Part shown: positions 1 through 64,000 of the stretch, piece after piece
How positions within the stretch are numbered: position 1 is the first letter of the stretch
Layout of the letters: each line of letters starts with the position of its first letter
Assembly (NCBI GenBank): GCA_034520565.1
Contig: JAXHNL010000002.1
Coordinates: 64,001 to 128,000 of the forward strand
Length of the DNA stretch: 64,000 nucleotides
From: Halodesulfurarchaeum sp.
GTDB taxonomy: Archaea; Halobacteriota; Halobacteria; Halobacteriales; Halobacteriaceae
Direction: 5' to 3'
Position numbers and translations under genes: made by a program
The notes under the pieces: generated by a model
Told to the model about the DNA's origin: nothing
What the model saw: the letters and a program-made list of their open reading frames with translations, nothing else
Databases searched by the model: none

Positions 1-149
1 TTAACGACCGAGAGTGGATTCCGATTCGGTATCGACGTGACCCAACTGTCGACAGGCACGATCCAAATGGGCTCGCGATTGGCGGGTTTCTCGAAACCTG
101 GGATCAGAATCTGCAAAAACAGGGCTATGTAACCGCTTCCTCAGATTGA
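1..149 (+). CDS. 3' end of a hypothetical protein, DUF6908-like (partial; starts before the window)
   Basis: Frame from nt 3 reads NDREWIPIRYRRDPTVDRHDPNGLAIGGFLETWDQNLQKQGYVTASSD* (TGA 147-149); the F-x-x-x-W-x-x-N-L-x-x-Q-G ending resembles DUF6908 proteins. Confidence 0.5.
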   Translation, partial: NDREWIPIRYRRDPTVDRHDPNGLAIGGFLETWDQNLQKQGYVTASSD

Positions 150-253
150 AAAATACGCGAGGGGCAGTCTATTCTCGATACAGAACACATGGCTTTCTCA
201 AAATTATCGCGAGGCTGAATATTATAAGTAGCCGCCACCATTTTCAGCACACG

Positions 254-3001
254 ATGGGGCCAGAAGCGGAAGCCCGACAGGAAATAGATCGGATGTTGGA
301 GTCTGCGGGCTGGGAGGTGCAAGATTATGGAGATCACAATCTCGGGGCGAATGACGGAAACGTCGTCCTCCGCGAATTTCAAATCGGGAAGGACGCCGCC
401 GATTACGTTATTTTCATTGATCGGCGGGCTGTTGGCGTGATCGAAGCTAAGCCCACTGGAACGACATTAACCGGCGTTGAGGAGCAGTCTCGCCGGTATG
501 CAGAGGAATTCCCGAAAGACCTCCACCCAGCTCAATTACCCCTGCCATTTGTATACGAAAGTACCAGCATCGAGACCTACTTCCGCGATACGAGAGATTT
601 GGAGTCGCGTTCTCGAGAACTATTTTGGTTTCACAAACCCGAGGAGCTTCAAGAACTTCTGAATCGGGAAGATACGCTTCAGGAATCAGTTCAAGCGATT
701 GCCTCCCTTCGAGCAAGGGCAGTCTTCGAGACGCCCAATACGAGGCAATTCAGGCGTTGGAGGGCTCACTTGCGGATGGACGCCCCCGGTCGCTCATTCA
801 GATGGCGACCGGGAGCGGGAAGACGTATATGGCAGTGGAGGAGGTCTATCGGCTGATCAAGCACGCGAACGCCAAGCGAATCCTATTTCTCGTTGACCGC
901 AAAAATCTCGGGAAGAACGCGGAGACAGAATTCCAGCAGTTCGACACGCCTACTGGCCGGAAGTTCACGGAAGAGTACAACGTCCAGCGATTCCAGACCG
1001 GGAATATCGATCCCGCGAGCAAAGTTTGTATCTCGACCATCCAGCGGATGTATTCGATTCTGCAGGGCGAAGATCTCGAAGAGGAAGAAGTCGAGCAGTC
1101 ACAATTCGAAACGGACGAGGACGGAGAGCAAAAAGAGGTGCAGTACAATCCCGAAGTCCCGATTACGGAATTCGACTTCATCATCATCGACGAATGCCAC
1201 CGTTCGATCTACAACAAGTGGCGGCAGGTCCTCGATTACTTCGATTCGTTCCTCATTGGCCTGACTGCCACCCCAGCGAAGCATACCCTCGCGTTCTTTA
1301 ACCAAAATCTGGTGACCGAATACCCGCAAGAACGCGCCGTTGCTGACGGGGTAAACGTCGGGTACGACGTATACAGTATCCGCACGCGAGCGACCGAAGA
1401 GGGGGACGTGCTCGAAGCCGGCTACACGGTTGGCAAACGTGACAAGATGACTCGCGAAGAGAAGTGGGAGCAACTGGACGATACGATGGACTATCGTCCG
1501 ACGCAACTCGATCGGGACGTCGTCAAGCCGGATCAAATTCGGACGGTCATGGAGACGTTTCGAGACAATCTGGACAATATGTTCCCACGTCGGGACGAGG
1601 CGGTCCCGAAAATACTCGTCTTCGCGAAAAACGATGCACATGCTGATGACATCGTTCGGATCACCCGGGAGGTATTCGGGAAAGGAAATGACTTCTGCAA
1701 GAAAATCACCTACAAATCCGAGAAGGATCCGGAGGATCTGATTTCGGAGTTCCGGAATTCGTACAACCCACGCATCGTCGTCTCCGTGGACATGATTTCG
1801 ACGGGCACGGACATCAAACCGCTCGAATGTCTGATCTTCCTCCGGGACGTGAAATCGCGCACCTACTTCGAGCAGATGAAAGGGAGAGGGACCCGGACCA
1901 TCGAGCAGCAACGATTTGCAGCGGGTTACCCCTGACGCGGAGCACAAGACCCGCTTCGTCCTCGTCGACGCCGTGGGCGTAACGCGAAAGTGACAAAACC
2001 GACTCCGAACCCCTTGACCGGGATCCGAGTGCCTCCTTCGAAGACGTCTTAGAAGAGGTCACACTCAACCCGGATCCGTCCGACGACACCCTCTCGACGC
2101 TCGCAGAGCGCCTTGCCCGGATGGATAAAGTGCTCGACGGCGACCAGCGGCGGACCCTCAACCGTGAAGGAGACGCTCAGCTCCATCAGATGATTAACGA
2201 CCTGCTCACTGCGACGAGACCGGGACGAACAGCTCGCAGCGGCAAAAGAGGAAGTTCGACACCGAGAGTCCCAGCGAGGAACAGGTCGAGGAGGCGCGCC
2301 AGGACCTCGTCGAAGAAGCGAAACAGCACTTCGACGACAGCGAGTTCCGGGAAACGCTCACCACAATCAAGAAGCAGAACACGCAGTACATCGACCCGAC
2401 CGCGGACGAGGTCATCGAGTTCGAGGCCGAGCCCGAGAAGTCACTGAACGCCGAGCAGACGGTAGAACGGTTCCGCGAGTTCATCGACGAGAACAAAGAC
2501 GAAATCACTGCACTCCAGATAATCTACAACCAGCCCCACCGTCGGAAGGAACTGACCTACGAGAAGATTCGAGAACTGGCGGACACGTTCACGGCCCCGC
2601 CGTACAACCTCCGGACGGAGGAGGTCTGGGAGGCCTACGAGCAGCTCGAAAAGTCGAAAGTAGAAGAGAAAAGCGAGAAACAATTGCTTACGGACATCAT
2701 CTCTATTGTCCGTTTCGAGATGGGAGAGAGTGAGAAACTAGAACCGTTTGAGCAGGAGGTCGATGAGCGCTTCGAGAAGTGGCTGGCGCAACAGCAGGCT
2801 GATGGCGACAGCTTTTCAGAGCAGGAACTGGAGTGGCTGGATATGATGAAAGACCACATCGCTACCTCTGCGGCAATGGAAAAATCGGACCTTCAGCTGG
2901 ATCCGTTTAATCAGCGGGGTGGAATTCATCGGGCCCACGAGCTGTTTGGCGAGGATTTGGATTCAATGATTCAGGAGCTTAATCAGGAGTTGGTAGCGTG
3001 A
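254..3001 (+). pseudogene. hsdR: Type I restriction enzyme R subunit (EcoEI-like HsdR), multiply frameshifted in this sequence
   Basis: Nuclease motif ADYVIF..VIEAK, Walker A MATGSGKT, DECHRS, GLTATP, QMKGRGTR and VTPDA..K.RFVLVDAVGV lie in successive frames; C-terminus ends at TGA 3001 overlapping the hsdS GTG. Frame breaks near 685-715, 1903, 1984 and 2215-2251. Confidence 0.9.
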
Positions 3002-4404
3002 ATTATCCCAGTCATTGGACTATTTCTGAACTTGACGATATTGTTGACGTCCAATCAGGTGTTGCATTTCCAAAGGAATACCAGGGGAATGTGAATAAAG
3101 AGATACCGTTCTTCAAAGTAAAGGATTTACAAAAAACGGATGGCGGACGCCGATATTTGGATGATGCCGATAATTATGTATCTGAAGACGAGTCAAAGGA
3201 TTTGTCTAATGGGCTCATCCCAGAAAATTCAATCATATTTCCAAAGGTCGGCGAAGCGATAAAACTTAATCGTAGAGGTATTTTAAGACAAGATTCGCTG
3301 ATAGATAACAACCTAATGGCAATTCATTTGATTAATGAAGAGATGGTTCTTGATTATATATATTACTATTTTTTGACCGTTAGGCTTGAAACCTTCACTA
3401 GAGCCACTACAGTTCCTTCTATCCGCCAAAGTGATGTGAAAGAAATCAAAGTCCCAGTTCCCCCGCATTCTGAACAAAAAATGATAGTATCGAAGATCGA
3501 CGAACTGTTTTCCCAACTTGATTCTGGTATCAGTGAACTTGAAAATGCTAAGCAAAGGCTAGAACAATACTGGACTGTGATATTCAATGCAGCAATCCAA
3601 GGGCTATTAACAGAAAAATGGAGGCGATCACAAAATATTGACTCAGCTTATGTAGATGTTGATGAGAAATCTAACTGGACAATTCCAAGTCATTGGGACA
3701 CTGGTCCACTAAAAGAATTTTATAATGTAGTTCCTGGCAAAGCATTTTCCAGTAGTGATTTCAAAACCAGTGGTGTTCCAGTCATTAAGATAGGTAATGT
3801 TTCACACAATGAGTTCAAAGAAAGTCATTCTGACCACTTGGCAGAGGAGTTTTTAGATGAACATCCGAGAAGACGTGTGGAACCTGGGTCACTGTTATTG
3901 GCACTCACTCGTCCAATAACAAAAAATCGGGTTAAAATTTGTAAGTATCCTGGCGATAAGGAAAGGGGCCTTTTAAATCAGCGAGTTGCTTTAATAGAAT
4001 CTTTAGATGAAAATGAAATCGAACTTCCGCTATATTTTTTACAATCTAGTTATTTCAAATCGCTGATTGAAGATGATAGTTCAAAAACATTACAACCAAA
4101 TCTGTCATCTGTGAGTCTTAGGGATTTCACATTTCCATTACCGCCAAAAAATGAACAAAAACAGATAATATCTGAAATAGAACGTCAACAATCTATCCTA
4201 CAGGAAACACAAAAAACAAGCTCTTATTTAATAAATAAAGGAAATCAGTTGCGGCAATCAATACTTAAACAGGCATTCGAAGGCAATTTACTTTCACAAC
4301 GTTCGAATGCTGGGAAAGCAAAGCAAAGTCAAGAACAAGTAGATGGAAAGTCCAAATCAGGTGAACAAGTTACGCTTTCAGGGGTGATTAGTGATGGGAA
4401 ATGA
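2998..4404 (+). CDS. hsdS: Type I restriction-modification specificity subunit
   Basis: Two TRDs with conserved VPVPP..EQ..IV..ID and FPLPP..EQ..II..IE..LRQSILKQAFEG regions; lies between hsdR and hsdM; markedly AT-rich. Confidence 0.93.
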   Translation: MNYPSHWTISELDDIVDVQSGVAFPKEYQGNVNKEIPFFKVKDLQKTDGGRRYLDDADNYVSEDESKDLSNGLIPENSIIFPKVGEAIKLNRRGILRQDSLIDNNLMAIHLINEEMVLDYIYYYFLTVRLETFTRATTVPSIRQSDVKEIKVPVPPHSEQKMIVSKIDELFSQLDSGISELENAKQRLEQYWTVIFNAAIQGLLTEKWRRSQNIDSAYVDVDEKSNWTIPSHWDTGPLKEFYNVVPGKAFSSSDFKTSGVPVIKIGNVSHNEFKESHSDHLAEEFLDEHPRRRVEPGSLLLALTRPITKNRVKICKYPGDKERGLLNQRVALIESLDENEIELPLYFLQSSYFKSLIEDDSSKTLQPNLSSVSLRDFTFPLPPKNEQKQIISEIERQQSILQETQKTSSYLINKGNQLRQSILKQAFEGNLLSQRSNAGKAKQSQEQVDGKSKSGEQVTLSGVISDGK

Positions 4405-5848
4405 GGCAAACCAGTTAGTAACCAAGCTCTGGAACTACTGCGATGTTCTCCGGGACGATGGCGTGAGTTATGGTGATTACGTAGAACAGCTAACCTATCT
4501 CCTCTTTCTCAAGATGGACGAGGAGTTGATGGAGATAGGATTCCAAGAGGAATCCCAGGTTACAGACGAATACAACTGGCAAAGTCTTGTCGAAAAAGAC
4601 GGCGAGGAATTGGAGAGCCATTACCGGACGATTCTCCAAGAACTCGGGACACAAGGTGGGCTGCTGAGCGTCATCTTCAGCAAAGCCCAGAACCGGATTC
4701 AGGACCCCGCGAAACTTCGTCGGCTCGTGTTGATGATCGACGATGAGAACTGGTCGGGAATGGACGTCGACGTGAAGGGTGAGATCTACGAGGGACTCCT
4801 ACAGAAGAACGCCGAGGACGTCAAGAGCGGTGCCGGTCAGTACTTTACCCCCCGACCACTTATCAAAGGAGTCGTAGAGGCAGTTCAACCAGAGCCGGAT
4901 CAAGAAATCTGCGACCCCGCGTGTGGTACTGGCGGGTTCTTCCTCTCGGTTCACGATTACATCGTCGAGAACCACCAGCTCGATAAACAACAGAAGGAAT
5001 TCCTCCAACACGACGCTTTCAAGGGGTGGGAGATCGTCGACAACACGGCGCGTCTTGCCGTAATGAACCTCTATCTCCACGGGATCGACGGCCAGGAAAG
5101 TCCGATTGTCGTCGATGACAGCCTCCGGACTGACCCAGGCGAGCGCTTTGATCTCATCCTGACGAATCCTCCATTCGGCAAGAAAAGCAGTGTCACCGTG
5201 ATGAGTGCCGAGGGCGAGGCTGTAAAGGAATCGCTGACCTACGAGCGAGACGATTTCTGGGCGACCACGTCCAACAAGCAGCTAAACTTCCTGCAACATG
5301 TTAAAACACTCCTCAAAATCGGTGGCACTGCTGCCATCGTCGTTCCGGACAACGTATTGTTCGAAGGCGGTGCTGGGGAGACCGTTCGCCGCAAACTGCT
5401 GAACCAATTCGATGTCCACACGATGTTGCGCCTGCCGACGGGTATCTTCTACGCCCAGGGCGTGAAAGCGAACGTTCTCTTCTTCGACGCGAAACCAGCC
5501 CAGGCTGACCCCTGGACGGAGGACCTTTGGATCTACGACCTTCGGACGAACAAGCACTTCACGCGAAAGCGTGACCCCCTCACGTTCGATGACCTGACGG
5601 ACTTCATCGAATCCTACAACCCGGAGAATCGCCACGAACGCGAGGAAACTGAACGGTTCAAGTCATTCTCCTACGATGAATTAATGGAACGTGACAAGGC
5701 TAATCTGGACATCTTCTGGCTTAAAGATGACAGTCTGGAGGACGTCGAGGACCTCCCAGAGCCGGAAGTGCTTGCTGCAGACATCACAGAGAATCTGGAA
5801 GCGGCATTGGATCAGTTTTCCCAAATTCAGGACGACTTGACGCAATAA
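4394..5848 (+). CDS. hsdM: Type I restriction-modification N6-adenine methyltransferase subunit
   Basis: KLWNYCDVLRDDG N-terminus, GQYFTPR, DPACGTGGF (motif I), TNPPFG (motif IV). Confidence 0.96.
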   Translation: MGNEANQLVTKLWNYCDVLRDDGVSYGDYVEQLTYLLFLKMDEELMEIGFQEESQVTDEYNWQSLVEKDGEELESHYRTILQELGTQGGLLSVIFSKAQNRIQDPAKLRRLVLMIDDENWSGMDVDVKGEIYEGLLQKNAEDVKSGAGQYFTPRPLIKGVVEAVQPEPDQEICDPACGTGGFFLSVHDYIVENHQLDKQQKEFLQHDAFKGWEIVDNTARLAVMNLYLHGIDGQESPIVVDDSLRTDPGERFDLILTNPPFGKKSSVTVMSAEGEAVKESLTYERDDFWATTSNKQLNFLQHVKTLLKIGGTAAIVVPDNVLFEGGAGETVRRKLLNQFDVHTMLRLPTGIFYAQGVKANVLFFDAKPAQADPWTEDLWIYDLRTNKHFTRKRDPLTFDDLTDFIESYNPENRHEREETERFKSFSYDELMERDKANLDIFWLKDDSLEDVEDLPEPEVLAADITENLEAALDQFSQIQDDLTQ

Positions 5849-5900
5849 CTACTAACCTGCGTTTACAGGAGTTCTTAAGACTAAGTTGGAGTCGAGGTCC

Positions 5901-6863
5901 TCAGAAACGTTGAATCCGGTCGTAGAACGTATTATAGAACTGCTCTCCGGTTTCTAGCATCCAATTTTGGTACTCCTTCCATTCGTCTTTCCTCGACAAG
6001 ACCCCATCCCGGCGTAGCGTAATTTTTCCCCGTTCACTCTCACCTTTCGCGTCTTCCGGGGGGCTCCAAATCAACGATTCACCTATCTGGGCTTCGATTT
6101 CGTCCTTCTCACTTTCCAGTGCTTGGTAAATTTCGGGATCCTTTCTGATGATCAAGTGCGTGTACAGACTGTTTTCGACGGTGTTTACCGTAAATTGGAG
6201 TTTACAGTCTGCTTTTCCGATTGGGTTATTATACCAGTGATGAGGCTTCGGTTTGCGAGGGCGCAGGGTAGTATCCTCGGCCTCGATAAGATCGCGAAAC
6301 GCAGTCCAATATTCTTCCTGGAGCTTTTTCGTCTCTGTCAGTTCTCCTTCGGTTCGCTTTGCTTTCTCCTTCCACTCACTGGGGTCCTCGACCGGATTTA
6401 ACCGGACTGCAGGCCTCGAATCCCCAATTCGCCAGACTTCGAGCCGAATTGCAAAGAGATCGATTCCCTCCCGACTGTTTTGATTTAACCATTGGAACGC
6501 ATCGCGATGTTCGTCGTTGAATTTCGGCGAAATCCAAACGATGATATCAGCATCCACCCCCGCCGCGTAGGCAATAGATTTTCCGAGGTGGTCGTGATCA
6601 GACGACCCAAGCTGATTTTCGATCACGACGACACGGCCGTCGTCAACCGTATTCGCAACGATATCGACGTTATATTTACCGACACTTTTCTCCGTTTCAA
6701 CGACCTCCAGATCGAGGCGAAGGACATCTTCTAAGTGCGACACGTCTTCGGTCTCGATTGCTTTCGCTAACCATGGGGTGAAATCACGGGCTTCATCTGA
6801 CCAATATTCTCGAACGTCCTGGGGCTCAAGTTCCTCGAATTCTGTTGGGTCGGAGATTTCCAT
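5901..6863 (-). CDS. DUF4268 domain protein with N-terminal PD-(D/E)xK-like nuclease domain
   Basis: W.DEARDFTPWL, VDIVA...VVIENQL..SDHDHLGK.I.YAAG; C-terminal YW.AF...P.P.HW region typical of DUF4268. Confidence 0.8.
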   Translation of the reverse strand: MEISDPTEFEELEPQDVREYWSDEARDFTPWLAKAIETEDVSHLEDVLRLDLEVVETEKSVGKYNVDIVANTVDDGRVVVIENQLGSSDHDHLGKSIAYAAGVDADIIVWISPKFNDEHRDAFQWLNQNSREGIDLFAIRLEVWRIGDSRPAVRLNPVEDPSEWKEKAKRTEGELTETKKLQEEYWTAFRDLIEAEDTTLRPRKPKPHHWYNNPIGKADCKLQFTVNTVENSLYTHLIIRKDPEIYQALESEKDEIEAQIGESLIWSPPEDAKGESERGKITLRRDGVLSRKDEWKEYQNWMLETGEQFYNTFYDRIQRF

Positions 6864-7169
6864 ATTGAGAGGGTATCGCCGAGTTGTAGTAAAGACACAT
6901 CCTCAAGCAATCACAGATTTTCCCGCAAAATATATCTGAGTCTCCCAGAATTATCAGATTCCCGATTTTAATTATTTGCCCAACCAACCAAGTCTTTGCT
7001 TAAGTTCACCCAAATTTATTTCTGTCCGGAACTATATTGTGTTCATAGGCGAATCGCAAGATGTCGTCGACCCCCAAACCCAAATCGAACGAACTCACTC
7101 GCGGGTTGAGAGCGGGGTTTAAAAGTAAGTCGACGCCTTCTCGTGTTCATCTCATTCCCGAAAATGTTA

Positions 7170-7396
7170 CGGACCCGACGGGACTCCCGCGAACGCAGTG
7201 AGCGGGAGGTCGTCGGGGGAGCGAAGTGTTCCGAAGGAACCTGAGCGGACCCGACGGGATTTGAACCAGAGGAAGACTCGCTCCCGAAGGTCGCTCGTCT
7301 TCCAGGGCTCAAATCCCTGAACGTTTTCACTGCTCCCTTCGGTCGCAGGAAAACGTCGCCGTCCGTTCGTACTCCTCGCTTCGCTCGGAGAACTCA
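7170..7396 (-). repeat. Two structured non-coding units, each ending in a copy of the tRNA-Arg 3' end
   Basis: cggacccgacgggatttgaacc at 7246-7267 and cggacccgacggga at 7170-7183 repeat tRNA nt 7397-7418 and 7397-7410; the intervening DNA forms hairpins. Confidence 0.9.
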
Positions 7397-7469
7397 CGGA
7401 CCCGACGGGATTTGAACCCGTGACATCTTGGTCCGGAACCAAGGACTCTGTCCACTGAGCTACGGGCCC
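7397..7469 (-). tRNA. tRNA-Arg(CCG)
   Basis: Reverse complement GGGCCCGTAGCTCAGTGGACAGAGTCCTTGGTTCCGGACCAAGATGTCACGGGTTCAAATCCCGTCGGGTCCG; anticodon arm CTTGG-TT-CCG-GA-CCAAG; no encoded CCA; TTAAA box about 27 nt upstream. Confidence 0.96.
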
Positions 7470-7576
7470 TCATCTTCCATTCCACCGTCGACGTGTTTAA
7501 CCGTTCTGACTCACTCCAAGCCCTGACCAGACAACCGACGTGGTCGGCAGAAAACATTGAGTTGGGCGGGAATTCC

Positions 7577-7804
7577 AAAGGGGCCGACCGGTCGCGTTCG
7601 ACTCGGCGGGCACTATCACGACTGAGCAACGCGAAGGAGTGATATCCCGGCGAGCGGGCGCGAGCGGGAGGGGGCTTTTCGGAGTCATTGTCTTCTTTGC
7701 AGGATTGCAATATGGACCACAACAAATCCCACACCCCACCAGAAACCCCACCGAAAATTCCCTGTCCAATTACCAAAACCACACGCACACTCGCGAGAAG
7801 CCCC
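7577..7804 (+). repeat. REP-like long imperfect hairpin (7577-7679) with downstream GGGGCTT/AAGCCCC inverted repeat
   Basis: TCGCGTTCG/CGGGCGCGA, CTCG/CGAG, CGGG/CCCG and TATCAC/GTGATA stems with tandem GA/GA mismatches; ggggcttttcg (7671-7681) vs cgagaagcccc (7794-7804). Confidence 0.65.
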
Positions 7805-7860
7805 AAACAGCCGTTTGACGCTACGCCGTTTATACCATCCTCACGCTCCACGTGTCCAAT

Positions 7861-8634
7861 ATGGATCGTGGAACAATCCTCGCCGTCGCGATCGCGGTCG
7901 CCGTGATCGCCGGAGCCGGCACCGCCGGCGTCGCAATGGCGTTTTCCGACCAGAACGCATCGCCCAACCAGACAACCGACATCGACAAACCAGCCCCGAA
8001 CAGCACCATCACCGTCTCGGCCACGGGCTCCGAGAGTGCCGACCCCGACAAGGCCGAACTCCGCATCGTCGTCCAGAAAACCGCCGATGACCCGAACACC
8101 GCCCGCACCGACGTCGCGAACAACGTCTCCAGCGTCACCGAGGCCCTGCTCGCCATGGGTCTCGCCGACGAGGACATCCGCACCACCGACTACCGCATCG
8201 GCGAACGCGTCGAACGACCCACCGGGCCCACCGAGGAGCGAACCGAAGAACGCGTCGCCTACGCCCGCCAGACCCTCGAAGTCGAGATAACCGACCTCGA
8301 CCAGGTCGGCTCGGCCATCGACACCGCCGTCGAAAGCGGCGCCACCGAGGTCCAGAACGTCCGCTACACGCTCACCGAACAGACCCGGAACGAACTCCGG
8401 AACGAGGCCCTCGTGGCCGCGATGGAGCAGGCCCGATCCCAGGCCGACACCCTCGCGACCCAGTCCGAGCTGACCATCACCGGCCCGAGCGAGATCACGA
8501 CCGATTCCTACCACTCGCCGATCGTCCGCTACGAGACTGCCGCCGGCGGAGTCGCAGAGAGTAGCACCGAAATCGACGCCGGCCCGGTCTCGGTCCAGAC
8601 CCAGGTCACCGTGACCTACGAAGCCGCCCCGTAA
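7861..8634 (+). CDS. SIMPL (DUF541) domain secreted protein
   Basis: Signal peptide, ITVSATG..SADPD.A, GATEVQNV.Y.L, AL..AM..AR.QA..LA, V.VTY C-terminus. Confidence 0.9.
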   Translation: MDRGTILAVAIAVAVIAGAGTAGVAMAFSDQNASPNQTTDIDKPAPNSTITVSATGSESADPDKAELRIVVQKTADDPNTARTDVANNVSSVTEALLAMGLADEDIRTTDYRIGERVERPTGPTEERTEERVAYARQTLEVEITDLDQVGSAIDTAVESGATEVQNVRYTLTEQTRNELRNEALVAAMEQARSQADTLATQSELTITGPSEITTDSYHSPIVRYETAAGGVAESSTEIDAGPVSVQTQVTVTYEAAP

Positions 8635-8716
8635 CCCCCGTCGATCGATCGAACTCTTCTCCCGGTTCCCACACCCGACCACAAAGGGTTAGCCGCCTTC
8701 CCGCGTAAATACTGTG

Positions 8717-9481
8717 ATGGTATCACTTACCGACAAGGTAGCACTCGTGACCGGCGCCAGTTCGGGAATCGGCCGCCAGACCGCCGAAACCTTCGCCGAG
8801 CGGGGCGCGAAAGTCGTCGTCGCCGACGTGGACCGCGAGGGCGGCCAGGAGACCGTCGAACAGATCGAAGACAGGGGAGGCGAAGCCATCTTCGTCGAGG
8901 CCGACGTGACCGACCCCGAGTCGACGGAAGCGATGGTCGAAACGACCGTCGAAGAATTCGGCCGGCTGGACTGTGCCTTCAACAACGCCGGGATCGGCGG
9001 GCCGCAGGCACCGGTACAGGAGACCGACCCCGAAGAGTGGCAGACGGTCATCGACGTGAACCTCGTGGGCGTGTTCAACTGCATGCGCGCCGAAATCGAG
9101 CAGATGCTGGCCCAGAACGGCGGCGGGGCCATCGTGAACAACTCCTCGATCCTCGGGAAGGTCGGCTTTGCCAGCGCATCCGGCTACGTCGCCGCAAAGC
9201 ACGGCTTGCTGGGCCTGACCAAGACCGCCGCCCTGGAGAACGGCGAGACCGGGATCAGGATCAACGCCGTCTGCCCCGGATTCATCGAGACGCCGCTGCT
9301 CGAGGCGGGCGGGATCACCAGCGACCCCGAACTCAGAGAGATGATCGAGGGACGGCACGCGATGAACCGGCTGGGCCAGCCCGAGGAGGTCGCCGACGCG
9401 GTCGCCTGGCTCTGCAGCGACGAGGCCTCCTTCGTCACCGGCGAGGCCCTCGGGGTCGAGGGCGGCTACCTCGCCCAGTAG
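8717..9481 (+). CDS. Classical SDR family oxidoreductase
   Basis: TGASSGIG, NNAGI, YVAAK catalytic motif, CPGFIET. Confidence 0.93.
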   Translation: MVSLTDKVALVTGASSGIGRQTAETFAERGAKVVVADVDREGGQETVEQIEDRGGEAIFVEADVTDPESTEAMVETTVEEFGRLDCAFNNAGIGGPQAPVQETDPEEWQTVIDVNLVGVFNCMRAEIEQMLAQNGGGAIVNNSSILGKVGFASASGYVAAKHGLLGLTKTAALENGETGIRINAVCPGFIETPLLEAGGITSDPELREMIEGRHAMNRLGQPEEVADAVAWLCSDEASFVTGEALGVEGGYLAQ

Positions 9482-9602
9482 GCCAGCCGGTCGCGAGCAA
9501 CGGGCTCTTGGCATCCCCGGACCAATCCATCTCAATGACCGAGATTCGTGGCTCCCGATCGCAGTCGAGATCACCCGGCGCGACCACCCCGAAGGTCCGC
9601 CG

Positions 9603-9962
9603 ATGACGAACTGGAAAGCGGTCGGCATCGGCTTTCTCGTGGAGATAGTAGTCGGGGTGGTCGGGTTGCTGATTCCCGGAATCGGCCAGTTGGCTGCCGG
9701 GCTGATCGGCGGCTTCGTCGCCGGCTATCTCGCCGCGGAAGGCACCTGGAGCGGTGCGTGGCACGGCCTCCTGGCCGGGGCCATCGGCGGGATCGTCCTC
9801 TCGCTCCTGCTCGCCCTGCTCGTGACGATCGTCGGCTCGCTCGGCTTCGGAATCCTGGGGCCGCTGGCTGGTGGCAGCGTGTTCCTCCTCGCGGTCACCG
9901 TCGCGCTCTTTTTGGCCATCGACAGCGCGATCGGCGGCGCAATCGGCGGCTTTCTGGCCTGA
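9603..9962 (+). CDS. DUF5518 family small membrane protein
   Basis: W.AV.IGF, GG..AGY, GAWHG..AG..G pattern; hydrophobic and Gly-rich. Confidence 0.8.
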   Translation: MTNWKAVGIGFLVEIVVGVVGLLIPGIGQLAAGLIGGFVAGYLAAEGTWSGAWHGLLAGAIGGIVLSLLLALLVTIVGSLGFGILGPLAGGSVFLLAVTVALFLAIDSAIGGAIGGFLA

Positions 9963-9997
9963 ATCCGTCCCGCGACCCTTCTCGAACAGTCCCAGAA

Positions 9998-10720
9998 TCA
10001 GTATTCGGTTCCTTTGCGGCCCCGCGTCCCCGCCTCGAAGGGGTGGGCCTCGAGGCTGACGTGACTGATCAGGTCGGCGTGGCCCTCGAGGTAGTCCGGT
10101 GACTCGTGGCCGCCGGTCAACACCAGTTCGAGGCCGTCCGGTTTCGACTCGATCAGATCGACCGCCGCCGCCGGATCGACCAACCCCCGATTGGCGGCGT
10201 AGAGGATCTCGTCGAGAATCAGCATGTGGACGCCGTCCTCCGGCGGACCGTCGAGATCCAGCGGGCCGGTGAGATCCGCCTTCCCAGCCGCGTCGAGCAA
10301 TTCCCGGGCCCGCTCCAGGCCCGCCTGTGCCTTCGCCGCGTGTTCGTCCTCGTCCGGGCCCACTCCCTGGTGGTGCCAGCCGTAGTGGCCCAGATTCTCG
10401 TAGGTGTACCCCGGCAACGCCGCGATCGCATTGTACTCCCCGCGGGTGTCCTCGACGGTCTGGGTCCCGCCCTTCATGAACTGCAGGAGGTGGACCCGGT
10501 AGCCGTGGCCGACGGCCCGCATGCCCATCCCCATCGCGGCCGTGGTCTTGCCCTTGCCGTCGCCCCACCAGACCTGCACCAGCCCGAAATCCGCAGGGGC
10601 ACTCGCCTCGATCGGCTGGTCGGTCAGGGCCGGTTCGCCGCCGTCGGCCCGGATTTCAGCCTGGACGATCTCGCCGGCGGGGCCGGGCGGTTGGACATCC
10701 TCGCTCCCTGGTCGTGGCAT
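9998..10720 (-). CDS. cobO: cob(I)yrinic acid a,c-diamide adenosyltransferase (CobO/BtuR)
   Basis: VWWGDGKGKTTAAMG, QFMKGG, ILDEI, ELVLTGG, HPF..G...RKGTEY. Confidence 0.92.
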   Translation of the reverse strand: MPRPGSEDVQPPGPAGEIVQAEIRADGGEPALTDQPIEASAPADFGLVQVWWGDGKGKTTAAMGMGMRAVGHGYRVHLLQFMKGGTQTVEDTRGEYNAIAALPGYTYENLGHYGWHHQGVGPDEDEHAAKAQAGLERARELLDAAGKADLTGPLDLDGPPEDGVHMLILDEILYAANRGLVDPAAAVDLIESKPDGLELVLTGGHESPDYLEGHADLISHVSLEAHPFEAGTRGRKGTEY

Positions 10721-10780
10721 TGACACACGGAAGGAGTGACGCCACTTTGGGCGTTCCGGTCGGCGCGGTTCTGGCCCCGG

Positions 10781-11674
10781 TTACTGCCGTTTGACTTCGT
10801 GACGACCGAACCCGTACCGGAGCCGATTCGCGAGCTGCCGGGAGAGCCGCGGACCCGCCCGGGAGGAAAAGCGCTCCGCGAGGGCCTGGTAGATGAGCGG
10901 CAGGGGCACCTCCTGTTCGAGACTCTCCTGGACCGTCCAGGTGCCGGTCGAACCGCCGGCGACGTAATCGGCGACGTCACCGAGATCCGAGCCCTCCTCG
11001 CGGAAGGACTCCTCGGCGAGTTCCAGGAGCCACGACCGGACGACCGCGCCGTTCGTCCAGGTCCGGGCGATGGCCTCCAGATCGAAGTCATAGCGACCCT
11101 CCGCGAGCAGCTCGAAGCCCTCGCCGTAGGCCTGCATGAGCGCGTACTCGATGCCGTTGTGGACCATCTTCACGTAGTGGCCCGCCCCGGATGGACCCAT
11201 GCGCTCGTGGCCCTCGCGACCGGTCGCGACCGCGTCGAAGACCGGTTCGAGTGAGTCGTAGGCCTCCTGCGGACCGCCGACCATGAGCGAGAAGCCGACT
11301 TCGGCCCCCGCCGGGCCGCCGCTCGTCCCACAGTCCAGATACTGTGCGTCGATCCGCTCGGCCCGCCGGATCGAGTCGTGGAAATTGGAGTTGCCCCCGT
11401 CCACGACGACGTCCGCCTCGTCGAGCAGCGGGTCGAGTTCGTCGAGTGTGGCGTCGACCGGATCCCCGGCCGGAACCATCAGCCAGATGTGCCGGGGCGA
11501 GTCGAGCACCTTCGGGATCGCCTGGACCGATTCGACGACCTCCGCGCCCGCGTTCGCGGCGTCTGCCCTGGCCCCCTCGTCGATGTCGAAGGCGACGACG
11601 TCGTGCCCGTCCGCGAGTACCCGATCCACCACGATTTGTCCCATCCGTCCGAGTCCGATGACGCCCAGTTCCAT
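10781..11674 (-). CDS. gnd: 6-phosphogluconate dehydrogenase (decarboxylating, short form)
   Basis: GLGRMG, WLMVPAG, DGGNS, DCGTSGG, KMVHNGIEY, RYGFGRH. Confidence 0.95.
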   Translation of the reverse strand: MELGVIGLGRMGQIVVDRVLADGHDVVAFDIDEGARADAANAGAEVVESVQAIPKVLDSPRHIWLMVPAGDPVDATLDELDPLLDEADVVVDGGNSNFHDSIRRAERIDAQYLDCGTSGGPAGAEVGFSLMVGGPQEAYDSLEPVFDAVATGREGHERMGPSGAGHYVKMVHNGIEYALMQAYGEGFELLAEGRYDFDLEAIARTWTNGAVVRSWLLELAEESFREEGSDLGDVADYVAGGSTGTWTVQESLEQEVPLPLIYQALAERFSSRAGPRLSRQLANRLRYGFGRHEVKRQ

Positions 11675-11748
11675 GTCACATCTCTCTCACGGAGCGACCG
11701 TTATGGTTGCGATTCGACCATTCGACTCCCCGCGGTGTTTCGGAGCCC

Positions 11749-12606
11749 TCACTCGGCCTGGAGATCGGAACGGTGATCCTCGAAGAATTCGCGGACGGTT
11801 CGTGGTTCCCGACCGAGGATGTGCTGGACCGTGTCGGTCGTCCGCGACGCCCACCCCAAACGCGTGACCGAATATTCGGCGATCATGAACGCGATCAGCG
11901 TGGGTGCAACCCCCCGGGCGTACATCCGGCGGGCGAATCGAACTCCGGAGGGGTCGGCATACCGAATCTCCCGCTCGAGGACGTCACTCGCCACGCGTGC
12001 CACCTCGAAAAAGGAAACCGGCTCCGGGCCCGTGAGCGTGTAGGCCCGGTTCCGGTGTTCCGGTTCCACGAGGGCCGTCGCCGCGACCTGCCCGACGTCC
12101 CGAGCGTCGATGATGCCCATGGCGCCGTCCCCGGCGGGGACGAAGATCTCGTCGCGGTCGACGATTTCGGGTCGATGAATCTCGAGGAGGTTCTGAGCGA
12201 AGTAGGCCGCACGGAGATGCGTGAAATGGACGGATGTGGCAGCAAGGTGCCGTTCGATCCGCCGATGTGGCAGCACCGGAACCGCCTCGGCACCCAGGAC
12301 CGAAAGAAACACGACGTGTTCGACGCCGACGCGTGCGGTCGCGTCAACGAATTCACGAATCGGATCCACGCCCGTACCAGGGGGCAGCAGCAAGAAGACT
12401 GCATCCACACCGCCGAGGCTAGAGCCCCAGGTTTCCGGCCTGGAAAAGGAGAACTCGACGGCCTCCACGTCGGCGGCGAACTCCTCCCCCGCCTCCTCGG
12501 GGCGTCGAGACGCGATCCTGACGGTCGCGGTCTCGGCTTCGAGGGCGTGAACCACCGTGGATCCGACGGTTCCAGTCGCGCCGGTCACGAGGACTCGTCC
12601 GGTCAT
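11749..12606 (-). CDS. NmrA-like/atypical SDR NAD(P)-binding protein
   Basis: VLVTGATGTVGS, FLSVLGA...PH..IE, F.QN, IDARDVG, YTLTGPE. Confidence 0.88.
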   Translation of the reverse strand: MTGRVLVTGATGTVGSTVVHALEAETATVRIASRRPEEAGEEFAADVEAVEFSFSRPETWGSSLGGVDAVFLLLPPGTGVDPIREFVDATARVGVEHVVFLSVLGAEAVPVLPHRRIERHLAATSVHFTHLRAAYFAQNLLEIHRPEIVDRDEIFVPAGDGAMGIIDARDVGQVAATALVEPEHRNRAYTLTGPEPVSFFEVARVASDVLEREIRYADPSGVRFARRMYARGVAPTLIAFMIAEYSVTRLGWASRTTDTVQHILGREPRTVREFFEDHRSDLQAE

Positions 12607-12691
12607 TGATCGAACGACGTGGGGAAATGCCCTAAGCCCGACGGATTTCACGCCAGGGTCTCTCCCGGTTCCGACCGAAGCCCGGTGGATC

Positions 12692-13522
12692 TCACTCCAG
12701 GGCCCGACGTGGTTCGATCCGTGGCACGTCCCCGTTACTCACCTTCGCTTCCACGTCGAAAACCTCAGCGAGCAACGCCTCGTCGACCACCGCCGAGGGT
12801 GGCCCCCAGTCGTACACCTGCCCGTCCTGAAGGGCGACCACGTAGTCGGCGAAGCGAGCGGCCTGCTGGAGGTCGTGCAGGACGACACACACGGTCACCT
12901 CACGGTCCCGGTTGAGCTGTCGAACGACCTCGAGAACCCGGATCTGGTGGTGGAGATCGAGGTACGTCGTCGGCTCGTCGAGGAGGAGGACCTCGGTCTC
13001 CTGGGCCAGGACCATCGCGACGAACGCGAGTTGCTTCTGGCCCCCGCTCAACTCGGCGACCGGTTCCTCGCGGAGATGCTCGACGCCGGCGAGCTCGATG
13101 GCCCGGTCGATGGCCCGCCGGTCGGCCGCCTCGAGAGTCGAGAGGAAGCGCCGATGGGGATAGCGGCCGTGGGTGACAAGCGATTCGACGGTCAGATCCC
13201 CCGGGGCGGTGTTCTCCTGATCGAGCAGTCCCAGCTCCCTGGCGAGCGCCTTCGGCGAGCGTTCCTGCACGGCGCGTCCATGCAGCAGGACGCTCCCCGC
13301 CTCGGGTTCGAGTTCGGCGGAGAACCCACGCAGGAGCGTCGACTTCCCGGAGCCGTTCGGTCCGACAAGCGCGGTGACCTCGCCGCGGGGAACGACCAGG
13401 CGGTCCAGGTCGACGACGATCTCCTCGCCGTACCCGAGTTGCAGGTCCGAGACCCGGATCGCCGGCTTCTCGATCGATTCGGTTCCGAGCGCCGCCGTCC
13501 GTGTAGGTTGGTGTCGTGACAT
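12692..13522 (-). CDS. Iron(III)-chelate ABC transporter ATP-binding subunit (FecE/FhuC-like)
   Basis: GPNGSGKST, LSGGQKQ, LLLDEPTTYLD, VLHDL. Confidence 0.93.
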   Translation of the reverse strand: MSRHQPTRTAALGTESIEKPAIRVSDLQLGYGEEIVVDLDRLVVPRGEVTALVGPNGSGKSTLLRGFSAELEPEAGSVLLHGRAVQERSPKALARELGLLDQENTAPGDLTVESLVTHGRYPHRRFLSTLEAADRRAIDRAIELAGVEHLREEPVAELSGGQKQLAFVAMVLAQETEVLLLDEPTTYLDLHHQIRVLEVVRQLNRDREVTVCVVLHDLQQAARFADYVVALQDGQVYDWGPPSAVVDEALLAEVFDVEAKVSNGDVPRIEPRRALE

Positions 13523-13524
13523 GA

Positions 13525-14640
13525 TCAGAACTCCGAGAGCGAGTCGGTCCGGCGGAGCAGGTAGAGGAAGTAGGGCCCGCCGATGAGGCCGGTGACGACC
13601 CCGACGGGCACCTGGGTCCCGGGGATCCCGAGCCGGGCCACCGCGTCCGCCGTGACCACGAGGGCGGGGCCGGCAAAGAGACAGCCCGAGATCAGGCGCC
13701 GGTAATCGCTGCCGACGAAGGTCCGCACGACGTGTGGGACGACCAGGCCGACGAAGCCCACGAGTCCCGCGACGGCTACCGACACCGCCGCGGCGACGAT
13801 GGCGAGCGCGGAGAGGACGAATCGCGCCCGTTCGACGGACATGCCCAGCGACCGGGCCGTCCGCTCCCCGAGCAGGAGCACGTCGAGGTGGCGGGCCGAG
13901 AGGAGCGCGAGCGGCGCGATGAGCAGTGACGGGACGACGACGATTCGACCGGCCCCCCATCCCACCCCGACGAGCGAGCCGGCGAGCCACGAGACGGCAG
14001 TGCGCATCGCCCCGTTGCTGTCGATGAAGTAGAAAAGCCCCGTCTGGAGGCTGTTGAAGATCGTGGCGACGACGATGCCGGCGAGGATCAGGCGGACGGG
14101 CGTGGTCCCGCCTCGCCAGGCGACGAGGTAGACGAGCAGGAACGCACCGGAGCCCCCGATCACCGCCGCGATCGGAAGGAGGGCGGCCCCGAGCGAAAAG
14201 ACGATCGTGAACACCACGGCGACCCCCGCGCCGGCGGAGACGCCCAGCACGTACGGACTGGCGAGTTCGTTGCGGGTAATCGCCTGGAAGATGGCCCCCG
14301 AAATGGCGAGGTTGAGCCCGACGAACGCCCCCACGACCACCCGGGGCATCCGGATCGTCCAGACGACGATCGTGGCGTTCGAGAGGTCGGCGAGATCGGC
14401 AGCGAGTCCCACCCGACCGGCGAGTGAGTCCCCGAGGACGATCGTCGCGAGCACGCGGGATCGTGTCCAGACGGCCTCATCGAAGAGGGCCCGCACGGTC
14501 GTCTCGAAGCTCATCTCGAAGGCGCCGTATCGCAACTGGACCAGTCCCGCCCCGACCACGAGGAGGACACTCGCGACGGCGATCCCGAGAACGGTGCCGT
14601 CGAAATCCGGGGTGACGGCGGTTCGGACGCGGTGGGACAT
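13525..14640 (-). CDS. FecCD-family iron ABC transporter permease
   Basis: IRMPR, SGAIFQAITRNELASP..LGVSAGA, GFVGLVVPH, PVGVVTGLIGGPYF. Confidence 0.93.
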   Translation of the reverse strand: MSHRVRTAVTPDFDGTVLGIAVASVLLVVGAGLVQLRYGAFEMSFETTVRALFDEAVWTRSRVLATIVLGDSLAGRVGLAADLADLSNATIVVWTIRMPRVVVGAFVGLNLAISGAIFQAITRNELASPYVLGVSAGAGVAVVFTIVFSLGAALLPIAAVIGGSGAFLLVYLVAWRGGTTPVRLILAGIVVATIFNSLQTGLFYFIDSNGAMRTAVSWLAGSLVGVGWGAGRIVVVPSLLIAPLALLSARHLDVLLLGERTARSLGMSVERARFVLSALAIVAAAVSVAVAGLVGFVGLVVPHVVRTFVGSDYRRLISGCLFAGPALVVTADAVARLGIPGTQVPVGVVTGLIGGPYFLYLLRRTDSLSEF

Positions 14641-14677
14641 GAGGTGGGTGGAGCGGTTCAGTTGGGGTGCCGATCGA

Positions 14678-15805
14678 TCAGTTCGTGATGATGCCGGAAA
14701 GTTCGTCCCGGTCGAAAAGCGGGGTGTCGACCCGCTCCGGGTACAGCTGGGTGGCAAACCGTTCGAGGAGGTAGAGGTGCTGGATCGGCCCGAGGTAGAT
14801 CGGACCGCCCCGGTAGACCGCTCCTTCCTCGACGGCGGTGATCCGACTGGCCGTCTCGTGCTCCTGCATAAACGCGAGGACACTCTCCTCGAACTCGCTC
14901 TGGGTCTTTGCCTCGTGGCCCCGCACGAAGAGCACCTCGGGGTCCACCTCGAGGAGGGTCTCGTAGTCGATCTCTGCGCGAGTCCCCGTGCTGAGACCCT
15001 CCACGCCGGAGTCCGCAAAGGCATCCTGGACGTTGAGATCGTGGAAGGCCTTCTTGTTCGCGCCCTGGCCGTCGAGCCGGTAGGGCGAGAAAGCGGTCGG
15101 CTCGTCGCTCCCGCCCCAGACGAGAGCGGCCTGGGGACCCGCCGCCGGGATCTCCTCGGCGACCGAATCGACGACGTCGTCGTGGAACCCTTCGAACGCC
15201 TCGTAGCGTTCGGTCTCCTGGAAGACGAAAGCGACCTTCTCGAAGGCCTCGTACATCGTGAGATACTCGTAATCGTGCCACTCGTCGGTCCGCCGGAAGA
15301 TCGTGTTGCCGAAGAATGGGCCGACCCGTTCCTCGATCTGCTCGACATCGTCCTCGTCCATCCCGTCGAAGACGTTGATCAGCCAGTTCGGATCCATGAG
15401 ATGGACGTCGGCGTCGATCGAGAGGAACGTCTCCCGTGAGACCCCCTGCTGGACCAGATCGGCGATCTCGTCGGTCTCGACTTCGACGCCCAGTTCCTCG
15501 TAGCCGGTAGTGTGAAAGCGGCTCACCTGGCCCACCGAGGCGATCGCGTCACCGTGACCGAGCGCCACGAGCATATCGGCGTAGCCGGAGCAATAGACTG
15601 CCGCCCGCTGGGGAACGGCGTCGAAGGTGACCTCCCCGACGGGCGGCATCGACACCGAATATGCGGTGGAGTCGGACTCGGTCGTGGTCCCATTTTCATC
15701 CGCTGTCGTCCCGGTCTCGCTGTCCTCGTCCGGACTCGCACAGCCAGCCAGCACTCCGGTTATCGCTGTCGCGGCGCCAGTCTGCAGGAATCGGCGACGG
15801 TGCAT
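14678..15805 (-). CDS. Iron ABC transporter substrate-binding Tat lipoprotein
   Basis: MHRRRFL Tat motif and LAGC lipobox; V.MPPVGEV.FD.VP; first gene of the operon with the permease and ATPase. Confidence 0.9.
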   Translation of the reverse strand: MHRRRFLQTGAATAITGVLAGCASPDEDSETGTTADENGTTTESDSTAYSVSMPPVGEVTFDAVPQRAAVYCSGYADMLVALGHGDAIASVGQVSRFHTTGYEELGVEVETDEIADLVQQGVSRETFLSIDADVHLMDPNWLINVFDGMDEDDVEQIEERVGPFFGNTIFRRTDEWHDYEYLTMYEAFEKVAFVFQETERYEAFEGFHDDVVDSVAEEIPAAGPQAALVWGGSDEPTAFSPYRLDGQGANKKAFHDLNVQDAFADSGVEGLSTGTRAEIDYETLLEVDPEVLFVRGHEAKTQSEFEESVLAFMQEHETASRITAVEEGAVYRGGPIYLGPIQHLYLLERFATQLYPERVDTPLFDRDELSGIITN

Positions 15806-15811
15806 GGCTAG

Positions 15812-15867
15812 AATTAGGCACCCCTAATTTAGAAAAGATTTCCGGTTTTTTCGGCTCGGCTAAAAAA
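15812..15867. promoter_or_regulatory. Putative DtxR/Idr-family metal repressor operators
   Basis: Perfect AATTAGG-CACC-CCTAATT palindrome (15812-15829) 6 nt before the iron-binding protein start; degenerate second box TTTTCGG-CTCG-GCTAAAA within 15846-15867. Confidence 0.7.
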
Positions 15868-16038
15868 CGTGCGGGCGATTCGCGTGGGAGACGTGGTGGA
15901 GAGCAATCTTTATCAACCGAGACACACCTCCACCCCAGTATGCGCGTCGTCGCGGTAGTACGTGAGTAGACTCGCGGGCAGAACTGCACGCGCTTCTCGT
16001 GTGGTTTGGTTCGAAAAGCGACGACTCCATGAGTACTC

Positions 16039-18664
16039 ATGACACAGGACATTCCCGAGAACTACGAGCCCGAGCGGATCGAATCCGAGTGGGAGCACTA
16101 CTGGCTCGAGGAGTCGGTGTACGCCTACGAGGACACCGGCGCCACCGACTACGTGATCGACACCCCGCCACCGTACCCGACCGGCAACCTCCACATCGGG
16201 AACGCGCTTGGCTGGTGCTACATGGACTTCCTCGCCCGGTATCGCCGGATGCAGGGCGGCGACGTTCTCTTCCCGCAAGGCTGGGACTGTCACGGCCTCC
16301 CGACCGAGGTGAAAGTCGAGGAGAACCAGGACATCCACCGAACCGACGTCCCCCGCGAGGAGTTCCGCCAGATGTGCGTCGATCACACGGAGACCCAGAT
16401 CGACGCCATGCGGACCCAGATGCGCCGGCTCGGCTTCTCCCAGGACTGGGATCAGGAGTTCCGCACGATGGACCCGAGCTACTGGGGGAAGACCCAGCGC
16501 TCCTTCGTCGAGATGGCCGAAAAGGACTACGTCTACCGGGACGAGCATCCGGTCAACTGGTGTCCCCGCTGCCAGACCGCGATCGCGGACGCCGAGGTCG
16601 AAACCGAGGACCGGGACGGCACGCTCTACACCATCACGTTCCCCGGGATCGACAACGACGAGATCGAGATCGCGACGACCCGACCGGAGCTGCTCGCGGC
16701 CTGCGGGAGCGGTGGCAGTCCACCCGGAGGACGAGCGCTACGCGGACCGCATCGGGGACACCTTCGAGGTGCCGCCGGTCGGCCAGGAAGTCGAATGCAT
16801 CGCCGACGAGGAAGTCGACCCCGACTTCGGGACGGGCGCCGTGATGATCTCCACCTTCGGGGACAAACAGGACGTTGACTGGTGGGCCGAATACGACCTC
16901 GACCTCCGCGCCGTGCTTACCGAGGACGGCCACCTGAACGACCTCGCCGGGGAGTACGAGGGGCTATCCATCGAGGCCGCAAAGGAGCAGATCCCTGCCG
17001 ACCTCGACGAGGCGGGGCTGCTCGTGGACAGCGAACCGGTCGAACAAAGCGTCGGGGTCTGCTGGCGGTGTGACACCCCGATCGAGATCCTCTCGAAGGA
17101 CCAGTGGTTCGTCGAAGTTCGGCAGGAGGAGATCCTCGAAAAGGCCCAGGAAGTCGAGTGGATTCCCGAGCACATGTACGCCCGCCTCGAGGAGTGGACC
17201 GAGGGCATGAGCTGGGACTGGGTCATCTCCCGCCAGCGCGTGTTCGCGACCCCGATCCCCGCGTGGCAGTGTGCGGACTGTGGCCACTGGGAGATCGCCG
17301 ACGTCGAGGAGTTGCCGGTCGAACCGACCGAAAGCGAACCGGCCGTCGGGGAGTGTCCCGAGTGCGGGGCGAGCGAGTGGACCGGCGAGACCGACGTGAT
17401 GGACACCTGGATGGACTCCTCCATTTCGGCGATGCACGTCGGCGGCTGGCCGGCAGAGCCCTTCGAGCCCGTGGCGCTCCGCGAGCAGGGCCACGACATC
17501 ATCCGCACCTGGGCGTTCTACACCCTCCTTCGGACCGCGGCGCTCGAGGAGGAGAAACCGTGGGACACCGCACTGATCAACGGGATGGTGTTCGGCCCCG
17601 ACGGGAACAAGATGTCCAAATCACGGGGGAACGTCGTCTCGCCGGACGAGGTGCTCGAGGAGGAGAGCGCCGACGCCTTCCGCCAGGCGATGGCCGTCGG
17701 CGGACAGCCGGGGGCCGACGTCCAGTTCCAGTGGAAGGAGGTCACCGCGGCCTCGCGGTTCCTGACAAAGCTCTGGAACGTCTTCCGCTTCGCCAGCGGG
17801 CACCTCGATGCGGACACGCCCGACATCAACGCGCCGGCCTATCGGGACACCGATCGCTGGATCCTCGACCGGCTCGCTGGCGTCACCGAGGAGATGACCG
17901 ACGCGATGGACGAGAACCGCTTCGACACCGCCGTCCGGGCCCTCCGCGAGTTCGTCTGGGAGGACCTCGCCGACGACTACGTCGAACTCGTGAAGGGTCG
18001 GCTCTACAACGGCCGGCCGGGCGAGCGCGACGCCGCCCGGGCGGCCCTGTACGAAACCCTCTCGGCAGTCGTCCGACTGCTCGCCCCGTTCAGCCCCTTC
18101 GTCGCCGAAGAGATCTGGCATCACCTGCCGGGGACCGAGGGAAGCGTCCATCTGGCCGACTGGCCCGATACGGAGACCCCAGACGGGGACTCGACCGTCG
18201 GCGAGGACATCGCCGAGTCCGCCCGGACGGTCCGGGCCTGGAAGTCCGAGCAGGGGATCGCCCTGAACGCCGACCTCGAGCGGGTCGAGCTGTACTTCGA
18301 GGAGGAACCACAGCACGGCGTCGACACCTACGACCTGAGCGAGACGGTTGGGGCCCCGATCCGCACGTCCATCGGGCGACCGGACCTCGAAGCGGTCGCC
18401 ACGGACGTCGATCCGGACGAGGCCCAGATCGGCCCGACCTTCCGGGACGAGGCGGGCGCGATCATGACCGCTCTCGAAGACGCCGATCCGGACACGGTCA
18501 AAGCCCAGCTCGACTCGGGCGGGCCCGTCGAGGTGTCAGTCGACGGCTCGACCGTCGAGATCGATTCGGAGATGGTCGCCGTGGCCACAGAGTACCGGAC
18601 CGAAGCGGGCGAGGAGGTCGCCGTCCTCGAGGTCCCCTTCGGCACGATCGTCGTGGTTCCCTGA
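16039..18664 (+). CDS. valS: Valine--tRNA ligase (apparent +1 frameshift at G run 16705-16707)
   Basis: [48 protein letters not shown]; split over ORFs 16039-16878 and 16712-18664. Confidence 0.95.
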
Positions 18665-18693
18665 AAAGACCCGCCGAGCCCAAAAAGGCCCTA

Positions 18694-19590
18694 TCAGTGC
18701 AGGCCGACTTTTGCGAGGAGCCACTGTCGCTGATCACGGGAGGTCTGGACGAGCGTCACCCCGCCCAGAATCAGGACCGCGCCGATGATGGTCCGAAGCG
18801 TGAGCGTCTCGTCGAGAATCGTCACCCCAAGAATCACCGTCCAGACCGGCTCGGCCGTGCCCAGAATGCTCGCATGCGTGGCCTCGATCCGTTCGAGCCC
18901 CTCGTAGAGTAACAGAAGCGGGATCCCGGTACCCAGGACGCCGATACCGAGGATGATCCCCCAGTGAGTCGGTGTCTGGGGCGGGGTGAAACCCTCCATG
19001 CCCCAGCGGACGCCGATGGTCAGTGCCGTGACCACGAGCACGTGGGCGGTGAGGTGTGTGGGATCCGTGTCCGCCGTGAGGATGCGACCGGCGACGTTGT
19101 AAATACCGTACCCCGCAGCAGCAGCGGTGACGAGTACGATGCCCAGTAACGACACCTGACTCGCGTCGATCCCGATGACCATCACCACCCCCGCGAGCGC
19201 GAGACCCAGTGCGGAAAGCGAAACCCGACTCAACTGCTCGTCCAGGATCGGGACCGACAGCCCGAAGACGAAGATCGGGTACGTGTAGAAGACGATCGCC
19301 GTGAGGCTGGCGGTCATATAGGAGAGCCCGCGGAAATAGGCCAACGTGAGCAGTCCGTAGAGCACCCCGAGAAACACCGTCGCGTAGAGCGGGCGTCCCG
19401 AAAGGATCGTCAGGTCGTTTCGGGCGAGTAACACGCCCCAGACGATCAACGCCCCGAGCGAGAACCGGAAGAAGAGGAGTGTCGGGCGACTCAAATCCGC
19501 CGCCTCCGCGAACTTCCCGAAGATGGCGAGTGTCCCCAATCCCGTCGCGGCGACGAGGACCATCAGGCCGCCCAGTGTCACCTCGCGCAT
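18694..19590 (-). CDS. EamA/DMT family transporter
   Basis: About 10 hydrophobic segments in two EamA repeats (FRF; FYTYP; AEPV..VILG...L.E). Confidence 0.9.
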   Translation of the reverse strand: MREVTLGGLMVLVAATGLGTLAIFGKFAEAADLSRPTLLFFRFSLGALIVWGVLLARNDLTILSGRPLYATVFLGVLYGLLTLAYFRGLSYMTASLTAIVFYTYPIFVFGLSVPILDEQLSRVSLSALGLALAGVVMVIGIDASQVSLLGIVLVTAAAAGYGIYNVAGRILTADTDPTHLTAHVLVVTALTIGVRWGMEGFTPPQTPTHWGIILGIGVLGTGIPLLLLYEGLERIEATHASILGTAEPVWTVILGVTILDETLTLRTIIGAVLILGGVTLVQTSRDQRQWLLAKVGLH

Positions 19591-19672
19591 TCACCTGTTC
19601 TTGCTGAGGCGACGCCTTAGACGTGACCATTCCGCGGTGGGCGGGACAGAATCGTCGAGTCGACCGGGCAGA

Positions 19673-20572
19673 TCAGGAGTAATCGACGTAGGTCGCCCCG
19701 CGAAGCTCCTCGAGGAGGTTGATCGCGGCGTCGGCCCCTTCGCCCACGGAGGAGGCGACTTGCCGGTTGCCGCCGATGCAGTCCCCGGCCGCATAGACCT
19801 TCTCCATCCCCGCGTTGAGCTCCTCGTCGACGTCGATGTAGTTCCCGTCTGTGGGGAGCCCGAGCATCTCGGCGAGGTCCTGGCCGCCGGCCTGTCCCAC
19901 GGCGACGAACAGCCCGTCGAGGGCGACCTCGCTGCCGTCATCGAAGACGGCGCGTTCGAGCTCGCCGCTCCCCTCGACCCGGTCGATCGGATCGGTGACG
20001 ATCGGGATGCCCTCGCGCTCGAGCCGCTCCTGAAGCTGCTCGTCCATCGTCACCTCGTCGCCGTTGGTGTAGAGGGTCACATCGTCCGTGTAATCGAGCA
20101 GGAGCAGGGCCTCCTTGCCGGCGTAATTTTCCGCGCCGACGACGCCCACGGTCCGGTCCTGGAAGAAGAAGGCATCACACTCCACACAGTGGGAGACTCC
20201 CTCGTTTTCGAACGCCTCGATGTTCCCGATTCCGGGGGTCTTGTACGAGCCGCCGGTGGCGATGATGAGTCCCTCGGCGGTGCACTCGCCGCTCTCCGTT
20301 TCGACACTGTAGCGCATGCCGTCCTGCCCGACGCGGATGACCTCCTCTTCGAGGAACTCCGCACCGAACCGCGCTGCGTGCTCGTGCCCGAGTTCGACGA
20401 GTTCCGGGCCAGTCGTTCCGTGGGGAAAACCGTAGAAGTTCTCGATCGTCTCCACGTCGCGGGTGGTGCCCCCGCCCTTGTCGAAGACCAGGGTCTCCTG
20501 GCCCGCGCGGGCGGCGTAGATCGCCACGCTCGCCCCAGCGGGACCACCGCCAATGATAATAACGCCTGTCAT
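19673..20572 (-). CDS. Thioredoxin-reductase-like NAD(P)/FAD oxidoreductase
   Basis: IIGGGPAG, IENFYGFP, IIATG, GVSHCVECD redox CxxC, YAAGDC. Confidence 0.88.
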   Translation of the reverse strand: MTGVIIIGGGPAGASVAIYAARAGQETLVFDKGGGTTRDVETIENFYGFPHGTTGPELVELGHEHAARFGAEFLEEEVIRVGQDGMRYSVETESGECTAEGLIIATGGSYKTPGIGNIEAFENEGVSHCVECDAFFFQDRTVGVVGAENYAGKEALLLLDYTDDVTLYTNGDEVTMDEQLQERLEREGIPIVTDPIDRVEGSGELERAVFDDGSEVALDGLFVAVGQAGGQDLAEMLGLPTDGNYIDVDEELNAGMEKVYAAGDCIGGNRQVASSVGEGADAAINLLEELRGATYVDYS

Positions 20573-20803
20573 GTGCGATTCACTCAATACTGAATCGTTT
20601 TTAATCTGACGAAAGAAAAGAAGGGCTTCAATACTGTCGATGAATCGGGTTTCGACCGCCCTCGAACCAGATAACACGATTGAGGGCTCGACAGTTCTGC
20701 AAATAGTCCACAACTTTGCACGGCGTGGCTCTCGTTTTCCAGTGGGTCAAACGAGCGTCGAAGCCAAGCCAGTGACTAAGAAACCACGGGACCCAGCAAC
20801 CAC

Positions 20804-21370
20804 ATGAATCGCAGACGATTCGTCCAGGGACTCGCCGTCACCGGCGCCGCTGCACTGGCGGGGTGTTCTGCCCCGGTCGGAACCGAGCAGCTGGGAAACC
20901 CTGAGGTGAGCGAGGAGGATTCGGAAACCCACCTCACCTATCGTGACGGGAGCGATCGAGTGGCGACCACGTCCCTCCAGTACGGACCCATCGGTGTTGG
21001 CGATCCGATCCCGGTGCGACTCTCTGTGTGGCACCAGCGGGAAACCACGCTCACCGACCTGACTGTCACGTTCCGGAACCGCGATCCGACCGCAGTTCGG
21101 CCGTCGGTCTATGTCGGCGGGTTTTCCGGCTCGTTTCCCGCCATCTCCTACGGGATCGATCCGGACACCGACGGTCGGGTTCTCGAAATCCCGAACCTCA
21201 GCCGGGTCGGTGACGGCACGGTAACCCTGGACTGTTACGTGCGCGGGTTCGGCAACTGGCCACTCGATCTGGCCGTCGACGTGGCGTACGGCATCGACGC
21301 GGGGCTGACGAAGCGTTACCAGGTCGACGGAACGGTGGACCTCGAGATTCGGGATCCAAACTCGGACTGA
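20804..21370 (+). CDS. Hypothetical Tat lipoprotein
   Basis: MNRRRFV and LAGC; typical haloarchaeal coding composition. Confidence 0.75.
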   Translation: MNRRRFVQGLAVTGAAALAGCSAPVGTEQLGNPEVSEEDSETHLTYRDGSDRVATTSLQYGPIGVGDPIPVRLSVWHQRETTLTDLTVTFRNRDPTAVRPSVYVGGFSGSFPAISYGIDPDTDGRVLEIPNLSRVGDGTVTLDCYVRGFGNWPLDLAVDVAYGIDAGLTKRYQVDGTVDLEIRDPNSD

Positions 21371-21586
21371 GCGCAATCGAACGCGGACTAATGGCGAACA
21401 GGCGGGGCTGGTCGCCCGAAACGGCGTCCCGCGCTCCCGCGAAACCGTTCCGGGCCGGGGGTCAGGACATGGCCCGAACTGGCCCGGTTTCTGGTGATAA
21501 AGGTTGGGCCGCTCCCCCAGACAGGAGGTCGACTTACCGAGCGGGGCATCCGTCGGGTCAGCGCAGCCGCTCGACGGCGAAAACGT

Positions 21587-21927
21587 GGGTTGCGGGTCGT
21601 AAGCCCCCTTCTGTTTCGACCCGACATTCGGCTGAGCGTTCGCGCCATGAGCCGGACTACCTTGTGCGCGCGAACTTGCACCGGCGAGGGATGGCCGTTC
21701 CATCGATGCTCCGCCGTCGACCCTCGGTGGGTTAACTCGCCGCCGCTTTCCGGGGAAACCCGTGCTCGCGGCGGCTTCGCGCACCTCATCGGTCGGGCGA
21801 AGCCGTGTCGTTGCTGTTCCAGGGCCCGACGGTCTCCCGTCCCGGGCGTGTGCCCGATCGCCTGTCCGGCGGTGGGGGGACTTTCCTCATGTCCACGCGG
21901 GACACGGGAGTCGGGCGTCCGCTACCC
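21587..21927 (-). ncRNA. rnpB: RNase P RNA (archaeal type A)
   Basis: Minus strand has GAGGAAAGTCCCCCCA (5' P4), GGTGCAAG and AACAGAAGGGGGCTTA (3' P4), with terminal P1 pairing GGGTAGCGG/CCGCAACCC; ends approximate. Confidence 0.93.
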
Positions 21928-22076
21928 GGCGGATTTTCGACGTGGAGCCTCCTAAGCCGTTCGGTGGGCGGGGTTCGAAAACGGTTTTGGTTGTATTGGA
22001 GGGCCCAAACGGGATTTTGTTACCTCCAACGGTTTCTGAAAACGTATAAATAAACCACAAAGCGTTACATTACCCG

Positions 22077-23063
22077 ATGAGTGTGGATCGTCGCCCCAAC
22101 GGTCGCGATCCAGTCGCCGGCCCCGCCAACCCGGACCGAAATTGGGAGCAGGGACTGTCCAGACGCGCGTTTCTGGCCGCGACCGGAGCTGGCACCGTCG
22201 GCGCGATCGCTGGCTGTCTCGGCGGGCAAACGGACGTCTCGGTCCTCTCAGCCGGGAGTCTCGCGACGCTCTTCGAGTCCACGGTCGGCCCGGCCTTCGA
22301 GGCCGATCGGGAGTACGGCTACCGCGGGGAGTTCACCGGGTCGAACGCAGTCATGCGAATGGTCCTTGATGACCAGAAGCGACCCGACGTGATCGTCAGC
22401 GCGGACGCCTCGTTGCTCCGCACGCGACTCCCGGACTCGATCGCCCCGTGGGATGTCGTCTTCGCCTCGAATGCCCTCGTGATCGCCTACGGACCGGAAA
22501 CGGCCGTCGGCAATCGCCTCGAGGCCGGGGACCCATGGTACGAGGTGCTCCGCTCGGCAGACGCCGAAATCGCCATGTCGGATCCGGATCTCGATCCGCT
22601 GGGCTACCGGGCCGTGCAGCTGTTCGAACTCGCAGCGGACTACTACGACGAACCGGGGCTCGAGGACGACCTCGCCGGGAACCTGGTCGTGGACCCGAAC
22701 GAACCACACCTGCTGGCCGGTATCGAGTCGAAAAACCGGGCCGCCGCGATCGTGTACAGGAACATGGCCGTCGATCACGACCTGCCCTTTGTCGAACTCC
22801 CGGACGAACTCGATTTCTCGAACCCCGCGTACGCGGATCGGTACGCCGAGGCGACCTACACCACCGAGGACGGGACCACCGTCGAGGGGACCCCGGTGCT
22901 GTACAATCTGACGGTTCCGGAAACCGCCCAGCATCCGGCGGCCGGGCGAGCGTTCGTGTCCTACCTGCTGGGAAATCCGAACCTGCTGACGGAAAACGGA
23001 CTCGTCGTGACCGAGCGCTTCCCGGCTCCCAACGGCCCGGTGCCCGCGGAGGTGCTCCCATGA
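22077..23063 (+). CDS. wtpA: Tungstate/molybdate ABC transporter substrate-binding lipoprotein (WtpA/ModA-like)
   Basis: SRRAFL and IAGC; LSAGSL, G.S, PDVIVSAD, SDPDLDPLGYR, Y.LTVP. Confidence 0.85.
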   Translation: MSVDRRPNGRDPVAGPANPDRNWEQGLSRRAFLAATGAGTVGAIAGCLGGQTDVSVLSAGSLATLFESTVGPAFEADREYGYRGEFTGSNAVMRMVLDDQKRPDVIVSADASLLRTRLPDSIAPWDVVFASNALVIAYGPETAVGNRLEAGDPWYEVLRSADAEIAMSDPDLDPLGYRAVQLFELAADYYDEPGLEDDLAGNLVVDPNEPHLLAGIESKNRAAAIVYRNMAVDHDLPFVELPDELDFSNPAYADRYAEATYTTEDGTTVEGTPVLYNLTVPETAQHPAAGRAFVSYLLGNPNLLTENGLVVTERFPAPNGPVPAEVLP

Positions 23064-23896
23064 GCTACGCCGAATCGGTCAGGCGGATCTCCCGGGGCGA
23101 GTACGGCTTCGGCGGGCGAATGCTCCACGAAAACGGCGTCTTCGCGCTCCTCGGGGCGGTGCTTTTCGTCTACCTCCTCTACCCCTTCGTCTCGTTTTTT
23201 ACCTGGGGAGAGGGGCTGACACTCGGTGCCTTCTTCGAGCCGGGCGTCCTCGCGGCCGTCAAGTACTCGCTGCTCTCCGCACCGGTTTCCACGGCCATCG
23301 CGACGGTTTTCGGTGTTCCACTGGCCTACGTGTTGGCCCGGGCGAGTTTCCCGGGCAAGGTGATCGTCGACGCGCTGGTCGTCCTCCCGCTGGTCATGCC
23401 CCCGGTGGTGGGCGGCGTCATGCTGCTCACCGGATTCGGCCAGTTCACGCCACTGGGCGCGGCCGCGGCGTCGATCGGGCTTCCGCTCACGGATAGCTAC
23501 CTCGGCATCGTGCTGGCTCAGACCTTTGTCGCCTCGCCCTTCGTCGTGATCACCGCGCGGTCGGGATTCGCCGCCGTCGACCGGGAGATCGAACAGGCGG
23601 CCAGGAGTTTGGGGAAGGGCCCACTCGAAACCTTCCGGCTCGTCTCCCTGCCGCTTGCCAGGGGCAGCATTCTCGCCGGCGTCGTCCTGACCTTCGCCCG
23701 AGCGATGGGCGAGTTCGGCGCCACGATGATGACTGCCTATCACCCGACGACGATGCCCACCCAAATCTGGGTCACCTTCATTTCGGACGGTATCGCCGCG
23801 ACGGGCCCCCTCGTAATCGTGTTGCTGACGTTGGGCTTCCTCGTCGTGCTCGCTCTCCAGCTCGCCGGCAACCGCCTCTCCTTTGGTTCGCGATGA
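23060..23896 (+). CDS. wtpB: Molybdate/tungstate ABC transporter permease
   Basis: LPLVMPPVVGG, LAQTFVASPF, EQAARSLG, FARAMGEFGAT; ATGA overlap with wtpA. Confidence 0.88.
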   Translation: MSYAESVRRISRGEYGFGGRMLHENGVFALLGAVLFVYLLYPFVSFFTWGEGLTLGAFFEPGVLAAVKYSLLSAPVSTAIATVFGVPLAYVLARASFPGKVIVDALVVLPLVMPPVVGGVMLLTGFGQFTPLGAAAASIGLPLTDSYLGIVLAQTFVASPFVVITARSGFAAVDREIEQAARSLGKGPLETFRLVSLPLARGSILAGVVLTFARAMGEFGATMMTAYHPTTMPTQIWVTFISDGIAATGPLVIVLLTLGFLVVLALQLAGNRLSFGSR

Positions 23897-24933
23897 CTCT
23901 CGAACTCGATCGACTCGAACGAACGTACGGGGACTTCACGCTTGGCCCCCTTTCCCTCACCGTCGAGCCGGGGGTCACGGCGGTGCTCGGCCCATCGGGG
24001 AGCGGCAAGTCGACGCTGCTCTCGCTCGTGGCGGGGTTCGAGTCCCCCGATTCCGGACGGGTGTTCGTGGACGGGCGCCGGATCGACACCCGACCGCCGG
24101 AAGAGCGCTCGGTGGGGATGGTGTTCCAGAACTACGCGCTTTTCCCCCACCTCTCGGTCCGGGAGAACCTCGCGTTCGGAGCGAGCGAGGACGGGTCCAT
24201 CGAGTCGACGGCCGAACTCCTAGAGATCGATCACCTCCTCGACCGCGACCCCGGGACCCTCTCGGGCGGGGAGGCCCAACGGGTGGGCCTGGCCCGTGCG
24301 CTGGTCTCCGAGCCGTCTGTGCTCCTTCTCGACGAACCGCTTTCGAGCCTCGACGCCCCGATCCGGCGGCGACTCCGGCTCGAACTGCGGGACGTGCTCT
24401 CGGACCTCGAGATCCCGGTGGTCTACGTGACACACGATCAGGCCGAGGCCGCGATCGTGGGGGACCGGTTGGCACTCCTCAAAGACGGCGATCTCGTTCG
24501 CGAGGGGGCGACCGAGGCGGTCTTCGAGCGTCCCGAACACGCCTTCGTCGCCGAGTTTCTCGGCATGGAGAACTGCTATCCAGCGACGGTCGTCGAAACG
24601 AACGGTAACGGGACCGTCCTCGAACTGGGCGACACGACACTTCGGGCTGCAGGGGAGCCGCCGTCTCCACCCATAACCGTGGCGATCCACCCGGAAGCCA
24701 TCGATCTCGAACCGGCGGGCAGTGACCCCGGGGAGGACCAGAACGCGATCCCCTGCTCGGTCTCCAGGATCCGGACCCGGCAGACCGGGGCGACCGTCGT
24801 GCTCGAAGGGCAGGGGTTCGGTCGGCTCACCGCGTCGGTCGGCAAAGGAGTCGCCGCGGGTTTCGAGGTCGGGGACGCGGTGCAGGCCTCGGTTGCCCCG
24901 GCTGACGTGCACCTCACTCGCCGGGATCGCTGA
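23893..24933 (+). CDS. wtpC: Molybdate/tungstate ABC transporter ATPase with C-terminal TOBE-like domain
   Basis: GPSGSGKST, VFQNYALFPH, LSGGE, LLDEP, VTHD. Confidence 0.88.
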   Translation: MTLELDRLERTYGDFTLGPLSLTVEPGVTAVLGPSGSGKSTLLSLVAGFESPDSGRVFVDGRRIDTRPPEERSVGMVFQNYALFPHLSVRENLAFGASEDGSIESTAELLEIDHLLDRDPGTLSGGEAQRVGLARALVSEPSVLLLDEPLSSLDAPIRRRLRLELRDVLSDLEIPVVYVTHDQAEAAIVGDRLALLKDGDLVREGATEAVFERPEHAFVAEFLGMENCYPATVVETNGNGTVLELGDTTLRAAGEPPSPPITVAIHPEAIDLEPAGSDPGEDQNAIPCSVSRIRTRQTGATVVLEGQGFGRLTASVGKGVAAGFEVGDAVQASVAPADVHLTRRDR

Positions 24934-26074
24934 ACGGAGTCACGCGCTCGCTGTCGCGCTCGGCACGATCGATGGCCGCGTCGAGATCGAATTCCCTGAC
25001 AACCACCCCGTCCTCGATGACGGGTTTCAAAAGCGCCGTCCCCCCGGAGGGGCCTACCCGGTCGACGAGTGTCACGTGGTGTCCACCGTCCGGGGTACGG
25101 TAAACCTGTTTTTTCCCCGAGAGTTTCCCGCGCTTTGCCGCCGGTTCGCCTTCGACCTCGACGATGTCGAGGGCGAAGTCCACGGGATCGGCGTTGCTCA
25201 CGTACCCACCGACCCCGAATCCGTCGACGTGTTCGCGGAGTTTTCGGAGGTCCGCCGGCCCCAGGCCGCCGCTCACGAAGATGTCGACGTGATCGTGGCC
25301 ACGGGCTTGAAGTTCCCAGCGGGTCTCGCGAACGATCCGTTCGAAGTCCCCCCGCCGGGAGGCGGTGGTGTCCAGTCGGACGCTGTCGAGATCGTCCCCG
25401 AGCGTTTCGACGGCCCGAAGAACCTCGTCCACCTCGTCGGAGTAGGTGTCACAGAGTGCAACCCGCGGGGCGTCCTTCGGCACGGCCTCGTCGTAGGCCC
25501 GCCAGGCAGCCTCCTGATTACCCCGACCGAAGCAGATCAACAGTGCGTGGGGCATCGTTCCGGCGGCCTCCCGGCCCATGAGTTCGCCGGCAGCGACGTG
25601 CGAGAAGCCGTCCATGCCACCGACGAGTGCCGAACGCTCGACCACGCCGGCGATCGAGGGGTGGACGTGGCGCGCACCGAAACTCAGCACCTGAGTGTCG
25701 CCCGCGGCCTCGGCGACTTCCAACGCCTTCGTGGCGATTCCACTCGCGTGAGAGAGAAAACCCAGCAGTGAGGTCTCGAAACGGGCGAAATCGAGGTAGT
25801 TCCCCTCGATCCGCATGACCGGCCCGCCGTCGAACAGGGTCCCCTCCGGGAGCGCCCAGACGTCTACCGGGTGGTCTTCGAGGAGCGCCACGGCGTCTTT
25901 GACCCCGGCAAGGAGCTCGAACTCGCCGTCGGGGAACTGATCGGCGGTTACCTCGGCGACGACCTGAGGGTTCCGACCGGCAGCCTCGAGGGTCTCGACG
26001 GTCCGGTCGAAGTAGGCGTCGGTGGCGTCGCCGGAGGCGATCTTCGCCGGCGAAATAATGTCGAAGTCGGTCAT
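24914..26074 (-). CDS. pncB: Nicotinate phosphoribosyltransferase
   Basis: TDAYF, SFGARH.HP, GTMPHA, DSVRLDT, VSGGL, DGFGVG, AKRGK. Confidence 0.93.
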   Translation of the reverse strand: MTDFDIISPAKIASGDATDAYFDRTVETLEAAGRNPQVVAEVTADQFPDGEFELLAGVKDAVALLEDHPVDVWALPEGTLFDGGPVMRIEGNYLDFARFETSLLGFLSHASGIATKALEVAEAAGDTQVLSFGARHVHPSIAGVVERSALVGGMDGFSHVAAGELMGREAAGTMPHALLICFGRGNQEAAWRAYDEAVPKDAPRVALCDTYSDEVDEVLRAVETLGDDLDSVRLDTTASRRGDFERIVRETRWELQARGHDHVDIFVSGGLGPADLRKLREHVDGFGVGGYVSNADPVDFALDIVEVEGEPAAKRGKLSGKKQVYRTPDGGHHVTLVDRVGPSGGTALLKPVIEDGVVVREFDLDAAIDRAERDSERVTPFSDPGE

Positions 26075-26177
26075 CCGAGACGCCTCCAGAGGGTGTGCAT
26101 AGTGGCCCTACCACGGCCCGGGCGAAAAACCCTGCTCTCCCGGGCGGCATCACCGGACCGGTCCCAAATGGGCCACG

Positions 26178-26597
26178 TTACCGGACGATCATGACTGGCA
26201 CGGGTGAGCGGCGAAAGACGCGTTCGGCGACGTTTCCCGTCAGGAGCCGGTCGGCGAGACTCCCTCCGTGAGCACCGAGAACCACCACGTCGTAGTCCTC
26301 GGCCCGGTTCACGATCGCCCGGGAGGGATGGCCGACTTCGATCACCGTCCCGATGTCGGTATCGTACTCGGCCGCGATCTCGGCCGCCCGATCGGTCACC
26401 GGTTTGGCGATCTCCCTGGCTTTCGTCTCGATGTCATCGGCCAGCGCGAGTTCGGTGGCCTGGCCCATCATCGGCGAGGGTTCCCCCACGACGTGCAGGA
26501 CCGTCACCTCGGCCTCAGGGTAGGACTCGAGGGCGTACCGGAGTGCCTGTTCGGCCATCTCCGAATCGTCCATCGGCACGAGCGCGCGATCGATCAT
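26178..26597 (-). CDS. Universal stress protein
   Basis: LVPMDDS, VLHVV, G.P..AI, VLGAHG...G.VAERV.RRSPVPV. Confidence 0.92.
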   Translation of the reverse strand: MIDRALVPMDDSEMAEQALRYALESYPEAEVTVLHVVGEPSPMMGQATELALADDIETKAREIAKPVTDRAAEIAAEYDTDIGTVIEVGHPSRAIVNRAEDYDVVVLGAHGGSLADRLLTGNVAERVFRRSPVPVMIVR

Positions 26598-26655
26598 AGC
26601 TGTTGCTACGGGCGGCACGGAAATAAACCAGGTGGCTGCTCTGGAAACCGACTCG

Positions 26656-28188
26656 CTAGCTGGATTTTCCGGCCCCCGCCCGAACGGCGTCCAACTCGCT
26701 CACGGTCGGCGCGTTGACGATCGTGACCGTCGTTCCCTGGCGCCGGATCGAGAAGCCGTCCTCGAAGGGACCTTCGAAGATGCGGTAGACCGATTCGCTC
26801 CCCTCGACGGCCGTCCCGCCGTGGTGGCGGAGCAGTTCGAGGTAGGCCTCCCGGAACTCGCGAGCGTCGGCGTCAGTGGCCCATTCGATCTTCCAGACGT
26901 AGCCTGTCTCGTCCGTACTCGGGGAGTCCTCGCGGACGTAGGGGAGCAGTTTGTCGCCCTTCCACCCGGTCGTCGTCGGGTGGGCGTAGTTGTACGCGTC
27001 GAATTCGTTCTCGGTCTGGAAGAAGTGCCGGTAGGGGATGACGACGTCCGTCGCCGTTCCAGTTTCGGCGGTGCGGGCATAACTCGGGTACCAGAGCATC
27101 GCGTACAGGCCCGCTTCGCCAAATGCCGCGTGGTCGATGTTCCCCTCGCCCTGGTCGGGCACCCACCACGCAGCAGTCGAGCGATCCTCGATCGTCACCG
27201 TCAGCGGCGAGTCGAGCAGGTATTTCTCCGTGTGGATGGTCTGCGTGCTGCTCTCCGGGGGGTTCTCGTAAACGGCGTTCACGCCCGCCCAGCCGGACTC
27301 CTCGCGGATGCCGGCGACGAAGGGCGGGCCGTCGCTATATGGCTGGTAGCGGAGGGCGAACAAGCCGATATGCCGGTCGCCGCCGCTCCCGCCACCTCCG
27401 CCGGTACGCTCGGGCATCACGAGATCCGCCGCATATCGCTGTTCGTAGAGATAATCGACGTAGTTCCCGTCGCCCTCGATGATACCGAGGGCGGCGTTGC
27501 GGGCCTCCTCGGTGTCATAGTGCCACTCCGAAACCGCGAAGTGCTCCTCCTGGACGGCGTGGAAGAGCTCCTGAGCCAGCGTGACTTCGTTCATCTGCAG
27601 CGGCGGCCCGCTGTCCGAGACGATCGTAATGCTGTGCGAGCTCGGGGCGTAGTACCCCATCACGCCCGTCGCCCGGTTCTCCTCCTGCTGCCCGATGGCG
27701 CTTTCCCCCTCCCCGATGAAGAAGAGGGCCTCGAATTTCACGTCCTGGTGGAGCGTCTGGTTGTCTGATGGGTCACTCCCACCGGTGGTCTGGTTACGCC
27801 ACTCGGTCCGGTCGATGATCCGAACCTCGACTGAGTCCTCGAATTCGAGTTTCCGGATCGCCTCGACCCGGGCCTGGCCCCTCGCGACGACCGCCTCGAG
27901 TTCCGAGCGGTTGAGCCCGTCACTCGGGTCCACCGCCAGCGTTTCGTTGTGCCAGTAGCCGGCTTCCCACCCGAGCCGGTCGGTCGTCGGTTCCGGCGGG
28001 GGGTCGTCGGTTGGCGTGGGATCGAAGGCGGGCGTCCCATCGGGCGTTGTAGACGTTCCCGTCCCAGGCGGCGGGGACGTCGTCTCGGGTGCCACCGGTG
28101 ATGCCGGTTCCGCCGGAGCGGGGGCGGAAACACACCCCGCTCCGACGAGAAGCAGGGCGACGGCGAAGACGGCGAGCGCCCGACGCAT
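26656..28188 (-). CDS. Hvo_1808 family surface lipoprotein
   Basis: Lipobox GAGC, Pro/Thr linker, LGWEAGYW.N, ARVE.IR.LEF, LAQELFHA.Q, EGDGNY, PYSDG, W.GD. Confidence 0.88.
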   Translation of the reverse strand: MRRALAVFAVALLLVGAGCVSAPAPAEPASPVAPETTSPPPGTGTSTTPDGTPAFDPTPTDDPPPEPTTDRLGWEAGYWHNETLAVDPSDGLNRSELEAVVARGQARVEAIRKLEFEDSVEVRIIDRTEWRNQTTGGSDPSDNQTLHQDVKFEALFFIGEGESAIGQQEENRATGVMGYYAPSSHSITIVSDSGPPLQMNEVTLAQELFHAVQEEHFAVSEWHYDTEEARNAALGIIEGDGNYVDYLYEQRYAADLVMPERTGGGGGSGGDRHIGLFALRYQPYSDGPPFVAGIREESGWAGVNAVYENPPESSTQTIHTEKYLLDSPLTVTIEDRSTAAWWVPDQGEGNIDHAAFGEAGLYAMLWYPSYARTAETGTATDVVIPYRHFFQTENEFDAYNYAHPTTTGWKGDKLLPYVREDSPSTDETGYVWKIEWATDADAREFREAYLELLRHHGGTAVEGSESVYRIFEGPFEDGFSIRRQGTTVTIVNAPTVSELDAVRAGAGKSS

Positions 28189-28288
28189 GTCTCCCGATGG
28201 GCGTGGCGGCCTAAAAATCCTGCCGCCCGGGGCAACCAGCGCGCGGATCGGACCAACGGTTTTGCCGCTCCCACGCGTACAGACGGCC

Positions 28289-28861
28289 ATGCAGTTCGAT
28301 CCTGCCGCGACGGCCATCGTGGTCGTGGACATGCAAAACGACTTCTGTCACCCGGATGGGGCCCTCTACGCCGAAGCGAGTGAGGCGGTTATCGAGCCGA
28401 TCGCCCAGCTGGTCTCGCGGAGCCGCGAGGCCGGTGCCCAGGTCGTCTTCACCCGGGACGTTCACCCACCTGACCAGTTCGAAGACGCCCACTACACCGA
28501 CGAGTTCGAGCGCTGGGGCGAACACGTCCTCGAAGGTTCGTGGGGCGCCGAGATCGTCGCGGATCTTTCGGTCGAGGAAGACGACCACGTCGTCGAGAAG
28601 CACACCTACGACGCCTTCTACGGGACCGATTTCGAGACCTTCCTCGAGAAAAACGGGATCGAGGACCTGCTCTTCGTCGGCACTCTCGCGAACGTCTGCG
28701 TGCTTCATACCGCAGGCAGCGCCGCGCTACGGGACTACAAGCCCGTCCTCGTGTCCGACGCCGTGGGCTACGTCGACCCCGATCATCGGGACTACGCACT
28801 CGAACACGCCGAGTGGGTGTTCGGGGAAACGGTCACCCGCGAAGCGATCGAGTTCCAGTGA
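28289..28861 (+). CDS. pncA: Nicotinamidase/isochorismatase-family cysteine hydrolase
   Basis: VVDMQNDF, D.H, H...GSWG, EKHTYDAF, GTLANVCV; near pncB. Confidence 0.85.
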   Translation: MQFDPAATAIVVVDMQNDFCHPDGALYAEASEAVIEPIAQLVSRSREAGAQVVFTRDVHPPDQFEDAHYTDEFERWGEHVLEGSWGAEIVADLSVEEDDHVVEKHTYDAFYGTDFETFLEKNGIEDLLFVGTLANVCVLHTAGSAALRDYKPVLVSDAVGYVDPDHRDYALEHAEWVFGETVTREAIEFQ

Positions 28862-28867
28862 TCCCGC

Positions 28868-29689
28868 TCAGCCGAGTTCGACAGTCACGGACTCGTCGAC
28901 GGAGAAGTCGACGTCAGGACAGATGAGTTTCGCACTCGTGTCCTCCCGGCCGAGAATGAACGACAGTCCAGTGATCGCCTCGCCGTTCGCCCGGACGGTC
29001 ACGTCCGCCCACTCGACGGTCCCGGAGCCGGTGGCGATTTCGGTCCCGAGGAGAACAGTCGGTCCGCCACCAGCGTCGCCGCCCATCGAGTGCAAGCCTC
29101 CGGTCTCGTAGTGGGGAATCCCGCCGTCGAGGACCATTCGACCCGAATCGTCGGCGATGCCGACAAACCGCTCGCCCGGTGCGGGGTGCGTGGGGGAATC
29201 GAGGATCGCGTACGTGTCGCCGACCGCTCGAACCCTGCCGGTCCCGTCCCAAGCGACGCCGCCGATCGGCACGTCGAGCCCGACCGGTAGCGAGCCGCTC
29301 GCCCGGATCGGGTCCGTGCCGTACTCCCGGAACCCGAGGTGGACGTGATTGTCCACCCACGGGGCGAAGTATCCCGAACGGACGAGCGTGCCGAGGGTCT
29401 CCCCCAGTTCCACCGTCTCACCGGCCTCGAGGACCGGGTCGACGTGGAGGATTCGGGCGAGTTCGCTGCCCGTGTCGACGACGATCAGGTGATCGTGCTC
29501 CGCGGCATAGATCCGGCTCGGCGCGTTCGTGGTCCGGGTCTCCACGACCCTCCCGGCGACCGGGCTCGGGGCCCGTTCGGTGCCGGGGTAGAGGTCGATG
29601 GCCCGACCGTCCCGATGGGCCCGATAGGGCGAGTTGTAGCGGGCCACCCGCGGAAACGGGTCCAGAGCAGCAGATCCCAGCGAAACCAT
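28868..29689 (-). CDS. Conserved haloarchaeal hypothetical protein with M23/LytM-like motifs
   Basis: YNSPY.AH..G.AIDLYP, SPVAG.V, ARILHV, GTL..SG, NHVHLG. Confidence 0.75.
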   Translation of the reverse strand: MVSLGSAALDPFPRVARYNSPYRAHRDGRAIDLYPGTERAPSPVAGRVVETRTTNAPSRIYAAEHDHLIVVDTGSELARILHVDPVLEAGETVELGETLGTLVRSGYFAPWVDNHVHLGFREYGTDPIRASGSLPVGLDVPIGGVAWDGTGRVRAVGDTYAILDSPTHPAPGERFVGIADDSGRMVLDGGIPHYETGGLHSMGGDAGGGPTVLLGTEIATGSGTVEWADVTVRANGEAITGLSFILGREDTSAKLICPDVDFSVDESVTVELG

Positions 29690-29815
29690 GTGCTGGCTTG
29701 GTGTCGTGAGGGATTCATCCCTTCGATCCCGGTCGCCCGACACGGGTACCGACGACCGGTTCGCCAGTCAGTCCACTCCCGGCACCTTTAGGCCCGTCCC
29801 CGGGGAAAGTGGGCC

Positions 29816-31096
29816 ATGCGCGTCATTCGGAACGCGACCCTCCCCGACGGCCGCGAGCGGGACGTCGCGATCGACGACGGGACCATCGCGGCGGTCGGCG
29901 CGGAACTGGCCGGCGAGACGCTTGCCGACGCGAGCGGCAAGTGGCTCTTCCCGGGCATGATCGACGTCCACGTTCACTTCCGGCAGCCGGGGTTCCCCGA
30001 AAAAGAGACCTGGACGACCGGGAGTCGGGCCGCGGCGGCCGGCGGCGTGACGACCGTCGTCGACCAGCCGAACACCGATCCTCCGACCGTCGACGGCGCG
30101 AGTTTCGACCGGAAAGCCGAGTTCGCCGCGGATTCGCTCGTCGACTGGGGGCTCAACGGTGGGGTTACCCCGGACTGGCAGCCCACGGAACTGTTCGACC
30201 GCCCGCTTTTCGCCCTGGGTGAGGTCTTTCTCGCGGACTCGACTGGCGACATGGGAATCGAGGGGTCGCTCTTCAAGACGGCCCTCGAACGGGCGACCGA
30301 CGCGGGCGTCGTGACGACGGTCCACGCCGAGAACGCCGGTTACTTCGACGAAGGCGTGACCGGCCGGGAGGATCCGGCCGCCTGGAGCGATTTTCGGCCA
30401 CCGCAAGCGGAGGTCGTCGCCATCGCGCAAGCCGTCGAGGCCGCGACCGAACGCGACGCCCAACTCCACGTCGCTCACGCGAGCACCCCCGAGGGGATCG
30501 ATCAGGCCGCTGCGGCGGGTGCCACCACCGAAGTCACCCCGCATCACCTCTTCCTCTCGACGGACGACTGCGAGGACCTGGGCACCTTCGGACGAATGAA
30601 CCCGCCGCTCCGGGACGAAACCCGGCGACTCGCGGTGTACGACCGCGTCGCCGACGGGACCGTCGACGTGATCGCGACCGATCACGCGCCCCATACCCGC
30701 GAGCAGAAGGACACTGACATCTGGTCGGCCCCGAGCGGCGTCCCGGGGGTCGAGACCGCCCTCCCCCTGCTGCTCGCCGAGGTAAAAGCGGGGCGACTCG
30801 AAGCCGAACGCGTGCGGGATCTCACGGCCCGCAATCCAGCACGGATATTCGGCCTCCCGAGAAAGGGGCGGATCGAGGCGGGAACGGACGCCGACCTCGT
30901 GCTGGTCGACCCGACAGCCGAGCGGGAGATCCGGGGCGGGGACCTCCACGGCAAGACCGACTGGACCCCCTTTGCGGGCATGACTGGCGTGTTTCCCGAG
31001 ATGACGATGGTCCGGGGGTCGATCGTCTGGGAGAGCGCAGATCCGACGGAGGCGGAGGGGTCATTCGGCGACCCAGTCGGTCAGAACGTCCGTTGA
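29816..31096 (+). CDS. pyrC: Dihydroorotase
   Basis: PG.IDVHVHFRQPG, AAAGGVTTVVDQPNT.P, HAE, EVTPHHL, MNPPLR, TDHAPH. Confidence 0.93.
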   Translation: MRVIRNATLPDGRERDVAIDDGTIAAVGAELAGETLADASGKWLFPGMIDVHVHFRQPGFPEKETWTTGSRAAAAGGVTTVVDQPNTDPPTVDGASFDRKAEFAADSLVDWGLNGGVTPDWQPTELFDRPLFALGEVFLADSTGDMGIEGSLFKTALERATDAGVVTTVHAENAGYFDEGVTGREDPAAWSDFRPPQAEVVAIAQAVEAATERDAQLHVAHASTPEGIDQAAAAGATTEVTPHHLFLSTDDCEDLGTFGRMNPPLRDETRRLAVYDRVADGTVDVIATDHAPHTREQKDTDIWSAPSGVPGVETALPLLLAEVKAGRLEAERVRDLTARNPARIFGLPRKGRIEAGTDADLVLVDPTAEREIRGGDLHGKTDWTPFAGMTGVFPEMTMVRGSIVWESADPTEAEGSFGDPVGQNVR

Positions 31097-31123
31097 ACCG
31101 CTGCCGATTGGTGGAACCGTGCC

Positions 31124-31759
31124 CTATTCCTCGCCGCCGAAGGTGTGCCCGCAATCCGGACAGGTCTGTTCGTCGCGTCTGAGATCCTCGCTCGCCTCCC
31201 GGACCTCCCGCATCACCGAGGAGATCCGTTCTTCGCCCTCGAGTTCCTCCTCGACGGCGAGGTCGACCCCCTCGACCTCGAGGAGGAACTTGGCGACCTC
31301 CGTCGCCTCGTACATCACTTCGTCGAGTTCGTCGGCGGTGAAAAAACCGCTCATCGCGCCGTAGAGAAAGGTCGCGCCGGCCATCCTGACCTTGTTCTCG
31401 AACGCCGAGCGGGCCTGATTGACCGCTTGCGGGGAATACGTGTCGGTCATGAAGGGGACCAGTTCCGGCAGGTTCTCGCCGATCTTGGTCATCTCGACCC
31501 CGGTCTCGGTTCGGAAATCGGCACACAGGCGGGCGATGGCCCATTCCCGGGCCGTGATGTACGTTCGATCGCGGAGGAACTCGTTGACCCGGTCGTAGGT
31601 CGCCCCGTCGACCTTCTTGAACCGCTCGTACTTCCGGACGTCCTCGGGAACCCGTTCGGTGATTTCGCGGGGCGAAACCGAGAGGAGGTCACGAACCGCT
31701 TCGGGGCCGGCGCTGACCCGGCGATCGGGTGGCTTCACGGCCGCCGGATCCCTGTCCAT
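31124..31759 (-). CDS. DUF5806 family protein with C-terminal CPxCG zinc ribbon
   Basis: KYERFKK.DGA.Y.RVNEFLRDRTYITAREWAIARLC; CPDCG at the C-terminus; start uncertain. Confidence 0.85.
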   Translation of the reverse strand: MDRDPAAVKPPDRRVSAGPEAVRDLLSVSPREITERVPEDVRKYERFKKVDGATYDRVNEFLRDRTYITAREWAIARLCADFRTETGVEMTKIGENLPELVPFMTDTYSPQAVNQARSAFENKVRMAGATFLYGAMSGFFTADELDEVMYEATEVAKFLLEVEGVDLAVEEELEGEERISSVMREVREASEDLRRDEQTCPDCGHTFGGEE

Positions 31760-31863
31760 ACCGCTTGTTTCAAGCGGGTCCGCAAAAGCGTGACGGGCTT
31801 TGCCCGGGTCCGGGTGGGTTCGAGAGCAGTAATCCTTTTGCGCGGGCCGAACGAGGGTGAGCC

Positions 31864-32232
31864 ATGAAAGTGCTGTTCGGGTTGCAGGCCGGTTCTACCT
31901 CCCTCGAGACGCTCGAACGGACGGTCGAGCGGGTCCAGTCGGTTGGGGACGAGCTCACGGTTGCCGTACTCGAGCATCCAGACGGGGAGGGGTCCGTGAC
32001 CGAGACAGCGGCGGCCGTCGAGGACGTCGTCGAAGGGGCCCTCCCGGCGGCCGAGATCAGGCAGGTCGAGGGGCATCCGGGAAGCCGCCTGGTCGAGATC
32101 GCCGAGTCGGAGGACTTCGATCGCATCGTCCTGGGCGGCGGCGAGCAGAGCCCGATGGGCAAGATCCGTATCGGCTCCGTCGCCGAGTTCGTCCTGCTCA
32201 ACTCCCACGTCAGTGTCACCTTGCTCAGATGA
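31864..32232 (+). CDS. Universal stress protein
   Basis: G.PGSRLV.IAE.E.FD.IVLGGG..SPMGKI.IGS.AEFVLLN. Confidence 0.9.
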   Translation: MKVLFGLQAGSTSLETLERTVERVQSVGDELTVAVLEHPDGEGSVTETAAAVEDVVEGALPAAEIRQVEGHPGSRLVEIAESEDFDRIVLGGGEQSPMGKIRIGSVAEFVLLNSHVSVTLLR

Positions 32233-32762
32233 CAGACCGACGGTATCCAGAGGAAGCGGCCGGGCCGTTCCCGACCCCACCGATCCGGTGGACCGACGAC
32301 TCGGGCCGCCCCGTCGAAATCGACGTCTACGAGGACGACCGGGAGGGCCTCGTCGAGATGTACGGCGACTTCGATCCGGCCGAGCGAGCCCAGGGAATCC
32401 CACCAGTGGGAGAGGGAGCGATCCGCGAGTGGCTCGATCACCTCCTCTGCCAGAACTGCGATAACGTCGTCGCGAAACACGACGATGACCTGATCGGCCA
32501 CGCGACCCTGGTCGGTGACGACGAGGGCGCCTACGAACTGGCGATCTTCGTCCATCAGGATTACCAGGATGCCGGCATCGGCACGAAGCTCCTCGAGGCC
32601 TTGCTGGGTCACGCAGCCGAGAAGGGCATCGAACGGGTCTGGCTGACCGTCGAACGGTGGAACAAGCCGGCCACGTATCTCTACCGGAAAGTCGGGTTCG
32701 AGGGGACCGGAGCCGAGGACTTCGAGCGGGAGATGAGTATCCGGCTGGCCGACAGGACGTAA
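32229..32762 (+). CDS. GNAT family N-acetyltransferase
   Basis: ELAIFVHQDYQ.AGIGT, N.PA..LY.KVGF. Confidence 0.92.
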   Translation: MTDRRYPEEAAGPFPTPPIRWTDDSGRPVEIDVYEDDREGLVEMYGDFDPAERAQGIPPVGEGAIREWLDHLLCQNCDNVVAKHDDDLIGHATLVGDDEGAYELAIFVHQDYQDAGIGTKLLEALLGHAAEKGIERVWLTVERWNKPATYLYRKVGFEGTGAEDFEREMSIRLADRT

Positions 32763-32806
32763 TCGGGGATCGGGTGTTTCTTCCCCGCCGGTACCGACTC
32801 ACCAGT

Positions 32807-33889
32807 ATGCAAGACTGGGTCATCGACGACGACAATCTCTCGCCAGAGCGGAAGTCCCTGCTGCCGGGGACGGGGTTTTTCGTGCCACAAGACATCCGCG
32901 AGGAGCGAAAAGACGAGGAGATCGAGGCGCGGGTCAGCGGGGCGGAGGTACTGGCGGTCGTCGACCCCGACGCCGACGGTCTGGGCTGTGTCGCGATCCT
33001 CAGAGACGTGCTCGGAGACGTGGAGTTCATCCCGGCGAGTCCGCACGAACTCGCCGACGGCATCGAGCGGGCCGCGGAGTTCGGCGCGGAGGGCGGTGCG
33101 GTCTACATCTGTGATCTCGCCCCGGACGACCCCGAGACGATCGCCGAACCGCTCGACGCTCTCCTCGACCACGCGGGGGCTGTCACGTGGTACGACCACC
33201 ACCAGTGGACCGGGGAGGCCGAAACCGCGGTTAGGGAGGCAGGCGTCGAACTCGTCGTCGGGGACTCGGACGCCGAATGCACGGCGGACGTCGCTGCCCG
33301 GTCCATCGACGGGGAGGTTTCCCCCCATCTCGCCGAACTGGCAGCCGTCACCCGGGATCACGACCTCTGGATCAAGGACGACGACCGCTCGGATGATCTG
33401 GCGGACCTCTCACACTGGAAAGATCCCGAGGAGTACCTGGCGGTCGTCGAGGAACACGGCGTGGACTTCCCCGAGGACGTCCAGGACTTCCTCGCGGAGA
33501 AGCGCGTTGAGAAGGAAGACCGAATCGAGCGGGCGGTTTCCCGGGCGGAGATGTACGAAATCCGGGACTGGACCGTCGGCGTGACCTACGGCCGGTGTTC
33601 CCAAAACGAGGTCGCCGAAACACTTCGGGAGCACGGAGCCGATGCGGCCGTCATCGTCAAGCCCTCCGGAAGCGCTTCGATCAGGGGGAGCGAGGGCTTC
33701 GAACGGGCTCACGAGGTCGCCCGCCAGGTCGGCGGTGGCGGCCATCCCCGGGCGGCCGGCTGTAAGCCCCGGATCTACGAGGACATGCTGGATTATGCCC
33801 ACCACTGGACGACCCGCGGCGCACCGGCAAAACAGCTTCTCATGAAGGCCTTCTGGAATCTGTCCGAGGAGCCGGCCGAGGACGAATAG
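32807..33889 (+). CDS. DHH family phosphoesterase
   Basis: DPDADG, DL, YDHH, C-terminal GGGGHPRAAG (DHHA1). Confidence 0.92.
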   Translation: MQDWVIDDDNLSPERKSLLPGTGFFVPQDIREERKDEEIEARVSGAEVLAVVDPDADGLGCVAILRDVLGDVEFIPASPHELADGIERAAEFGAEGGAVYICDLAPDDPETIAEPLDALLDHAGAVTWYDHHQWTGEAETAVREAGVELVVGDSDAECTADVAARSIDGEVSPHLAELAAVTRDHDLWIKDDDRSDDLADLSHWKDPEEYLAVVEEHGVDFPEDVQDFLAEKRVEKEDRIERAVSRAEMYEIRDWTVGVTYGRCSQNEVAETLREHGADAAVIVKPSGSASIRGSEGFERAHEVARQVGGGGHPRAAGCKPRIYEDMLDYAHHWTTRGAPAKQLLMKAFWNLSEEPAEDE

Positions 33890-33913
33890 CGACCCGTTCG
33901 TTTTCGATCCGGC

Positions 33914-34372
33914 CTACAATTCTCGCTCGCCGGCGACCCACTTATCGGCGTACATCTCGCCACAGGCACACCGCGCGTAGGCGTGAATGACGTCGCCTTC
34001 CGCGTAGAGGCCGCCGACCTCCTCGTTTTGCTCCTCGGCGAAGGCAAAGACGATTTGGACGTCGTGGCCATCGGCCCCGGACTCGTCACGCTCCTCGCCC
34101 CTGGGACAGTCCCCTGCCGTGAGAGCTGTAGCGATCGTGCCCGCTTTTCCCATGGCCTCGCCGGCGAAGTCCATCGGATCGATCCCCGAGGCCGATTCGA
34201 ACGCCGCTCGACCCGCGTCCGCCGGCACGACGATTCTGACGCCGTCCCCGGCGGCCTCCGCGTACGCCTGTTCGGCAAGCGTGGCGGCGTCAGAGAGCGT
34301 CTCTCTGGAGAAATACGCCGCGACGTGTTGTGGGTGTTCCCCGGCGAGAAACGAGTCGATGGAGGTATTCAT
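33914..34372 (-). CDS. DUF5807 family protein
   Basis: FLAGE, FAFAEEQNEEVGGLYAEGDVIHAYA.C.CG..Y.DKW. Confidence 0.88.
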   Translation of the reverse strand: MNTSIDSFLAGEHPQHVAAYFSRETLSDAATLAEQAYAEAAGDGVRIVVPADAGRAAFESASGIDPMDFAGEAMGKAGTIATALTAGDCPRGEERDESGADGHDVQIVFAFAEEQNEEVGGLYAEGDVIHAYARCACGEMYADKWVAGEREL

Positions 34373-34455
34373 ATTGGCGCTTCGACGAGAACCGGGTTAA
34401 GCCCGGCGGAGATGCGCGATGAGGGCCCCAATTGAAACAAAAACCCCCCGTCGGC

Positions 34456-35202
34456 TTACTCCTCGGTCTCGTCGTCTTCGTCGTCCGTTTCTGCTTCGTC
34501 GGCAACCTCGTCGTCCGTTTCTGCTTCGTCGGCAGCCTCTTCGTCGCCTTCTGCTTCCTCGTCCTCTTCTGCTTCCTCGTCCGTTTCTGCTTCGTCGGTA
34601 ACCTCTTCGTCCTCTTCTGCTTCCTCGTCCGTTTCTTCTTCGTCGGTAACCTCTTCGTCCTCTTCTGCTTCCTCGTCCGTTTCTGCTTCGTCGGCAACCT
34701 CGTCGTCCGTTTCTTCTTCGTCGGCACCCTCTTCATCGTCTTCTTCCTTCTCCTCGTCTGCACCGTCATCCGTCTCGGCTTCCTCCGCAGTTTCGTCTTC
34801 GTCCTCCTCGACTTCCTCCGGTTCCTCCTCGCCGAGAGCGACGGGGACCGAGCCCTCGCCCTCGGTCACTTTGACGTTCAGTTGGGTGATCGGTTCGCCG
34901 ACTTCGCGACCACGAACGGTAATGCGTCGGCGTTCGCCGTCCCGGTTGGGCTTGTAGCCGACCCCGTCGGTCAGCAGTACTTCGGAGAGGTCCGCACCAG
35001 AGACGTCCGGCCGCATCGGACGGCCGGCGTCGTCGGATCCGCCGGTGATTTCGACGGTAAAACCGTCCAATCCGACCGCCGTCCCGTCGACGGCCTCGCC
35101 GATCTCTCGGCCCAGAAAGCGGTTTGCGTCCTGCCCGTCGACTTCTCGCGTAAACGATCGCCCCGTCTCCGGATCGGAGACGACGACGCTGAACGTAGCC
35201 AT
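34456..35202 (-). CDS. rps6e: 30S ribosomal protein S6e with long acidic C-terminal tail
   Basis: VVSDPETG, GQDANRFLG, ITGGSD.AGRPMR.DV, GERRRITVRG, QLNV; then about 115 aa of D/E-rich tail. Confidence 0.95.
   Translation of the reverse strand: MATFSVVVSDPETGRSFTREVDGQDANRFLGREIGEAVDGTAVGLDGFTVEITGGSDDAGRPMRPDVSGADLSEVLLTDGVGYKPNRDGERRRITVRGREVGEPITQLNVKVTEGEGSVPVALGEEEPEEVEEDEDETAEEAETDDGADEEKEEDDEEGADEEETDDEVADEAETDEEAEEDEEVTDEEETDEEAEEDEEVTDEAETDEEAEEDEEAEGDEEAADEAETDDEVADEAETDDEDDETEE
34470..34730 (-). repeat. Coding tandem repeats (48-bp and 30-bp units) in the rps6e tail
   Basis: Peptide units TDEEAEEDEEVTDE(A/E)E and TDDEVADEAE repeated; recurring DNA gtccgtttctgcttcgtcgg. Confidence 0.85.
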
Positions 35203-35249
35203 GGTAGAGCGAACTGTTCCGGGCGTCAAAAGGGCATCGAACCCGACTC

Positions 35250-35789
35250 TCACTCCGTTTCGTCCGCGAACGCCGCCTGGATCTTCTTCACCTTCGGTTC
35301 GACGTACAGGGTGCAGTACCGATCGTCTGGGTTGTTCGCGTAGTAGTCCTGGTGGGCCTCTTCGGCCTCCCAGAAGGTCTCGAGCGGTTCGACCTCGGTG
35401 ACGATCCCGCCCTCGAAGGCTTCCTCGTCCTCGAGGGCAGCCAGAAACGCCTGCGCGGTCTCCAGTTGCTCGTCGTCGTGGGCGAAAATCGCCGAGCGGT
35501 ACTGGGTCCCCACGTCGGGACCCTGTCGGTTCAATTGCGTGGGATCGTGGACCCGAAAGAAAACCCCAAGAAGGTCGACGTATGTGATCTCCTCTGGGTC
35601 GTACTCGAGTTGCACGCACTCGGCATGGCCCGTCTCGCCGGTCGAAACGGCCTCGTAGCTCGGGTCGGAAACGTCCCCGCCCGCGTATCCCGACGTCGCC
35701 GAAAGCACTCCGGGAACCTCCTCGAAGGCGGCCTCGAGACACCAGAAACAGCCGCCCGCGAGTGTCGCCAGGACCGGTTCGGTTGCCAT
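35250..35789 (-). CDS. msrA: Peptide-methionine (S)-S-oxide reductase
   Basis: GGCFWC, SGYAGG, TGHAE, HDPT..NRQG.D.GTQYRS, AEE.HQDYY. Confidence 0.96.
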   Translation of the reverse strand: MATEPVLATLAGGCFWCLEAAFEEVPGVLSATSGYAGGDVSDPSYEAVSTGETGHAECVQLEYDPEEITYVDLLGVFFRVHDPTQLNRQGPDVGTQYRSAIFAHDDEQLETAQAFLAALEDEEAFEGGIVTEVEPLETFWEAEEAHQDYYANNPDDRYCTLYVEPKVKKIQAAFADETE

Positions 35790-35900
35790 ACGAATAGAAG
35801 GCCGGAGAGACCCAAAAGCACACCGGCAGCGGAAATCGGGTGCGAGTTGGCTGGCGGCGAATCGACGGGTGGAAACCGACGGGCCAGCTACCCGGACCCG

Positions 35901-37184
35901 ATGGAGATCCGGTTTCTCGGCGGCGCCCGCGAGGTCGGCCGGAGTGCCCTCCTCGTCAACGAGCGGCTGCTGCTCGACTTCGGTATCAAAGCCGGCGAGC
36001 CGCTCCAGTTCCCGATCGATCGGCCGTCGGTCGACGCGGTGGTGGCCAGCCACGGCCACCTCGACCACGTCGGCAACGTCCCCACGCTCTGTACCGGCGA
36101 AGACTGGCCGACGATCCACTGGACGCCACCGACCGGCGAGTTGGCCCGCACCCTCGCTCGGGACACGCTCAAACTGCACGGCGTTCCGGAAACGGGAGCG
36201 AAATCCGGCCGGTTTCAGCCCCGCGAACTCGGCGGCAATTACAACTGTCCGTTCACCGAGATCCACGTGAAACGAGTGACCCAGCAGTCCCGGATCCACG
36301 GGTACCGGGAGCCGTTCACCGCGGCGGGCCACGAAGTCACCTTCTTCTCAGCGGGTCACATCCCCGGAAGCGCGCACGTCCTCGTCGACGACGGCGAGAC
36401 ACGACTGCTCTACACCGGCGATTTCCACACCGCCGACCAGCGACTCGTGGCCGGAACGACCGCCCGCCCGGATGCGGACGTCGTCATCACCGAGAGCACC
36501 TACGCGAACGTCACCCACGAGCCACGGCACGAGGTCGAATCGCGATTCGTCCGACAGGTCGAACGGACCCTCTGGGAGGGTGGCACAGTGGTCATTCCGG
36601 CCTTTGCCATCGGGCGGACCCAGGAGTTGCTGCTCGTCTGTGACGCCCACGACATCCCGTGTTACGTCGATGGTATGGGCAAGGGCGTGACCGAAATGCT
36701 CCGGCAGTATCCGGCGTTCGTCCGGGACCCGAAGGCACTCAAACGGGCGAGCTCACACGCTCGCTTCGTCACGGGTCGGGACGGGCAGCGAAAACGGATC
36801 GCGGACCAGAGCACGGCCATCGTCACGACGAGTGGCATGCTCTCCGGCGGTCCGGCAATGACGTATATCCCGGAGATCCGGTCGGACCCGAAGAACCTGA
36901 TCGCCCTCACAGGATATCAGGTCGAAGGGACTCCCGGTCGGGAATTGCTCGAGACCGGAAACGCCGAGATCGACAACCGGCGGATGCGAGTCGCCGCTCG
37001 CGTCGAGCAGTTCGATTTCTCGGCCCACGCGGATCGGGCGGGATTGCGGTCGTTCCTGGATTCCTATCGGGACACACAGATCCTCGTGAATCACGGCGAT
37101 CGATGTGTGGAATTTACGGCGGCGTTGACGGAAGACGGGTACGAGGCAAGCGCGCCGAAAAACGGGACGACGGTGTCCGTGTGA
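35901..37184 (+). CDS. MBL-fold beta-CASP ribonuclease (aCPSF2-like)
   Basis: FLGGAREVGRS, HGHLDH, AGHIPGS, YTGD, ESTY, P.FAIGRTQE, FSAHAD, NHGD. Confidence 0.92.
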   Translation: MEIRFLGGAREVGRSALLVNERLLLDFGIKAGEPLQFPIDRPSVDAVVASHGHLDHVGNVPTLCTGEDWPTIHWTPPTGELARTLARDTLKLHGVPETGAKSGRFQPRELGGNYNCPFTEIHVKRVTQQSRIHGYREPFTAAGHEVTFFSAGHIPGSAHVLVDDGETRLLYTGDFHTADQRLVAGTTARPDADVVITESTYANVTHEPRHEVESRFVRQVERTLWEGGTVVIPAFAIGRTQELLLVCDAHDIPCYVDGMGKGVTEMLRQYPAFVRDPKALKRASSHARFVTGRDGQRKRIADQSTAIVTTSGMLSGGPAMTYIPEIRSDPKNLIALTGYQVEGTPGRELLETGNAEIDNRRMRVAARVEQFDFSAHADRAGLRSFLDSYRDTQILVNHGDRCVEFTAALTEDGYEASAPKNGTTVSV

Positions 37185-37238
37185 CGGGCCGCTTCGGAGG
37201 GAAAGGGTTTAACCGGACAGTCACGACCGTGTAGGTGT

Positions 37239-37312
37239 GGGCCGGTAGCTCAGGTAGGCAGAGCGTCTGGCTTTTAACCAGACGGACGGGGGTTCAAATC
37301 CCTCCCGGCCCG
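37239..37312 (+). tRNA. tRNA-Lys(UUU)
   Basis: GGGCCGG...CCGGCCCG acceptor stem, TCTGG-CT-TTT-AA-CCAGA anticodon arm, GGTTCAAATCC T arm; TTTAA box at about 37208. Confidence 0.96.
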
Positions 37313-37604
37313 CTTCTGTCAAACCAAGAGCGTGTCCCGTCAGGGACCGCTCGACCAGTGACGAACGGGACAGGAGGGATTTGAACGAGAGAAACGCGAG
37401 CACGAGCGAGCGTTTCGCGTAGTTCACAATCCCTCCCGGCCCGTGAGTCCCCGAGCGAAGCGAGGGTGACGAACCGGGGCGGTCGGTGTCCTGCGAACGA
37501 AGTGAGCAGTGACGCCGACGGGATTTGAACCCGGGGAGGGGCGCGCGCAGCGAACAACCGTGAGCGAGCACGTCTCCACTCGCTTCAACATCCCTCCCGG
37601 CCCG
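37313..37604 (+). repeat. Two structured non-coding units, each ending in a copy of the tRNA-Lys 3' end
   Basis: atccctcccggcccg at 37298-37312 (tRNA), 37429-37443 and 37590-37604; each unit has an inverted T-arm copy GGGATTTGAAC. Confidence 0.9.
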
Positions 37605-37761
37605 TCTTTTCTCGCGAGCGTGCGAGAGCAGGTCGACCCTGTCCGGGAGTTTATGAATGATGACGGGGCCAACGGCACCCATGAATTGACCCCGTACCCG
37701 AATCGGGCAGCGATTGTGTGACGAATCGATTCGGGAAGATTCGCCGTCACCTGTTCGCCAT

Positions 37762-38877
37762 TCAGGCCGTCTCTCCACGGGCCCCGCCAGCCTCCGAATC
37801 CGCGAGCTGGAGTTCCACGACGAACACTGCTCCGCGTGGCTCGTTATCTTCCACCCAGACGTCGCCGTCGAACTGGCTCACCAAACTCTCGACGAGGTAG
37901 AGCCCGATGCCGGTACTCCCGCTGTCCAGGCCCGCTTCGCCCTTGCCGAATATCTTCCACTTCTGGTCGTCGGGAACCCCGGGGCCGTTGTCGGCAATCT
38001 CGACCCGGAAGGTTCCGTCGTCGGTCGTGGCCGAAACCGTCACGGTGGGCTCCTCCGAGTCGTTGTGAACGATCGCGTTCGTGAGGAGGTTCCGGAACAC
38101 CGAATCGACGAGTTCGGTCGCCCGGACCGACACGTCGGGAATCGAGCCATCGATTTCGATCATCGCGGCGGGGTTCGCCTCCCGGACCATCGCGAGTTCC
38201 TCCTCGAGGACCGCTTCGATCTCGATGGCCCCCAGTTCGGGGGGCTCCGAAGCGGTGACGACGTCCATGAGGTCCCGAGCCGCCTTGGTGATCGAAACCA
38301 CGTGTTCGCCGGCCTGGAGCGCCCGTTCGAGGTACTCCGAGGCCGTCGGGTCATCGACCGCGTCGGCGGCCGTCTCGACGAAGCCCAAAATGACTGCCAT
38401 CTCGTTGCGGATGTCGTGGCGGACGACCCGGTTGAGCACCTCGAGCTGGCGGGTCATGATCTCGAGTTCTCGCTCGCGCTCGCGCCGTTCGCTCACGTCC
38501 TCGAAGGCAAAGACCAGCCGTTCGACCGCCCCGTCCGAGACGATCGGCGCGCCGGAAATCGAGAGGAAAACGGGATCGGCGTGCGGGCGTTCCATCCGGA
38601 ACTCCTGGCCGAAGATCGGGCCCTGTGAGTCCCGAACCAGCACGAATGGATGGCCCGATTCGGGCACCGGCTCGCCCGCCTCGTCGGTGAACGTCCATTC
38701 CGGTTCAGCGTACGTCTTTCCCTCGATGTCTGACTCTGACAGTCCGAGGAGCTCCTCGGCCCGGTCGTTACACCGGGTGATCGAGCCGTCGGGGGTCAGC
38801 ACGACGATTCCGGTCGGACTCGTCTCGAAGATGCGATCGAGCAGATTCGACTCGGGCCCGGAATCGTCTCCCTGCAT
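37762..38877 (-). CDS. PAS-domain sensor histidine kinase
   Basis: PAS (G.IT.CN..AEELLG), H box VVRHDIRN, N box NLLTNA..H, DNGPG, GIGLYLV. Confidence 0.92.
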   Translation of the reverse strand: MQGDDSGPESNLLDRIFETSPTGIVVLTPDGSITRCNDRAEELLGLSESDIEGKTYAEPEWTFTDEAGEPVPESGHPFVLVRDSQGPIFGQEFRMERPHADPVFLSISGAPIVSDGAVERLVFAFEDVSERRERERELEIMTRQLEVLNRVVRHDIRNEMAVILGFVETAADAVDDPTASEYLERALQAGEHVVSITKAARDLMDVVTASEPPELGAIEIEAVLEEELAMVREANPAAMIEIDGSIPDVSVRATELVDSVFRNLLTNAIVHNDSEEPTVTVSATTDDGTFRVEIADNGPGVPDDQKWKIFGKGEAGLDSGSTGIGLYLVESLVSQFDGDVWVEDNEPRGAVFVVELQLADSEAGGARGETA

Positions 38878-38921
38878 ACCGGGAGAGAGGGCGTCGCCAC
38901 CAAAGGATCTATCGTTCAGTT

Positions 38922-39128
38922 TCAGGACTCGACGAAGTGACCGAGCCAGACCAATCCGACACCCATGGCGACCGCCGTGAGCGCGCCCAGGAGCTGCAGC
39001 ACCATCTGTGGCGTGCCGCCGGCCGCGTACTGCCAAGGCTGTCCGAGAAGCGTCCCCAGCCCGACCACGAACACGAAGAGGCCGAGCGGGACACTGAGTA
39101 GGTCCAACCGGTCCTGAAACACGTCCAT
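38922..39128 (-). CDS. Small two-TM membrane protein
   Basis: MDVFQDRLDLLSVPLGLFVFVVGLGTLLGQPWQY...LQLLGALTAVAMGVGLVWL; G.PW.Y motif seen in small haloarchaeal proteins. Confidence 0.7.
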   Translation of the reverse strand: MDVFQDRLDLLSVPLGLFVFVVGLGTLLGQPWQYAAGGTPQMVLQLLGALTAVAMGVGLVWLGHFVES

Positions 39129-39208
39129 GACAGTCGGTGTGTGAGGCAGGTATCTAATGCTGACGGTCCAGACCGCCCCCTCCCCCGGCAAGAATCGTGG
39201 GCGGCCAC

Positions 39209-39382
39209 TCACAGCTCCTTCTCGACGATCGACGACGCCCACGCTTCCGCCCCGCATCGATTGCAGCGGAACATCGTCCCGTCGTCGTAGTGATCGAAGT
39301 CGACGTCGTCGCTCCCACAGTCCGGACAGTTGAAAAACGAGCGCCAGTCGTGGTAGGTTCCGGATTGAGGACGGCGGGCCAT
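39209..39382 (-). CDS. Small CPxCG-type zinc-finger protein
   Basis: 57 aa with CPDCG and CNRCG. Confidence 0.7.
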   Translation of the reverse strand: MARRPQSGTYHDWRSFFNCPDCGSDDVDFDHYDDGTMFRCNRCGAEAWASSIVEKEL

Positions 39383-39674
39383 GGGTACACTGACAGTAGG
39401 TGGAGCGTGCCCTTTGCTGTTCCGTCGGCTCGAAACCGGTGGGAAAGACAGGAGACACAAAACACTCATACATCCAGTTCGGAGCGGCTAGTGGGTCTTC
39501 TGTGTCGGGGACACAGGAGACCGGTCCGGGGAGCACCCCCCGTTTCCTGTACTCGCCGTCACCCCCATTGGTGTCGGGTGTTTGGATCCGATAGCGGAGC
39601 ATCTCGGCAATGCGCCACGTCGACGAAAGGGACAGAACGGCCGGTTCCATCAGCACCGGACCCGACGGACCCGA

Positions 39675-40358
39675 TTATTCCCGGAAGTGCTTCTCGTCGG
39701 GGACGCCCTCCGTGCCCTCGTCGACACGATCGCACATTGCGTCGATTTCTTCGTCCGTGGGGGCCGCCACGTCGATCCTCTCACGAACGTCGGTGATCGC
39801 TTCGTCGGTCATGGCCACGGCCGCCCGATGGAACGGGGCCTCGGCGGCCGCGTTCTCGACCCGCCGACGGAACGCCGGAAGCCAATCGAGGTGGTCCGCG
39901 ACGAACTGCCGGTGTTGGGCCTCGGTCCCGTTCTCGACCAGGATCGAGGCGTACTCCAGCAGGAGCGCGAGGTGATCGGGCATGTAGGAAGCCGGGGGCG
40001 AGATGCCGATCGTCTCGAAGCGCTCGCGCATGTCAGCGGCTTGCGGGCCGTTCAGAAGGCCGTCGCTTCCCGGTCCGTCGTACCATTCCTTGTACGCCGA
40101 CTCGATGGCGGGGGCGTACGGCTGCTCGAAGGCCTCGAACAGCGAGATGTACTCGTTGTCGAAGGCCGCCGCGGTCTCCGGAACGTCCTCGACGTCAGGA
40201 CGAGGGACTAACTCGAAGTCCAGCTCCGCTTCGGTGGCGTCGATCTCCTCGTCGAGACGCCCCTCCAGTACGTCCTCGTGGAACGTTTCGTCGGGATGTT
40301 TGAAACACTCGGATAGCACCGCGTACAGCCTCGAAAGTTTGGGTTCGGATTCTGGCAT
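39675..40358 (-). CDS. TorD/DmsD family molybdoenzyme chaperone
   Basis: Y..LF, P.ESAY, PDHLAL.LEY, F...HLDWLP. Confidence 0.9.
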   Translation of the reverse strand: MPESEPKLSRLYAVLSECFKHPDETFHEDVLEGRLDEEIDATEAELDFELVPRPDVEDVPETAAAFDNEYISLFEAFEQPYAPAIESAYKEWYDGPGSDGLLNGPQAADMRERFETIGISPPASYMPDHLALLLEYASILVENGTEAQHRQFVADHLDWLPAFRRRVENAAAEAPFHRAAVAMTDEAITDVRERIDVAAPTDEEIDAMCDRVDEGTEGVPDEKHFRE

Positions 40359-40425
40359 AATTGTCGAGGAGTTCTGATCCGTCGCCGGGATCGAACGCCG
40401 GCGGGATAACCGGTCTTCGGTTCGG

Positions 40426-41373
40426 TTAGCTAACTGTCCATCGATCCACGAAGCCGTAGATGAGTGCCACGATCGCGAGCACGACCACGACCAAGGCGAC
40501 GTTGAGCCCGACCGTGTAGAGCAAGCCGATCAGACCGCCGGGAATCTCGTTCGTGGCGATGCCCTGTGCGACGCTCAGGCCGCCGGTCGGCACGGGAGAG
40601 AGTACGTATTCGAGGATGACCCCCGTCCAGGCCGCCCCGAAGAGGATCATCCCGACGATGACGCCGGTGGTCAACGCGGTCCCCGCGGTCTCCTCGGGGC
40701 AGGGTGCATCGACGTACCCGACGGATCGCTCGATCCAGCCTTCCCACTCCTCGCAGGCACGACCCAGCGTGACCGTCCCCGTGAACATCGACCGGTCGAG
40801 TGGGAACTCCTTCGCGTGAGTCATGAAGAGGTGGAAGGTTACACCCAGGAGCATCGTCACGGCCACGATGGCGTGAACGTCGCGGAAGATCAACATCGCC
40901 GGTGCCGGGGAGGCGTCCGTGATCGTGCCACCCCAGAGGACCAGCCCCGTCGCGATCATCGCCGTCGTCTCCACGATGATAATCCAGACCTCGGCCTTCT
41001 GGAGGAACGTGTACTTCCCGGACTCGGGGTGGTCTCGCCAGCCGGCGAGGTACTTCAGGTGCTCGATCGCCTCGCCGAGGTCACCGAGGCGCGGCAGCAC
41101 GTTCCGCAGCGAGCTGTGACCGGCGAGTCGGCCGAGTGCACCATACACCAGATAGAAGATCGACGTCGCGATGAGGACCGCGCCGATCAGGACGTGGACG
41201 TTGACCAGGTTCCCGTATCCGACCAGGCCGATGACCCAGCCGAGGGAATCATGGAAGGTGATCGGCAAGCCGGTCACCCAAAGCAGGAGGATCGACGCCG
41301 CGAGCAACCCGTGGACGTACACCTGAACGTCGTTGAACCGGAGGACTTCGCTCTCGGCTTCCATCGTCGACAT
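40426..41373 (-). CDS. Cytochrome b membrane anchor (FdnI/PhsC-type) with C-terminal extension
   Basis: RF....YVHG...TGL, VH, GKYT.LQK.E.W, TG..LW, RDVHA..A.......HLFM: four heme His ligands. Confidence 0.85.
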   Translation of the reverse strand: MSTMEAESEVLRFNDVQVYVHGLLAASILLLWVTGLPITFHDSLGWVIGLVGYGNLVNVHVLIGAVLIATSIFYLVYGALGRLAGHSSLRNVLPRLGDLGEAIEHLKYLAGWRDHPESGKYTFLQKAEVWIIIVETTAMIATGLVLWGGTITDASPAPAMLIFRDVHAIVAVTMLLGVTFHLFMTHAKEFPLDRSMFTGTVTLGRACEEWEGWIERSVGYVDAPCPEETAGTALTTGVIVGMILFGAAWTGVILEYVLSPVPTGGLSVAQGIATNEIPGGLIGLLYTVGLNVALVVVVLAIVALIYGFVDRWTVS

Positions 41374-41690
41374 CAGGCCTCACCTCCGTCGTCCATCAGA
41401 AGTCGCCGCCAGGTGCCAATCATCTGACCGGCAATGATCACGAAGACGAACGTGATATACACGCCCAGCAGGATCCGGACGAGATACCACGTCTCGTTGA
41501 GCCCCGTGTAGGGCACCTTCAGCCCCACGAGCCCGACGGCACTTGGCACCCATACCGGGTCCAAGGGCTGGAAATCGGAGACGAGCAGGAACGCGAAGAT
41601 GGTCCCGGCGAACGCGAAGATGAGCGCTATCCGGCCCCGCCAGGCGTCCACGGTGGGATACGTGGTAGTCGATTCGTTGCGTGTGGCCAT
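41373..41690 (-). CDS. Small two-TM membrane protein in the reductase operon
   Basis: 105 aa, two hydrophobic helices; tightly packed between the Fe-S and cytochrome b genes, stop overlapping the next start. Confidence 0.75.
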   Translation of the reverse strand: MATRNESTTTYPTVDAWRGRIALIFAFAGTIFAFLLVSDFQPLDPVWVPSAVGLVGLKVPYTGLNETWYLVRILLGVYITFVFVIIAGQMIGTWRRLLMDDGGEA

Positions 41691-41694
41691 GGGC

Positions 41695-42291
41695 TCAGTC
41701 GCTCTCGAAGGTCACTTGGGCGCCCGAGGACTCGATGATCACGTTGCCCTTCCGACTCTGGGCCTGCGCGACGGCCGAATCGGTCACCTCCTTCATGAGT
41801 TCGTCCATCGGACCAGCTTTCAGTGCATCGCCGACACAGTTGTCAACACAGTTGGGTTTGGCCCCGCCGTCCTCTTCTTTGGCTTTCGCCGGCTTCCCAT
41901 GGCCGTCGCCGGCACCTTCGCCCAGACAGAGGTGACACTTCTGCATCTTGTTGTCCCCGTCGAACTTCGGTGCGCCGTAGGGACACGCCCAGGCGCAGTA
42001 GTGACACCCGATACACTTGTCCTGGTTGACGGTGACGATACCGTCCTCGTTGCGCTTCTCGATCGCGCCGGTCGGACACACCGTTTCACACGGCGGGTCC
42101 TCACAGTGCATGCAGGCGATCGAGACCGACATCTGCTGGTAGTCGGGGAATGTCCCGTTCTCGGCGTGAACGACCCGCCGCCACTTGGCACCGTCAGCGT
42201 CGATGTCGTTTTGCACGCGACAGGCGACCGTGCAGGCGTGACAGCCGATGCATTTGTTCGCGTTGAAGTAAAAGCCCCATTGCTCGGTCAT
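41695..42291 (-). CDS. 4x[4Fe-4S] electron-transfer subunit (PhsB/PsrB/DmsB-like)
   Basis: CIGCHACTVAC, CMHCEDPPC..VCP, CIGCHYC..ACP, KCHLC, CVDNC. Confidence 0.93.
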   Translation of the reverse strand: MTEQWGFYFNANKCIGCHACTVACRVQNDIDADGAKWRRVVHAENGTFPDYQQMSVSIACMHCEDPPCETVCPTGAIEKRNEDGIVTVNQDKCIGCHYCAWACPYGAPKFDGDNKMQKCHLCLGEGAGDGHGKPAKAKEEDGGAKPNCVDNCVGDALKAGPMDELMKEVTDSAVAQAQSRKGNVIIESSGAQVTFESD

Positions 42292-44592
42292 TGGGGCTCA
42301 CCTCCGAGGCGCTCGACCTCGACAGGATGGTTCCGTGACACCATTCCGGTCGTCGGTTCCATGTGCCGTTCTCTGTTGAGTTTCATGCTGTGACCACCTT
42401 CCTCGTCCGGGTGCGGCGAGCCTTCGCCGAACCCGCTCTCTGTCACGACCCACCCTGGGCGGACCCCTTCCCAGACGTCCGCCATGAGTTCGATTTCGTC
42501 GTCCACCGACCCGACTGCCACCCAGTCGCCGTCCTCGATACCGCGCTCCTCGGCGTCCACCGGATTGATGTGGAGGTAGTTTCCACGGTAATCCTCGTCT
42601 TCGTGGCCGAACCGGGCCGCGTATTCCTCGAGTGACTGTTTCAGTGCCTGACAGTGACCACGGGATATCTGCTCGACGAACGCGTCGGTGAACAGGAGCG
42701 GATACTCCTCGGAGGTCGTTTCCCCGAAGTGCCCGTCATCGGGCGGAATCCAGGCAGGTGCTGTACTGATGCCGATATCGTCGGCCAGCGCAGCGTAGTC
42801 CTCCTTGACGTCGAGGTCGAAGTTGAACAACCCGTTGACGGTGTTGAAATCGCGGTCCTCGTACTGCCGGTAGGGGAACTCGCTGATGACCTCGTAGTTC
42901 TTCTCGTCGAGTTCGTCGAAGGTCATCCCGAGCGGCTCGAGTACGTCGTCGTAGTACGCCTCCGCGTTCTCCCAGGGGAAGTACTCGCCGTCGCCCATCT
43001 CCTCGGCGAGACCTTTGTAGATCTTGTAGTCCTGGATGCAGTCACCGAGCGGCTCGATGGCCCCCTTCGATCCGGTGACCCACCCGCTCGTGGGATATGC
43101 ACCGTCGCCACCGGCTTTGAAAATCGGCTGTTCCAATTGCGAGGCGCCGGGGAAGACCACGTCGGCCCGCTTGCTGACTCCCGTCCAGAACGCGTCGACG
43201 GTAATGACCAGATCCATCGCTTCGAGGGCATCCCACCACGCCTGCGTGTTGCCACTTTTCGGCGGTTGGGACCAGTTCATGACGACCCCCTGAATGTCGC
43301 CCCGTTCGACGGCCGTCGGAACGAAGTTGTGCGAGAGGTCCCGGATGTGGCGCTGGAACGGGTAGTCGTCGTAATCCGGTGTAGGCTTGTCCGCGTGGTT
43401 CGACGGCAGGCTCACACCTTGTTTCTCGTGGGGCTTGCCGAGGCTGAACGGTTTCGTCCACTGGCGGGTCCCACCTTTGCTGTCGATGTTGCCGACGAGC
43501 CCGTTGAGCGCGTGGATGTTCTGGGAGTTCTTGAACCCGTTCGACTGGAAGGCGATTCCCGTCCACGGGAGAGCGACACACGACGGCGCCGCTTTCGCGA
43601 ATCCGATCGCGATATCCCGAATAAGGTCGGCGTCGACGTCCGTGATTTCGGCCGCCCACTCCGGCGTTTTGTCGGCGACGGCTTCCTTGTACGCCTGGAA
43701 CCCGTGGGTCCACTCCGAGACGAAATCCTCGTCGTAGAGGTTCTCCTCGATGATGACGTTGCCCATCGCCAGGGCGAGCGCCCCGTCCGTCCGGGGTTCG
43801 ATCGGAATCCACTTGTCGGCCTTCTCGGCGGTCTTCGTATATCGCGGGTCGATACAGACCAACGTCGCGTCGTTTTCCTCCTGGGCCTTGAGGACCCCTT
43901 TCGGCTCGGCCTGTCCGCGGAAGGCCTCCATGACGTTCCGACCCCAGGCGATGATGTACTCGGAGTTCTGCCAGTCGGGCCACTCGCGACCGTACCCTGA
44001 CATCCACGCCCAGGAGTCCGAGAACGGACCGTGACAGGTGGTCTTTCGGCCCTCGGATATCGGGGTTCCGTAAATGTTCTGGAAGAGCTGGGCCTCCCAT
44101 GGGTGTTTCCCGATGGGATAGCCCTTGTACCGGAGCAGTTTCTCCGGGCCATGTTCCTCGGCGAACGTCTCGAGACGATCCGCGGTATATTCGAACGCCT
44201 CGTCCCAGTCGACGGCCGTCAATTCGCCGTCCTTCCGGACGTGTGGCCGCCGGATCCGGTTCGGGTTGTAGGTCTTGTCCAGCTGGGCCATCCCCTTCGA
44301 ACAGAGGGTGCCCTTCCGTCCCCGCTCCAACACTCGCCTTCGGATGACCGTCGACACCCGTCAGGTCGATGGCTTTTCCGTCCTCGATAGTGATTTCCTG
44401 CCCACACACTTCCCGACAGATCCAACAGTTCCCGTGAGCGACCTCCCGGCCGTCGTCGCCCTCCTGGGCCTCTGCTTCACCGGTGATCCCAGAGACGCCG
44501 ACGCCGGTCAATCCCACTGCCGCTGCTGCTCCGCCTGCTTTCAGTAGCGTCCGGCGACGAACGCCACCCTCGTTTTGTGCTGATTTAGACAT
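42288..44592 (-). CDS. Tat-exported Mo/W-bisPGD oxidoreductase catalytic subunit, thiosulfate/polysulfide reductase-like (apparent +1 frameshift near 44311-44323)
   Basis: RRRTLLK Tat motif, FS0 CWICREVC...LCSKG, RI.RP, WDEA, putative Mo ligand in KTTCHGP, IDPR.T.TA..AD.W..I.P.TD.ALALA, ADVVFP, INP.DA..RGI.DGD. Confidence 0.88.
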
Positions 44593-44841
44593 TTATGAGT
44601 TGTCTCCTGTTTCGATCGGCCGGTCGTCCCGGCCGAACTCGTTTACGACCGCTTCGTGGTACTTCTCGTGGAATTCGACTTCCGAGAGTTCCCCGTCCGA
44701 GACGCGACGAGCGTCACGGGCCATCTGACGGCCGAGGTCCTCGTCGTACGTGGACTCCCGTGTGAGTGTCCCTACCTCGTCCCGAGAGAGCGGATGGCGT
44801 CGTTCGCCCGTCCCATCTTTTTTTGTCATCTGGCCAGTCAC
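44593..44841 (-). CDS. Small DmsE-like protein (haloarchaeal 4Fe-4S ferredoxin N-terminal domain family)
   Basis: YD.DLG..MARDA.RV..GELSE.EF.EKYH..V..EFG.D.RP; GGAGG RBS upstream; first gene of the operon. Confidence 0.78.
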   Translation of the reverse strand: MTGQMTKKDGTGERRHPLSRDEVGTLTRESTYDEDLGRQMARDARRVSDGELSEVEFHEKYHEAVVNEFGRDDRPIETGDNS

Positions 44842-44902
44842 CTAGTCCGTCTGAGAGTAGTATTCGGAGGTGCCTGAGGTCGACTCTTTCACCGACAAGG
44901 AG

Positions 44903-44911
44903 TTTTTATAC
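44903..44911 (-). promoter_or_regulatory. Probable TATA box of the reductase operon
   Basis: Minus strand TATAAAAA about 60 nt upstream of the first start codon; AACATGTT palindrome just upstream. Confidence 0.55.
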
Positions 44912-44996
44912 CGCTGCTAGGCATCCACAAACATGTTGCTAGAAAACGATGTCCATTCGGGCCAAAGCAGATCCCAATCGGCGATGTGAGCTGGGG

Positions 44997-45082
44997 CTGA
45001 TCGGTCAGGTGGGGAACGGAACTGATCGCTCAGGTCAGGAACGAAACTGATCGCTCAGGTCAGAACCGGGGCTGGTCGATCA
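44997..45082. repeat. 25-bp tandem repeat, 3 copies plus a partial copy
   Basis: ctgatcggtcaggtggggaacggaa / ctgatcgctcaggtcaggaacgaaa / ctgatcgctcaggtcagaaccgggg / ctggtcgatca. Confidence 0.88.
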
Positions 45083-45084
45083 TA

Positions 45085-45654
45085 TCAGCACCCGAACAGT
45101 TGCGTGATGAGTTTCTCCTCGACCGCACCCAACCGCTGGGATAGCGCCTGCTGGGAAATGTCCAGTTGGTCGGCCAACTCCTCGAGGGACGTCTCGCGTG
45201 GGCGCTTGTAGTATCCCTCCTCGATCGCCAGTTCGACGGCCGATTGTTGCTTCTCGGTGAGCGTGGAGAGGTCGACGCGTTCGATCCGGCTTGTGAGATC
45301 CGACCCTGAACCGGTGACGATTTCCTGGAGACTCACGGCGTTTCCGACAGACTTGAGTTCCTCGATCAGTTCCTCGAGAACCGATCGGTCGGGAACGTGA
45401 GTGGTAATCGTGATGCCGGTGTCGTCGGCGTCCGTGATGTCAGCGATGCACGCGTGTTCGTGAAACACGGTGCAGGCACAATCGTCCTCGAGTGGCTGTT
45501 GGGTCTGTTCGATGACAGTTTCGCTCCGCGTGACAATGGCCTTACAGAGGCAGGTGTCTCCGGCCAGTTGTGCCTCGATGTGTTTCGGGTTGACGTCGAA
45601 CTGAACCATGGGACAGTTGCCCTTGGGCTCGATCCGAATGACGACGCGCAGCAT
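45085..45654 (-). CDS. Bat/DmsR-type HTH_10 transcriptional regulator with Cys-rich N-terminal domain
   Basis: LTEKQ..AV.LA.EEGYY.RPR.TSLEELADQLDISQQALSQRL..VE.KL; CP, CLC and CAC cysteines. Confidence 0.9.
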   Translation of the reverse strand: MLRVVIRIEPKGNCPMVQFDVNPKHIEAQLAGDTCLCKAIVTRSETVIEQTQQPLEDDCACTVFHEHACIADITDADDTGITITTHVPDRSVLEELIEELKSVGNAVSLQEIVTGSGSDLTSRIERVDLSTLTEKQQSAVELAIEEGYYKRPRETSLEELADQLDISQQALSQRLGAVEEKLITQLFGC

Positions 45655-45815
45655 TCGCTGTTCGGGGCCTGGTGGCTGTTCGGGCGGTTTCACTCGAAGA
45701 CACCCCCATTCCACGACCGGACCCCGAAGCTGCTCATTCACTCTTCAGGTACGTTACGAGGGGGTATAAGAATGGCTACATCGACTCTGCAAGTACTGCC
45801 AAAAACCGACCCGGC

Positions 45816-46442
45816 TCAGGTGGACCACTCCCGAAGGAGCCGCTTCGCCCGTTCGAGGTCCGCCCGCGTGTTGACGTTGAAAAAGGTGTGTTCGTCGGCA
45901 CTCGCCCACAGTTCCTCGCCCGCGATGGTCACCGCGTCGAGGGACAGGGCGGGTTCGATCGGCCGTTCGACCCCGGATTCGAGCGCTTCTTCGACGGCCG
46001 CGACCATCGCCCCGACCCGGTACACTGCCTGCAAGGGTTGATACCAATTCCCCTCGCCGTGCCGTGGAATCGCCACGTCGTGGCCCCTCGCTCGGTCGAA
46101 GAGTTCCGCAACGAAATCGGGATCGACGAACGGCATGTCACACGCGACGACGACGGCGTACTCCGCGTCGGTCGCCTCGAGACCCCGCCCGATCCCGTGG
46201 AGCGGGCCTGCGTCCTCCCGTTCGTCGAAGGAGAAGGTGACCGGCGGGTCATATCCGGCCATCGCCCCTTCGATGCACTCGCGTTGGGACTCACGGCAGT
46301 TGATTACGAGTTCGTCGACGACGGGTTCGATCCGGTCGGCGACGTGGCGCACCAGGGGCCGACCGCCGAGGTTCGCACAGACCTTGTCGTCCTCACCGAA
46401 CCGGGTCGATCCGCCCCCGCAGACGAGCACTCCCGCGACCAT
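45816..46442 (-). CDS. mobA: Molybdenum cofactor guanylyltransferase
   Basis: CGGGSTRFG.DK, GPL.GI..GL, VACDMP, PL.AVY, FFNVNT..DL. Confidence 0.93.
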   Translation of the reverse strand: MVAGVLVCGGGSTRFGEDDKVCANLGGRPLVRHVADRIEPVVDELVINCRESQRECIEGAMAGYDPPVTFSFDEREDAGPLHGIGRGLEATDAEYAVVVACDMPFVDPDFVAELFDRARGHDVAIPRHGEGNWYQPLQAVYRVGAMVAAVEEALESGVERPIEPALSLDAVTIAGEELWASADEHTFFNVNTRADLERAKRLLREWST

Positions 46443-46542
46443 TGCTCGGGCGTACGTCGTGCCGGTATAGGAGTCCTTGGATCGAAGGCGGCTCCGGGAA
46501 CGGCACAAACGTTCACAACGATCCAGCTCGAAGAGTCCTCGA

Positions 46543-47076
46543 ATGCACATTGCACTTCCGACCGGTGAAAATGGCGGCAAAGCGGCACCAGTATCGGAAC
46601 ATTTCGGGCGGACGGCGGGCTTTACGATCGTCGATACCGAAACGGACGAATCCGAATTCGTGGCCCACACCGGCGGCCACGGCCCGGACGCGAATCCGCC
46701 ACCGGTGACCGTCGCCGACGCCGGAGTCGAAGTAGTGATCGCGGGAAACATCGGTCGAGGAGCCGTCTCAAGACTCCGATCCGCAGGGGCCACCGTCTAT
46801 CGAGGGGCGGACGGAACCGTCAGCGAGGCGATCGAGCAGTGGCGGGACGGGGAACTCGACGAGGTGGAGACGGCGGACGTGCACGGACATGATCACGAAC
46901 ATGGGTACGATCACGAACATGAGCACGATCACGGTCATAGCCACGGAGACGGTCATGGTCACGACCACGGGGCTGGCCACGGCCACGATGGGTGTAACTG
47001 CGACGAACACGATCACAAAGCAGACGACGGGGACGAGGGCGGATCGGAGAACACAGTCCCACCGTTCGATCGCTGA
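46543..47076 (+). CDS. NifB/NifX family Fe-Mo cluster-binding protein with His-rich tail
   Basis: VSEHFGRT..F.IVD, V.VVI.G.IG.GA...L...G..VY; C-terminal HGHDHEH... tract. Confidence 0.88.
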   Translation: MHIALPTGENGGKAAPVSEHFGRTAGFTIVDTETDESEFVAHTGGHGPDANPPPVTVADAGVEVVIAGNIGRGAVSRLRSAGATVYRGADGTVSEAIEQWRDGELDEVETADVHGHDHEHGYDHEHEHDHGHSHGDGHGHDHGAGHGHDGCNCDEHDHKADDGDEGGSENTVPPFDR

Positions 47077-47106
47077 GAAACGCGGATCGATACCGGTATC
47101 GATCGC

Positions 47107-47475
47107 TCAGAACGGCGTTTCGGGTCCGGCCGTCTCTTCGCCATCGTTGTCGTAGTTCGGCACCCTGATCCCCATCGATTCGAGTTTCGCCTTCCCGGTC
47201 TCGGTGGCCTTCTCGGGGGACCACGGCGGTTCCCAGACGAGTTCGACATCGACCTCCGAAACCCCTTCGACGGCTCCTGCAGCCACGTTCACGTTCCGCT
47301 TGATGGAATCCGCGATCGGGCACCCCATACTCGTCAGGGTCATTTCGATGTGTGCCGAACCCGTATCCTCCTCGACCTCGATGGAGTACACGAGTCCGAG
47401 GTCGACGATGTTCACCGGAATCTCCGGGTCGTACACCTCCGATAACGCGTCCCGGATCTCGTCGCTGAGTGCCAT
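47107..47475 (-). CDS. Metal-sulfur cluster assembly factor (SufT/DUF59)
   Basis: V.DPEIP.NIVDLGLVY, MTLTS.GCP, LVWEPPW. Confidence 0.92.
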   Translation of the reverse strand: MALSDEIRDALSEVYDPEIPVNIVDLGLVYSIEVEEDTGSAHIEMTLTSMGCPIADSIKRNVNVAAGAVEGVSEVDVELVWEPPWSPEKATETGKAKLESMGIRVPNYDNDGEETAGPETPF

Positions 47476-47567
47476 TACCCGCCCTTGGCTACTCAGCGTC
47501 AAAAGTATTGTTCTACCCGTTCAATTCTCCCCGGTTTTCCCACACGATCCGGGCGTTTCCAGGACGG

Positions 47568-47798
47568 TTAGTTACCAGGCCCGAAAATGCCGGCCGCCTC
47601 CAATCTGGCCCGGAGGTCGTCGTCTTCGAGGTTCGCTTCCAGTTCCGCGATGTCGATGTGCTCCACGGACAGATCCTCCTCGACGGCCTCGAGAAGCTGC
47701 AACGCCGTCCTGACGTTGAACGCACACTCGTCGGTTTCACACGCTTCGAGTGAGTCTTCGAGAAGACGACGGACGGCCACGAGACTAGATTCGGTCAT
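47568..47798 (-). CDS. Small hypothetical protein
   Basis: 76 aa acidic ORF with VRTALQLL motif seen in small haloarchaeal proteins. Confidence 0.65.
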   Translation of the reverse strand: MTESSLVAVRRLLEDSLEACETDECAFNVRTALQLLEAVEEDLSVEHIDIAELEANLEDDDLRARLEAAGIFGPGN

Positions 47799-47903
47799 AC
47801 ACTCGGATAGGCAGGGACGGCCCTGAAACTTTCGCTCGCTGCCGCCCTGAGAAAATCGCGGTGGGAGACACACGTTTCAGCGTGGCAGCCGAACCGCTCG
47901 ACG

Positions 47904-48428
47904 ATGGATTTCGACGTTTCGACTGCACTCGACGCGTACGCGGAGACCCAGGGCGTACTCCCCGATCGACTCGAGACGTTCGGGACCCACTATCGCGAGC
48001 AGGGCTATCTCGACCGGGACCAACTCTACGATCTCGCCTACGCGACCTCGACCCGAAGCGCGTACCACGTCGAGACGAATCCGCCGGATCGCTGCCGGGA
48101 AGTGACCGAAAACGTGCTGAAAGTCGACGGTGATTTCTCGAAGATCCAGTTGCTAACCGGGCTCAGCGGGTTCAAGGCCCCGACCGCTTCGGCGGTGCTT
48201 GCGGCACTCGACCCAGACCGGCACGCGGTGGTCGACACCCGTGTCTGGGCCCACCTCGAACGGCTCGGCTTCCTCGACGGGCGAAAGGAATCCTTCGACG
48301 CGGCCGACTACGTCACGATGATCGAGCCGATTCGGGAACTCGCGACCGAGACGGGCTATTCCGCCGCGGAAGTCGGCTACGCGCTGTTCGCTGCGGACGT
48401 CCGAGAGCGAGACGGGACACTTCACTGA
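47904..48428 (+). CDS. Hypothetical protein with HhH-GPD-like motif
   Basis: LTGLSGFKAPTASAVL...DP..HAVVD.RV; Y..M...IR....G.S..EV..ALF. Confidence 0.7.
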   Translation: MDFDVSTALDAYAETQGVLPDRLETFGTHYREQGYLDRDQLYDLAYATSTRSAYHVETNPPDRCREVTENVLKVDGDFSKIQLLTGLSGFKAPTASAVLAALDPDRHAVVDTRVWAHLERLGFLDGRKESFDAADYVTMIEPIRELATETGYSAAEVGYALFAADVRERDGTLH

Positions 48429-48537
48429 CGAGCCTGGCCGAGTCAGGGCGGTCACGGACCAGTCTTTTCGCCATCCGAACCGGACCGCAGCCGAACTCGG
48501 GTACGCTTTTGCAGGGGCGGGACGTAGGGGGACACAC

Positions 48538-49715
48538 ATGTCGGGAAAAACACAGTACCTGGCCGAGAAAGTCGAGGAGATGCGGGAGCGGGGGAAACCT
48601 GGGACCTCCGCCAACTCGAGGGGCCATCGAAGCCGAACGTCACCGTCGAGGGTAAAGAGGCCGTCCTCCTCGCCGCGAACAACTACCTCGACCTCGCGAA
48701 CGATCCACGGGTCAAGCAGGCAGCACAGGAGGCGATCGAGGACTACGGCATGGGCGCGGGGTCGGACTGGTCGATCGCGGGGTACATGGAGATCCAGGAC
48801 GAACTCCACCGAAAGATCGCCGACTTCAAGAACACGGAGGCGGGGATCGCCTTCCAGACCGGCTTCGCCGTGAACGCCGGCGTCCTGCCCCAGTTGCTGG
48901 AAGACGGTGACGTCTACATCTCCGACGAGTTGAACCACGGCAGCATCATCGACGGAGTGCGACTCTCGCCGGCGGACGTGAAAATATATGACCACACGGA
49001 CATGGCCAGCCTCGAGGAGACCCTCGAGGCCGTCCACGGGGAGTACAACCGGATGATCATCGTGACCGACGGCGTGTTCTCGATGGACGGCGACGTCGCC
49101 CCGATGGACGAGATTCAGGAACTCGCCGAGGAATACGGCGCGATGACCTACGTCGACGACGCCCACGGCGAAGGCGTGCTCGGGGAGGGACACGGGATCG
49201 CCACCGAGTTCGACCTCGAGGAGGACATCGACTTCCAGATGGGCACGTTTTCAAAGGCAGCCGGCGCCTTCGGTGGCATGCTCGCCGGCGACGAGGAGGT
49301 CATCGAGTACGCGTACAACACCTCACGGACGTGGCTCCTGAGCGCCGGCTATCCCCCGGCGATCGCCGCAGCCAACATCAAGGCCCTCGAGATCATCGAG
49401 GACGAACCGGGACGGGTCGAGAAACTCTGGGAGAATCGGGAGTACTTCATCACCGAAATGGAGGCGATGGGCTGGGACACCGGTCGGAGCGAGACGCCGA
49501 TCGTGCCCGCCATGGTCGGGGACAGCAACAAGGCAAAGGAACTCGGCAACCGCCTCTTCGAGAACGGGATCTTCGCCCTCCCGATCGTGTTCCCGATGGT
49601 CCCACGGGGCGAGGCGCGGATCCGCAACCAGCTCAGCGCCGGCCACTCGACTGAAGATATCGACGAGGCGCTGCGGGTCTACGAGGAGGTCGGGCGGGAT
49701 CTAGATCTGATCTGA
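48538..49715 (+). CDS. kbl: Glycine C-acetyltransferase (Kbl)/AONS-family PLP enzyme (apparent -1 frameshift at G run 48590-48594)
   Basis: ANNYLDLA, SDELNHGSIIDG.RL, TDGVFSMDGD, VDDAHG, GTFSKA, FP.VPRGEARIR.QLSA.H. Confidence 0.82.
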
Positions 49716-49895
49716 GGGTGGTTCGGGGCCGTCGGTTCGGTCCGGGCTCAGATGGCGATGTGAATGTGACTTGGGTTAAACGGGAAAACATGGGCGAAAT
49801 CGGAGCAGCTGGGTGAAAGCCGGTAGCATCGAAGCGTTTGGGGTCATCGAAGTGAGGTCACTCGGCGCCAAGCAGGGGCCGAACACTCGGCCTTC

Positions 49896-51977
49896 TCAAA
49901 GTTTGTCGGCGGCTTTCGCTTGGTCGCTTCGACGGTTAGCCTGATCGAGGCGATTGCTCGTGGCTCGAGCGAGGCTCTCCGGGAGTGAGTCTTTTGCCGC
50001 TTCCAGTCTGGTTGCGACGCGGTTCAGTCGCTCGATCACCGTATCGAGGTTCTGGTCGGCTTGATCCCGCTCCCCGGCCTCTGCGGCCTCAGCCGCACGC
50101 CGCGCAGCGTCGGTAACGGCGTCCAGTGCGTTCGCAAGCCCTCTAACGGCGTTTTCCCTGCCCCCACCATCCTGTTGATCGTCGTCACCGTCGTCGCTAT
50201 CACCCTCGACGGCCGCCACTTTGTCTCGGGTCTCCTGGGTGACAGCTGCGAGGTACTCCGCGAGCGGTGCCTTTCCGGTGCGTGGATTGTCCACCCGCAC
50301 GCGCTCTTCGTCACCAGGGTTGATGCGGAACGCGCCGATCTCGCCGTCGCTATCTCGGACTTCCGTCGTGTACGCCCCGCCGTTGTGGACGTAGACGGCG
50401 TCCGGACCTGACAGCGGTGCGTCGTACATGCGCCCCGCGAAATCGTCCTCGACGGCGAGATCTCGCAGGTCGGTGTCCGCCTCGCTCGGATCGATCTCCA
50501 TTTTCACGGCGTGCTCGCGGGCGACGACGGGTATCTCTCCCTCGATACCGGCCGGCGTCACCGCGTCGTCCGCGGCAACGGTCACGGTCTCAGAGTGGGG
50601 TGTGACGCCTGCGCCGTTGATCGTCAATTCGTGGTCGCCTGCAGGAACGTCCTGAACGACGGCGATACCGTTGAACGTGGGGACAGCCTCTGGGTCACTC
50701 TGCAACAGCGCGAACATCTCAAGCGGCGAGGAGACGGTCGTCAGTCCCTCGTCCTCCGGGGCATCCTCCTCGGAGACGGCGTTCGTCACCCCGGCGACGA
50801 CCTGGCCAACAGGAGACGGCTCACCAATGGCATCATAGCGGTCGGCCAGCGCCTGCCTGTGTTTCGGCTCGCTGATGTCGGAAGCGGGGTTCTCGTAGCG
50901 CAGGTCCTTCCACGGGACGCCCGCGGTAGTGATATGGCTCGAAACGGCGTTCTCCGCGAACTCCGGGATGGTGAACTCGAAGCTCAACTGCGGCCCGACG
51001 AAGTCGTCGATGTGTTCGAGATCGCTGCTCGGACGCAGGTCGTAGGGCACGTCGGTTTCCGCGACCTGTGCATCGTAATAGTCGAATCGGTAACCGGTCT
51101 CCCGTTCGGGGAGTTCCGGCGGCGATTGCAGCTCGTCAAACGAGCGGATCGTGAGCTCGTCCGGCATGAGGTCCGAGGCGTCCACGGATGGCAGTCGGTC
51201 GTGCTCGTAGATCGGTTCTTCGTCGAGTTCCGGAATCGAGTAGGGGAGCGCAAAGCCTTCGTCCCGCGGGAGGCCGTACGCCAGCGGAATAGCCGCGAGG
51301 GCGTCGATACCGTCGATGACGCTGTTGGTGATGTCGGCGACGCTACCCGCTAGCGGGAGTCGCTGGAAGTGTTCGGCGTCGTCGTTGACCGAGAGCCCGC
51401 TGGAGTGTGACCCGAGTTCGGAGAGAATCCGCGGTCTGACAGGCTCGGGGTCCAGAAACTCGTTGTTCGGGACGTTCCGAGAGTGGGAACTTGCCACGTG
51501 GAGTTGAATGTCCCCAGTGTCGCTATCCACGAACACCTGCAGGAGTTCCCAGTCGTGCCAGTGGAAGTTCGCGGTGAACTGGTCGAACACGGAGTAAAAC
51601 CAGAACTGGACGACCGCCAGCGAGGATCCCTCGTACTCGACGACGTTGTAGAAGCCGGTCGGCGCGGGCGGGTCGTCTGCACCACCCTGTTCGACGTAGC
51701 CGTCGAGTGCATCGAAACCGTCGACGACCGTTTCCCCGTCGAGTTCGCGCTCGAACGGTCGGGGATCCGTCGGGAACCACCGCTCGTTTTCGTCGAAGTA
51801 AAGCGTCGGTGCGAACTGTTCAGCGAGTGCCTGGGCCCGCTCGCCGGTGACAGTCGACACGCCGCCATCGTCGCCGGTGTCGAACATCGAGCACCCGGCA
51901 AGCGCCGCTGTCCCGCCTCCAGCAAGGGAGGCGAGGAACGTTCGTCGATCGAAGTCGATTGGATTCTGTTCTGGCAT
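49896..51977 (-). CDS. Large Tat lipoprotein with Vps62/NPP1-like N-terminal domain
   Basis: DRRTFL and LAGC; FAPTLYFD.NE.WFP, QFWFY, NFHWHDWE, SSH; helical C-terminus. Confidence 0.75.
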   Translation of the reverse strand: MPEQNPIDFDRRTFLASLAGGGTAALAGCSMFDTGDDGGVSTVTGERAQALAEQFAPTLYFDENERWFPTDPRPFERELDGETVVDGFDALDGYVEQGGADDPPAPTGFYNVVEYEGSSLAVVQFWFYSVFDQFTANFHWHDWELLQVFVDSDTGDIQLHVASSHSRNVPNNEFLDPEPVRPRILSELGSHSSGLSVNDDAEHFQRLPLAGSVADITNSVIDGIDALAAIPLAYGLPRDEGFALPYSIPELDEEPIYEHDRLPSVDASDLMPDELTIRSFDELQSPPELPERETGYRFDYYDAQVAETDVPYDLRPSSDLEHIDDFVGPQLSFEFTIPEFAENAVSSHITTAGVPWKDLRYENPASDISEPKHRQALADRYDAIGEPSPVGQVVAGVTNAVSEEDAPEDEGLTTVSSPLEMFALLQSDPEAVPTFNGIAVVQDVPAGDHELTINGAGVTPHSETVTVAADDAVTPAGIEGEIPVVAREHAVKMEIDPSEADTDLRDLAVEDDFAGRMYDAPLSGPDAVYVHNGGAYTTEVRDSDGEIGAFRINPGDEERVRVDNPRTGKAPLAEYLAAVTQETRDKVAAVEGDSDDGDDDQQDGGGRENAVRGLANALDAVTDAARRAAEAAEAGERDQADQNLDTVIERLNRVATRLEAAKDSLPESLARATSNRLDQANRRSDQAKAADKL

Positions 51978-52050
51978 ACTATCTCTCCATTGGTTCCGGA
52001 TACAACGGGCAGACCGAGCGGCGCCCGTGAGATAAACGGCCCGTCACGGG

Positions 52051-52584
52051 TTAGGCCACCTGTTCGCTGCTCTGGAACGTGACCGTCGTGTCGTCCGATT
52101 GCACGGTCGTGAGGATGGTGATCCACCCGTCTTCCTGATCGATCATGAGCCCCTCTTGAAGCGACAGTTCAACCCGTTCCGTGGTCGTGTGGGTGCCACC
52201 AGCCTCCATGGTGCCGACTTCTTCCGTGCCTTCCCAGACCATATCCGCCGAGTTAGTGTTGTCTTCTCCGGCGAAGATACGGACGTATACGGTGACGTTG
52301 GTCGCGGTCTCGTCTTGGTTATTAGTGAGTGATGAGGTCACGTCCCGGCACGTCGATCCACACGCTTCAATATCGTCTATCGAGAACGTGAACGGTTCTG
52401 CATCTTCAGTCGATGTCGCTTCTGATCCACCGACATCCGTGTCCTCCTCGGTCGGGAACTCCTCGATCTCGTCGCCGGAATTTCCACCGGGAGCCGGACC
52501 GACACCGGTATAGAGAGCCGCGCCAAGGCCCCCGACGATGATGAGAACGACGAGAACGCCACCGATCACGTACTTCTTATTCAT
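52051..52584 (-). CDS. Membrane-anchored hypothetical protein
   Basis: N-terminal TM helix, G.GPAPGG, CG.TCRDVT, Ig-like beta region. Confidence 0.75.
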   Translation of the reverse strand: MNKKYVIGGVLVVLIIVGGLGAALYTGVGPAPGGNSGDEIEEFPTEEDTDVGGSEATSTEDAEPFTFSIDDIEACGSTCRDVTSSLTNNQDETATNVTVYVRIFAGEDNTNSADMVWEGTEEVGTMEAGGTHTTTERVELSLQEGLMIDQEDGWITILTTVQSDDTTVTFQSSEQVA

Positions 52585-52593
52585 CTGTCCGGC

Positions 52594-53166
52594 CTACTCG
52601 TCTTCGTACTTGATCGCGATCCCGTCCGGAACGGGCTGAAGCACGTAGTTCCCCGTCTGTCCCTGGCTGACGGGGGTGAAGTCGGCTGTAAACACGGTGC
52701 GAGTGTTCTCCCTGATGTCGAATTGCTGGTTGAACGTGAGCGGGGCTTCCCCTGGCACTTCTACAGTTGCCGAACTGCCGTCTTCGAGGGTTGCCTCGAC
52801 CCCGTCGGTGTCGAGCTGCAGGAACTCGTATGTCGAGACTTCGAGTTCTTGTTCGTCGACCAACTGCGTATTTCCGTCCTGTAACTCGACCAGGTCGGCC
52901 TCTTGCGGTTCGTCGTACTCGTGGTACTCGCGATCGGCAGGATCTTCACCGTCTTCGTCACCGGCCGCTGCCCCCTCGGGGCCGAGCCACATGCCGACGA
53001 TCGTAACGACACATGATTCGAAGTCGGCGATATCCCCTGGTTGATCGGTTACTTGTGTCGCAAGCGTGCCTGTCGATCCACTGCCGAGACAGCCTGCCAA
53101 TCCGACTGTTCCGAGCGTTGCGATTCCAACCGTCTTGATGTACGAGCGTCGATCGAGTTCGTTCAT
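52594..53166 (-). CDS. DUF4382 domain Tat lipoprotein
   Basis: DRRSYI and LAGC; TDQPGDI.DF, DLV.L, F.ADF.PV, YVL.PV. Confidence 0.85.
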   Translation of the reverse strand: MNELDRRSYIKTVGIATLGTVGLAGCLGSGSTGTLATQVTDQPGDIADFESCVVTIVGMWLGPEGAAAGDEDGEDPADREYHEYDEPQEADLVELQDGNTQLVDEQELEVSTYEFLQLDTDGVEATLEDGSSATVEVPGEAPLTFNQQFDIRENTRTVFTADFTPVSQGQTGNYVLQPVPDGIAIKYEDE

Positions 53167-53585
53167 GATTGTATCCTCTGTTGTTTCCGGGTACAGTTGT
53201 CGGAATGCAGATGAACCACTTCCCCTGCAAGCACTGCGACGAGATCGTTTGCTCCGTTTTTCCCAGCCTTCATTTGGAATGGGTGGTTGCTTAAAATGGG
53301 GATATGGTCAACGCTGATTTGCCCGAATTAACCCCGCTTACGGGTTCCGACGGAGAAGCGGTGATCCGTGAACACCAATTGAGCGTTGACTTGGAGTGCG
53401 ACAGGAGACACAGCACGTCTCTTCACTGAAACGCTCGCTTCGAAAAAATCAGCAAGCGTCTCGAAGTGGGATGTGAGTCATTGACACTGAGTGTCCCAGT
53501 CACAACCTGCAAACGTCCCAGTTCGCCCGAAAACCGTCGTCACATTTATTAGATAGATCTGCAGAATGAGAACACGTGTTACACG

Positions 53586-53900
53586 ATGGCACGAGAAGAT
53601 GGCAAGCGAAACTTCGCACTGCGTGACCAGGACGGCGGAGAGGAGAGCGTCTTCTCCGGACAAACGCCCCGACAGGCCGCACTGAAGGCCGCCCGACGGG
53701 TGGACCCGTCCCCCAGTCAGGCGCGCGCAAAGGAGCAAACCACCGAGATCCGCCTCCGGGAGAAAGGCACCGACAAGGTGCACATCTACGACGCATGGGC
53801 GTGGGAGGAAGAAGCACCGCCGGACGCCCCAGAGTGGATGCCCGAACGGATCACGGAGGCAAACGTCTCAAAGCAGGGCACCCGCCACATGGAGAAGTGA
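53586..53900 (+). CDS. Non-histone chromosomal protein MC1 family
   Basis: KRNFALR, F.G..PRQAALKAARR, LREKGT.KVH.Y..WAW, P.WMP, VSKQG. Confidence 0.93.
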   Translation: MAREDGKRNFALRDQDGGEESVFSGQTPRQAALKAARRVDPSPSQARAKEQTTEIRLREKGTDKVHIYDAWAWEEEAPPDAPEWMPERITEANVSKQGTRHMEK

Positions 53901-54000
53901 TCGTCACATCGAGGAGTGTCCCGGAGAGGATTGATGGGACTGATTAAACCACGCGTACCCCATCCGAACGCCTATAACTGCCCCGTTACAACATGTCGAT

Positions 54001-54204
54001 ATGATCGAGGCTATCCCTCTCCAGGGTATCGGCGGCCTAGACGTGACCATCTCGTTACTTTGGGTAGTCTTCCTCCTGCTGGCCGTCTGGACGTACTTCG
54101 ACGCCGAGAAAAACAGCAGCCATCCGTCCATCCTCTGGGCACTCGTCGTCTTCATCGCACCGATTTTGGGGATTATTCTGTACTTCATCCTCGGCCGGAA
54201 CTAA
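54001..54204 (+). CDS. Small membrane protein (PLDc N-terminal-like)
   Basis: WTYFDA.......LWALVVF.AP.LG.ILYF..GR. Confidence 0.75.
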   Translation: MIEAIPLQGIGGLDVTISLLWVVFLLLAVWTYFDAEKNSSHPSILWALVVFIAPILGIILYFILGRN

Positions 54205-54300
54205 CGGTCCGTTGGCGGAGTTCGCAATGGTTGATCAAGGATAGCCGACTACTGCCACACTTGGGCCCGCACCGTCTCGCTGACGATCCTCGAAATCCGT

Positions 54301-54370
54301 GGTCCGTTCTGCCGGTGACTTCGTCCGACCGGGATGGTCAGTTCTGCCGGTGACTTCGTTCGACCAGGAT
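54301..54370. repeat. 35-bp tandem duplication
   Basis: ggtccgttctgccggtgacttcgtccgaccgggat / ggtcagttctgccggtgacttcgttcgaccaggat (3 mismatches). Confidence 0.85.
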
Positions 54371-54399
54371 TTGCCCGAGTGAACGGACGACGTTTCCAG

Positions 54400-55335
54400 T
54401 TACTGCAATTTCTCCTCGAGATGCTCGAGCATGTCCGCGGTCATCGACTCGAGGTCGTAGGTGTGCTCCCAGCCCCAGTCCTCGCGGGCCGCGGAGTCGT
54501 CGACGGCGTTCGGCCAGGAGTCCGCGATTTGCTGGCGGTCGTCGGGTTCGTAGTGGGCCTCGAAGTCCGGGAGGTGCTCCTGGATCGCCGCCGTGAGTTC
54601 GGTCGGGGTGAAGCTCAACGCGCCCACGTTGTACGAGCAGGGGTACTCGAGGTCGTCCCGATCGGCGGTGGCGATCCCGATGAGGGCGTCGATTGCGTCG
54701 GCCATGTACATCATCGGCAGTTCGGTGTTTTCGTGAACGAAGTAGGTGTACTCGCCGTTCTCGATGGCCTCGTAGAACACCTCGACGGCGTAGTCGGTGG
54801 TGCCACCCCCGGGCAGCGTCTTGTGACTGATGATGCCCGGGAGTCGGACCCCGCGAACGTCCAGTCCATAGTTCCAGCTGTAGTAGTTCCCCATGTGCTC
54901 GCCGAAGACCTTCGAGATCCCGTAGATGGTTCGTGGTGCGAGAGTGGTCATCTCACCCGGGTTCGGCGGCGTTTCGGGGCCGAAAACGGCGATCGAACTC
55001 GGAACGACGAGGCGGTCGAGCCCGTGTTCCCGACCGGCCTCGAGGACGTTGTGCATCCCGTCGATGTTCACCTCGAAGGCGAGTTGGGGCTTTTCCTCAC
55101 CGCGCGCGGAGAGGATCGCCGCGAGATGGAACACGGTGTCGACATCGTACTCCACGAGGGCCGCGGAGAGGGCTGCTCTGTCCCTGACGTCGATCTCTTC
55201 GGTGGGTCCGGACTCGTCGTCGGGTTCCGTGATGTCCGTCGCCACGACCGTTTCCACGTCGTCTCGTTCCCGCAGCGCCGGAACGAGTTCGGAGCCGATC
55301 TGTCCGCGAGCACCGGTCACCAGAACGTTCTGCAT
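54400..55335 (-). CDS. tdh: L-threonine 3-dehydrogenase, SDR/epimerase type
   Basis: TGARGQIG.EL, HLAAILSA.GE, PSSIAVFG, YGISK, PGGGTTDYAV, LPMMYM.D, RQ.IADSWP. Confidence 0.9.
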   Translation of the reverse strand: MQNVLVTGARGQIGSELVPALRERDDVETVVATDITEPDDESGPTEEIDVRDRAALSAALVEYDVDTVFHLAAILSARGEEKPQLAFEVNIDGMHNVLEAGREHGLDRLVVPSSIAVFGPETPPNPGEMTTLAPRTIYGISKVFGEHMGNYYSWNYGLDVRGVRLPGIISHKTLPGGGTTDYAVEVFYEAIENGEYTYFVHENTELPMMYMADAIDALIGIATADRDDLEYPCSYNVGALSFTPTELTAAIQEHLPDFEAHYEPDDRQQIADSWPNAVDDSAAREDWGWEHTYDLESMTADMLEHLEEKLQ

Positions 55336-55491
55336 ACGCCGAAATCTGTGCGGGACGCTAATAACACACGTGATTTTTCCCTGCTGAGGGTCGTCGCCAA
55401 TCGCCACGGGTGAACAGGTTCGACGCATCGCCGAGCAGCCAATACTGTCGAAGTGACACCATTCAAGTCCACCCATCCCATAGCGCGGTTC

Positions 55492-58257
55492 ATGCAAGCC
55501 ACCGGCCCCTTTGGGGCACTTCGGGAATTCGAACACGACGGCGAGTCGTATCGCATCGCCGATCTCACGGTCCTCGAGGAGGAGGGCCTCTGCGAACTCG
55601 ACGACCTGCCCGTCAGTATCCGACTGCTGCTCGAGTCGGTCCTCCGCCAGGCTGACGGGGAGAACATCACCGAAGAAGACGTCCGGAACGCGGCCGCGTG
55701 GGAACCTGACGTCCCGGAGGCGGAAGTCCCGTTCACCCCGTCCCGGGTGGTCCTCCAGGACCTCACCGGGGTACCGGCGGTCGTGGACCTTGCCGCGCTC
55801 CGATCGGCAGCCGAGCGCAAGGGCCGGGACCCGTCGATCGTCGAACCGGAGATCCCGGCCGACCTCGTCATCGACCACAGCGTCCAGGTGGACTACTACG
55901 GCTCCGGGGACGCCTTCCGGAAGAACGTCGAGATGGAGTACGAGCGAAACGCGGAGCGCTACCGGGCGATCAAGTGGGCCAACCAGGCCTTCGAGGACTT
56001 CAGCGTGGTGCCGCCGGGAACGGGCATCGTCCATCAGGTCAACCTCGAATACCTGGGCCGGGTCGTCCACGACCGCGAGAAAGACGGCGAGAACTGGCTC
56101 CTGCCGGACACGCTCGTCGGCACCGACAGCCACACGCCGATGATCGGCGGAATCGGGGTCATGGGCTGGGGCGTGGGCGGCATCGAGGCCGAAGCGGCCC
56201 TCCTCGGCCAACCGGTCACAATGAAACTCCCGGAGGTCGTCGGCGTCAAGTTGACGGGCGAACTGCCCGAGGGGGCCACCGCAACCGACCTGGTCCTCCA
56301 CGTCACCGAGAAGCTCCGGCAGGTGGGCGTCGTCGATCGCTTCGTCGAGTTTTACGGCCCGGGCGTCTCCGAGTTGACCGTCGCCGACCGGGCGACGATC
56401 TCGAACATGGCCCCCGAACAGGGCTCGACGATCAGCATGTTCCCGGTGGACGAGGCGACACTCGATTACCTCGAACTCACGGGTCGGGATCCGGAACACG
56501 TCGATCTCGTCGAAGCGTACCTGAAGGCACAGGGGCTCTTCGGCGAACAGAACCCCGAGTATACCGAATCGGTCGAACTCGACCTCGGGGACATCGAGCC
56601 CAGCCTGGCCGGGCCGAGCGAACCGGACCAGCGCATTCCGATGGGCGAGATGCGCTCCCACTTCAGGGAACTCGTCGCTGGTGAGACCGGGTACGGCGAC
56701 CTCGACGACGATGCCCTCAACCGGTGGCTGGAGAACGGCGGCTCTGCCGTGTCCCTCGAAGAGAGCGACGAGTTGCCCGTCGGCGATCTCAACGAGAAGT
56801 ACGAGATCGAGATGCCAAACGGGCGAACCACGGAGTTCGGCCACGGCTCCATCGCCGTCAGCGCCATCACGTCCTGTACGAACACCTCGAACCCCTCCGT
56901 GATGATCGCCGCCGGCTTGCTTGCTCGAAACGCCGTCGAGGCGGGCATCGACGTCCCGCCACACGTGAAGACCAGCCTCGCCCCCGGAAGCCAGGTCGTC
57001 ACCGAGTACCTCGAGGAGTCGGGGCTGCTCGAGGATCTCGAGGCGCTTGGCTACCACGTCGTCGGGTACGGCTGCACCACCTGCATCGGGAACGCTGGCC
57101 CACTACCGGATCCCGTCGAGGACGTCATCGACGAGCAGGACCTCTGGGCCACGAGCGTGCTCTCGGGCAACCGCAATTTCGAGGCGCGGATCCATCCGAA
57201 GATCCGGGCGAACTACCTCGCCAGCCCCCCGTTGGTCGTGGCCTTCGGACTCGCCGGTCGCATCGACGTCGATCTGGAGACCGATCCGCTCGGGTACGAC
57301 CCCAACGGCGAACCGGTCTTCCTCGAGGACATCTGGCCGGATCCACAGGAGATCCACGAGGTCATGACTGCAAGCGTCCATCGGGAGATGTTCGAGGAGA
57401 AGTACGACTCGGTACACGAGGGAGACGAACTCTGGAACGATCTCGAAGCCCCGACCGGTGACGTTTACGAGTGGGACGAGGAGTCCACGTACATCCGCGA
57501 GCCGCCGTTCTTCAAGGACTTCCCGCTGGAGAAGCCGGGTGTCGAGAACGTCGAGGACGCCCGCTGTCTCATGACCCTGGGGGACACGGTAACGACCGAC
57601 CACATCAGCCCAGCCGGGCCGTTCGGCCCGGACCTGCCGGCGGGTCAGTGGCTCATGGATCAGGGGGTTGATCCGGTCGATTTCAACACCTACGGCTCCC
57701 GCCGGGGCAACCACGAGGTCATGATGCGGGGGACCTTCGCGAACGTCCGCATCGAGAACGAGATGCTCGACGGAACGGAGGGGGGGTACACGATCCATCA
57801 TCCGACCGGGGAGGAAACCACCGTTTTCGAAGCCAGCGAACGGTATCGCGAGGACGACACGCCACTCGTCGTAATGTCCGGGATCGAGTTCGGAACCGGA
57901 TCGAGCCGGGACTGGGCCGCGAAAGGGACGGACCTGCTCGGAATTCGGGCCACCATCGCGGAGAGCTACGAGCGCATTTACCGGGACAACCTCATCGGGA
58001 TGGGCGTCCTACCACTCCAGTTCGCCGAGGGCGATTCCTGGGAATCACTCGGACTCGACGGCACCGAACGCTACAAGATCGCCGGACTCGAAAATGGCCT
58101 CTCCGTGAACGCGGAACTGACCGTCACCGCGACCCACGAGGACGGATCGACGACCACCGTCCCCGTAACCGCCCAGGTCGGGACGCCGGCTGGAGTCGAG
58201 TACGTCGAGCAGGGGGGTATTCTGCACTTCGTGCTTCGGCGACTCCTGACAGAGTAG
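55492..58257 (+). CDS. acnA: Aconitate hydratase AcnA
   Basis: QDLTGVP, DHSVQVD, GTDSHT, AITSCTNTSNP, GCTTCIGN, TTDHISPAG, GSSRDWAAKG. Confidence 0.97.
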   Translation: MQATGPFGALREFEHDGESYRIADLTVLEEEGLCELDDLPVSIRLLLESVLRQADGENITEEDVRNAAAWEPDVPEAEVPFTPSRVVLQDLTGVPAVVDLAALRSAAERKGRDPSIVEPEIPADLVIDHSVQVDYYGSGDAFRKNVEMEYERNAERYRAIKWANQAFEDFSVVPPGTGIVHQVNLEYLGRVVHDREKDGENWLLPDTLVGTDSHTPMIGGIGVMGWGVGGIEAEAALLGQPVTMKLPEVVGVKLTGELPEGATATDLVLHVTEKLRQVGVVDRFVEFYGPGVSELTVADRATISNMAPEQGSTISMFPVDEATLDYLELTGRDPEHVDLVEAYLKAQGLFGEQNPEYTESVELDLGDIEPSLAGPSEPDQRIPMGEMRSHFRELVAGETGYGDLDDDALNRWLENGGSAVSLEESDELPVGDLNEKYEIEMPNGRTTEFGHGSIAVSAITSCTNTSNPSVMIAAGLLARNAVEAGIDVPPHVKTSLAPGSQVVTEYLEESGLLEDLEALGYHVVGYGCTTCIGNAGPLPDPVEDVIDEQDLWATSVLSGNRNFEARIHPKIRANYLASPPLVVAFGLAGRIDVDLETDPLGYDPNGEPVFLEDIWPDPQEIHEVMTASVHREMFEEKYDSVHEGDELWNDLEAPTGDVYEWDEESTYIREPPFFKDFPLEKPGVENVEDARCLMTLGDTVTTDHISPAGPFGPDLPAGQWLMDQGVDPVDFNTYGSRRGNHEVMMRGTFANVRIENEMLDGTEGGYTIHHPTGEETTVFEASERYREDDTPLVVMSGIEFGTGSSRDWAAKGTDLLGIRATIAESYERIYRDNLIGMGVLPLQFAEGDSWESLGLDGTERYKIAGLENGLSVNAELTVTATHEDGSTTTVPVTAQVGTPAGVEYVEQGGILHFVLRRLLTE

Positions 58258-58349
58258 GTGAGACACTCACACCAGATATTGTGACTGCTCTCTCGGTGGC
58301 CAATGGGGTCGAAATCGTGTTGTCGCGCCAATTAATTCGATTTCGACGG

Positions 58350-58392
58350 GTCGAATGTGATGGACAGTCGAGGTGTCGAATGTGATGGACAG
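58350..58392. repeat. 18-bp direct repeat with 25-bp period
   Basis: gtcgaatgtgatggacag at 58350-58367 and 58375-58392, upstream of the kinase gene. Confidence 0.8.
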
Positions 58393-58441
58393 CCGTCAAA
58401 CGACCAAAGGTTTATCGCGATGGTCTCTCATCAACCGTTTG

Positions 58442-59989
58442 ATGAGTCCTCGGCTGAATTACGGCGGCCTGGTCATCGCCGGAGTGGGATTTTTCCTCAC
58501 GCGGTTCACCGTGACACTCGCCATCGGGGACCCCCGCCAATTCTACCTCGCCGGCGTCGTGCCACTTCTGTTGGGGCTCGGGTTGGCGGCATTCGGCGTC
58601 GCCTTAACTGTCGCCGACGTCGATGCGGCACTCGTCAGGACGACAGCGATCTGGTGTGTCCTCGGTGCCGGGTCGATGCTGGTCCTTGTCGTCCTCACGC
58701 TTTTGGGTTCAAGCCCCGACGGTGCCCTGAATCTCGAGACCGTTCGGTCCCAGACCACACTCTCGACCTTCCTCATCGGCGGAAGTGTCGGAGGGACACT
58801 GACCGGGCTCTACGCTGCTCGTAACCGAAGACAGCGCGACGAACTCGCCCAACAAACAAACAGGCTCTGGGTGCTCAACCGAATCCTTCGCCACGAGGTT
58901 CTCAACGCGGTGACCGTGATTCGCGGATATTCGACACTTGACAGCGATGAATACGATACCGGCAAACGGATCGAGGAGTACTCGGAAAGTATCGAGCAAA
59001 CGATCGAAGAGGTAAAGCACCTCACCCGCACGGGCACGGCGAGGGAAGCGTCGACCGGTGCCGTCGATCTGAAAGACCATCTGGAAGCGAGTGCCGAGTC
59101 GGTACGCGAACAATTCCCGGACGCGGATATCTCCCTCGAGATGCCCGCCGGGGAGTTAACTGTTCGAGCCAACGAACGGCTGACACAGGTTTTCACGCCA
59201 CTAATCGAGAATGCCGTCGTCCATGCTTCCCGACAGCCACCGACGGTCGAGATCGGGGTGACGACGACTGCGGCAATGGTCCGGATTTCCGTCACTGACG
59301 ATGGGCCGGGCCTTCCCCAGCGCCACCGAGCGTTGCTGGAAACTGGCGAGATCGAGGAGTTCGACGACCCCACAACGGGGTTCGATCTCAATCTCGTTCG
59401 GCTCCTCGTCGAAAACTACGAGGGGAGAATCGAGACCGAGGTGAACGACGGCACGACAGTGGAGGTCGTCCTGATGCGAGCGGGGGACACGGGAACGAGT
59501 GTCGAACCGAGCCGGTCGCGGTTGACGGGCGTCAGTCCGGCTACCCCGCATCTGGTAGTCACCCTCGGAGCGGCGCTACTCGCCGGTATTCCGTATGGCA
59601 TCGTGGCCGAACAACTCGGCGGATCGATCGCGGCAATCGGCGTCTTCTACGGGGTCAATGACCCGATCGTCGGGTGGCTCACCCACGAATTCCACAGTGC
59701 CGTGTTCGGGTTCGTGTTCGCGGGGATCGTCTCGCTGGCGCCGGCCCGCTACACCAATCATGTCCCCGCCTACGTGGCAATGGGAATCGGCTGGGGCCTC
59801 ACACTCTGGGCACTGGCAGCCGGGTTCGTTGCACCCCTCTGGCTCAATCTGCTGGGCATCTCCATGCCGATCCCGACGTTCTCGACGGTGATACTCCTGA
59901 GCCACCTCGCCTGGGGGATCTCACTTGGCGTACTCACCGCACTCGGTTACAGACACGTCACGCCGTGGCTCGTTCGGCTCCGGCGGTGA
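58442..59989 (+). CDS. Membrane sensor histidine kinase with extra C-terminal membrane domain
   Basis: Four N-terminal TM helices, NRILRHEV.N H box, LIENA..H, DDGPG; C-terminal 4-TM region with GW..H..HS.VFG and H..WG. Confidence 0.85.
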   Translation: MSPRLNYGGLVIAGVGFFLTRFTVTLAIGDPRQFYLAGVVPLLLGLGLAAFGVALTVADVDAALVRTTAIWCVLGAGSMLVLVVLTLLGSSPDGALNLETVRSQTTLSTFLIGGSVGGTLTGLYAARNRRQRDELAQQTNRLWVLNRILRHEVLNAVTVIRGYSTLDSDEYDTGKRIEEYSESIEQTIEEVKHLTRTGTAREASTGAVDLKDHLEASAESVREQFPDADISLEMPAGELTVRANERLTQVFTPLIENAVVHASRQPPTVEIGVTTTAAMVRISVTDDGPGLPQRHRALLETGEIEEFDDPTTGFDLNLVRLLVENYEGRIETEVNDGTTVEVVLMRAGDTGTSVEPSRSRLTGVSPATPHLVVTLGAALLAGIPYGIVAEQLGGSIAAIGVFYGVNDPIVGWLTHEFHSAVFGFVFAGIVSLAPARYTNHVPAYVAMGIGWGLTLWALAAGFVAPLWLNLLGISMPIPTFSTVILLSHLAWGISLGVLTALGYRHVTPWLVRLRR

Positions 59990-60296
59990 CAGAAGCTTCC
60001 TTCCTGCTCAACGAGTGTCCGTGAACCACGTTCGGTTGAGTGGTATCGTTGTTGAGTGCTATACGTGAGCGGACATGCTACAGGTTCACACCCCCACAGT
60101 AGAGAACGTCGGTTCGCTGTCTTCGTGAAAACTCTGCAGTTCCCGCGAAGTGCTCGCCACGTCTGCGGAGCGCCGACACCGGTCAATTTCGAAAATCCGG
60201 GCCATCGGGAACTGGCGCTGGGCTGCCGACAGAACTGCGTTCCCGCTCCATCGTGACGTGGGAAAAGATTACGCCGCCGGCAGCCGGGTCGACGGT

Positions 60297-61103
60297 ATGG
60301 GCGAACGCGAGGCCATCGAGCGGGTCGACGAGCCCGTCACGATGGCAGCCATCGCAGCCGACCTCCGAGCGCTCGGCGTCGAATCCGGCGATACGCTCTT
60401 CGTGCATACCTCACTTTCGTCAATCGGCTGGGTGAGCGGCGGTGCCCAGGCCGTCGTCGAGGCACTCCTTGCGGCGGTCGGTCCGAATGGGACACTCGTC
60501 ATGCCCGCGCATACGGGCCAGTACACCGACCCCGACGACTGGGAGAACCCCCCGATTCCCGACGACTGGGTCCAGACGGTCAGGGACACCCGCCCGCCGT
60601 TCGACCCGGACCGCACGCCAAGTCGGGGGGTCGGACGGGTCCCCGAGACGTTTCGGCAGCATCCGAACGCGATCCGGAGCGATCACCCGCTGTATTCGGT
60701 CTCCGCGCTCGGAGCGAATGCGGACCGGATCGCCGGTTCGCATCCGGACGACTACGGCCTCGGTCCGGAATCGCCACTCGGGACCATCTACGATCTCGAC
60801 GGGGCGGTGCTCATGCTCGGAACGACCCACGAGACGAACACGTCACTCCACCTCGCCGAACACATCGCCGACGTGGAGCAGGCAGAGCAAACCCGGCGGG
60901 CACCGGTCCGCCGCGGTGGCGAGCGCGTCGAGATCGAGTACCGGGACATCGAACTCGAGACTGACGATTTCGCCGCCGTCGGGGCGGATTTCGAGGCCGA
61001 CGTGGACCCGTCGATCGGGACCGTCAGCGTCGCTGAGAGCAAACTGTTCGACATGCGGACACTCGTCGACTACGCCACCGAGTGGTTCGAGCGGAACCGG
61101 TAG
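60297..61103 (+). CDS. Aminoglycoside N(3)-acetyltransferase family protein
   Basis: LGV..GD.L.VH.SLSS.GWV.GG, GTLVMP, G..PE.FR, RS.HP..S, NTSLHLAE. Confidence 0.9.
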   Translation: MGEREAIERVDEPVTMAAIAADLRALGVESGDTLFVHTSLSSIGWVSGGAQAVVEALLAAVGPNGTLVMPAHTGQYTDPDDWENPPIPDDWVQTVRDTRPPFDPDRTPSRGVGRVPETFRQHPNAIRSDHPLYSVSALGANADRIAGSHPDDYGLGPESPLGTIYDLDGAVLMLGTTHETNTSLHLAEHIADVEQAEQTRRAPVRRGGERVEIEYRDIELETDDFAAVGADFEADVDPSIGTVSVAESKLFDMRTLVDYATEWFERNR

Positions 61104-61188
61104 GCTGTCGGTGGCATGACGGTCGAATGGGACTGAGGTTCCCGGAAAGACAACAGGTATTTTGCTTGTCCAAGCTGAGTTGTTGATA

Positions 61189-62274
61189 ATGGGGCTCCGA
61201 ACCCGGACGCTCACGTGGAGTGGGGTTCTCGCCGCGCTGTTGTTCGCCATCGTCACGGCGAGTGCCGGTATTGGGCCCGTCTCGATCGCCCCGGTGGACG
61301 TGCTGAAGGTGCTTCTCAACCAATTGGCGGTTCCGACCTCCGTCTCGTTCACCGGCACGCTCTCGCTCGGAGGCGTCACGCTGCCGTTTTTCGCACTCGG
61401 GTTCACCGAGGTCTTCCACTTCGACCTTCCCCGGACGGTCACGACCATCGTCTGGACGGTCCGCATGCCACGAATCGTCCTCGGCGCCCTCGTCGGCTTC
61501 GCCCTCGCCGTCGCCGGCGCGGTCATGCAGGGCTTTTTCCGCAACCCCATGGCCGATCCGTCCATCATCGGGGTTTCGACCGGGGCCGCCGTGGGAGCCG
61601 TCGCCGCCATCGTCCTCCCCGTTCCGATCGGACTCCGGGCCGCCGCCTTCGTCACCGGGCTGATCGCGGCCTTCGGCGTCTACCTCATCGCAACCGAAAA
61701 CGGCCGGACGCCCGTCGCGACCCTGCTTCTCGCCGGGGTGGCGGTGCAGACGTTTCTCGGCGCGGTCATCTCGTTCATGCTCACCATGGGCGGTCAGAGC
61801 CTCGAACAGGCCGTCTACTGGCTGATGGGGCACCTCCACAACGCCACCTGGGACGAGGTCGGGTTTGCCTTTCTCTTCGTTCCCGCCCTGTTTCTCGTCC
61901 TCGCCTGGTACAGTCGCGACCTCAACGTGCTCCTCCTGGGCGAGGAAGACGCCGCGACCCTTGGCATCGAGGTCGAGCGAACCAAGCGAATCCTCCTGGG
62001 CGTTTCGAGCCTGATCACGGCCGCAGCCGTCGCCGTCTCGGGTGTCATCGGGTTCGTCGGGCTGATCGTCCCACACATGATGCGGCTCGTCGTGGGCCCG
62101 GACCACCGGATCCTGTTACCGACGAGCGCGGTCGCGGGGGCGGCCTTTCTGGTGGCCACGGACACCGTCGCGAGAACCTGGGCCGGAGAAATCCCGGTCG
62201 GAATCGTCACGGCGGCCCTCGGCGCGCCGTTTTTCCTCTTCCTCCTCCGCCGCCGGGAGGTGCACGCGCTATGA
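61189..62274 (+). CDS. btuC: Cobalamin ABC transporter permease
   Basis: VRMPRI, MQGFFRNPMADP.IIGVS.GA, LLLAGVAVQ.FLGA, GFVGLI.PH, PVGIVTA. Confidence 0.85.
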   Translation: MGLRTRTLTWSGVLAALLFAIVTASAGIGPVSIAPVDVLKVLLNQLAVPTSVSFTGTLSLGGVTLPFFALGFTEVFHFDLPRTVTTIVWTVRMPRIVLGALVGFALAVAGAVMQGFFRNPMADPSIIGVSTGAAVGAVAAIVLPVPIGLRAAAFVTGLIAAFGVYLIATENGRTPVATLLLAGVAVQTFLGAVISFMLTMGGQSLEQAVYWLMGHLHNATWDEVGFAFLFVPALFLVLAWYSRDLNVLLLGEEDAATLGIEVERTKRILLGVSSLITAAAVAVSGVIGFVGLIVPHMMRLVVGPDHRILLPTSAVAGAAFLVATDTVARTWAGEIPVGIVTAALGAPFFLFLLRRREVHAL

Positions 62275-63638
62275 GTTCCCGGCTTTCGAACCTCATCGAC
62301 GAGATCACCGGAACGACCGAGCGGGTTCGTTCGACGGGAAATCGTACCGACCCGATCGTGGACGTGGCGGACGTCTCCGTGACTTTGGGAACCGTGCAGG
62401 CCCTCTCGGCGGTCTCCGTCGACGTCGATCGTGGGGAGTTCATGGGCGTCATCGGCCCGAACGGGGCCGGGAAGACGACGCTGCTCCGCGCGATCAGCGG
62501 CGTTCTCGAGCCGACCAGCGGTTCGATCCACGTCGACGGCCACGACGTCACCCGTCTCCCGTCGAAGGCAAGCAGCCGCCTCGTCGCCGTCGTCCCCCAG
62601 GAGACCAACCTCGCCTTCGACTTCACCGTCCGGGAGATCGTGGAAATGGGACGGACTCCCTACCAGCAACGCGTGCGTTTCGACCAGTCCGCGGACGGCT
62701 CCATCGTCGATCGGGCCCTCGAGCGGACCCAGATCGCCTTCCTCGCAGAGCGGGATATCGGCGAGGTGAGCGGTGGCGAGCGCCAGCGGGTACTCCTCGC
62801 CCGCGCGCTCGCCCAGGACACGCCGGTCATGTTGCTCGACGAGCCGACCGCCAGCCTCGATATCAACCACCAGATCCGGACCCTCGAACTTGTCAAATCC
62901 CTCGTCGAGGACGGAAAGACGGTCATGGCCCCGATCCACGACCTCAATCTCGCGGCCCATTACTGTGACCGGCTCCTCCTGCTCTCGGACGGGAAGCGGA
63001 CCGCGCTGGGACCGCCGACTGAGGTGCTGACCGAGACAAACCTCGAAGCCGCCTTCGGGACCGACGCGGTGGTGACGAACAACCCGGTCACCGGATCGGT
63101 CTACGTCATGGCGCTCCCGGACGGAGCCCGGGATCGCGATGGGCCACGCGTCCACGTCGTCGGCGGCGGGGGGGCGGGGGCCCGATTGCTCTACCTGCTC
63201 GCGGCCAGCGGCTATCAGGTGACGACCGGGGCGCTCAACGAGGGCGACGCGGACATCGAAACCGCCCGGATGCTCGGCATCGACGCTACCACTCTCGAAC
63301 CGTACGCGCCCATCGACGACGCGACTGCAGCGGCGGTGACCGAGCGGGTCGAAGACGCGGCCGTGACGGTGCTTGCCGACGTGGCGATCGGCCACGGCAA
63401 CCTCCCGAACCTCAGGGCTGCGGCGAGCGCGAACGAACTGATCCTGGTCGAAGACCGGCCCATCGAGGAGCGGAACTACGCCGGCGTGCGGGGGGAAGAA
63501 CTCTACGAGTCACTCCGGGAACGAGCGGAGACGGTTCACTCCCGGAACGTGCTCGAAGCTGTCGGAGACGCCGTCGATGGAACGGGCGAAGACGCCGTCG
63601 ATGGGACGGTCGAGGGACCGGTCGAAACACCGGACTGA
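62271..63638 (+). CDS. btuD: Cobalamin ABC transporter ATPase with C-terminal extension
   Basis: GPNGAGKTT, VSGGERQR, LLDEPTASLDINHQ, HDLNLAA; C-terminal VHVVGGGG domain. Confidence 0.85.
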   Translation: MSSRLSNLIDEITGTTERVRSTGNRTDPIVDVADVSVTLGTVQALSAVSVDVDRGEFMGVIGPNGAGKTTLLRAISGVLEPTSGSIHVDGHDVTRLPSKASSRLVAVVPQETNLAFDFTVREIVEMGRTPYQQRVRFDQSADGSIVDRALERTQIAFLAERDIGEVSGGERQRVLLARALAQDTPVMLLDEPTASLDINHQIRTLELVKSLVEDGKTVMAPIHDLNLAAHYCDRLLLLSDGKRTALGPPTEVLTETNLEAAFGTDAVVTNNPVTGSVYVMALPDGARDRDGPRVHVVGGGGAGARLLYLLAASGYQVTTGALNEGDADIETARMLGIDATTLEPYAPIDDATAAAVTERVEDAAVTVLADVAIGHGNLPNLRAAASANELILVEDRPIEERNYAGVRGEELYESLRERAETVHSRNVLEAVGDAVDGTGEDAVDGTVEGPVETPD

Positions 63639-63646
63639 GGGACCGG

Positions 63647-64000
63647 TCAGTCTTCGTCCTGGGCGGCGAGTTTCTCGGCGATTTCGGAGTCGATCGGCGG
63701 TCGCTCGTAGGCCGCAAGCAGCTGCTCCACGCGCTCTGTCGCCCGGTCGGCGATCGACGGCTCGCCCGCGTCGGTCCAGGCGTCGTGACTGCCCCGAATC
63801 CCGATCGTGTCCTCGAACACGGGCGCGTCCGGCAGCGTTCCGGGATCGCGACCGTCGAAAAACGGGTCCCGTGGCTCGCCGATCGGCATCGAGTCGGTGA
63901 CCGATCCGGACTCGAGACGCTCCCTGAGGGCCCGAGCTTCCGACGTGGCCGCCCGAAGCAGCCTGATCCGTTCGGCATCGAGGACCGTCTTCTCTGGCGA
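63647..64000 (-). CDS. 3' end of a trimethylamine methyltransferase (MttB) superfamily protein (partial)
   Basis: Open frame from the window edge: SPEKTVLDAE...H.AW.DAG......RA.ERV..LL..YE.PPID. Confidence 0.7.
   Translation of the reverse strand, partial: SPEKTVLDAERIRLLRAATSEARALRERLESGSVTDSMPIGEPRDPFFDGRDPGTLPDAPVFEDTIGIRGSHDAWTDAGEPSIADRATERVEQLLAAYERPPIDSEIAEKLAAQDED

Follow-up and report, generated by a model that had tools for sequence, protein, structure and literature searches.

What are the hairpin-rich units that follow two tRNA genes in this 64,000-nt stretch of Halodesulfurarchaeum DNA (the window), and how did they come to lie there? The target genes, tRNA-Arg(CCG) (7397..7469, minus strand) and tRNA-Lys(UUU) (37239..37312, plus strand), are both ARAGORN calls and match Rfam RF00005 with 63.9 and 68.9 bits, respectively. 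A sequence-only reading had described the same hairpin layout behind both; the observation holds and its coordinates are exact, while the scale of the phenomenon turns out to be far larger.

At the Arg locus, unit 1 occupies 7396 to 7246 on the minus strand, directly 3' of the tRNA, and all its parts lie on that strand. It opens with hairpin C (7361..7396), a GA-bracketed GCGAAGC mini-hairpin whose 6-nt foot, ACGGAC, pairs with the tRNA end. Hairpin B (7321..7356) has a GA-bracketed GAA loop and is nested, with the complement of the acceptor strand on one side and a complement of the T arm on the other. The inverted T-loop arm follows (7309..7317; GGGATTTGA, the reverse complement of the T loop and the 3' side of the T stem), then hairpin H (7268..7308), which forms the tip of the T-loop palindrome and is of a module type that recurs behind Ser-TGA and Arg-TCG. 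The unit ends in the sense arm (7246..7267), the regenerated tRNA 3' end, where the last 22 nt of tRNA-Arg(CCG), from G52 to the discriminator, recur with 22/22 identities. Unit 2 (76 nt, 7170..7245, minus strand) belongs to a second class: it is devoid of a T-loop palindrome and closes with a hairpin and, after it, 13 nt that repeat the T stem 3' side and acceptor 3' strand.

The Lys locus, on the plus strand, also carries two units. Unit 1 (131 nt, 37313..37443) has a different leading hairpin, followed by an inverted arm (37366-37386), hairpin H (37387-37421) and a sense arm (37422-37443). Unit 2 (161 nt, 37444..37604) comprises hairpin C (37444-37479), hairpin B (37482-37519), the inverted T-loop arm (37520-37530), hairpin H (37531-37581) and the sense arm (37582-37604). 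Minimum free energy folding, under DNA as well as RNA parameters, recovers the three hairpins (C, B and A) previously proposed for Arg unit 1 and Lys unit 2; the base of hairpin C pairs with the tRNA's final bases, and hairpin A is closed by the inverted arm pairing with the regenerated T loop.

Genome-wide, a copy of the tRNA's terminal 13 nt (at most 1 mismatch) lies 97-469 nt downstream of 17/44 ARAGORN calls, four of the 44 being judged false and in-ORF; the claim of a multi-copy non-coding family that regenerates tRNA 3' ends is thereby borne out. Units measure about 97-176 nt and are bounded by direct repeats of the resident tRNA's own 3' end. Each contains at least one GA-bracketed hairpin (X), the tRNA 3' end in imperfect inverted form, a hairpin H and the regenerated 3' end from G52 to the discriminator. 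They are arranged head to tail, with up to 3 units in the Halodesulfurarchaeum genome and 5 in genome G001, so that along an array T-loop sequences follow one another, each turned against the last, with hairpin-forming segments between them. True T-loop palindromes occur in the Halodesulfurarchaeum genome solely behind tRNA genes. The same H and X module types turn up at many different tRNA genes, variously combined, and the T loop is the sole sequence common to the module junctions. Some X modules are tRNA-specific, kept between species and similar to the native trailer, so part of each unit may be duplicated flank, that is, non-mobile DNA. Sense arms are almost perfect and inverted arms imperfect; the proximal sense arm resembles the tRNA more than the distal one in 20 arrays, equally in 12 and less in 3. 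No CCA was seen 3' of the sense arm in the printed units (by eye, uncounted), and on this inspection the units would not have been copied from mature tRNA.

The sequence-only reading had the base of hairpin C tailored to its own tRNA end. In the inverted arm, a match without gaps that is particular to the tRNA is confined to the T loop and positions 62-64; pairing that reaches on into the acceptor strand takes gaps or nested hairpins. T-loop position 57 is the same in tRNA, inverted arm and sense arm in 91/97 palindromes. At positions 63-64, the inverted arm pairs more often with its own tRNA than with foreign ones (0.63 vs 0.37; 0.50 vs 0.28), and none of 5000 permutations attains the observed mean. 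When units are folded as circles, 38/44 gain stability with their own 12-nt end relative to foreign ends (mean difference -3.2 kcal/mol). Since ungapped complementarity of the inverted arm stops at about position 64, most units mimic the tRNA gene end only in part.

Compared with dinucleotide shuffles, the 44 units fold far better, the mean z-score being -3.9 under DNA and -4.9 under RNA parameters. Seven homologous C-B-A units could be aligned (Arg-CCG from three species and in a second copy, two of Arg-TCT and one of Lys-UUU), and the compensatory stem changes claimed for the two original units are confirmed there: 12/55 pairs changed on both sides, in only seven related sequences and with the structure taken from one of them. 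Standard pairs fill 92.9% of the alignment cells vs 37-47% after a shift of the partners by 1-3 columns, and 0/500 shuffles match the observed covariation values. Covarying pairs occur in helix 1 (hairpin C), four pairs of helix 2 (hairpin B) change on both sides, and helix 3 (inverted arm) is paired in 98.8%; one covarying pair (UA to CG) connects hairpin C, at its foot, with the end of the tRNA. There is also a strong strand bias: the GA-bracketed GNA motif occurs 76 times on the tRNA-sense strand and 3 times on the antisense strand. GNA triloops number 181 vs 69.2 +/- 8.7 in shuffles (2.6-fold; 62 on the antisense strand), and in 35/44 units the better fold of the two strands is that of the sense strand. 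This indirectly supports hairpins of the kind typical of single-stranded DNA.

The family spans a whole order, a spread that the sequence-only reading had missed. The T-loop palindrome is present in 61/66 sampled genomes of the Halobacteriales and in 10/334 from other orders, and a reversed-pattern control gives 0 matches; the 10 out-of-order genomes have 1-2 matches each, and the 8 with matches listed look tRNA-internal. Both the number and the content of units vary among congeneric species. Unit counts per isoacceptor vary among three congeneric genomes, and the orthologous tRNA-Lys(UUU) locus of nine other genomes carries 0-3 units of differing content. Some units, such as Arg-CCG unit 1, are vertically inherited across three species; mobility is therefore not frequent. 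One array lies behind tRNA-Leu(TAA) in G001, with the order inverted arm (TAA), H1, sense arm (Leu-TAG), X2, inverted arm (TAG), H2, sense arm (TAA), where X2 and H2 have their homologues in a Leu-TAG cassette. The junction fits the pattern predicted for insertion of a T-loop-bounded cassette. A foreign 3' end is found in only 1/117 palindromes, so this single junction is the direct evidence for T-loop crossover and for transfer between tRNA loci. Neither an excised or circular form nor an empty site was seen, and in the public runs carrying the locus the contigs are broken at the array.

Our leading reading, held tentatively and at slightly under an even chance, takes the units for non-autonomous, non-coding cassettes; they would recombine at the T loop, probably as folded single strands. 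The crossover point is one we infer from the one clean junction and the module boundaries; with the Leu-TAG array as donor, gene conversion could yield that junction too. One close parallel is the bacterial integron. Like the units, integron cassettes form tandem arrays at one fixed entry site, are shuffled in a modular fashion and end in an imperfect palindrome (attC) that folds strand-selectively and varies in sequence while keeping its fold and a short inverted core. In contrast to integrons, the units are archaeal, enter at the tRNA T arm, have the tRNA T loop as conserved inverted core, measure 97-176 nt, must each carry a tRNA 3' end, and have neither an ORF nor an integrase beside the array. 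CTX-phage type IMEX at dif offer a second parallel, since their single strand mimics the double-stranded chromosomal target through pairing of two inverted segments, tandem arrays result and the target stays functional; here, however, the target is not dif and no phage or satellite genome is involved.

A rather unlikely alternative is that the units are remnants or miniatures of double-strand integrase integration at tRNA genes, cis-mobilisable and att-flanked, which polyploid haloarchaea later reshuffled through homologous recombination, unequal crossover and gene conversion; the hairpins would then be incidental or only stabilise DNA. SNJ2-type tyrosine-integrase elements, widespread in haloarchaea, enter tRNA gene 3' ends and duplicate them, and several can occupy one tRNA in tandem, as passages of PMC5861418 report. 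Integrase islands do occupy the same kind of site in the Halodesulfurarchaeum genome, at the 3' ends of Arg-TCT (8.9 kb, 4.5 kb), Pro-CGG (20 kb) and Arg-TCG (8 kb). All have a 13-nt core of the type found in Arg unit 2. This core fits the 14-bp core at the tRNA 3' end given for SNJ2-type integrases in those passages (PMC5861418), and the second unit class, which had gone unnoticed, matches their attachment sites. Reshuffling is likewise suggested by the Ser-TGA array of G001, where unit 2 equals unit 4 and unit 3 equals unit 5, block duplications that resemble unequal crossover, and by the Val-GAC and Val-CAC units, whose near-identity, flanks included, resembles conversion between paralogous loci. 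Such islands account only for the 13-nt-core class, however, and not for class 1. As far as the same passages describe them (PMC5861418), SNJ2-type elements are kilobases long, with int next to (just upstream of) a core that has no stem-loop, whereas class-1 units carry no gene and repeat about 22 nt from G52, T loop included, together with an inverted arm and hairpin. A double-strand attP needs no inverted copy of the tRNA end, yet here the copy stays complementary and resident-tailored and the stems covary, and neither the strand bias nor the GNA enrichment is expected of incidental sequence. Directly before the island-closing 13-nt tRNA-end copies (700-80000 nt downstream) there is no T-loop palindrome in the Halodesulfurarchaeum genome, and the palindromes near these copies belong to separate units. 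Two haloarchaeal-type palindrome patterns have 0 and 1 match in 2.9 million viral contigs, the single match being a host tRNA-Glu locus.

It is improbable, though the strand data bear on it, that the units act as RNA, that is, as structured 3' trailers co-transcribed with the tRNA whose mimics of the acceptor/T-stem helix serve as processing signals, decoys or stabilisers in the manner of t-elements or mascRNA. The units lie immediately 3' of tRNA genes in sense orientation, many leading segments open with only a short T run, which makes read-through possible, and stems tolerate G-U type pairs. Because the transcript has the sequence of the sense strand, the strand asymmetries that speak indirectly for the proposed single-stranded DNA structure also fit a read-through RNA; fold z-scores and the sense/antisense asymmetry are in fact stronger under RNA parameters. 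A Haloferax tRNA-like element is reported to undergo processing by RNase P and tRNase Z (PMC4946936). On the other hand, turnover of number and content at orthologous loci among congeneric species argues against a conserved locus-specific RNA, and in a precursor the tRNA's own acceptor 3' strand would be tied up by the foot of hairpin C, to harmful rather than useful effect. The RNA-typical loops sought are unenriched (GNRA 39 vs 37.2 expected; TNCG, i.e., UNCG, 18 vs 16.9), unlike the GNA triloops, and no Rfam family matches the units, as the sequence-only reading had left to be checked. The t-elements and mascRNA-type mimics share with the units tRNA-like parts outside tRNA genes that tRNA enzymes may process, but they are single RNA processing signals, whereas the units stand in arrays and have an inverted arm fitted to the respective tRNA. 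Additional tRNA-like elements of Haloferax were reportedly described in 2012.

The most doubtful explanation is template switching during replication, in which forks stalled at tRNA genes would have left the units as by-products, with the T loop as microhomology and with no dedicated enzyme or function. It agrees with module boundaries at the sole shared 11-nt sequence, with alternating segment orientation and with arms that copy the resident tRNA, position 57 included, but leaves unexplained the order-wide conserved architecture, the compensatory changes, the strand bias of one hairpin motif and the contrast between near-perfect sense arms and imperfect inverted arms.

The earlier statement that the window holds no integrase is correct (no integrase domain within the 64,000 nt). 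A mobiliser of the HUH/REP type, also suggested, is not supported: the Y1 transposase is present in just 24/61 genomes of the order, shows no co-occurrence and is absent from a 99%-complete genome with 35 palindromes. REP/BIME with RAYT and IS200/IS605-derived PATEs are, like the units, short, extragenic, transposase-free palindromic repeats; passages of the Haloquadratum paper (PMC3119063) present them as recognised as folded single strands and abundant in some haloarchaea. They depend, however, on a Y1 HUH enzyme and have neither target duplication nor a link to tRNA ends.

In the cassette reading, then, cassettes would pile up head to tail behind tRNA genes in the Halobacteriales, with the tRNA T arm in the role that attI plays for integron cassettes. 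They would be gained, duplicated and exchanged through recombination in or next to the invariant T-loop segment, by a putative recombinase acting in trans. The reactive form would be the self-folded tRNA-sense strand, a single-stranded intermediate that we infer, in which the inverted arm and the 3'-end copy would rebuild a double-stranded mimic of the tRNA gene 3' end, comparable to attC in integrons and to the attP that CTX phage presents in folded form. Since every insertion would bring or leave a full 3' end, the tRNA would stay intact, and the tandem units of these archaea look like an undescribed family of small mobile DNA.

Both tRNA genes of the window are followed, on the tRNA-sense strand, by non-coding units that each end in a copy of their own gene's 3′ end. 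The gene for tRNA-Arg(CCG) (7397-7469, minus strand; ARAGORN and Rfam) precedes Arg unit 1 (7396 down to 7246, 151 nt, minus) and Arg unit 2 (7245 down to 7170, 76 nt, minus), and that for tRNA-Lys(UUU) (plus strand; 37239-37313 by ARAGORN, ending at 37312 by Rfam) precedes Lys unit 1 (37313-37443, 131 nt, plus) and Lys unit 2 (37444-37604, 161 nt, plus). The unit coordinates and hairpin strings put forward in the sequence-only reading are exact. Its hairpins C and B, and a long hairpin closed by pairing of GGGATTTGA with the regenerated T loop, are recovered in minimum free energy folds with DNA as well as RNA parameters, and in these folds hairpin C is anchored at its foot by pairing to the final tRNA bases. 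A further ARAGORN call, tRNA-Ser(GGA) at 8076-8162 (minus), has no Rfam tRNA match and no T loop, lies within a 451-aa ORF (7327-8682, minus) and is probably false.

Class-1 units share one order of modules: X, ANTI, H, and SENSE. X consists of one or more hairpins, and its start is often T-rich, resembling a native trailer. ANTI is an imperfect reverse complement of the tRNA 3′ end, with the T-loop portion present in every case; H is the hairpin between ANTI and SENSE; and SENSE is a copy of about 22 nt, from G52 to the discriminator. Because ANTI is inverted with respect to SENSE, ANTI-H-SENSE forms a palindrome with the tRNA end for its right arm. Arg unit 1 has ACGGAC, the acceptor-strand complement, directly behind hairpin C; the nested hairpin B separates this complement from that of the T arm. 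Nearly all hairpins have the same design: an outer stem, a GA/GA bracket, a short inner stem, and a loop that is often GNA. The units are built of hairpins, measure 97-176 nt and have no ORF content. Arg unit 2 represents class 2, without the T-loop palindrome: a hairpin is followed only by a 13-nt repeat of the 3′ side of the T stem and the acceptor strand. In relatives, class-2 homologues occur behind Arg-CCG, Arg-CCT, and Ala-GGC, and Arg-GCG is followed by a similar unit with a 12-nt repeat. In another assembly (G007), the same class-1 and class-2 Arg-CCG units are found at two places in opposite order (loci L182 and L184), one copy after an intact tRNA and the other after the apparent right end of an island.

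Selection acts on the structure, which is matched to the resident tRNA. Aligned with one another, seven C-B-A homologues from behind Arg-CCG, Arg-TCT, and Lys-UUU have 92.9% of cells paired versus 37-47% in slid controls, and 12 of 55 pairs change on both sides; none of 500 shuffles equals the observed values. The compensatory stem changes noticed earlier between two units hold across this set, which comprises few and related sequences. In 91 of 97 palindromes, tRNA, ANTI, and SENSE agree in their base (A or G) at T-loop position 57. Ungapped pairing of ANTI is higher with its own tRNA than with other tRNAs at positions 63 (0.63 vs. 0.37) and 64 (0.50 vs. 0.28), with no signal past position 65, and the observed mean of own-tRNA pairing is attained in none of 5000 permutations. 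For 38 of 44 units, the circular fold is stabler if the 12-nt end is the unit's own and not a foreign one; own and foreign differ by -3.2 kcal/mol on average.

The units are a feature of the Halobacteriales. The genome holding the window (1.86 Mb in two contigs, 80.7% complete) has 44 ARAGORN calls, four of which lie within ORFs and were judged false. For 17 of the 44, the final 13 nt of the tRNA are repeated 97-469 nt downstream, up to three times in a row; real T-loop palindromes are confined to the DNA behind tRNA genes. Across the phylum (401 genomes), a strict pattern of inverted T loop, 20-50 nt and T loop was searched for. Within the order, 61 of 66 genomes match, with a maximum of 34 matches in one genome; outside it, 10 of 334 genomes match, once or twice each; in the eight of these ten that were inspected, the matches look like sequence inside tRNA genes. 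A reversed-pattern control had no match across the phylum genomes. A parse of four genomes under the strict definition, an undercount that misses both Lys units of the window (their T loops carry an inserted base), found at least one class-1 palindrome behind 13 of 41 tRNAs in the window's genome, 21/42 and 19/44 in two congeneric genomes (G001 and G010) and 20/47 in a genome of another family (G252, 99% complete), which has 35 palindromes.

Unit content changes between close relatives. Nine other genomes with readable downstream DNA have 0-3 units, differing in module content, at the orthologous tRNA-Lys(UUU) locus. Contigs from public runs (Logan, 17 records with part of this locus) end at the array and yield neither a usable gain/loss variant nor RNA evidence. 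Unit counts per isoacceptor are unequal among the three congeneric genomes for most tRNAs, while three Thr genes, Gln-CTG, Ser-GCT, Leu-CAG, and Ala with anticodon TGC are unit-free throughout. Some units are old, such as Arg-CCG unit 1, which is common to three species. The proximal sense arm resembles the tRNA more closely than the distal one in 20 arrays, equally in 12 and less in 3; this polarity would be expected if units insert close to the gene and the copies they displace decay, and it also fits a distance-dependent conversion.

Module types of H and X recur behind many tRNAs in many combinations. Units 1 and 2 of Ser-TGA agree in X and ANTI and differ in H, and so do the units of Leu-GAG and Leu-TAG. 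The T loop, in one orientation or the other, is the only sequence that every junction shares. Nearly every SENSE arm is of the resident type: only 10 of 117 palindromes were flagged as foreign, of which eight belong to the array of the next tRNA gene, one is degenerate and one is clean. The clean case, behind tRNA-Leu(TAA) in G001, reads ANTI(TAA)-H1-SENSE(Leu-TAG type)-X2-ANTI(TAG type)-H2-SENSE(TAA), and its X2 and H2 are homologous to a cassette in the Leu-TAG array. This junction is exactly what is predicted for a T-loop-bounded cassette entering a resident T loop, and gene conversion of a block of the Leu-TAG array could also have produced it. Transposition with a plain target-site duplication was rejected, as a duplication of fixed length fails to predict it. 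Neither are the units retro-copies of mature tRNA, because no CCA follows the sense arms (a by-eye, uncounted reading of the inspected units). The favoured reading, put forward tentatively, is that the units form a family of non-autonomous cassettes whose recombination takes place at the T loop, probably with the DNA folded as single strands.

That the units are integrase remnants reshuffled by homologous recombination is the strongest rival, although an unlikely one. An intron-bearing tRNA-Arg(TCT) gene on the window's contig, C2 (516872-516976), is followed outside the window by islands of 8.9 and 4.5 kb (region 516872-530620); each ends in an integrase-like ORF, a spacer of about 60 nt and the 13-nt core, after which a class-1 unit stands, the second of these units having a degenerate sense arm. 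Similar islands lie behind Pro-CGG and Arg-TCG. SNJ2-type integrases are described as using a 14-bp core at the tRNA gene 3′ end, with int shortly upstream of the core (PMC5861418). By sequence, the Arg-TCT islands match such elements in core and int, and the class-2 unit at 7170-7245, which has this type of core, is explained by them. SNJ2-type integrases leave class-1 units unexplained, for these are gene-free (int included), repeat more of the tRNA (22 nt, starting at G52) and carry an inverted arm. Evidently, SENSE arms double as secondary landing sites for integrase islands. A review counts tRNA loops, including the T loop, among the features that archaeal integrase cleavage sites may adjoin, and its available portion makes no mention of class-1-like units (PMC8371274).

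Matches to the tyrosine recombinase domain (PF00589) occur at four places in the window's genome, none of them adjoining a class-1 array and none in the window, just as the sequence-only reading had it; these domains are too common for a co-occurrence test. A 433-aa frame with a phage-integrase domain (27.4 bits; C2:58014-58577, minus) lies about 5.4 kb before the window start; it shares the strand of the Arg-CCG array, is about 12.6 kb downstream of it, and has no tRNA core copy adjoining. The same reading had named HUH genes among those to test as mobilisers, and this candidate is rejected: the Y1 HUH transposase (PF01797), which accompanies REP/RAYT elements and the PATEs of IS200/IS605, is present in only 24 of 61 genomes of the order, does not co-occur with the units and is absent from the window's genome (80.7% complete) and from G252 with its 35 palindromes. 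The earlier observation stands, and its interpretation is borne out in part only.

Two palindrome patterns of haloarchaeal type gave 0 and 1 match in 2.9 million viral contigs, the sole match being a host tRNA-Glu locus. A generic T-loop palindrome pattern gave at least 120 stretches, and most of the 80 inspected (L060-L139, IMG/VR; 40-61 nt, mostly 51 or 58 nt) are near-identical and of one high-GC type; they are unrelated to the haloarchaeal units. One of these contigs (L070) is a bacterial temperate phage with portal, tape measure, amidase, and integrase genes. It carries a perfect 51-nt palindrome (12464-12514) 77 nt from the integrase gene, with the T loop plus T stem of a tRNA in either arm and a tRNA-like 3′ end continuing it on one side; this would be a bacterial example of a T-arm palindrome at a likely attP.

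Within 15,641 nt of arrays, the hairpin motif with a GA/GA bracket around a short stem and GNA triloop occurs 76 times on the tRNA-sense strand and 3 times on the other (two genomes by themselves give 34 vs. 2). With DNA parameters, 35 of 44 units have a sense strand that folds better than the antisense strand; with RNA parameters, 39 of 44 do. The sense strand contains 181 GNA triloops with a closing stem of at least 2 bp, where shuffles give 69.2 ± 8.7 and the antisense strand has 62, whereas RNA-stabilising loops are not enriched (GNRA, 39 vs. 37.2 expected; TNCG, 18 vs. 16.9 expected). Both GNA hairpins of the GCGAAGC type and sheared G-A pairs in tandem have unusual stability in single-stranded DNA. 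The GA positions become pyrimidine mismatches on the complementary strand, and therefore only one strand is foldable. Strand bias and GNA enrichment together favour a single-stranded DNA form. A transcript has the sequence of the sense strand, so the strand bias fits RNA as well; that the units are structured trailer RNAs is a quite unlikely rival. T-runs, as terminators, show no clear difference between positions after the tRNA and after the units.

The motif is not confined to these arrays. In the whole genome holding the window, its 11-nt form occurs 96 times on both strands, versus about 17 expected from base composition; 61 of the 96 are intergenic by a rough ORF call, and many lie away from tRNA genes. 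The GA motif is on the opposite strand in the class-2-type units inspected, those of Ala-GGC and of Arg-GCG in G001. Other short repeat families cluster behind tRNA genes as well (C2:467512-467600 and C2:1329590-1329690 in the window's genome; loci L017, L018, L044, and L047 in G001); one, of about 70 nt, consists of a T-run, a hairpin and an A-run, and others have GA-bracketed hairpins of the type GAGGTC..GACCTC. None of these families belongs to class 1.

That the units are by-products of template switching is very unlikely. Integron attC sites are among the closest known systems: the unit end is an imperfect palindrome that folds as a single strand and has a short conserved inverted core. 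The resemblance is one of design and not homology, because the conserved core here is the T loop. Integrons have an IntI gene with attI and a promoter beside the array, a place where the PF00589 search finds no integrase domain for class-1 arrays, and their cassettes usually contain a promoterless ORF, unlike the hairpin-only units. MITEs have transposon-related terminal inverted repeats and a short target duplication, whereas the inverted T-loop repeats of class-1 units are internal, around H only; the flanks of the palindrome are inverted rather than direct, and the direct repeat is the tRNA end itself. In IMEX of the CTX type, the folded strand mimics dif, the site of host Xer; the folds here mimic a target too, but that target is the tRNA T arm. 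By their usual definitions, casposons were set aside (no terminal inverted repeats at unit ends), as were K-turn/L7Ae and box C/D motifs (no 3-nt bulge beside the GA pairs). The units are not a known Rfam family, a point on which their proposed novelty hinged: only tRNA passes, and other matches are far below gathering scores. A full-text literature search found no description of these units, which is no proof of absence. The tRNA-like t-elements, another known kind, are cleaved by RNase P and tRNase Z. A 2012 Haloferax study reportedly listed further tRNA-like elements and may have touched such sequences. The part of a Haloquadratum report available describes MITEs, PATEs, and small mobile repeats, none tied to tRNA ends (PMC3119063).

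A wider reading, somewhat doubtful, is that the Halobacteriales possess an archaeal counterpart of the integron principle, with T-arm entry, gene-free single-stranded DNA cassettes and a putative recombinase that reads structure. Each tRNA gene would admit, at its T arm, cassettes of about 100-175 nt that carry no gene, and their capture, excision and shuffling would proceed on single-stranded DNA folded into rods; the GA-bracketed GNA hairpins would leave only one strand foldable; and a putative recombinase of the host or of a mobile element would recognise the structure together with the universal T-loop sequence. If this is true, the units would be the commonest chromosomal mobile DNA of haloarchaea by copy number (up to 35 strict copies in a 2-4 Mb genome), so far overlooked, and folded-single-strand recombination, a principle so far known from bacteria only, would extend to archaea. 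The universal T loop would be a new kind of target for site-specific recombination and possibly an archaeal genetic tool. The reading would also explain contig breaks, and possible misannotation, behind haloarchaeal tRNA genes, show tRNA 3′ flanks to be fast-evolving markers between close species, and make testable the reason why mobile DNA prefers tRNA genes as landing sites. Even under the most ordinary rival, an architecture conserved across the order and a DNA-type hairpin code are a new descriptive fact.

Follow-up and report, generated by a model that had tools for sequence, protein, structure and literature searches.

A family of structured hairpins 3' of haloarchaeal tRNA genes, with arms templated on the tRNA 3' end

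The closest described systems to the repeats reported here are tRNA-like elements, integron attC sites, the att repeats of integrative elements at tRNA genes, and REP/BIME palindromes and terminator hairpins. In Haloferax volcanii, tRNA-like elements undergo cleavage by RNase P and tRNase Z (PMC4946936), and another report places a stable tRNA-His 3' trailer at about 60 nt on a northern blot (PMC3495736). For haloarchaeal SNJ2, the att core is given as 14 bp (PMC5861418). Two further sources deal only with the partial tRNAs of prophages (PMC3119063) and with the repeats of integrative elements (PMC7002104), not with hairpin modules, and another describes a different palindrome 3' of Methanopyrus tRNAs (PMC5217627). 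No Rfam family and no literature description of tRNA-trailer hairpin modules was found, and the family seems to be previously undescribed. A 2012 Biochimie paper by Hoelzle et al. reportedly lists 47 tRNA-like elements in H. volcanii, which may overlap the present family, and selected elements are said to have gone uncleaved in vitro.

The repeated units 3' of tRNA-Lys(UUU)

The window, the whole stretch of 64,000 nucleotides of Halodesulfurarchaeum DNA that was analysed, contains a tRNA-Lys(UUU) gene at 37239-37313/37312 on the plus strand (ARAGORN; Rfam tRNA RF00005, 68.9 bits). The original prediction described units of 131 and 161 bp 3' of this gene, both ending in ATCCCTCCCGGCCCG, and that spacing and those exact copies were found: the sequence has three exact plus-strand copies in the window, at 37298, 37429 and 37590, and one minus-strand copy with two mismatches, at 37366-37380. 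At up to two mismatches these make four window matches, against a shuffle mean of 0.74, and four were reached by 1 of 100 shuffles. The locus is laid out as follows.

37208-37213 (+): TTTAAC, a hexamer resembling a TATA box, lying about 26-31 nt 5' of the tRNA
37239-37313 (+): tRNA-Lys(UUU) gene (ARAGORN; RF00005)
37292-37312 (+): genuine tRNA 3' end (T loop, 3' strand of the T stem, 3' strand of the acceptor, discriminator), the template of all copies ('T')
37314-37444 (+): unit 1, 131 nt, leader and long hairpin (covariance model R1 at 37365-37444, E 3.3e-7)
37328-37352 (+): leader hairpin of unit 1, predicted fold GAGCG-GTCCC-GTCA-GGGAC-CGCTC
37366-37386 (+): 5' arm of unit 1, reverse complement of the tRNA-Lys 3' end (19/21)
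37387-37421 (+): core of unit 1, with an internal loop, a 7-bp stem GAAACGC/GCGTTTC and the apex GA-GC-ACGA-GC-GA
37422-37443 (+): 3' arm of unit 1, repeating the tRNA 3' end and holding one extra C (37427)
37445-37605 (+): unit 2, 161 nt, two leader hairpins and long hairpin (R1 at 37510-37605, E 4.4e-5)
37450-37466 (+): leader hairpin 1 of unit 2, predicted fold CCC-GA-GC-GAA-GC-GA-GGG
37474-37482 (+): acceptor-complement segment of unit 2, CCGGGGCGG, from the fold and comparison with Arg-ccg unit 1
37482-37519 (+): leader hairpin 2 of unit 2, predicted fold GTCGGTGTC-CTGC-GA-AC-GAA-GT-GA-GCAG-T-GACGCCGAC
37520-37532 (+): inverted T arm of unit 2, GGGATTTGAACCC, a 13/13 complement of the genuine T arm
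37533-37583 (+): core of unit 2, long 'type B', GGGGAGGGGCGCGCGC...CGAACAACCGTGAG...GTCTCCACTCGC
37584-37604 (+): 3' arm of unit 2, repeating the tRNA 3' end and holding one extra C (37589)
37605-37626 (+): T tract (TCTTTTCT) and short trailer hairpin 3' of the last copy

From the usual position of archaeal TATA boxes, we take TTTAAC at 37208-37213 to be the likely promoter of both the tRNA and the array, and the T tract and trailer hairpin at 37605-37626 likely form the terminator of the whole array.

Within unit 1, the inverted arm at 37366-37386 is 90% complementary to the genuine tRNA-Lys 3' end at 37292-37312; that of unit 2, at 37520-37532, is complementary to 37290-37302 at 13 of 13 positions. 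The inverted T arms originally placed at 37373-37386 and 37520-37530 are correct and lie within these longer arms. Folding energy z-scores are -8.6 for unit 1 and -3.0 for unit 2, with no equally stable sequence among 200 shuffles. The inner stem of unit 1, GAAACGC-GA-GC-ACGA-GC-GA-GCGTTTC, appears in the predicted fold as first described, and its apex consists of G-C pairs with tandem G.A on both sides. The leader type of unit 1 recurs 3' of tRNA-Ser(tga) and tRNA-His, and the core of unit 2 is orthologous to that of the one unit found in the congener G011. Leader hairpin 2 separates CCGGGGCGG from the T-loop complement, so that a three-way junction is predicted in unit 2. Derivation of the inverted arm of unit 2 (…GACGCCGAC-GGGATTTGAACCC) from a fragment of another tRNA was considered and ruled out: GACGCCGAC pairs with GTCGGTGTC in leader hairpin 2, the homologous Arg-ccg unit is laid out alike, and no tRNA of the genome has such an end.

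On the 3' side of the array is a minus-strand gene for a PAS/HisKA/HATPase histidine kinase, and the flank has a homologous counterpart in G011; the other neighbour of the array codes for a beta-CASP RNase. No island follows, as originally noted, and the array is indeed not a plain island scar; it is composed of regenerated tRNA 3' ends with inverted, hairpin-forming partners. The Lys units hold only overlapping minus-strand open reading frames in GC-rich DNA, a plausible gene not being expected at 131 or 161 nt; no coding remnant of a mobile element was seen in the units, and no integron platform (intI integrase, attI and its promoter) adjoins the array.

A hairpin family in this genome and across Halobacteria

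The Lys repeats are members of a large family of structured hairpins 3' of many haloarchaeal tRNA genes. The original prediction saw the array itself correctly and overlooked that it belongs to a family which spans the class and accompanies many tRNAs. Of the 44 tRNA genes that ARAGORN finds in this genome, 15 carry one to three units, 24 in total, each ending in the 3' end of its own tRNA. A covariance model, R1, built from 10 type-A hairpins gave 33 matches at 28 distinct places in the genome, with the tRNA strand stronger in all. Hairpins found with a strict pattern are all preceded, on the same strand, by a tRNA or else by a tRNA 3'-end copy. Units measure 76-177 nt between repeats and are non-coding, structured and homologous across different tRNAs. 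Each lies on the tRNA strand directly 3' of the tRNA gene or of the preceding unit, and consists of a leader with small G.A-flanked hairpins followed by a long hairpin, the outer stem of which pairs the tRNA 3' end, from T loop to discriminator, with its reverse complement. Both Lys units match R1, contain the G.A-flanked helix (CGAGCACGAGCGAG; CGAACAACCGTGAG) and have the exact 15-mer as their 3' terminus. The window holds one more tRNA with such an array:

7397-7469 (-): tRNA-Arg(CCG) gene (ARAGORN)
7170-7396 (-): two units of 151 and 76 nt, ending in the tRNA-Arg(CCG) 3' end

Unit 1 of this array is the best R1 match of the genome (7245-7329 on the minus strand, 97.5 bits). Across loci, the arms follow the local tRNA, T-loop variants included, and own-arm complementarity exceeds that of all 5000 permutations. 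Some T copies are unlike the local tRNA (G001 Arg-tct; a Val-cac unit that has the Val-gac version of the 3' end), and some units are degenerate (the tails of G004 and G010, and Arg-tct unit b). Two hairpins with no nearby tRNA, C2:525946 and C2:530558, were considered for placement in an rRNA operon, which was rejected on finding no Rfam matches there; they come after integrated elements at tRNA-Arg(tct).

Alignment of 35 hairpins with MAFFT/RNAalifold recovered the T-loop helix alone, because the core types differ in length. In a structural alignment, pairing covers 93.3% of cells, compared with 78.1% in shuffles (0/500), double-sided changes number 151 against 39 in shuffles (0/500) and at most 31 in slid controls, and 7 of 7 mid-stem pairs covary, figures to be read in the light that palindrome generation can itself yield covariation and that the alignment (A4) was model-fitted. 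The mini-helix flanked by G.A/A.G at the apex is present in 38 of 42 hairpins on the tRNA strand and in 1 of 42 on the complement.

A simple hairpin pattern was matched in 296 of 301 genomes and 79 of 80 genera of the class Halobacteria, and the reversed-pattern control gave 0 in every genome. In a sample of the phylum, all 14 Halobacteria matched, as did 8 of 107 genomes from outside the class, with one unrelated-looking match each. Eight of 12 loci in other genera lie 3' of a same-strand tRNA, and in 16 of 20 hairpins of named haloarchaea the upstream tRNA ends with the same 13 nt that follow the T-loop copy. The Lys leader sequence is kept across genera, as are the architecture and core types, complete isolate genomes included.

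Cores are exchanged between tRNA loci: two different tRNAs share an identical 58-nt core that starts and stops within inverted T-loop sequences. Arrays grow and shrink between species: unit number varies between congeners, with the extra unit adjoining the tRNA, and in G001 Ser-tga units 2-3 are duplicated as a tandem block. Integrases use the 3'-end copies as att sites. At tRNA-Arg(tct) the layout is tRNA-Arg(tct)-T-E1-T-unit-T-E2-T-unit-T, in which an integrase-bearing element (Pfam Phage_integrase) and a second, decayed element each have tRNA 3'-end copies as their borders and alternate with hairpin units.

Both Lys units carry an extra C in the T-loop copy, at 37427 (GTTCAcAATCCC) and 37589 (TTCAAcATCCC), and RNAfold gives a single-base bulge for each, in line with the first description of these bases as extrahelical. 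The accompanying suggestion that the bulged C is an attC-like recognition or anti-retargeting determinant is unsupported as a general rule, since the extra base is found in 4 of 42 tRNA-strand hairpins of the structural alignment and, in a separate set of named haloarchaea, at 1 of 24 loci. The base is shared by the G011 orthologue of the Lys unit, Pro-tgg unit 1 of this genome and a tRNA-Val unit of Haloarcula regularis; the Pro-tgg unit has an orthologue in G001 that does not have it. Only a minority of hairpins show the extra C, and it is not a general determinant. A subfamily-specific role may exist, because the inserted base is C every time, at the same site (TTCA^AATCC), in four contexts (Lys unit 1, Pro-tgg unit 1, G011 Lys and Haloarcula Val). 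Reads were checked through Logan contigs, which are broken over the repeat; the flanks and the tRNA are covered by those of two runs, X1 and X2, from a salt pan metagenome that is possibly the source. A single short X2 contig (depth 4) spans 37589 without the C and may derive from the tRNA-Lys unit of another organism, because neighbouring pieces have loose ends belonging to units of other tRNAs. At 37427, no indel row was present among the contig comparisons (depth 1.7).

Possible roles and origins of the units

The reading that we prefer, with moderate confidence, is that the units are co-transcribed RNA modules of the pre-tRNA trailer that mimic the tRNA 3' end; we infer that they are transcribed, processed and of benefit to the cell. 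The array would be transcribed with the tRNA from the tRNA promoter and would work as RNA, the 3' side of each module rebuilding the helix, discriminator and U-tract context of the genuine tRNA 3' end. Modules may serve as extra sites of end formation or processing (tRNase Z, termination) and may also give the transcript a stable, structured trailer. Arrays would grow and shrink by recombination between the repeated 3'-end copies; inner cores are swapped among tRNA loci, the exchanged stretch ending in the inverted T-loop sequences, and the 3'-end copies double as attachment cores for tyrosine integrases. TTTT stands 3' of the last copy in 7 of 15 arrays and 3' of the tRNA itself in 1 of 15, a hint of co-transcription. 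The tRNA-His trailer and the cleaved tRNA-like elements of H. volcanii are precedents for this reading. In the predicted folds the T-loop bases of the copies are paired, and with its T loop not free the hairpin would not be a canonical substrate of tRNase Z or RNase P. Contigs from RNA runs at the Lys locus contain the tRNA part only. Mean complementarity is 7.6 of 14 for own pairs and 6.6 for cross pairs, and degeneration of the 5' arms is common; this is weak for a strongly selected stem and counts against the RNA reading. The asymmetry of G.T and G.A fits folded single-stranded DNA as well as it fits RNA.

A second reading, which we consider rather unlikely, is that the units are DNA-level cassettes, non-autonomous modules comparable to cis-mobilisable elements or integron cassettes and inserted, excised and accreted by tRNA-targeting tyrosine integrases at the 3'-end copies. 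The hairpin would then be a recombination site in the form of a folded single strand or a cruciform, and the bulged C a feature of strand choice or a guard against re-targeting. The direct 13-22 nt copies of tRNA 3' ends that flank units have the size of known haloarchaeal att cores, and such copies bound both the integrase element and the decayed one interleaved with units at tRNA-Arg(tct). The extra unit beside the tRNA in congeners, the shared 58-nt core with ends in inverted T-loop sequences, and the strand-specific mismatches, which suit folded single-stranded DNA as in attC, also point this way. However, the same core and leader types occur at 15 or more tRNAs, each with its own 3' end in both arms, which is impossible for one integrase with one attP, and most arrays have no neighbouring integrase. 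A blastn search of the units against 50,697 phage and 72,556 plasmid records gave no match, and of 80 pattern matches in viral contigs 1 was a true family member, at a provirus/host border. The hairpins are near-universal in the class rather than patchy, are always oriented with the tRNA transcript, and in just 4 of 42 cases have the extra base.

More speculative, and to our minds quite unlikely, is a joint proposal in which all Halobacteria carry exchangeable tRNA-templated hairpin cassettes that would be freed from the pre-tRNA as minihelix-like RNAs (possibly CCA-tagged), with a protein for the G.A motif and cores swapped by a recombinase. That recombinase would act on the inverted T-loop sequences, and the whole might be a tRNA-anchored analogue of an integron that sets the integration sites of viruses and plasmids.

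It is distinctly improbable that the units are inert by-products, leftovers of integration and deletion that were amplified by unequal crossing-over and palindromised by template switching, with no function. Degenerate 5' arms, degenerate units, the tandem block duplication in G001 and T copies that are sometimes unlike the local tRNA are all compatible with such an origin. Yet the family persists in 79 of 80 genera without change of architecture or core types, the Lys leader is conserved across genera, compensatory changes occur at every mid-stem pair, and the non-palindromic G.A/A.G motif is one-stranded (38/42 against 1/42), which palindrome-generating mechanisms cannot yield. Hardly credible is an artefact, in which the array or just its two extra Cs would be assembly or consensus errors of a metagenome-assembled genome (two contigs, 81% complete; X2 contig without the C at 37589), as the same architecture recurs 28 times in the genome and is shared by hundreds of others, complete isolates included, the extra C is also present in the orthologous G011 unit and the complete Haloarcula regularis chromosome, and the X2 contig may be from another organism.

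Several further origins were rejected. The Val-cac unit with its Val-gac end and the T copies unlike the local tRNA speak against target-site duplication or casposon-like insertion; no terminal inverted repeats bounding whole units were seen. Modifications of tRNA at position 58/59 stop reverse transcriptases, and the exact part of some copies begins at this position; retro-copying was rejected as a general rule, as most copies are exact from G53/T54 and none contains CCA or its complement. Identity with MITEs was also rejected: the core is flanked by inverted complements where a MITE would have a direct duplication, every copy is located in a tRNA trailer, and no partner transposase was seen. 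MITE-like traits were noted separately in the inverted T-loop repeats that flank the core and in the identical 58-nt core at two loci.

If the family is indeed undescribed, between one third and one half of the tRNA genes in this archaeal class bear a conserved, structured and fast-evolving appendage with no assigned role. The modules bear on the termination and trimming of archaeal pre-tRNAs, on the origin of stable tRNA-trailer RNAs, on the exchange of short non-coding modules between loci and, because they multiply the att core, on tRNA 3' ends as integration hot spots. For annotation, they explain many 'partial tRNA' copies otherwise taken for prophage scars, and they are directly testable in model haloarchaea.

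Comparison with known systems

Like the t-elements of H. volcanii and mascRNA mimics, the units are non-tRNA sequences that imitate the acceptor and T arm, here presumably within precursor transcripts. They differ in copying the 3' strand of the neighbouring tRNA itself, paired with its reverse complement, in having the T loop paired within a long helix with a G.A-rich apex, and in their tandem position 3' of tRNA genes. An Rfam search at E<=10 returned the genuine tRNA only, the tRNA and mascRNA models having no match to the units.

Integron attC sites and cassette arrays are likewise tandem, each member ending in an imperfect hairpin in which structure is conserved better than sequence. Both systems have strand-specific mismatches, an extrahelical base (in some copies of the units), a tyrosine-recombinase context and the newest unit beside a fixed site. 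In contrast to integron cassettes, the units have no open reading frames and no adjacent intI/attI/Pc platform, have an extrahelical base in 4 of 42 hairpins only, have arms dictated by the adjacent tRNA, and are limited to one archaeal class. The R''/R' boxes of attC follow the consensus RYYYAAC ... GTTRRRY; the arms of the units hold ...TTGAAC and GTTCAA..., the tRNA T loop and its complement, and are off this purine/pyrimidine pattern.

With att repeats in tRNA genes (SNJ2-type, 14-bp core) and cis-mobilisable elements, the units share direct repeats of 13-22 nt of the tRNA 3' end, and real integrated elements in this genome use those same copies. Unlike integrative elements, the unit DNA is short (76-177 nt), non-coding, structured, homologous between tRNAs, near-universal in the class and without match in the phage and plasmid collections. 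Bacterial REP/BIME palindromes and intrinsic terminators are similar: they too are abundant imperfect hairpins that close transcription units on the 3' side, often just before a T tract, and may contribute to RNA end formation and stability; the units differ from these in being restricted to tRNA trailers and in having an outer stem templated on the tRNA.

Hairpin units behind tRNA-Lys(UUU)

Behind tRNA-Lys(UUU) lie two tandem units, each a trailer module (a leader and a long hairpin) that ends in a copy of the tRNA 3' end; such a series behind one tRNA is referred to as an array, and the inner part of each hairpin as its core. The last 15 nt of the tRNA ahead of the trailer, ATCCCTCCCGGCCCG, have exact copies at 37429 and 37590, whose spacing bears out the unit lengths of 131 and 161 nt in the original prediction. 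An inverted T-arm copy in each unit and a one-base C insertion in both direct copies had likewise been described, and both are present; the expected pairing of each inverted arm with the copy downstream is reproduced by RNAfold, which predicts the C to be extrahelical, as a single-base bulge. In unit 1 the inner stem reads GAAACGC-GA-GC-ACGA-GC-GA-GCGTTTC, exactly as first given. Both inverted arms match the genuine T arm of the tRNA better than their own partner copy, and folding-energy z-scores (RNAfold) are -8.6 for unit 1 and -3.0 for unit 2, with equally good shuffles in 0 of 200.

Arrays of the window and associated features
7170-7469, minus strand: tRNA-Arg(CCG) and its array, the second in the window
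35352-37184, plus strand: beta-CASP / metallo-beta-lactamase RNase gene (Pfam; 610-aa product), immediately before the tRNA-Lys promoter
37239-37313, plus strand: tRNA-Lys(UUU) (ARAGORN; Rfam tRNA, 68.9 bits)
37366-37386: first inverted T arm, 19/21 complementary to the genuine tRNA-Lys 3' end
37427: extra C in the direct copy of unit 1, which reads GTTCAcAATCCC
37474-37482: acceptor complement of unit 2
37520-37532: second inverted T arm, 13/13 complementary
37589: extra C in the direct copy of unit 2, which reads TTCAAcATCCC

A PAS histidine kinase gene lies downstream of the array on the opposite strand, and the downstream flank has a homologous counterpart in a congener; there is therefore no island behind the array, and what had been observed at this locus is confirmed in every point. 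The RNase family represented upstream includes archaeal termination and processing factors, and the position of this gene next to tRNA-Lys may be a coincidence.

General layout of a unit, 5' to 3'
Start: T-rich
Leader: one or two small hairpins
5' arm: reverse complement of the tRNA 3' end
T-loop helix: GGATTYGARCC paired with GGTTCRAATCC
Internal loop: 2-3 nt
Inner stem: 5-8 bp
Apex: G-C pairs between tandem G.A/A.G (…C-GA-GC-GAA-GC-GA-G…)
3' arm: copy of the tRNA 3' end

The 5' arm has an A opposite T64 and is therefore a true complement, rather than being copied from the 5' strands of the tRNA. In unit 2 of tRNA-Lys and unit 1 of tRNA-Arg(ccg), a leader hairpin sits between the acceptor complement and the T-loop complement, so that a three-way junction would form.

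Of 42 hairpins, 4 have an additional base in their T-loop copy (both tRNA-Lys units, unit 1 of tRNA-Pro(tgg), and the orthologue of Lys unit 2 in the congener G011); it is a C in all four and lies at TTCA^AATCC in three. Conservation of the bulge across homologous units is partial: it recurs in the G011 orthologue, and the same variant stands behind tRNA-Val of Haloarcula regularis, but in the complete congener G001 the Pro-tgg orthologue is without it. It is unlikely that the two extra Cs are artefacts, and the bulge can be taken from these comparisons as real, recurrent and tolerated. Since it is not general and its inheritance is not stable, it cannot act as recognition determinant for the family; a role in recognition had been suggested as a possibility.

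A conserved structure on the tRNA strand

Units terminated by the tRNA's own 3' end stand behind 15 of the 44 tRNAs found by ARAGORN in this genome of 1.86 Mb and two contigs (Tyr, Arg-ccg, Lys-ttt, Pro-tgg, His, Phe, Gly-gcc, Val-gac, Val-cac, Leu-gag, Leu-tag, Ser-tga, Lys-ctt, Glu-ctc and Arg-tcg). There are one to three per tRNA, of 76-177 nt each and 24 in total, and their inner parts are about 70% alike between different tRNAs. A covariance model (CM), built from 10 hairpins of a single core type with the structure set by hand, gave 33 matches in the genome at 28 distinct places, including both tRNA-Lys units (E-values of 3.6e-6 and 4.8e-4 in the genome search); opposite-strand matches of the same hairpin (echoes) scored below the tRNA-strand match in every case. 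The top match of the whole genome was unit 1 of tRNA-Arg(CCG), of 151 nt; unit 2 of that array has only 76 nt and no inverted T-loop arm, yet it terminates in the tRNA 3' end. An ARAGORN call of tRNA-Ser(gga) at 8076-8162 (minus strand), with the 3' end …CATCGGCGGTTTTC and without a normal T loop or acceptor end, is possibly false, and several of the extra calls of an intron-mode scan (68 tRNAs vs 44) are doubtful.

The window and 42 loci supplied 52 matches for the assessment of covariation, made up of 42 tRNA-strand rows and 10 echoes. In this alignment, which is fitted to the CM and whose rows are related to each other, paired cells came to 93.3% (shuffles 78.1%, 0/500) and double-sided changes to 151 cells (shuffles 39, 0/500; slid partners no more than 31), and compensatory changes were seen in 7/7 mid-stem pairs. 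Independently of the CM, a helix with GA on either side was found on the tRNA strand of 38/42 hairpins and on the complement of 1/42, and stem mismatches are G.T in 40 cases vs A.C in 10, and G.A/A.G in 26 vs T.C/C.T in 6. A purely palindrome-making DNA mechanism would be unable to give such asymmetry, which argues that the structure matters as a single strand with tRNA sense. A small G.A hairpin motif (N3-GA-NN-GNA-N'N'-GA-N3', e.g., CCCGAGCGAAGCGAGGG; 37450-37466 and 37492-37508 in the window) occurs 67 times in the genome, vs 6 in reversed controls; 23 occurrences lie in same-strand tRNA trailers, some behind tRNAs without 3'-end copies, and the others (about two thirds) outside tRNA trailers on either strand.

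Of the 301 genomes sampled from the class Halobacteria, 296 contain the pattern GATTYGAR-N20-50-GTTCRAATC, as do 79 of 80 genera, typically with 5-40 strand matches per genome, whereas the reversed pattern gave 0 matches in every one of the 301. A phylum sample had it in 14/14 Halobacteria and in only 8/107 other genomes, with one match each, unrelated by appearance. Among 12 loci from other genera, 8 lay directly behind a same-strand tRNA, 2 were false matches within tRNA-Ser and 2 were without a detected tRNA. An exact 18-mer from one core type, run against named genomes, was found at 35 places, 24 of them in Halobacteria (Haloarcula, Natronorubrum, Halosimplex, Halomicrobium, Natronobiforma, Halovalidus, Halorientalis, Halodesulfurarchaeum MAGs and others); the remaining 11 were chance bacterial matches with an incomplete hairpin. 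In 16 of 20 completed haloarchaeal hairpins, the 13-mer behind the T-loop copy recurs at the end of an upstream same-strand tRNA. At the tRNA-Lys loci of 19 relatives, at least one unit was present in 13 of the 16 having readable downstream DNA, and within the genus the numbers were 3, 1, 1, 1, 1 plus a degenerate one, and degenerate only.

Core exchange and integrases

The arms mirror the local tRNA, including the T-loop variants TTCAAAT, TTCGAAT, TTCAACT and TTCAATT, and complementarity between a unit's own arms exceeded that of all 5000 permuted assignments by a modest margin (7.57 vs 6.58 of 14). Leaders and cores are common to different tRNAs, and the same Lys leader carries three different cores in three congeners. 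In G001, an identical 58-nt segment (GGATTTGAACC to GGTTCAAATCC) is found behind tRNA-Pro(tgg) and tRNA-Ser(tga), within tRNA-specific flanks that are unrelated between the two loci, so that cores are exchanged, through short-patch conversion or a recombinase, and the exchanged segments end within the inverted T-loop sequences. Block duplication also alters arrays, with 5 units at Ser-tga and 4 at Gly-gcc in G001 vs 2 and 1 in the genome of the window. At tRNA-Arg(tct) of G001 (C1:2054800-2055600, L091), two units have one and the same 3'-end copy, TTCGAATCCCACCGTGCCCG, whereas the local tRNA ends in TTCAAATCCCGTCGTGCCCG; this tRNA end looks younger than the units, as though it had been exchanged later, e.g., by integration.

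ARAGORN finds no tRNA close to two of the hairpins; these come after 13-nt copies of the tRNA-Arg(tct) 3' end, a tRNA whose gene contains an intron.

Locus outside the window
G000:C2:516872-530630 (L051; G000 is the genome holding the window): tRNA-Arg(tct) with tandem elements and hairpin units

The order is tRNA-Arg(tct), an 8.9-kb element, copy, hairpin unit, copy, a 4.5-kb element, copy and hairpin unit, the last with a degenerate 3'-end copy. The last gene of the 8.9-kb element encodes an intact 349-aa tyrosine integrase (Pfam), and the 4.5-kb element holds an integrase remnant. Behind all this, the DNA is AT-rich and looks foreign. The layout is consistent with integration into one copy after another of an array already in place, so the 3'-end copies work as att cores; the use of 14-bp cores at tRNA genes is on record for haloarchaeal integrases (PMC5861418).

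Such att use and the turnover of units would both be accounted for if the units were integrase-mobilised DNA cassettes with a folded-strand site. This main rival explanation is nonetheless rather unlikely, as it leaves unexplained the universality of the units, the arms that are specific to the tRNA at 15 or more tRNAs, and the absence from mobile-element collections: blastn matched the units to none of 50,697 phage and 72,556 plasmid records, and among 80 viral-contig pattern matches listed the one true family member is located at a provirus/host border. Two non-haloarchaeal viral contigs from IMG/VR (L120, L126) carry perfect palindromes, CATGGATTTGAACC…GGTTCAAATCCATG, without G.A motifs, which are a different kind of T-loop-based inverted repeat.

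Proposed working and known systems

The hairpins lie on the tRNA strand without exception, with asymmetric pairs of the RNA (or ssDNA) type, and no own TATA-like motif was seen by eye in the GC-rich units. TTTT follows the last copy in 7/15 arrays, the tRNA itself in 1/15 and internal copies in 1/9. Together these features suggest that an array is read as part of the pre-tRNA transcript. Once co-transcribed, each module would re-create a helix ending in the acceptor 3' strand, discriminator and a U-rich tail, and modules may thereby supply additional sites of 3'-end formation and give rise to stable structured trailer RNAs; a stable tRNA-His trailer of ~60 nt has been observed in Haloferax volcanii (PMC3495736), a species in which RNase P and tRNase Z also cleave tRNA-like elements (PMC4946936). 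That the arrays are pre-tRNA trailer modules with 3'-end sites, for which we infer transcription, cleavage and benefit alike, has in our estimate an even chance of being correct. It is quite improbable that the units are inert scars, since neither the one-strand motif nor the covariation would then be explained, and an artefactual array is excluded.

Rfam 15 holds no family for the units and no description of them was found by full-text searching of the literature, although published tRNA-like elements of H. volcanii may overlap with the family. The units resemble known kinds of system, namely tRNA mimics in precursors, att-repeat arrays and hairpin cassettes, and there is a real chance that the trailer hairpin units are a new kind.
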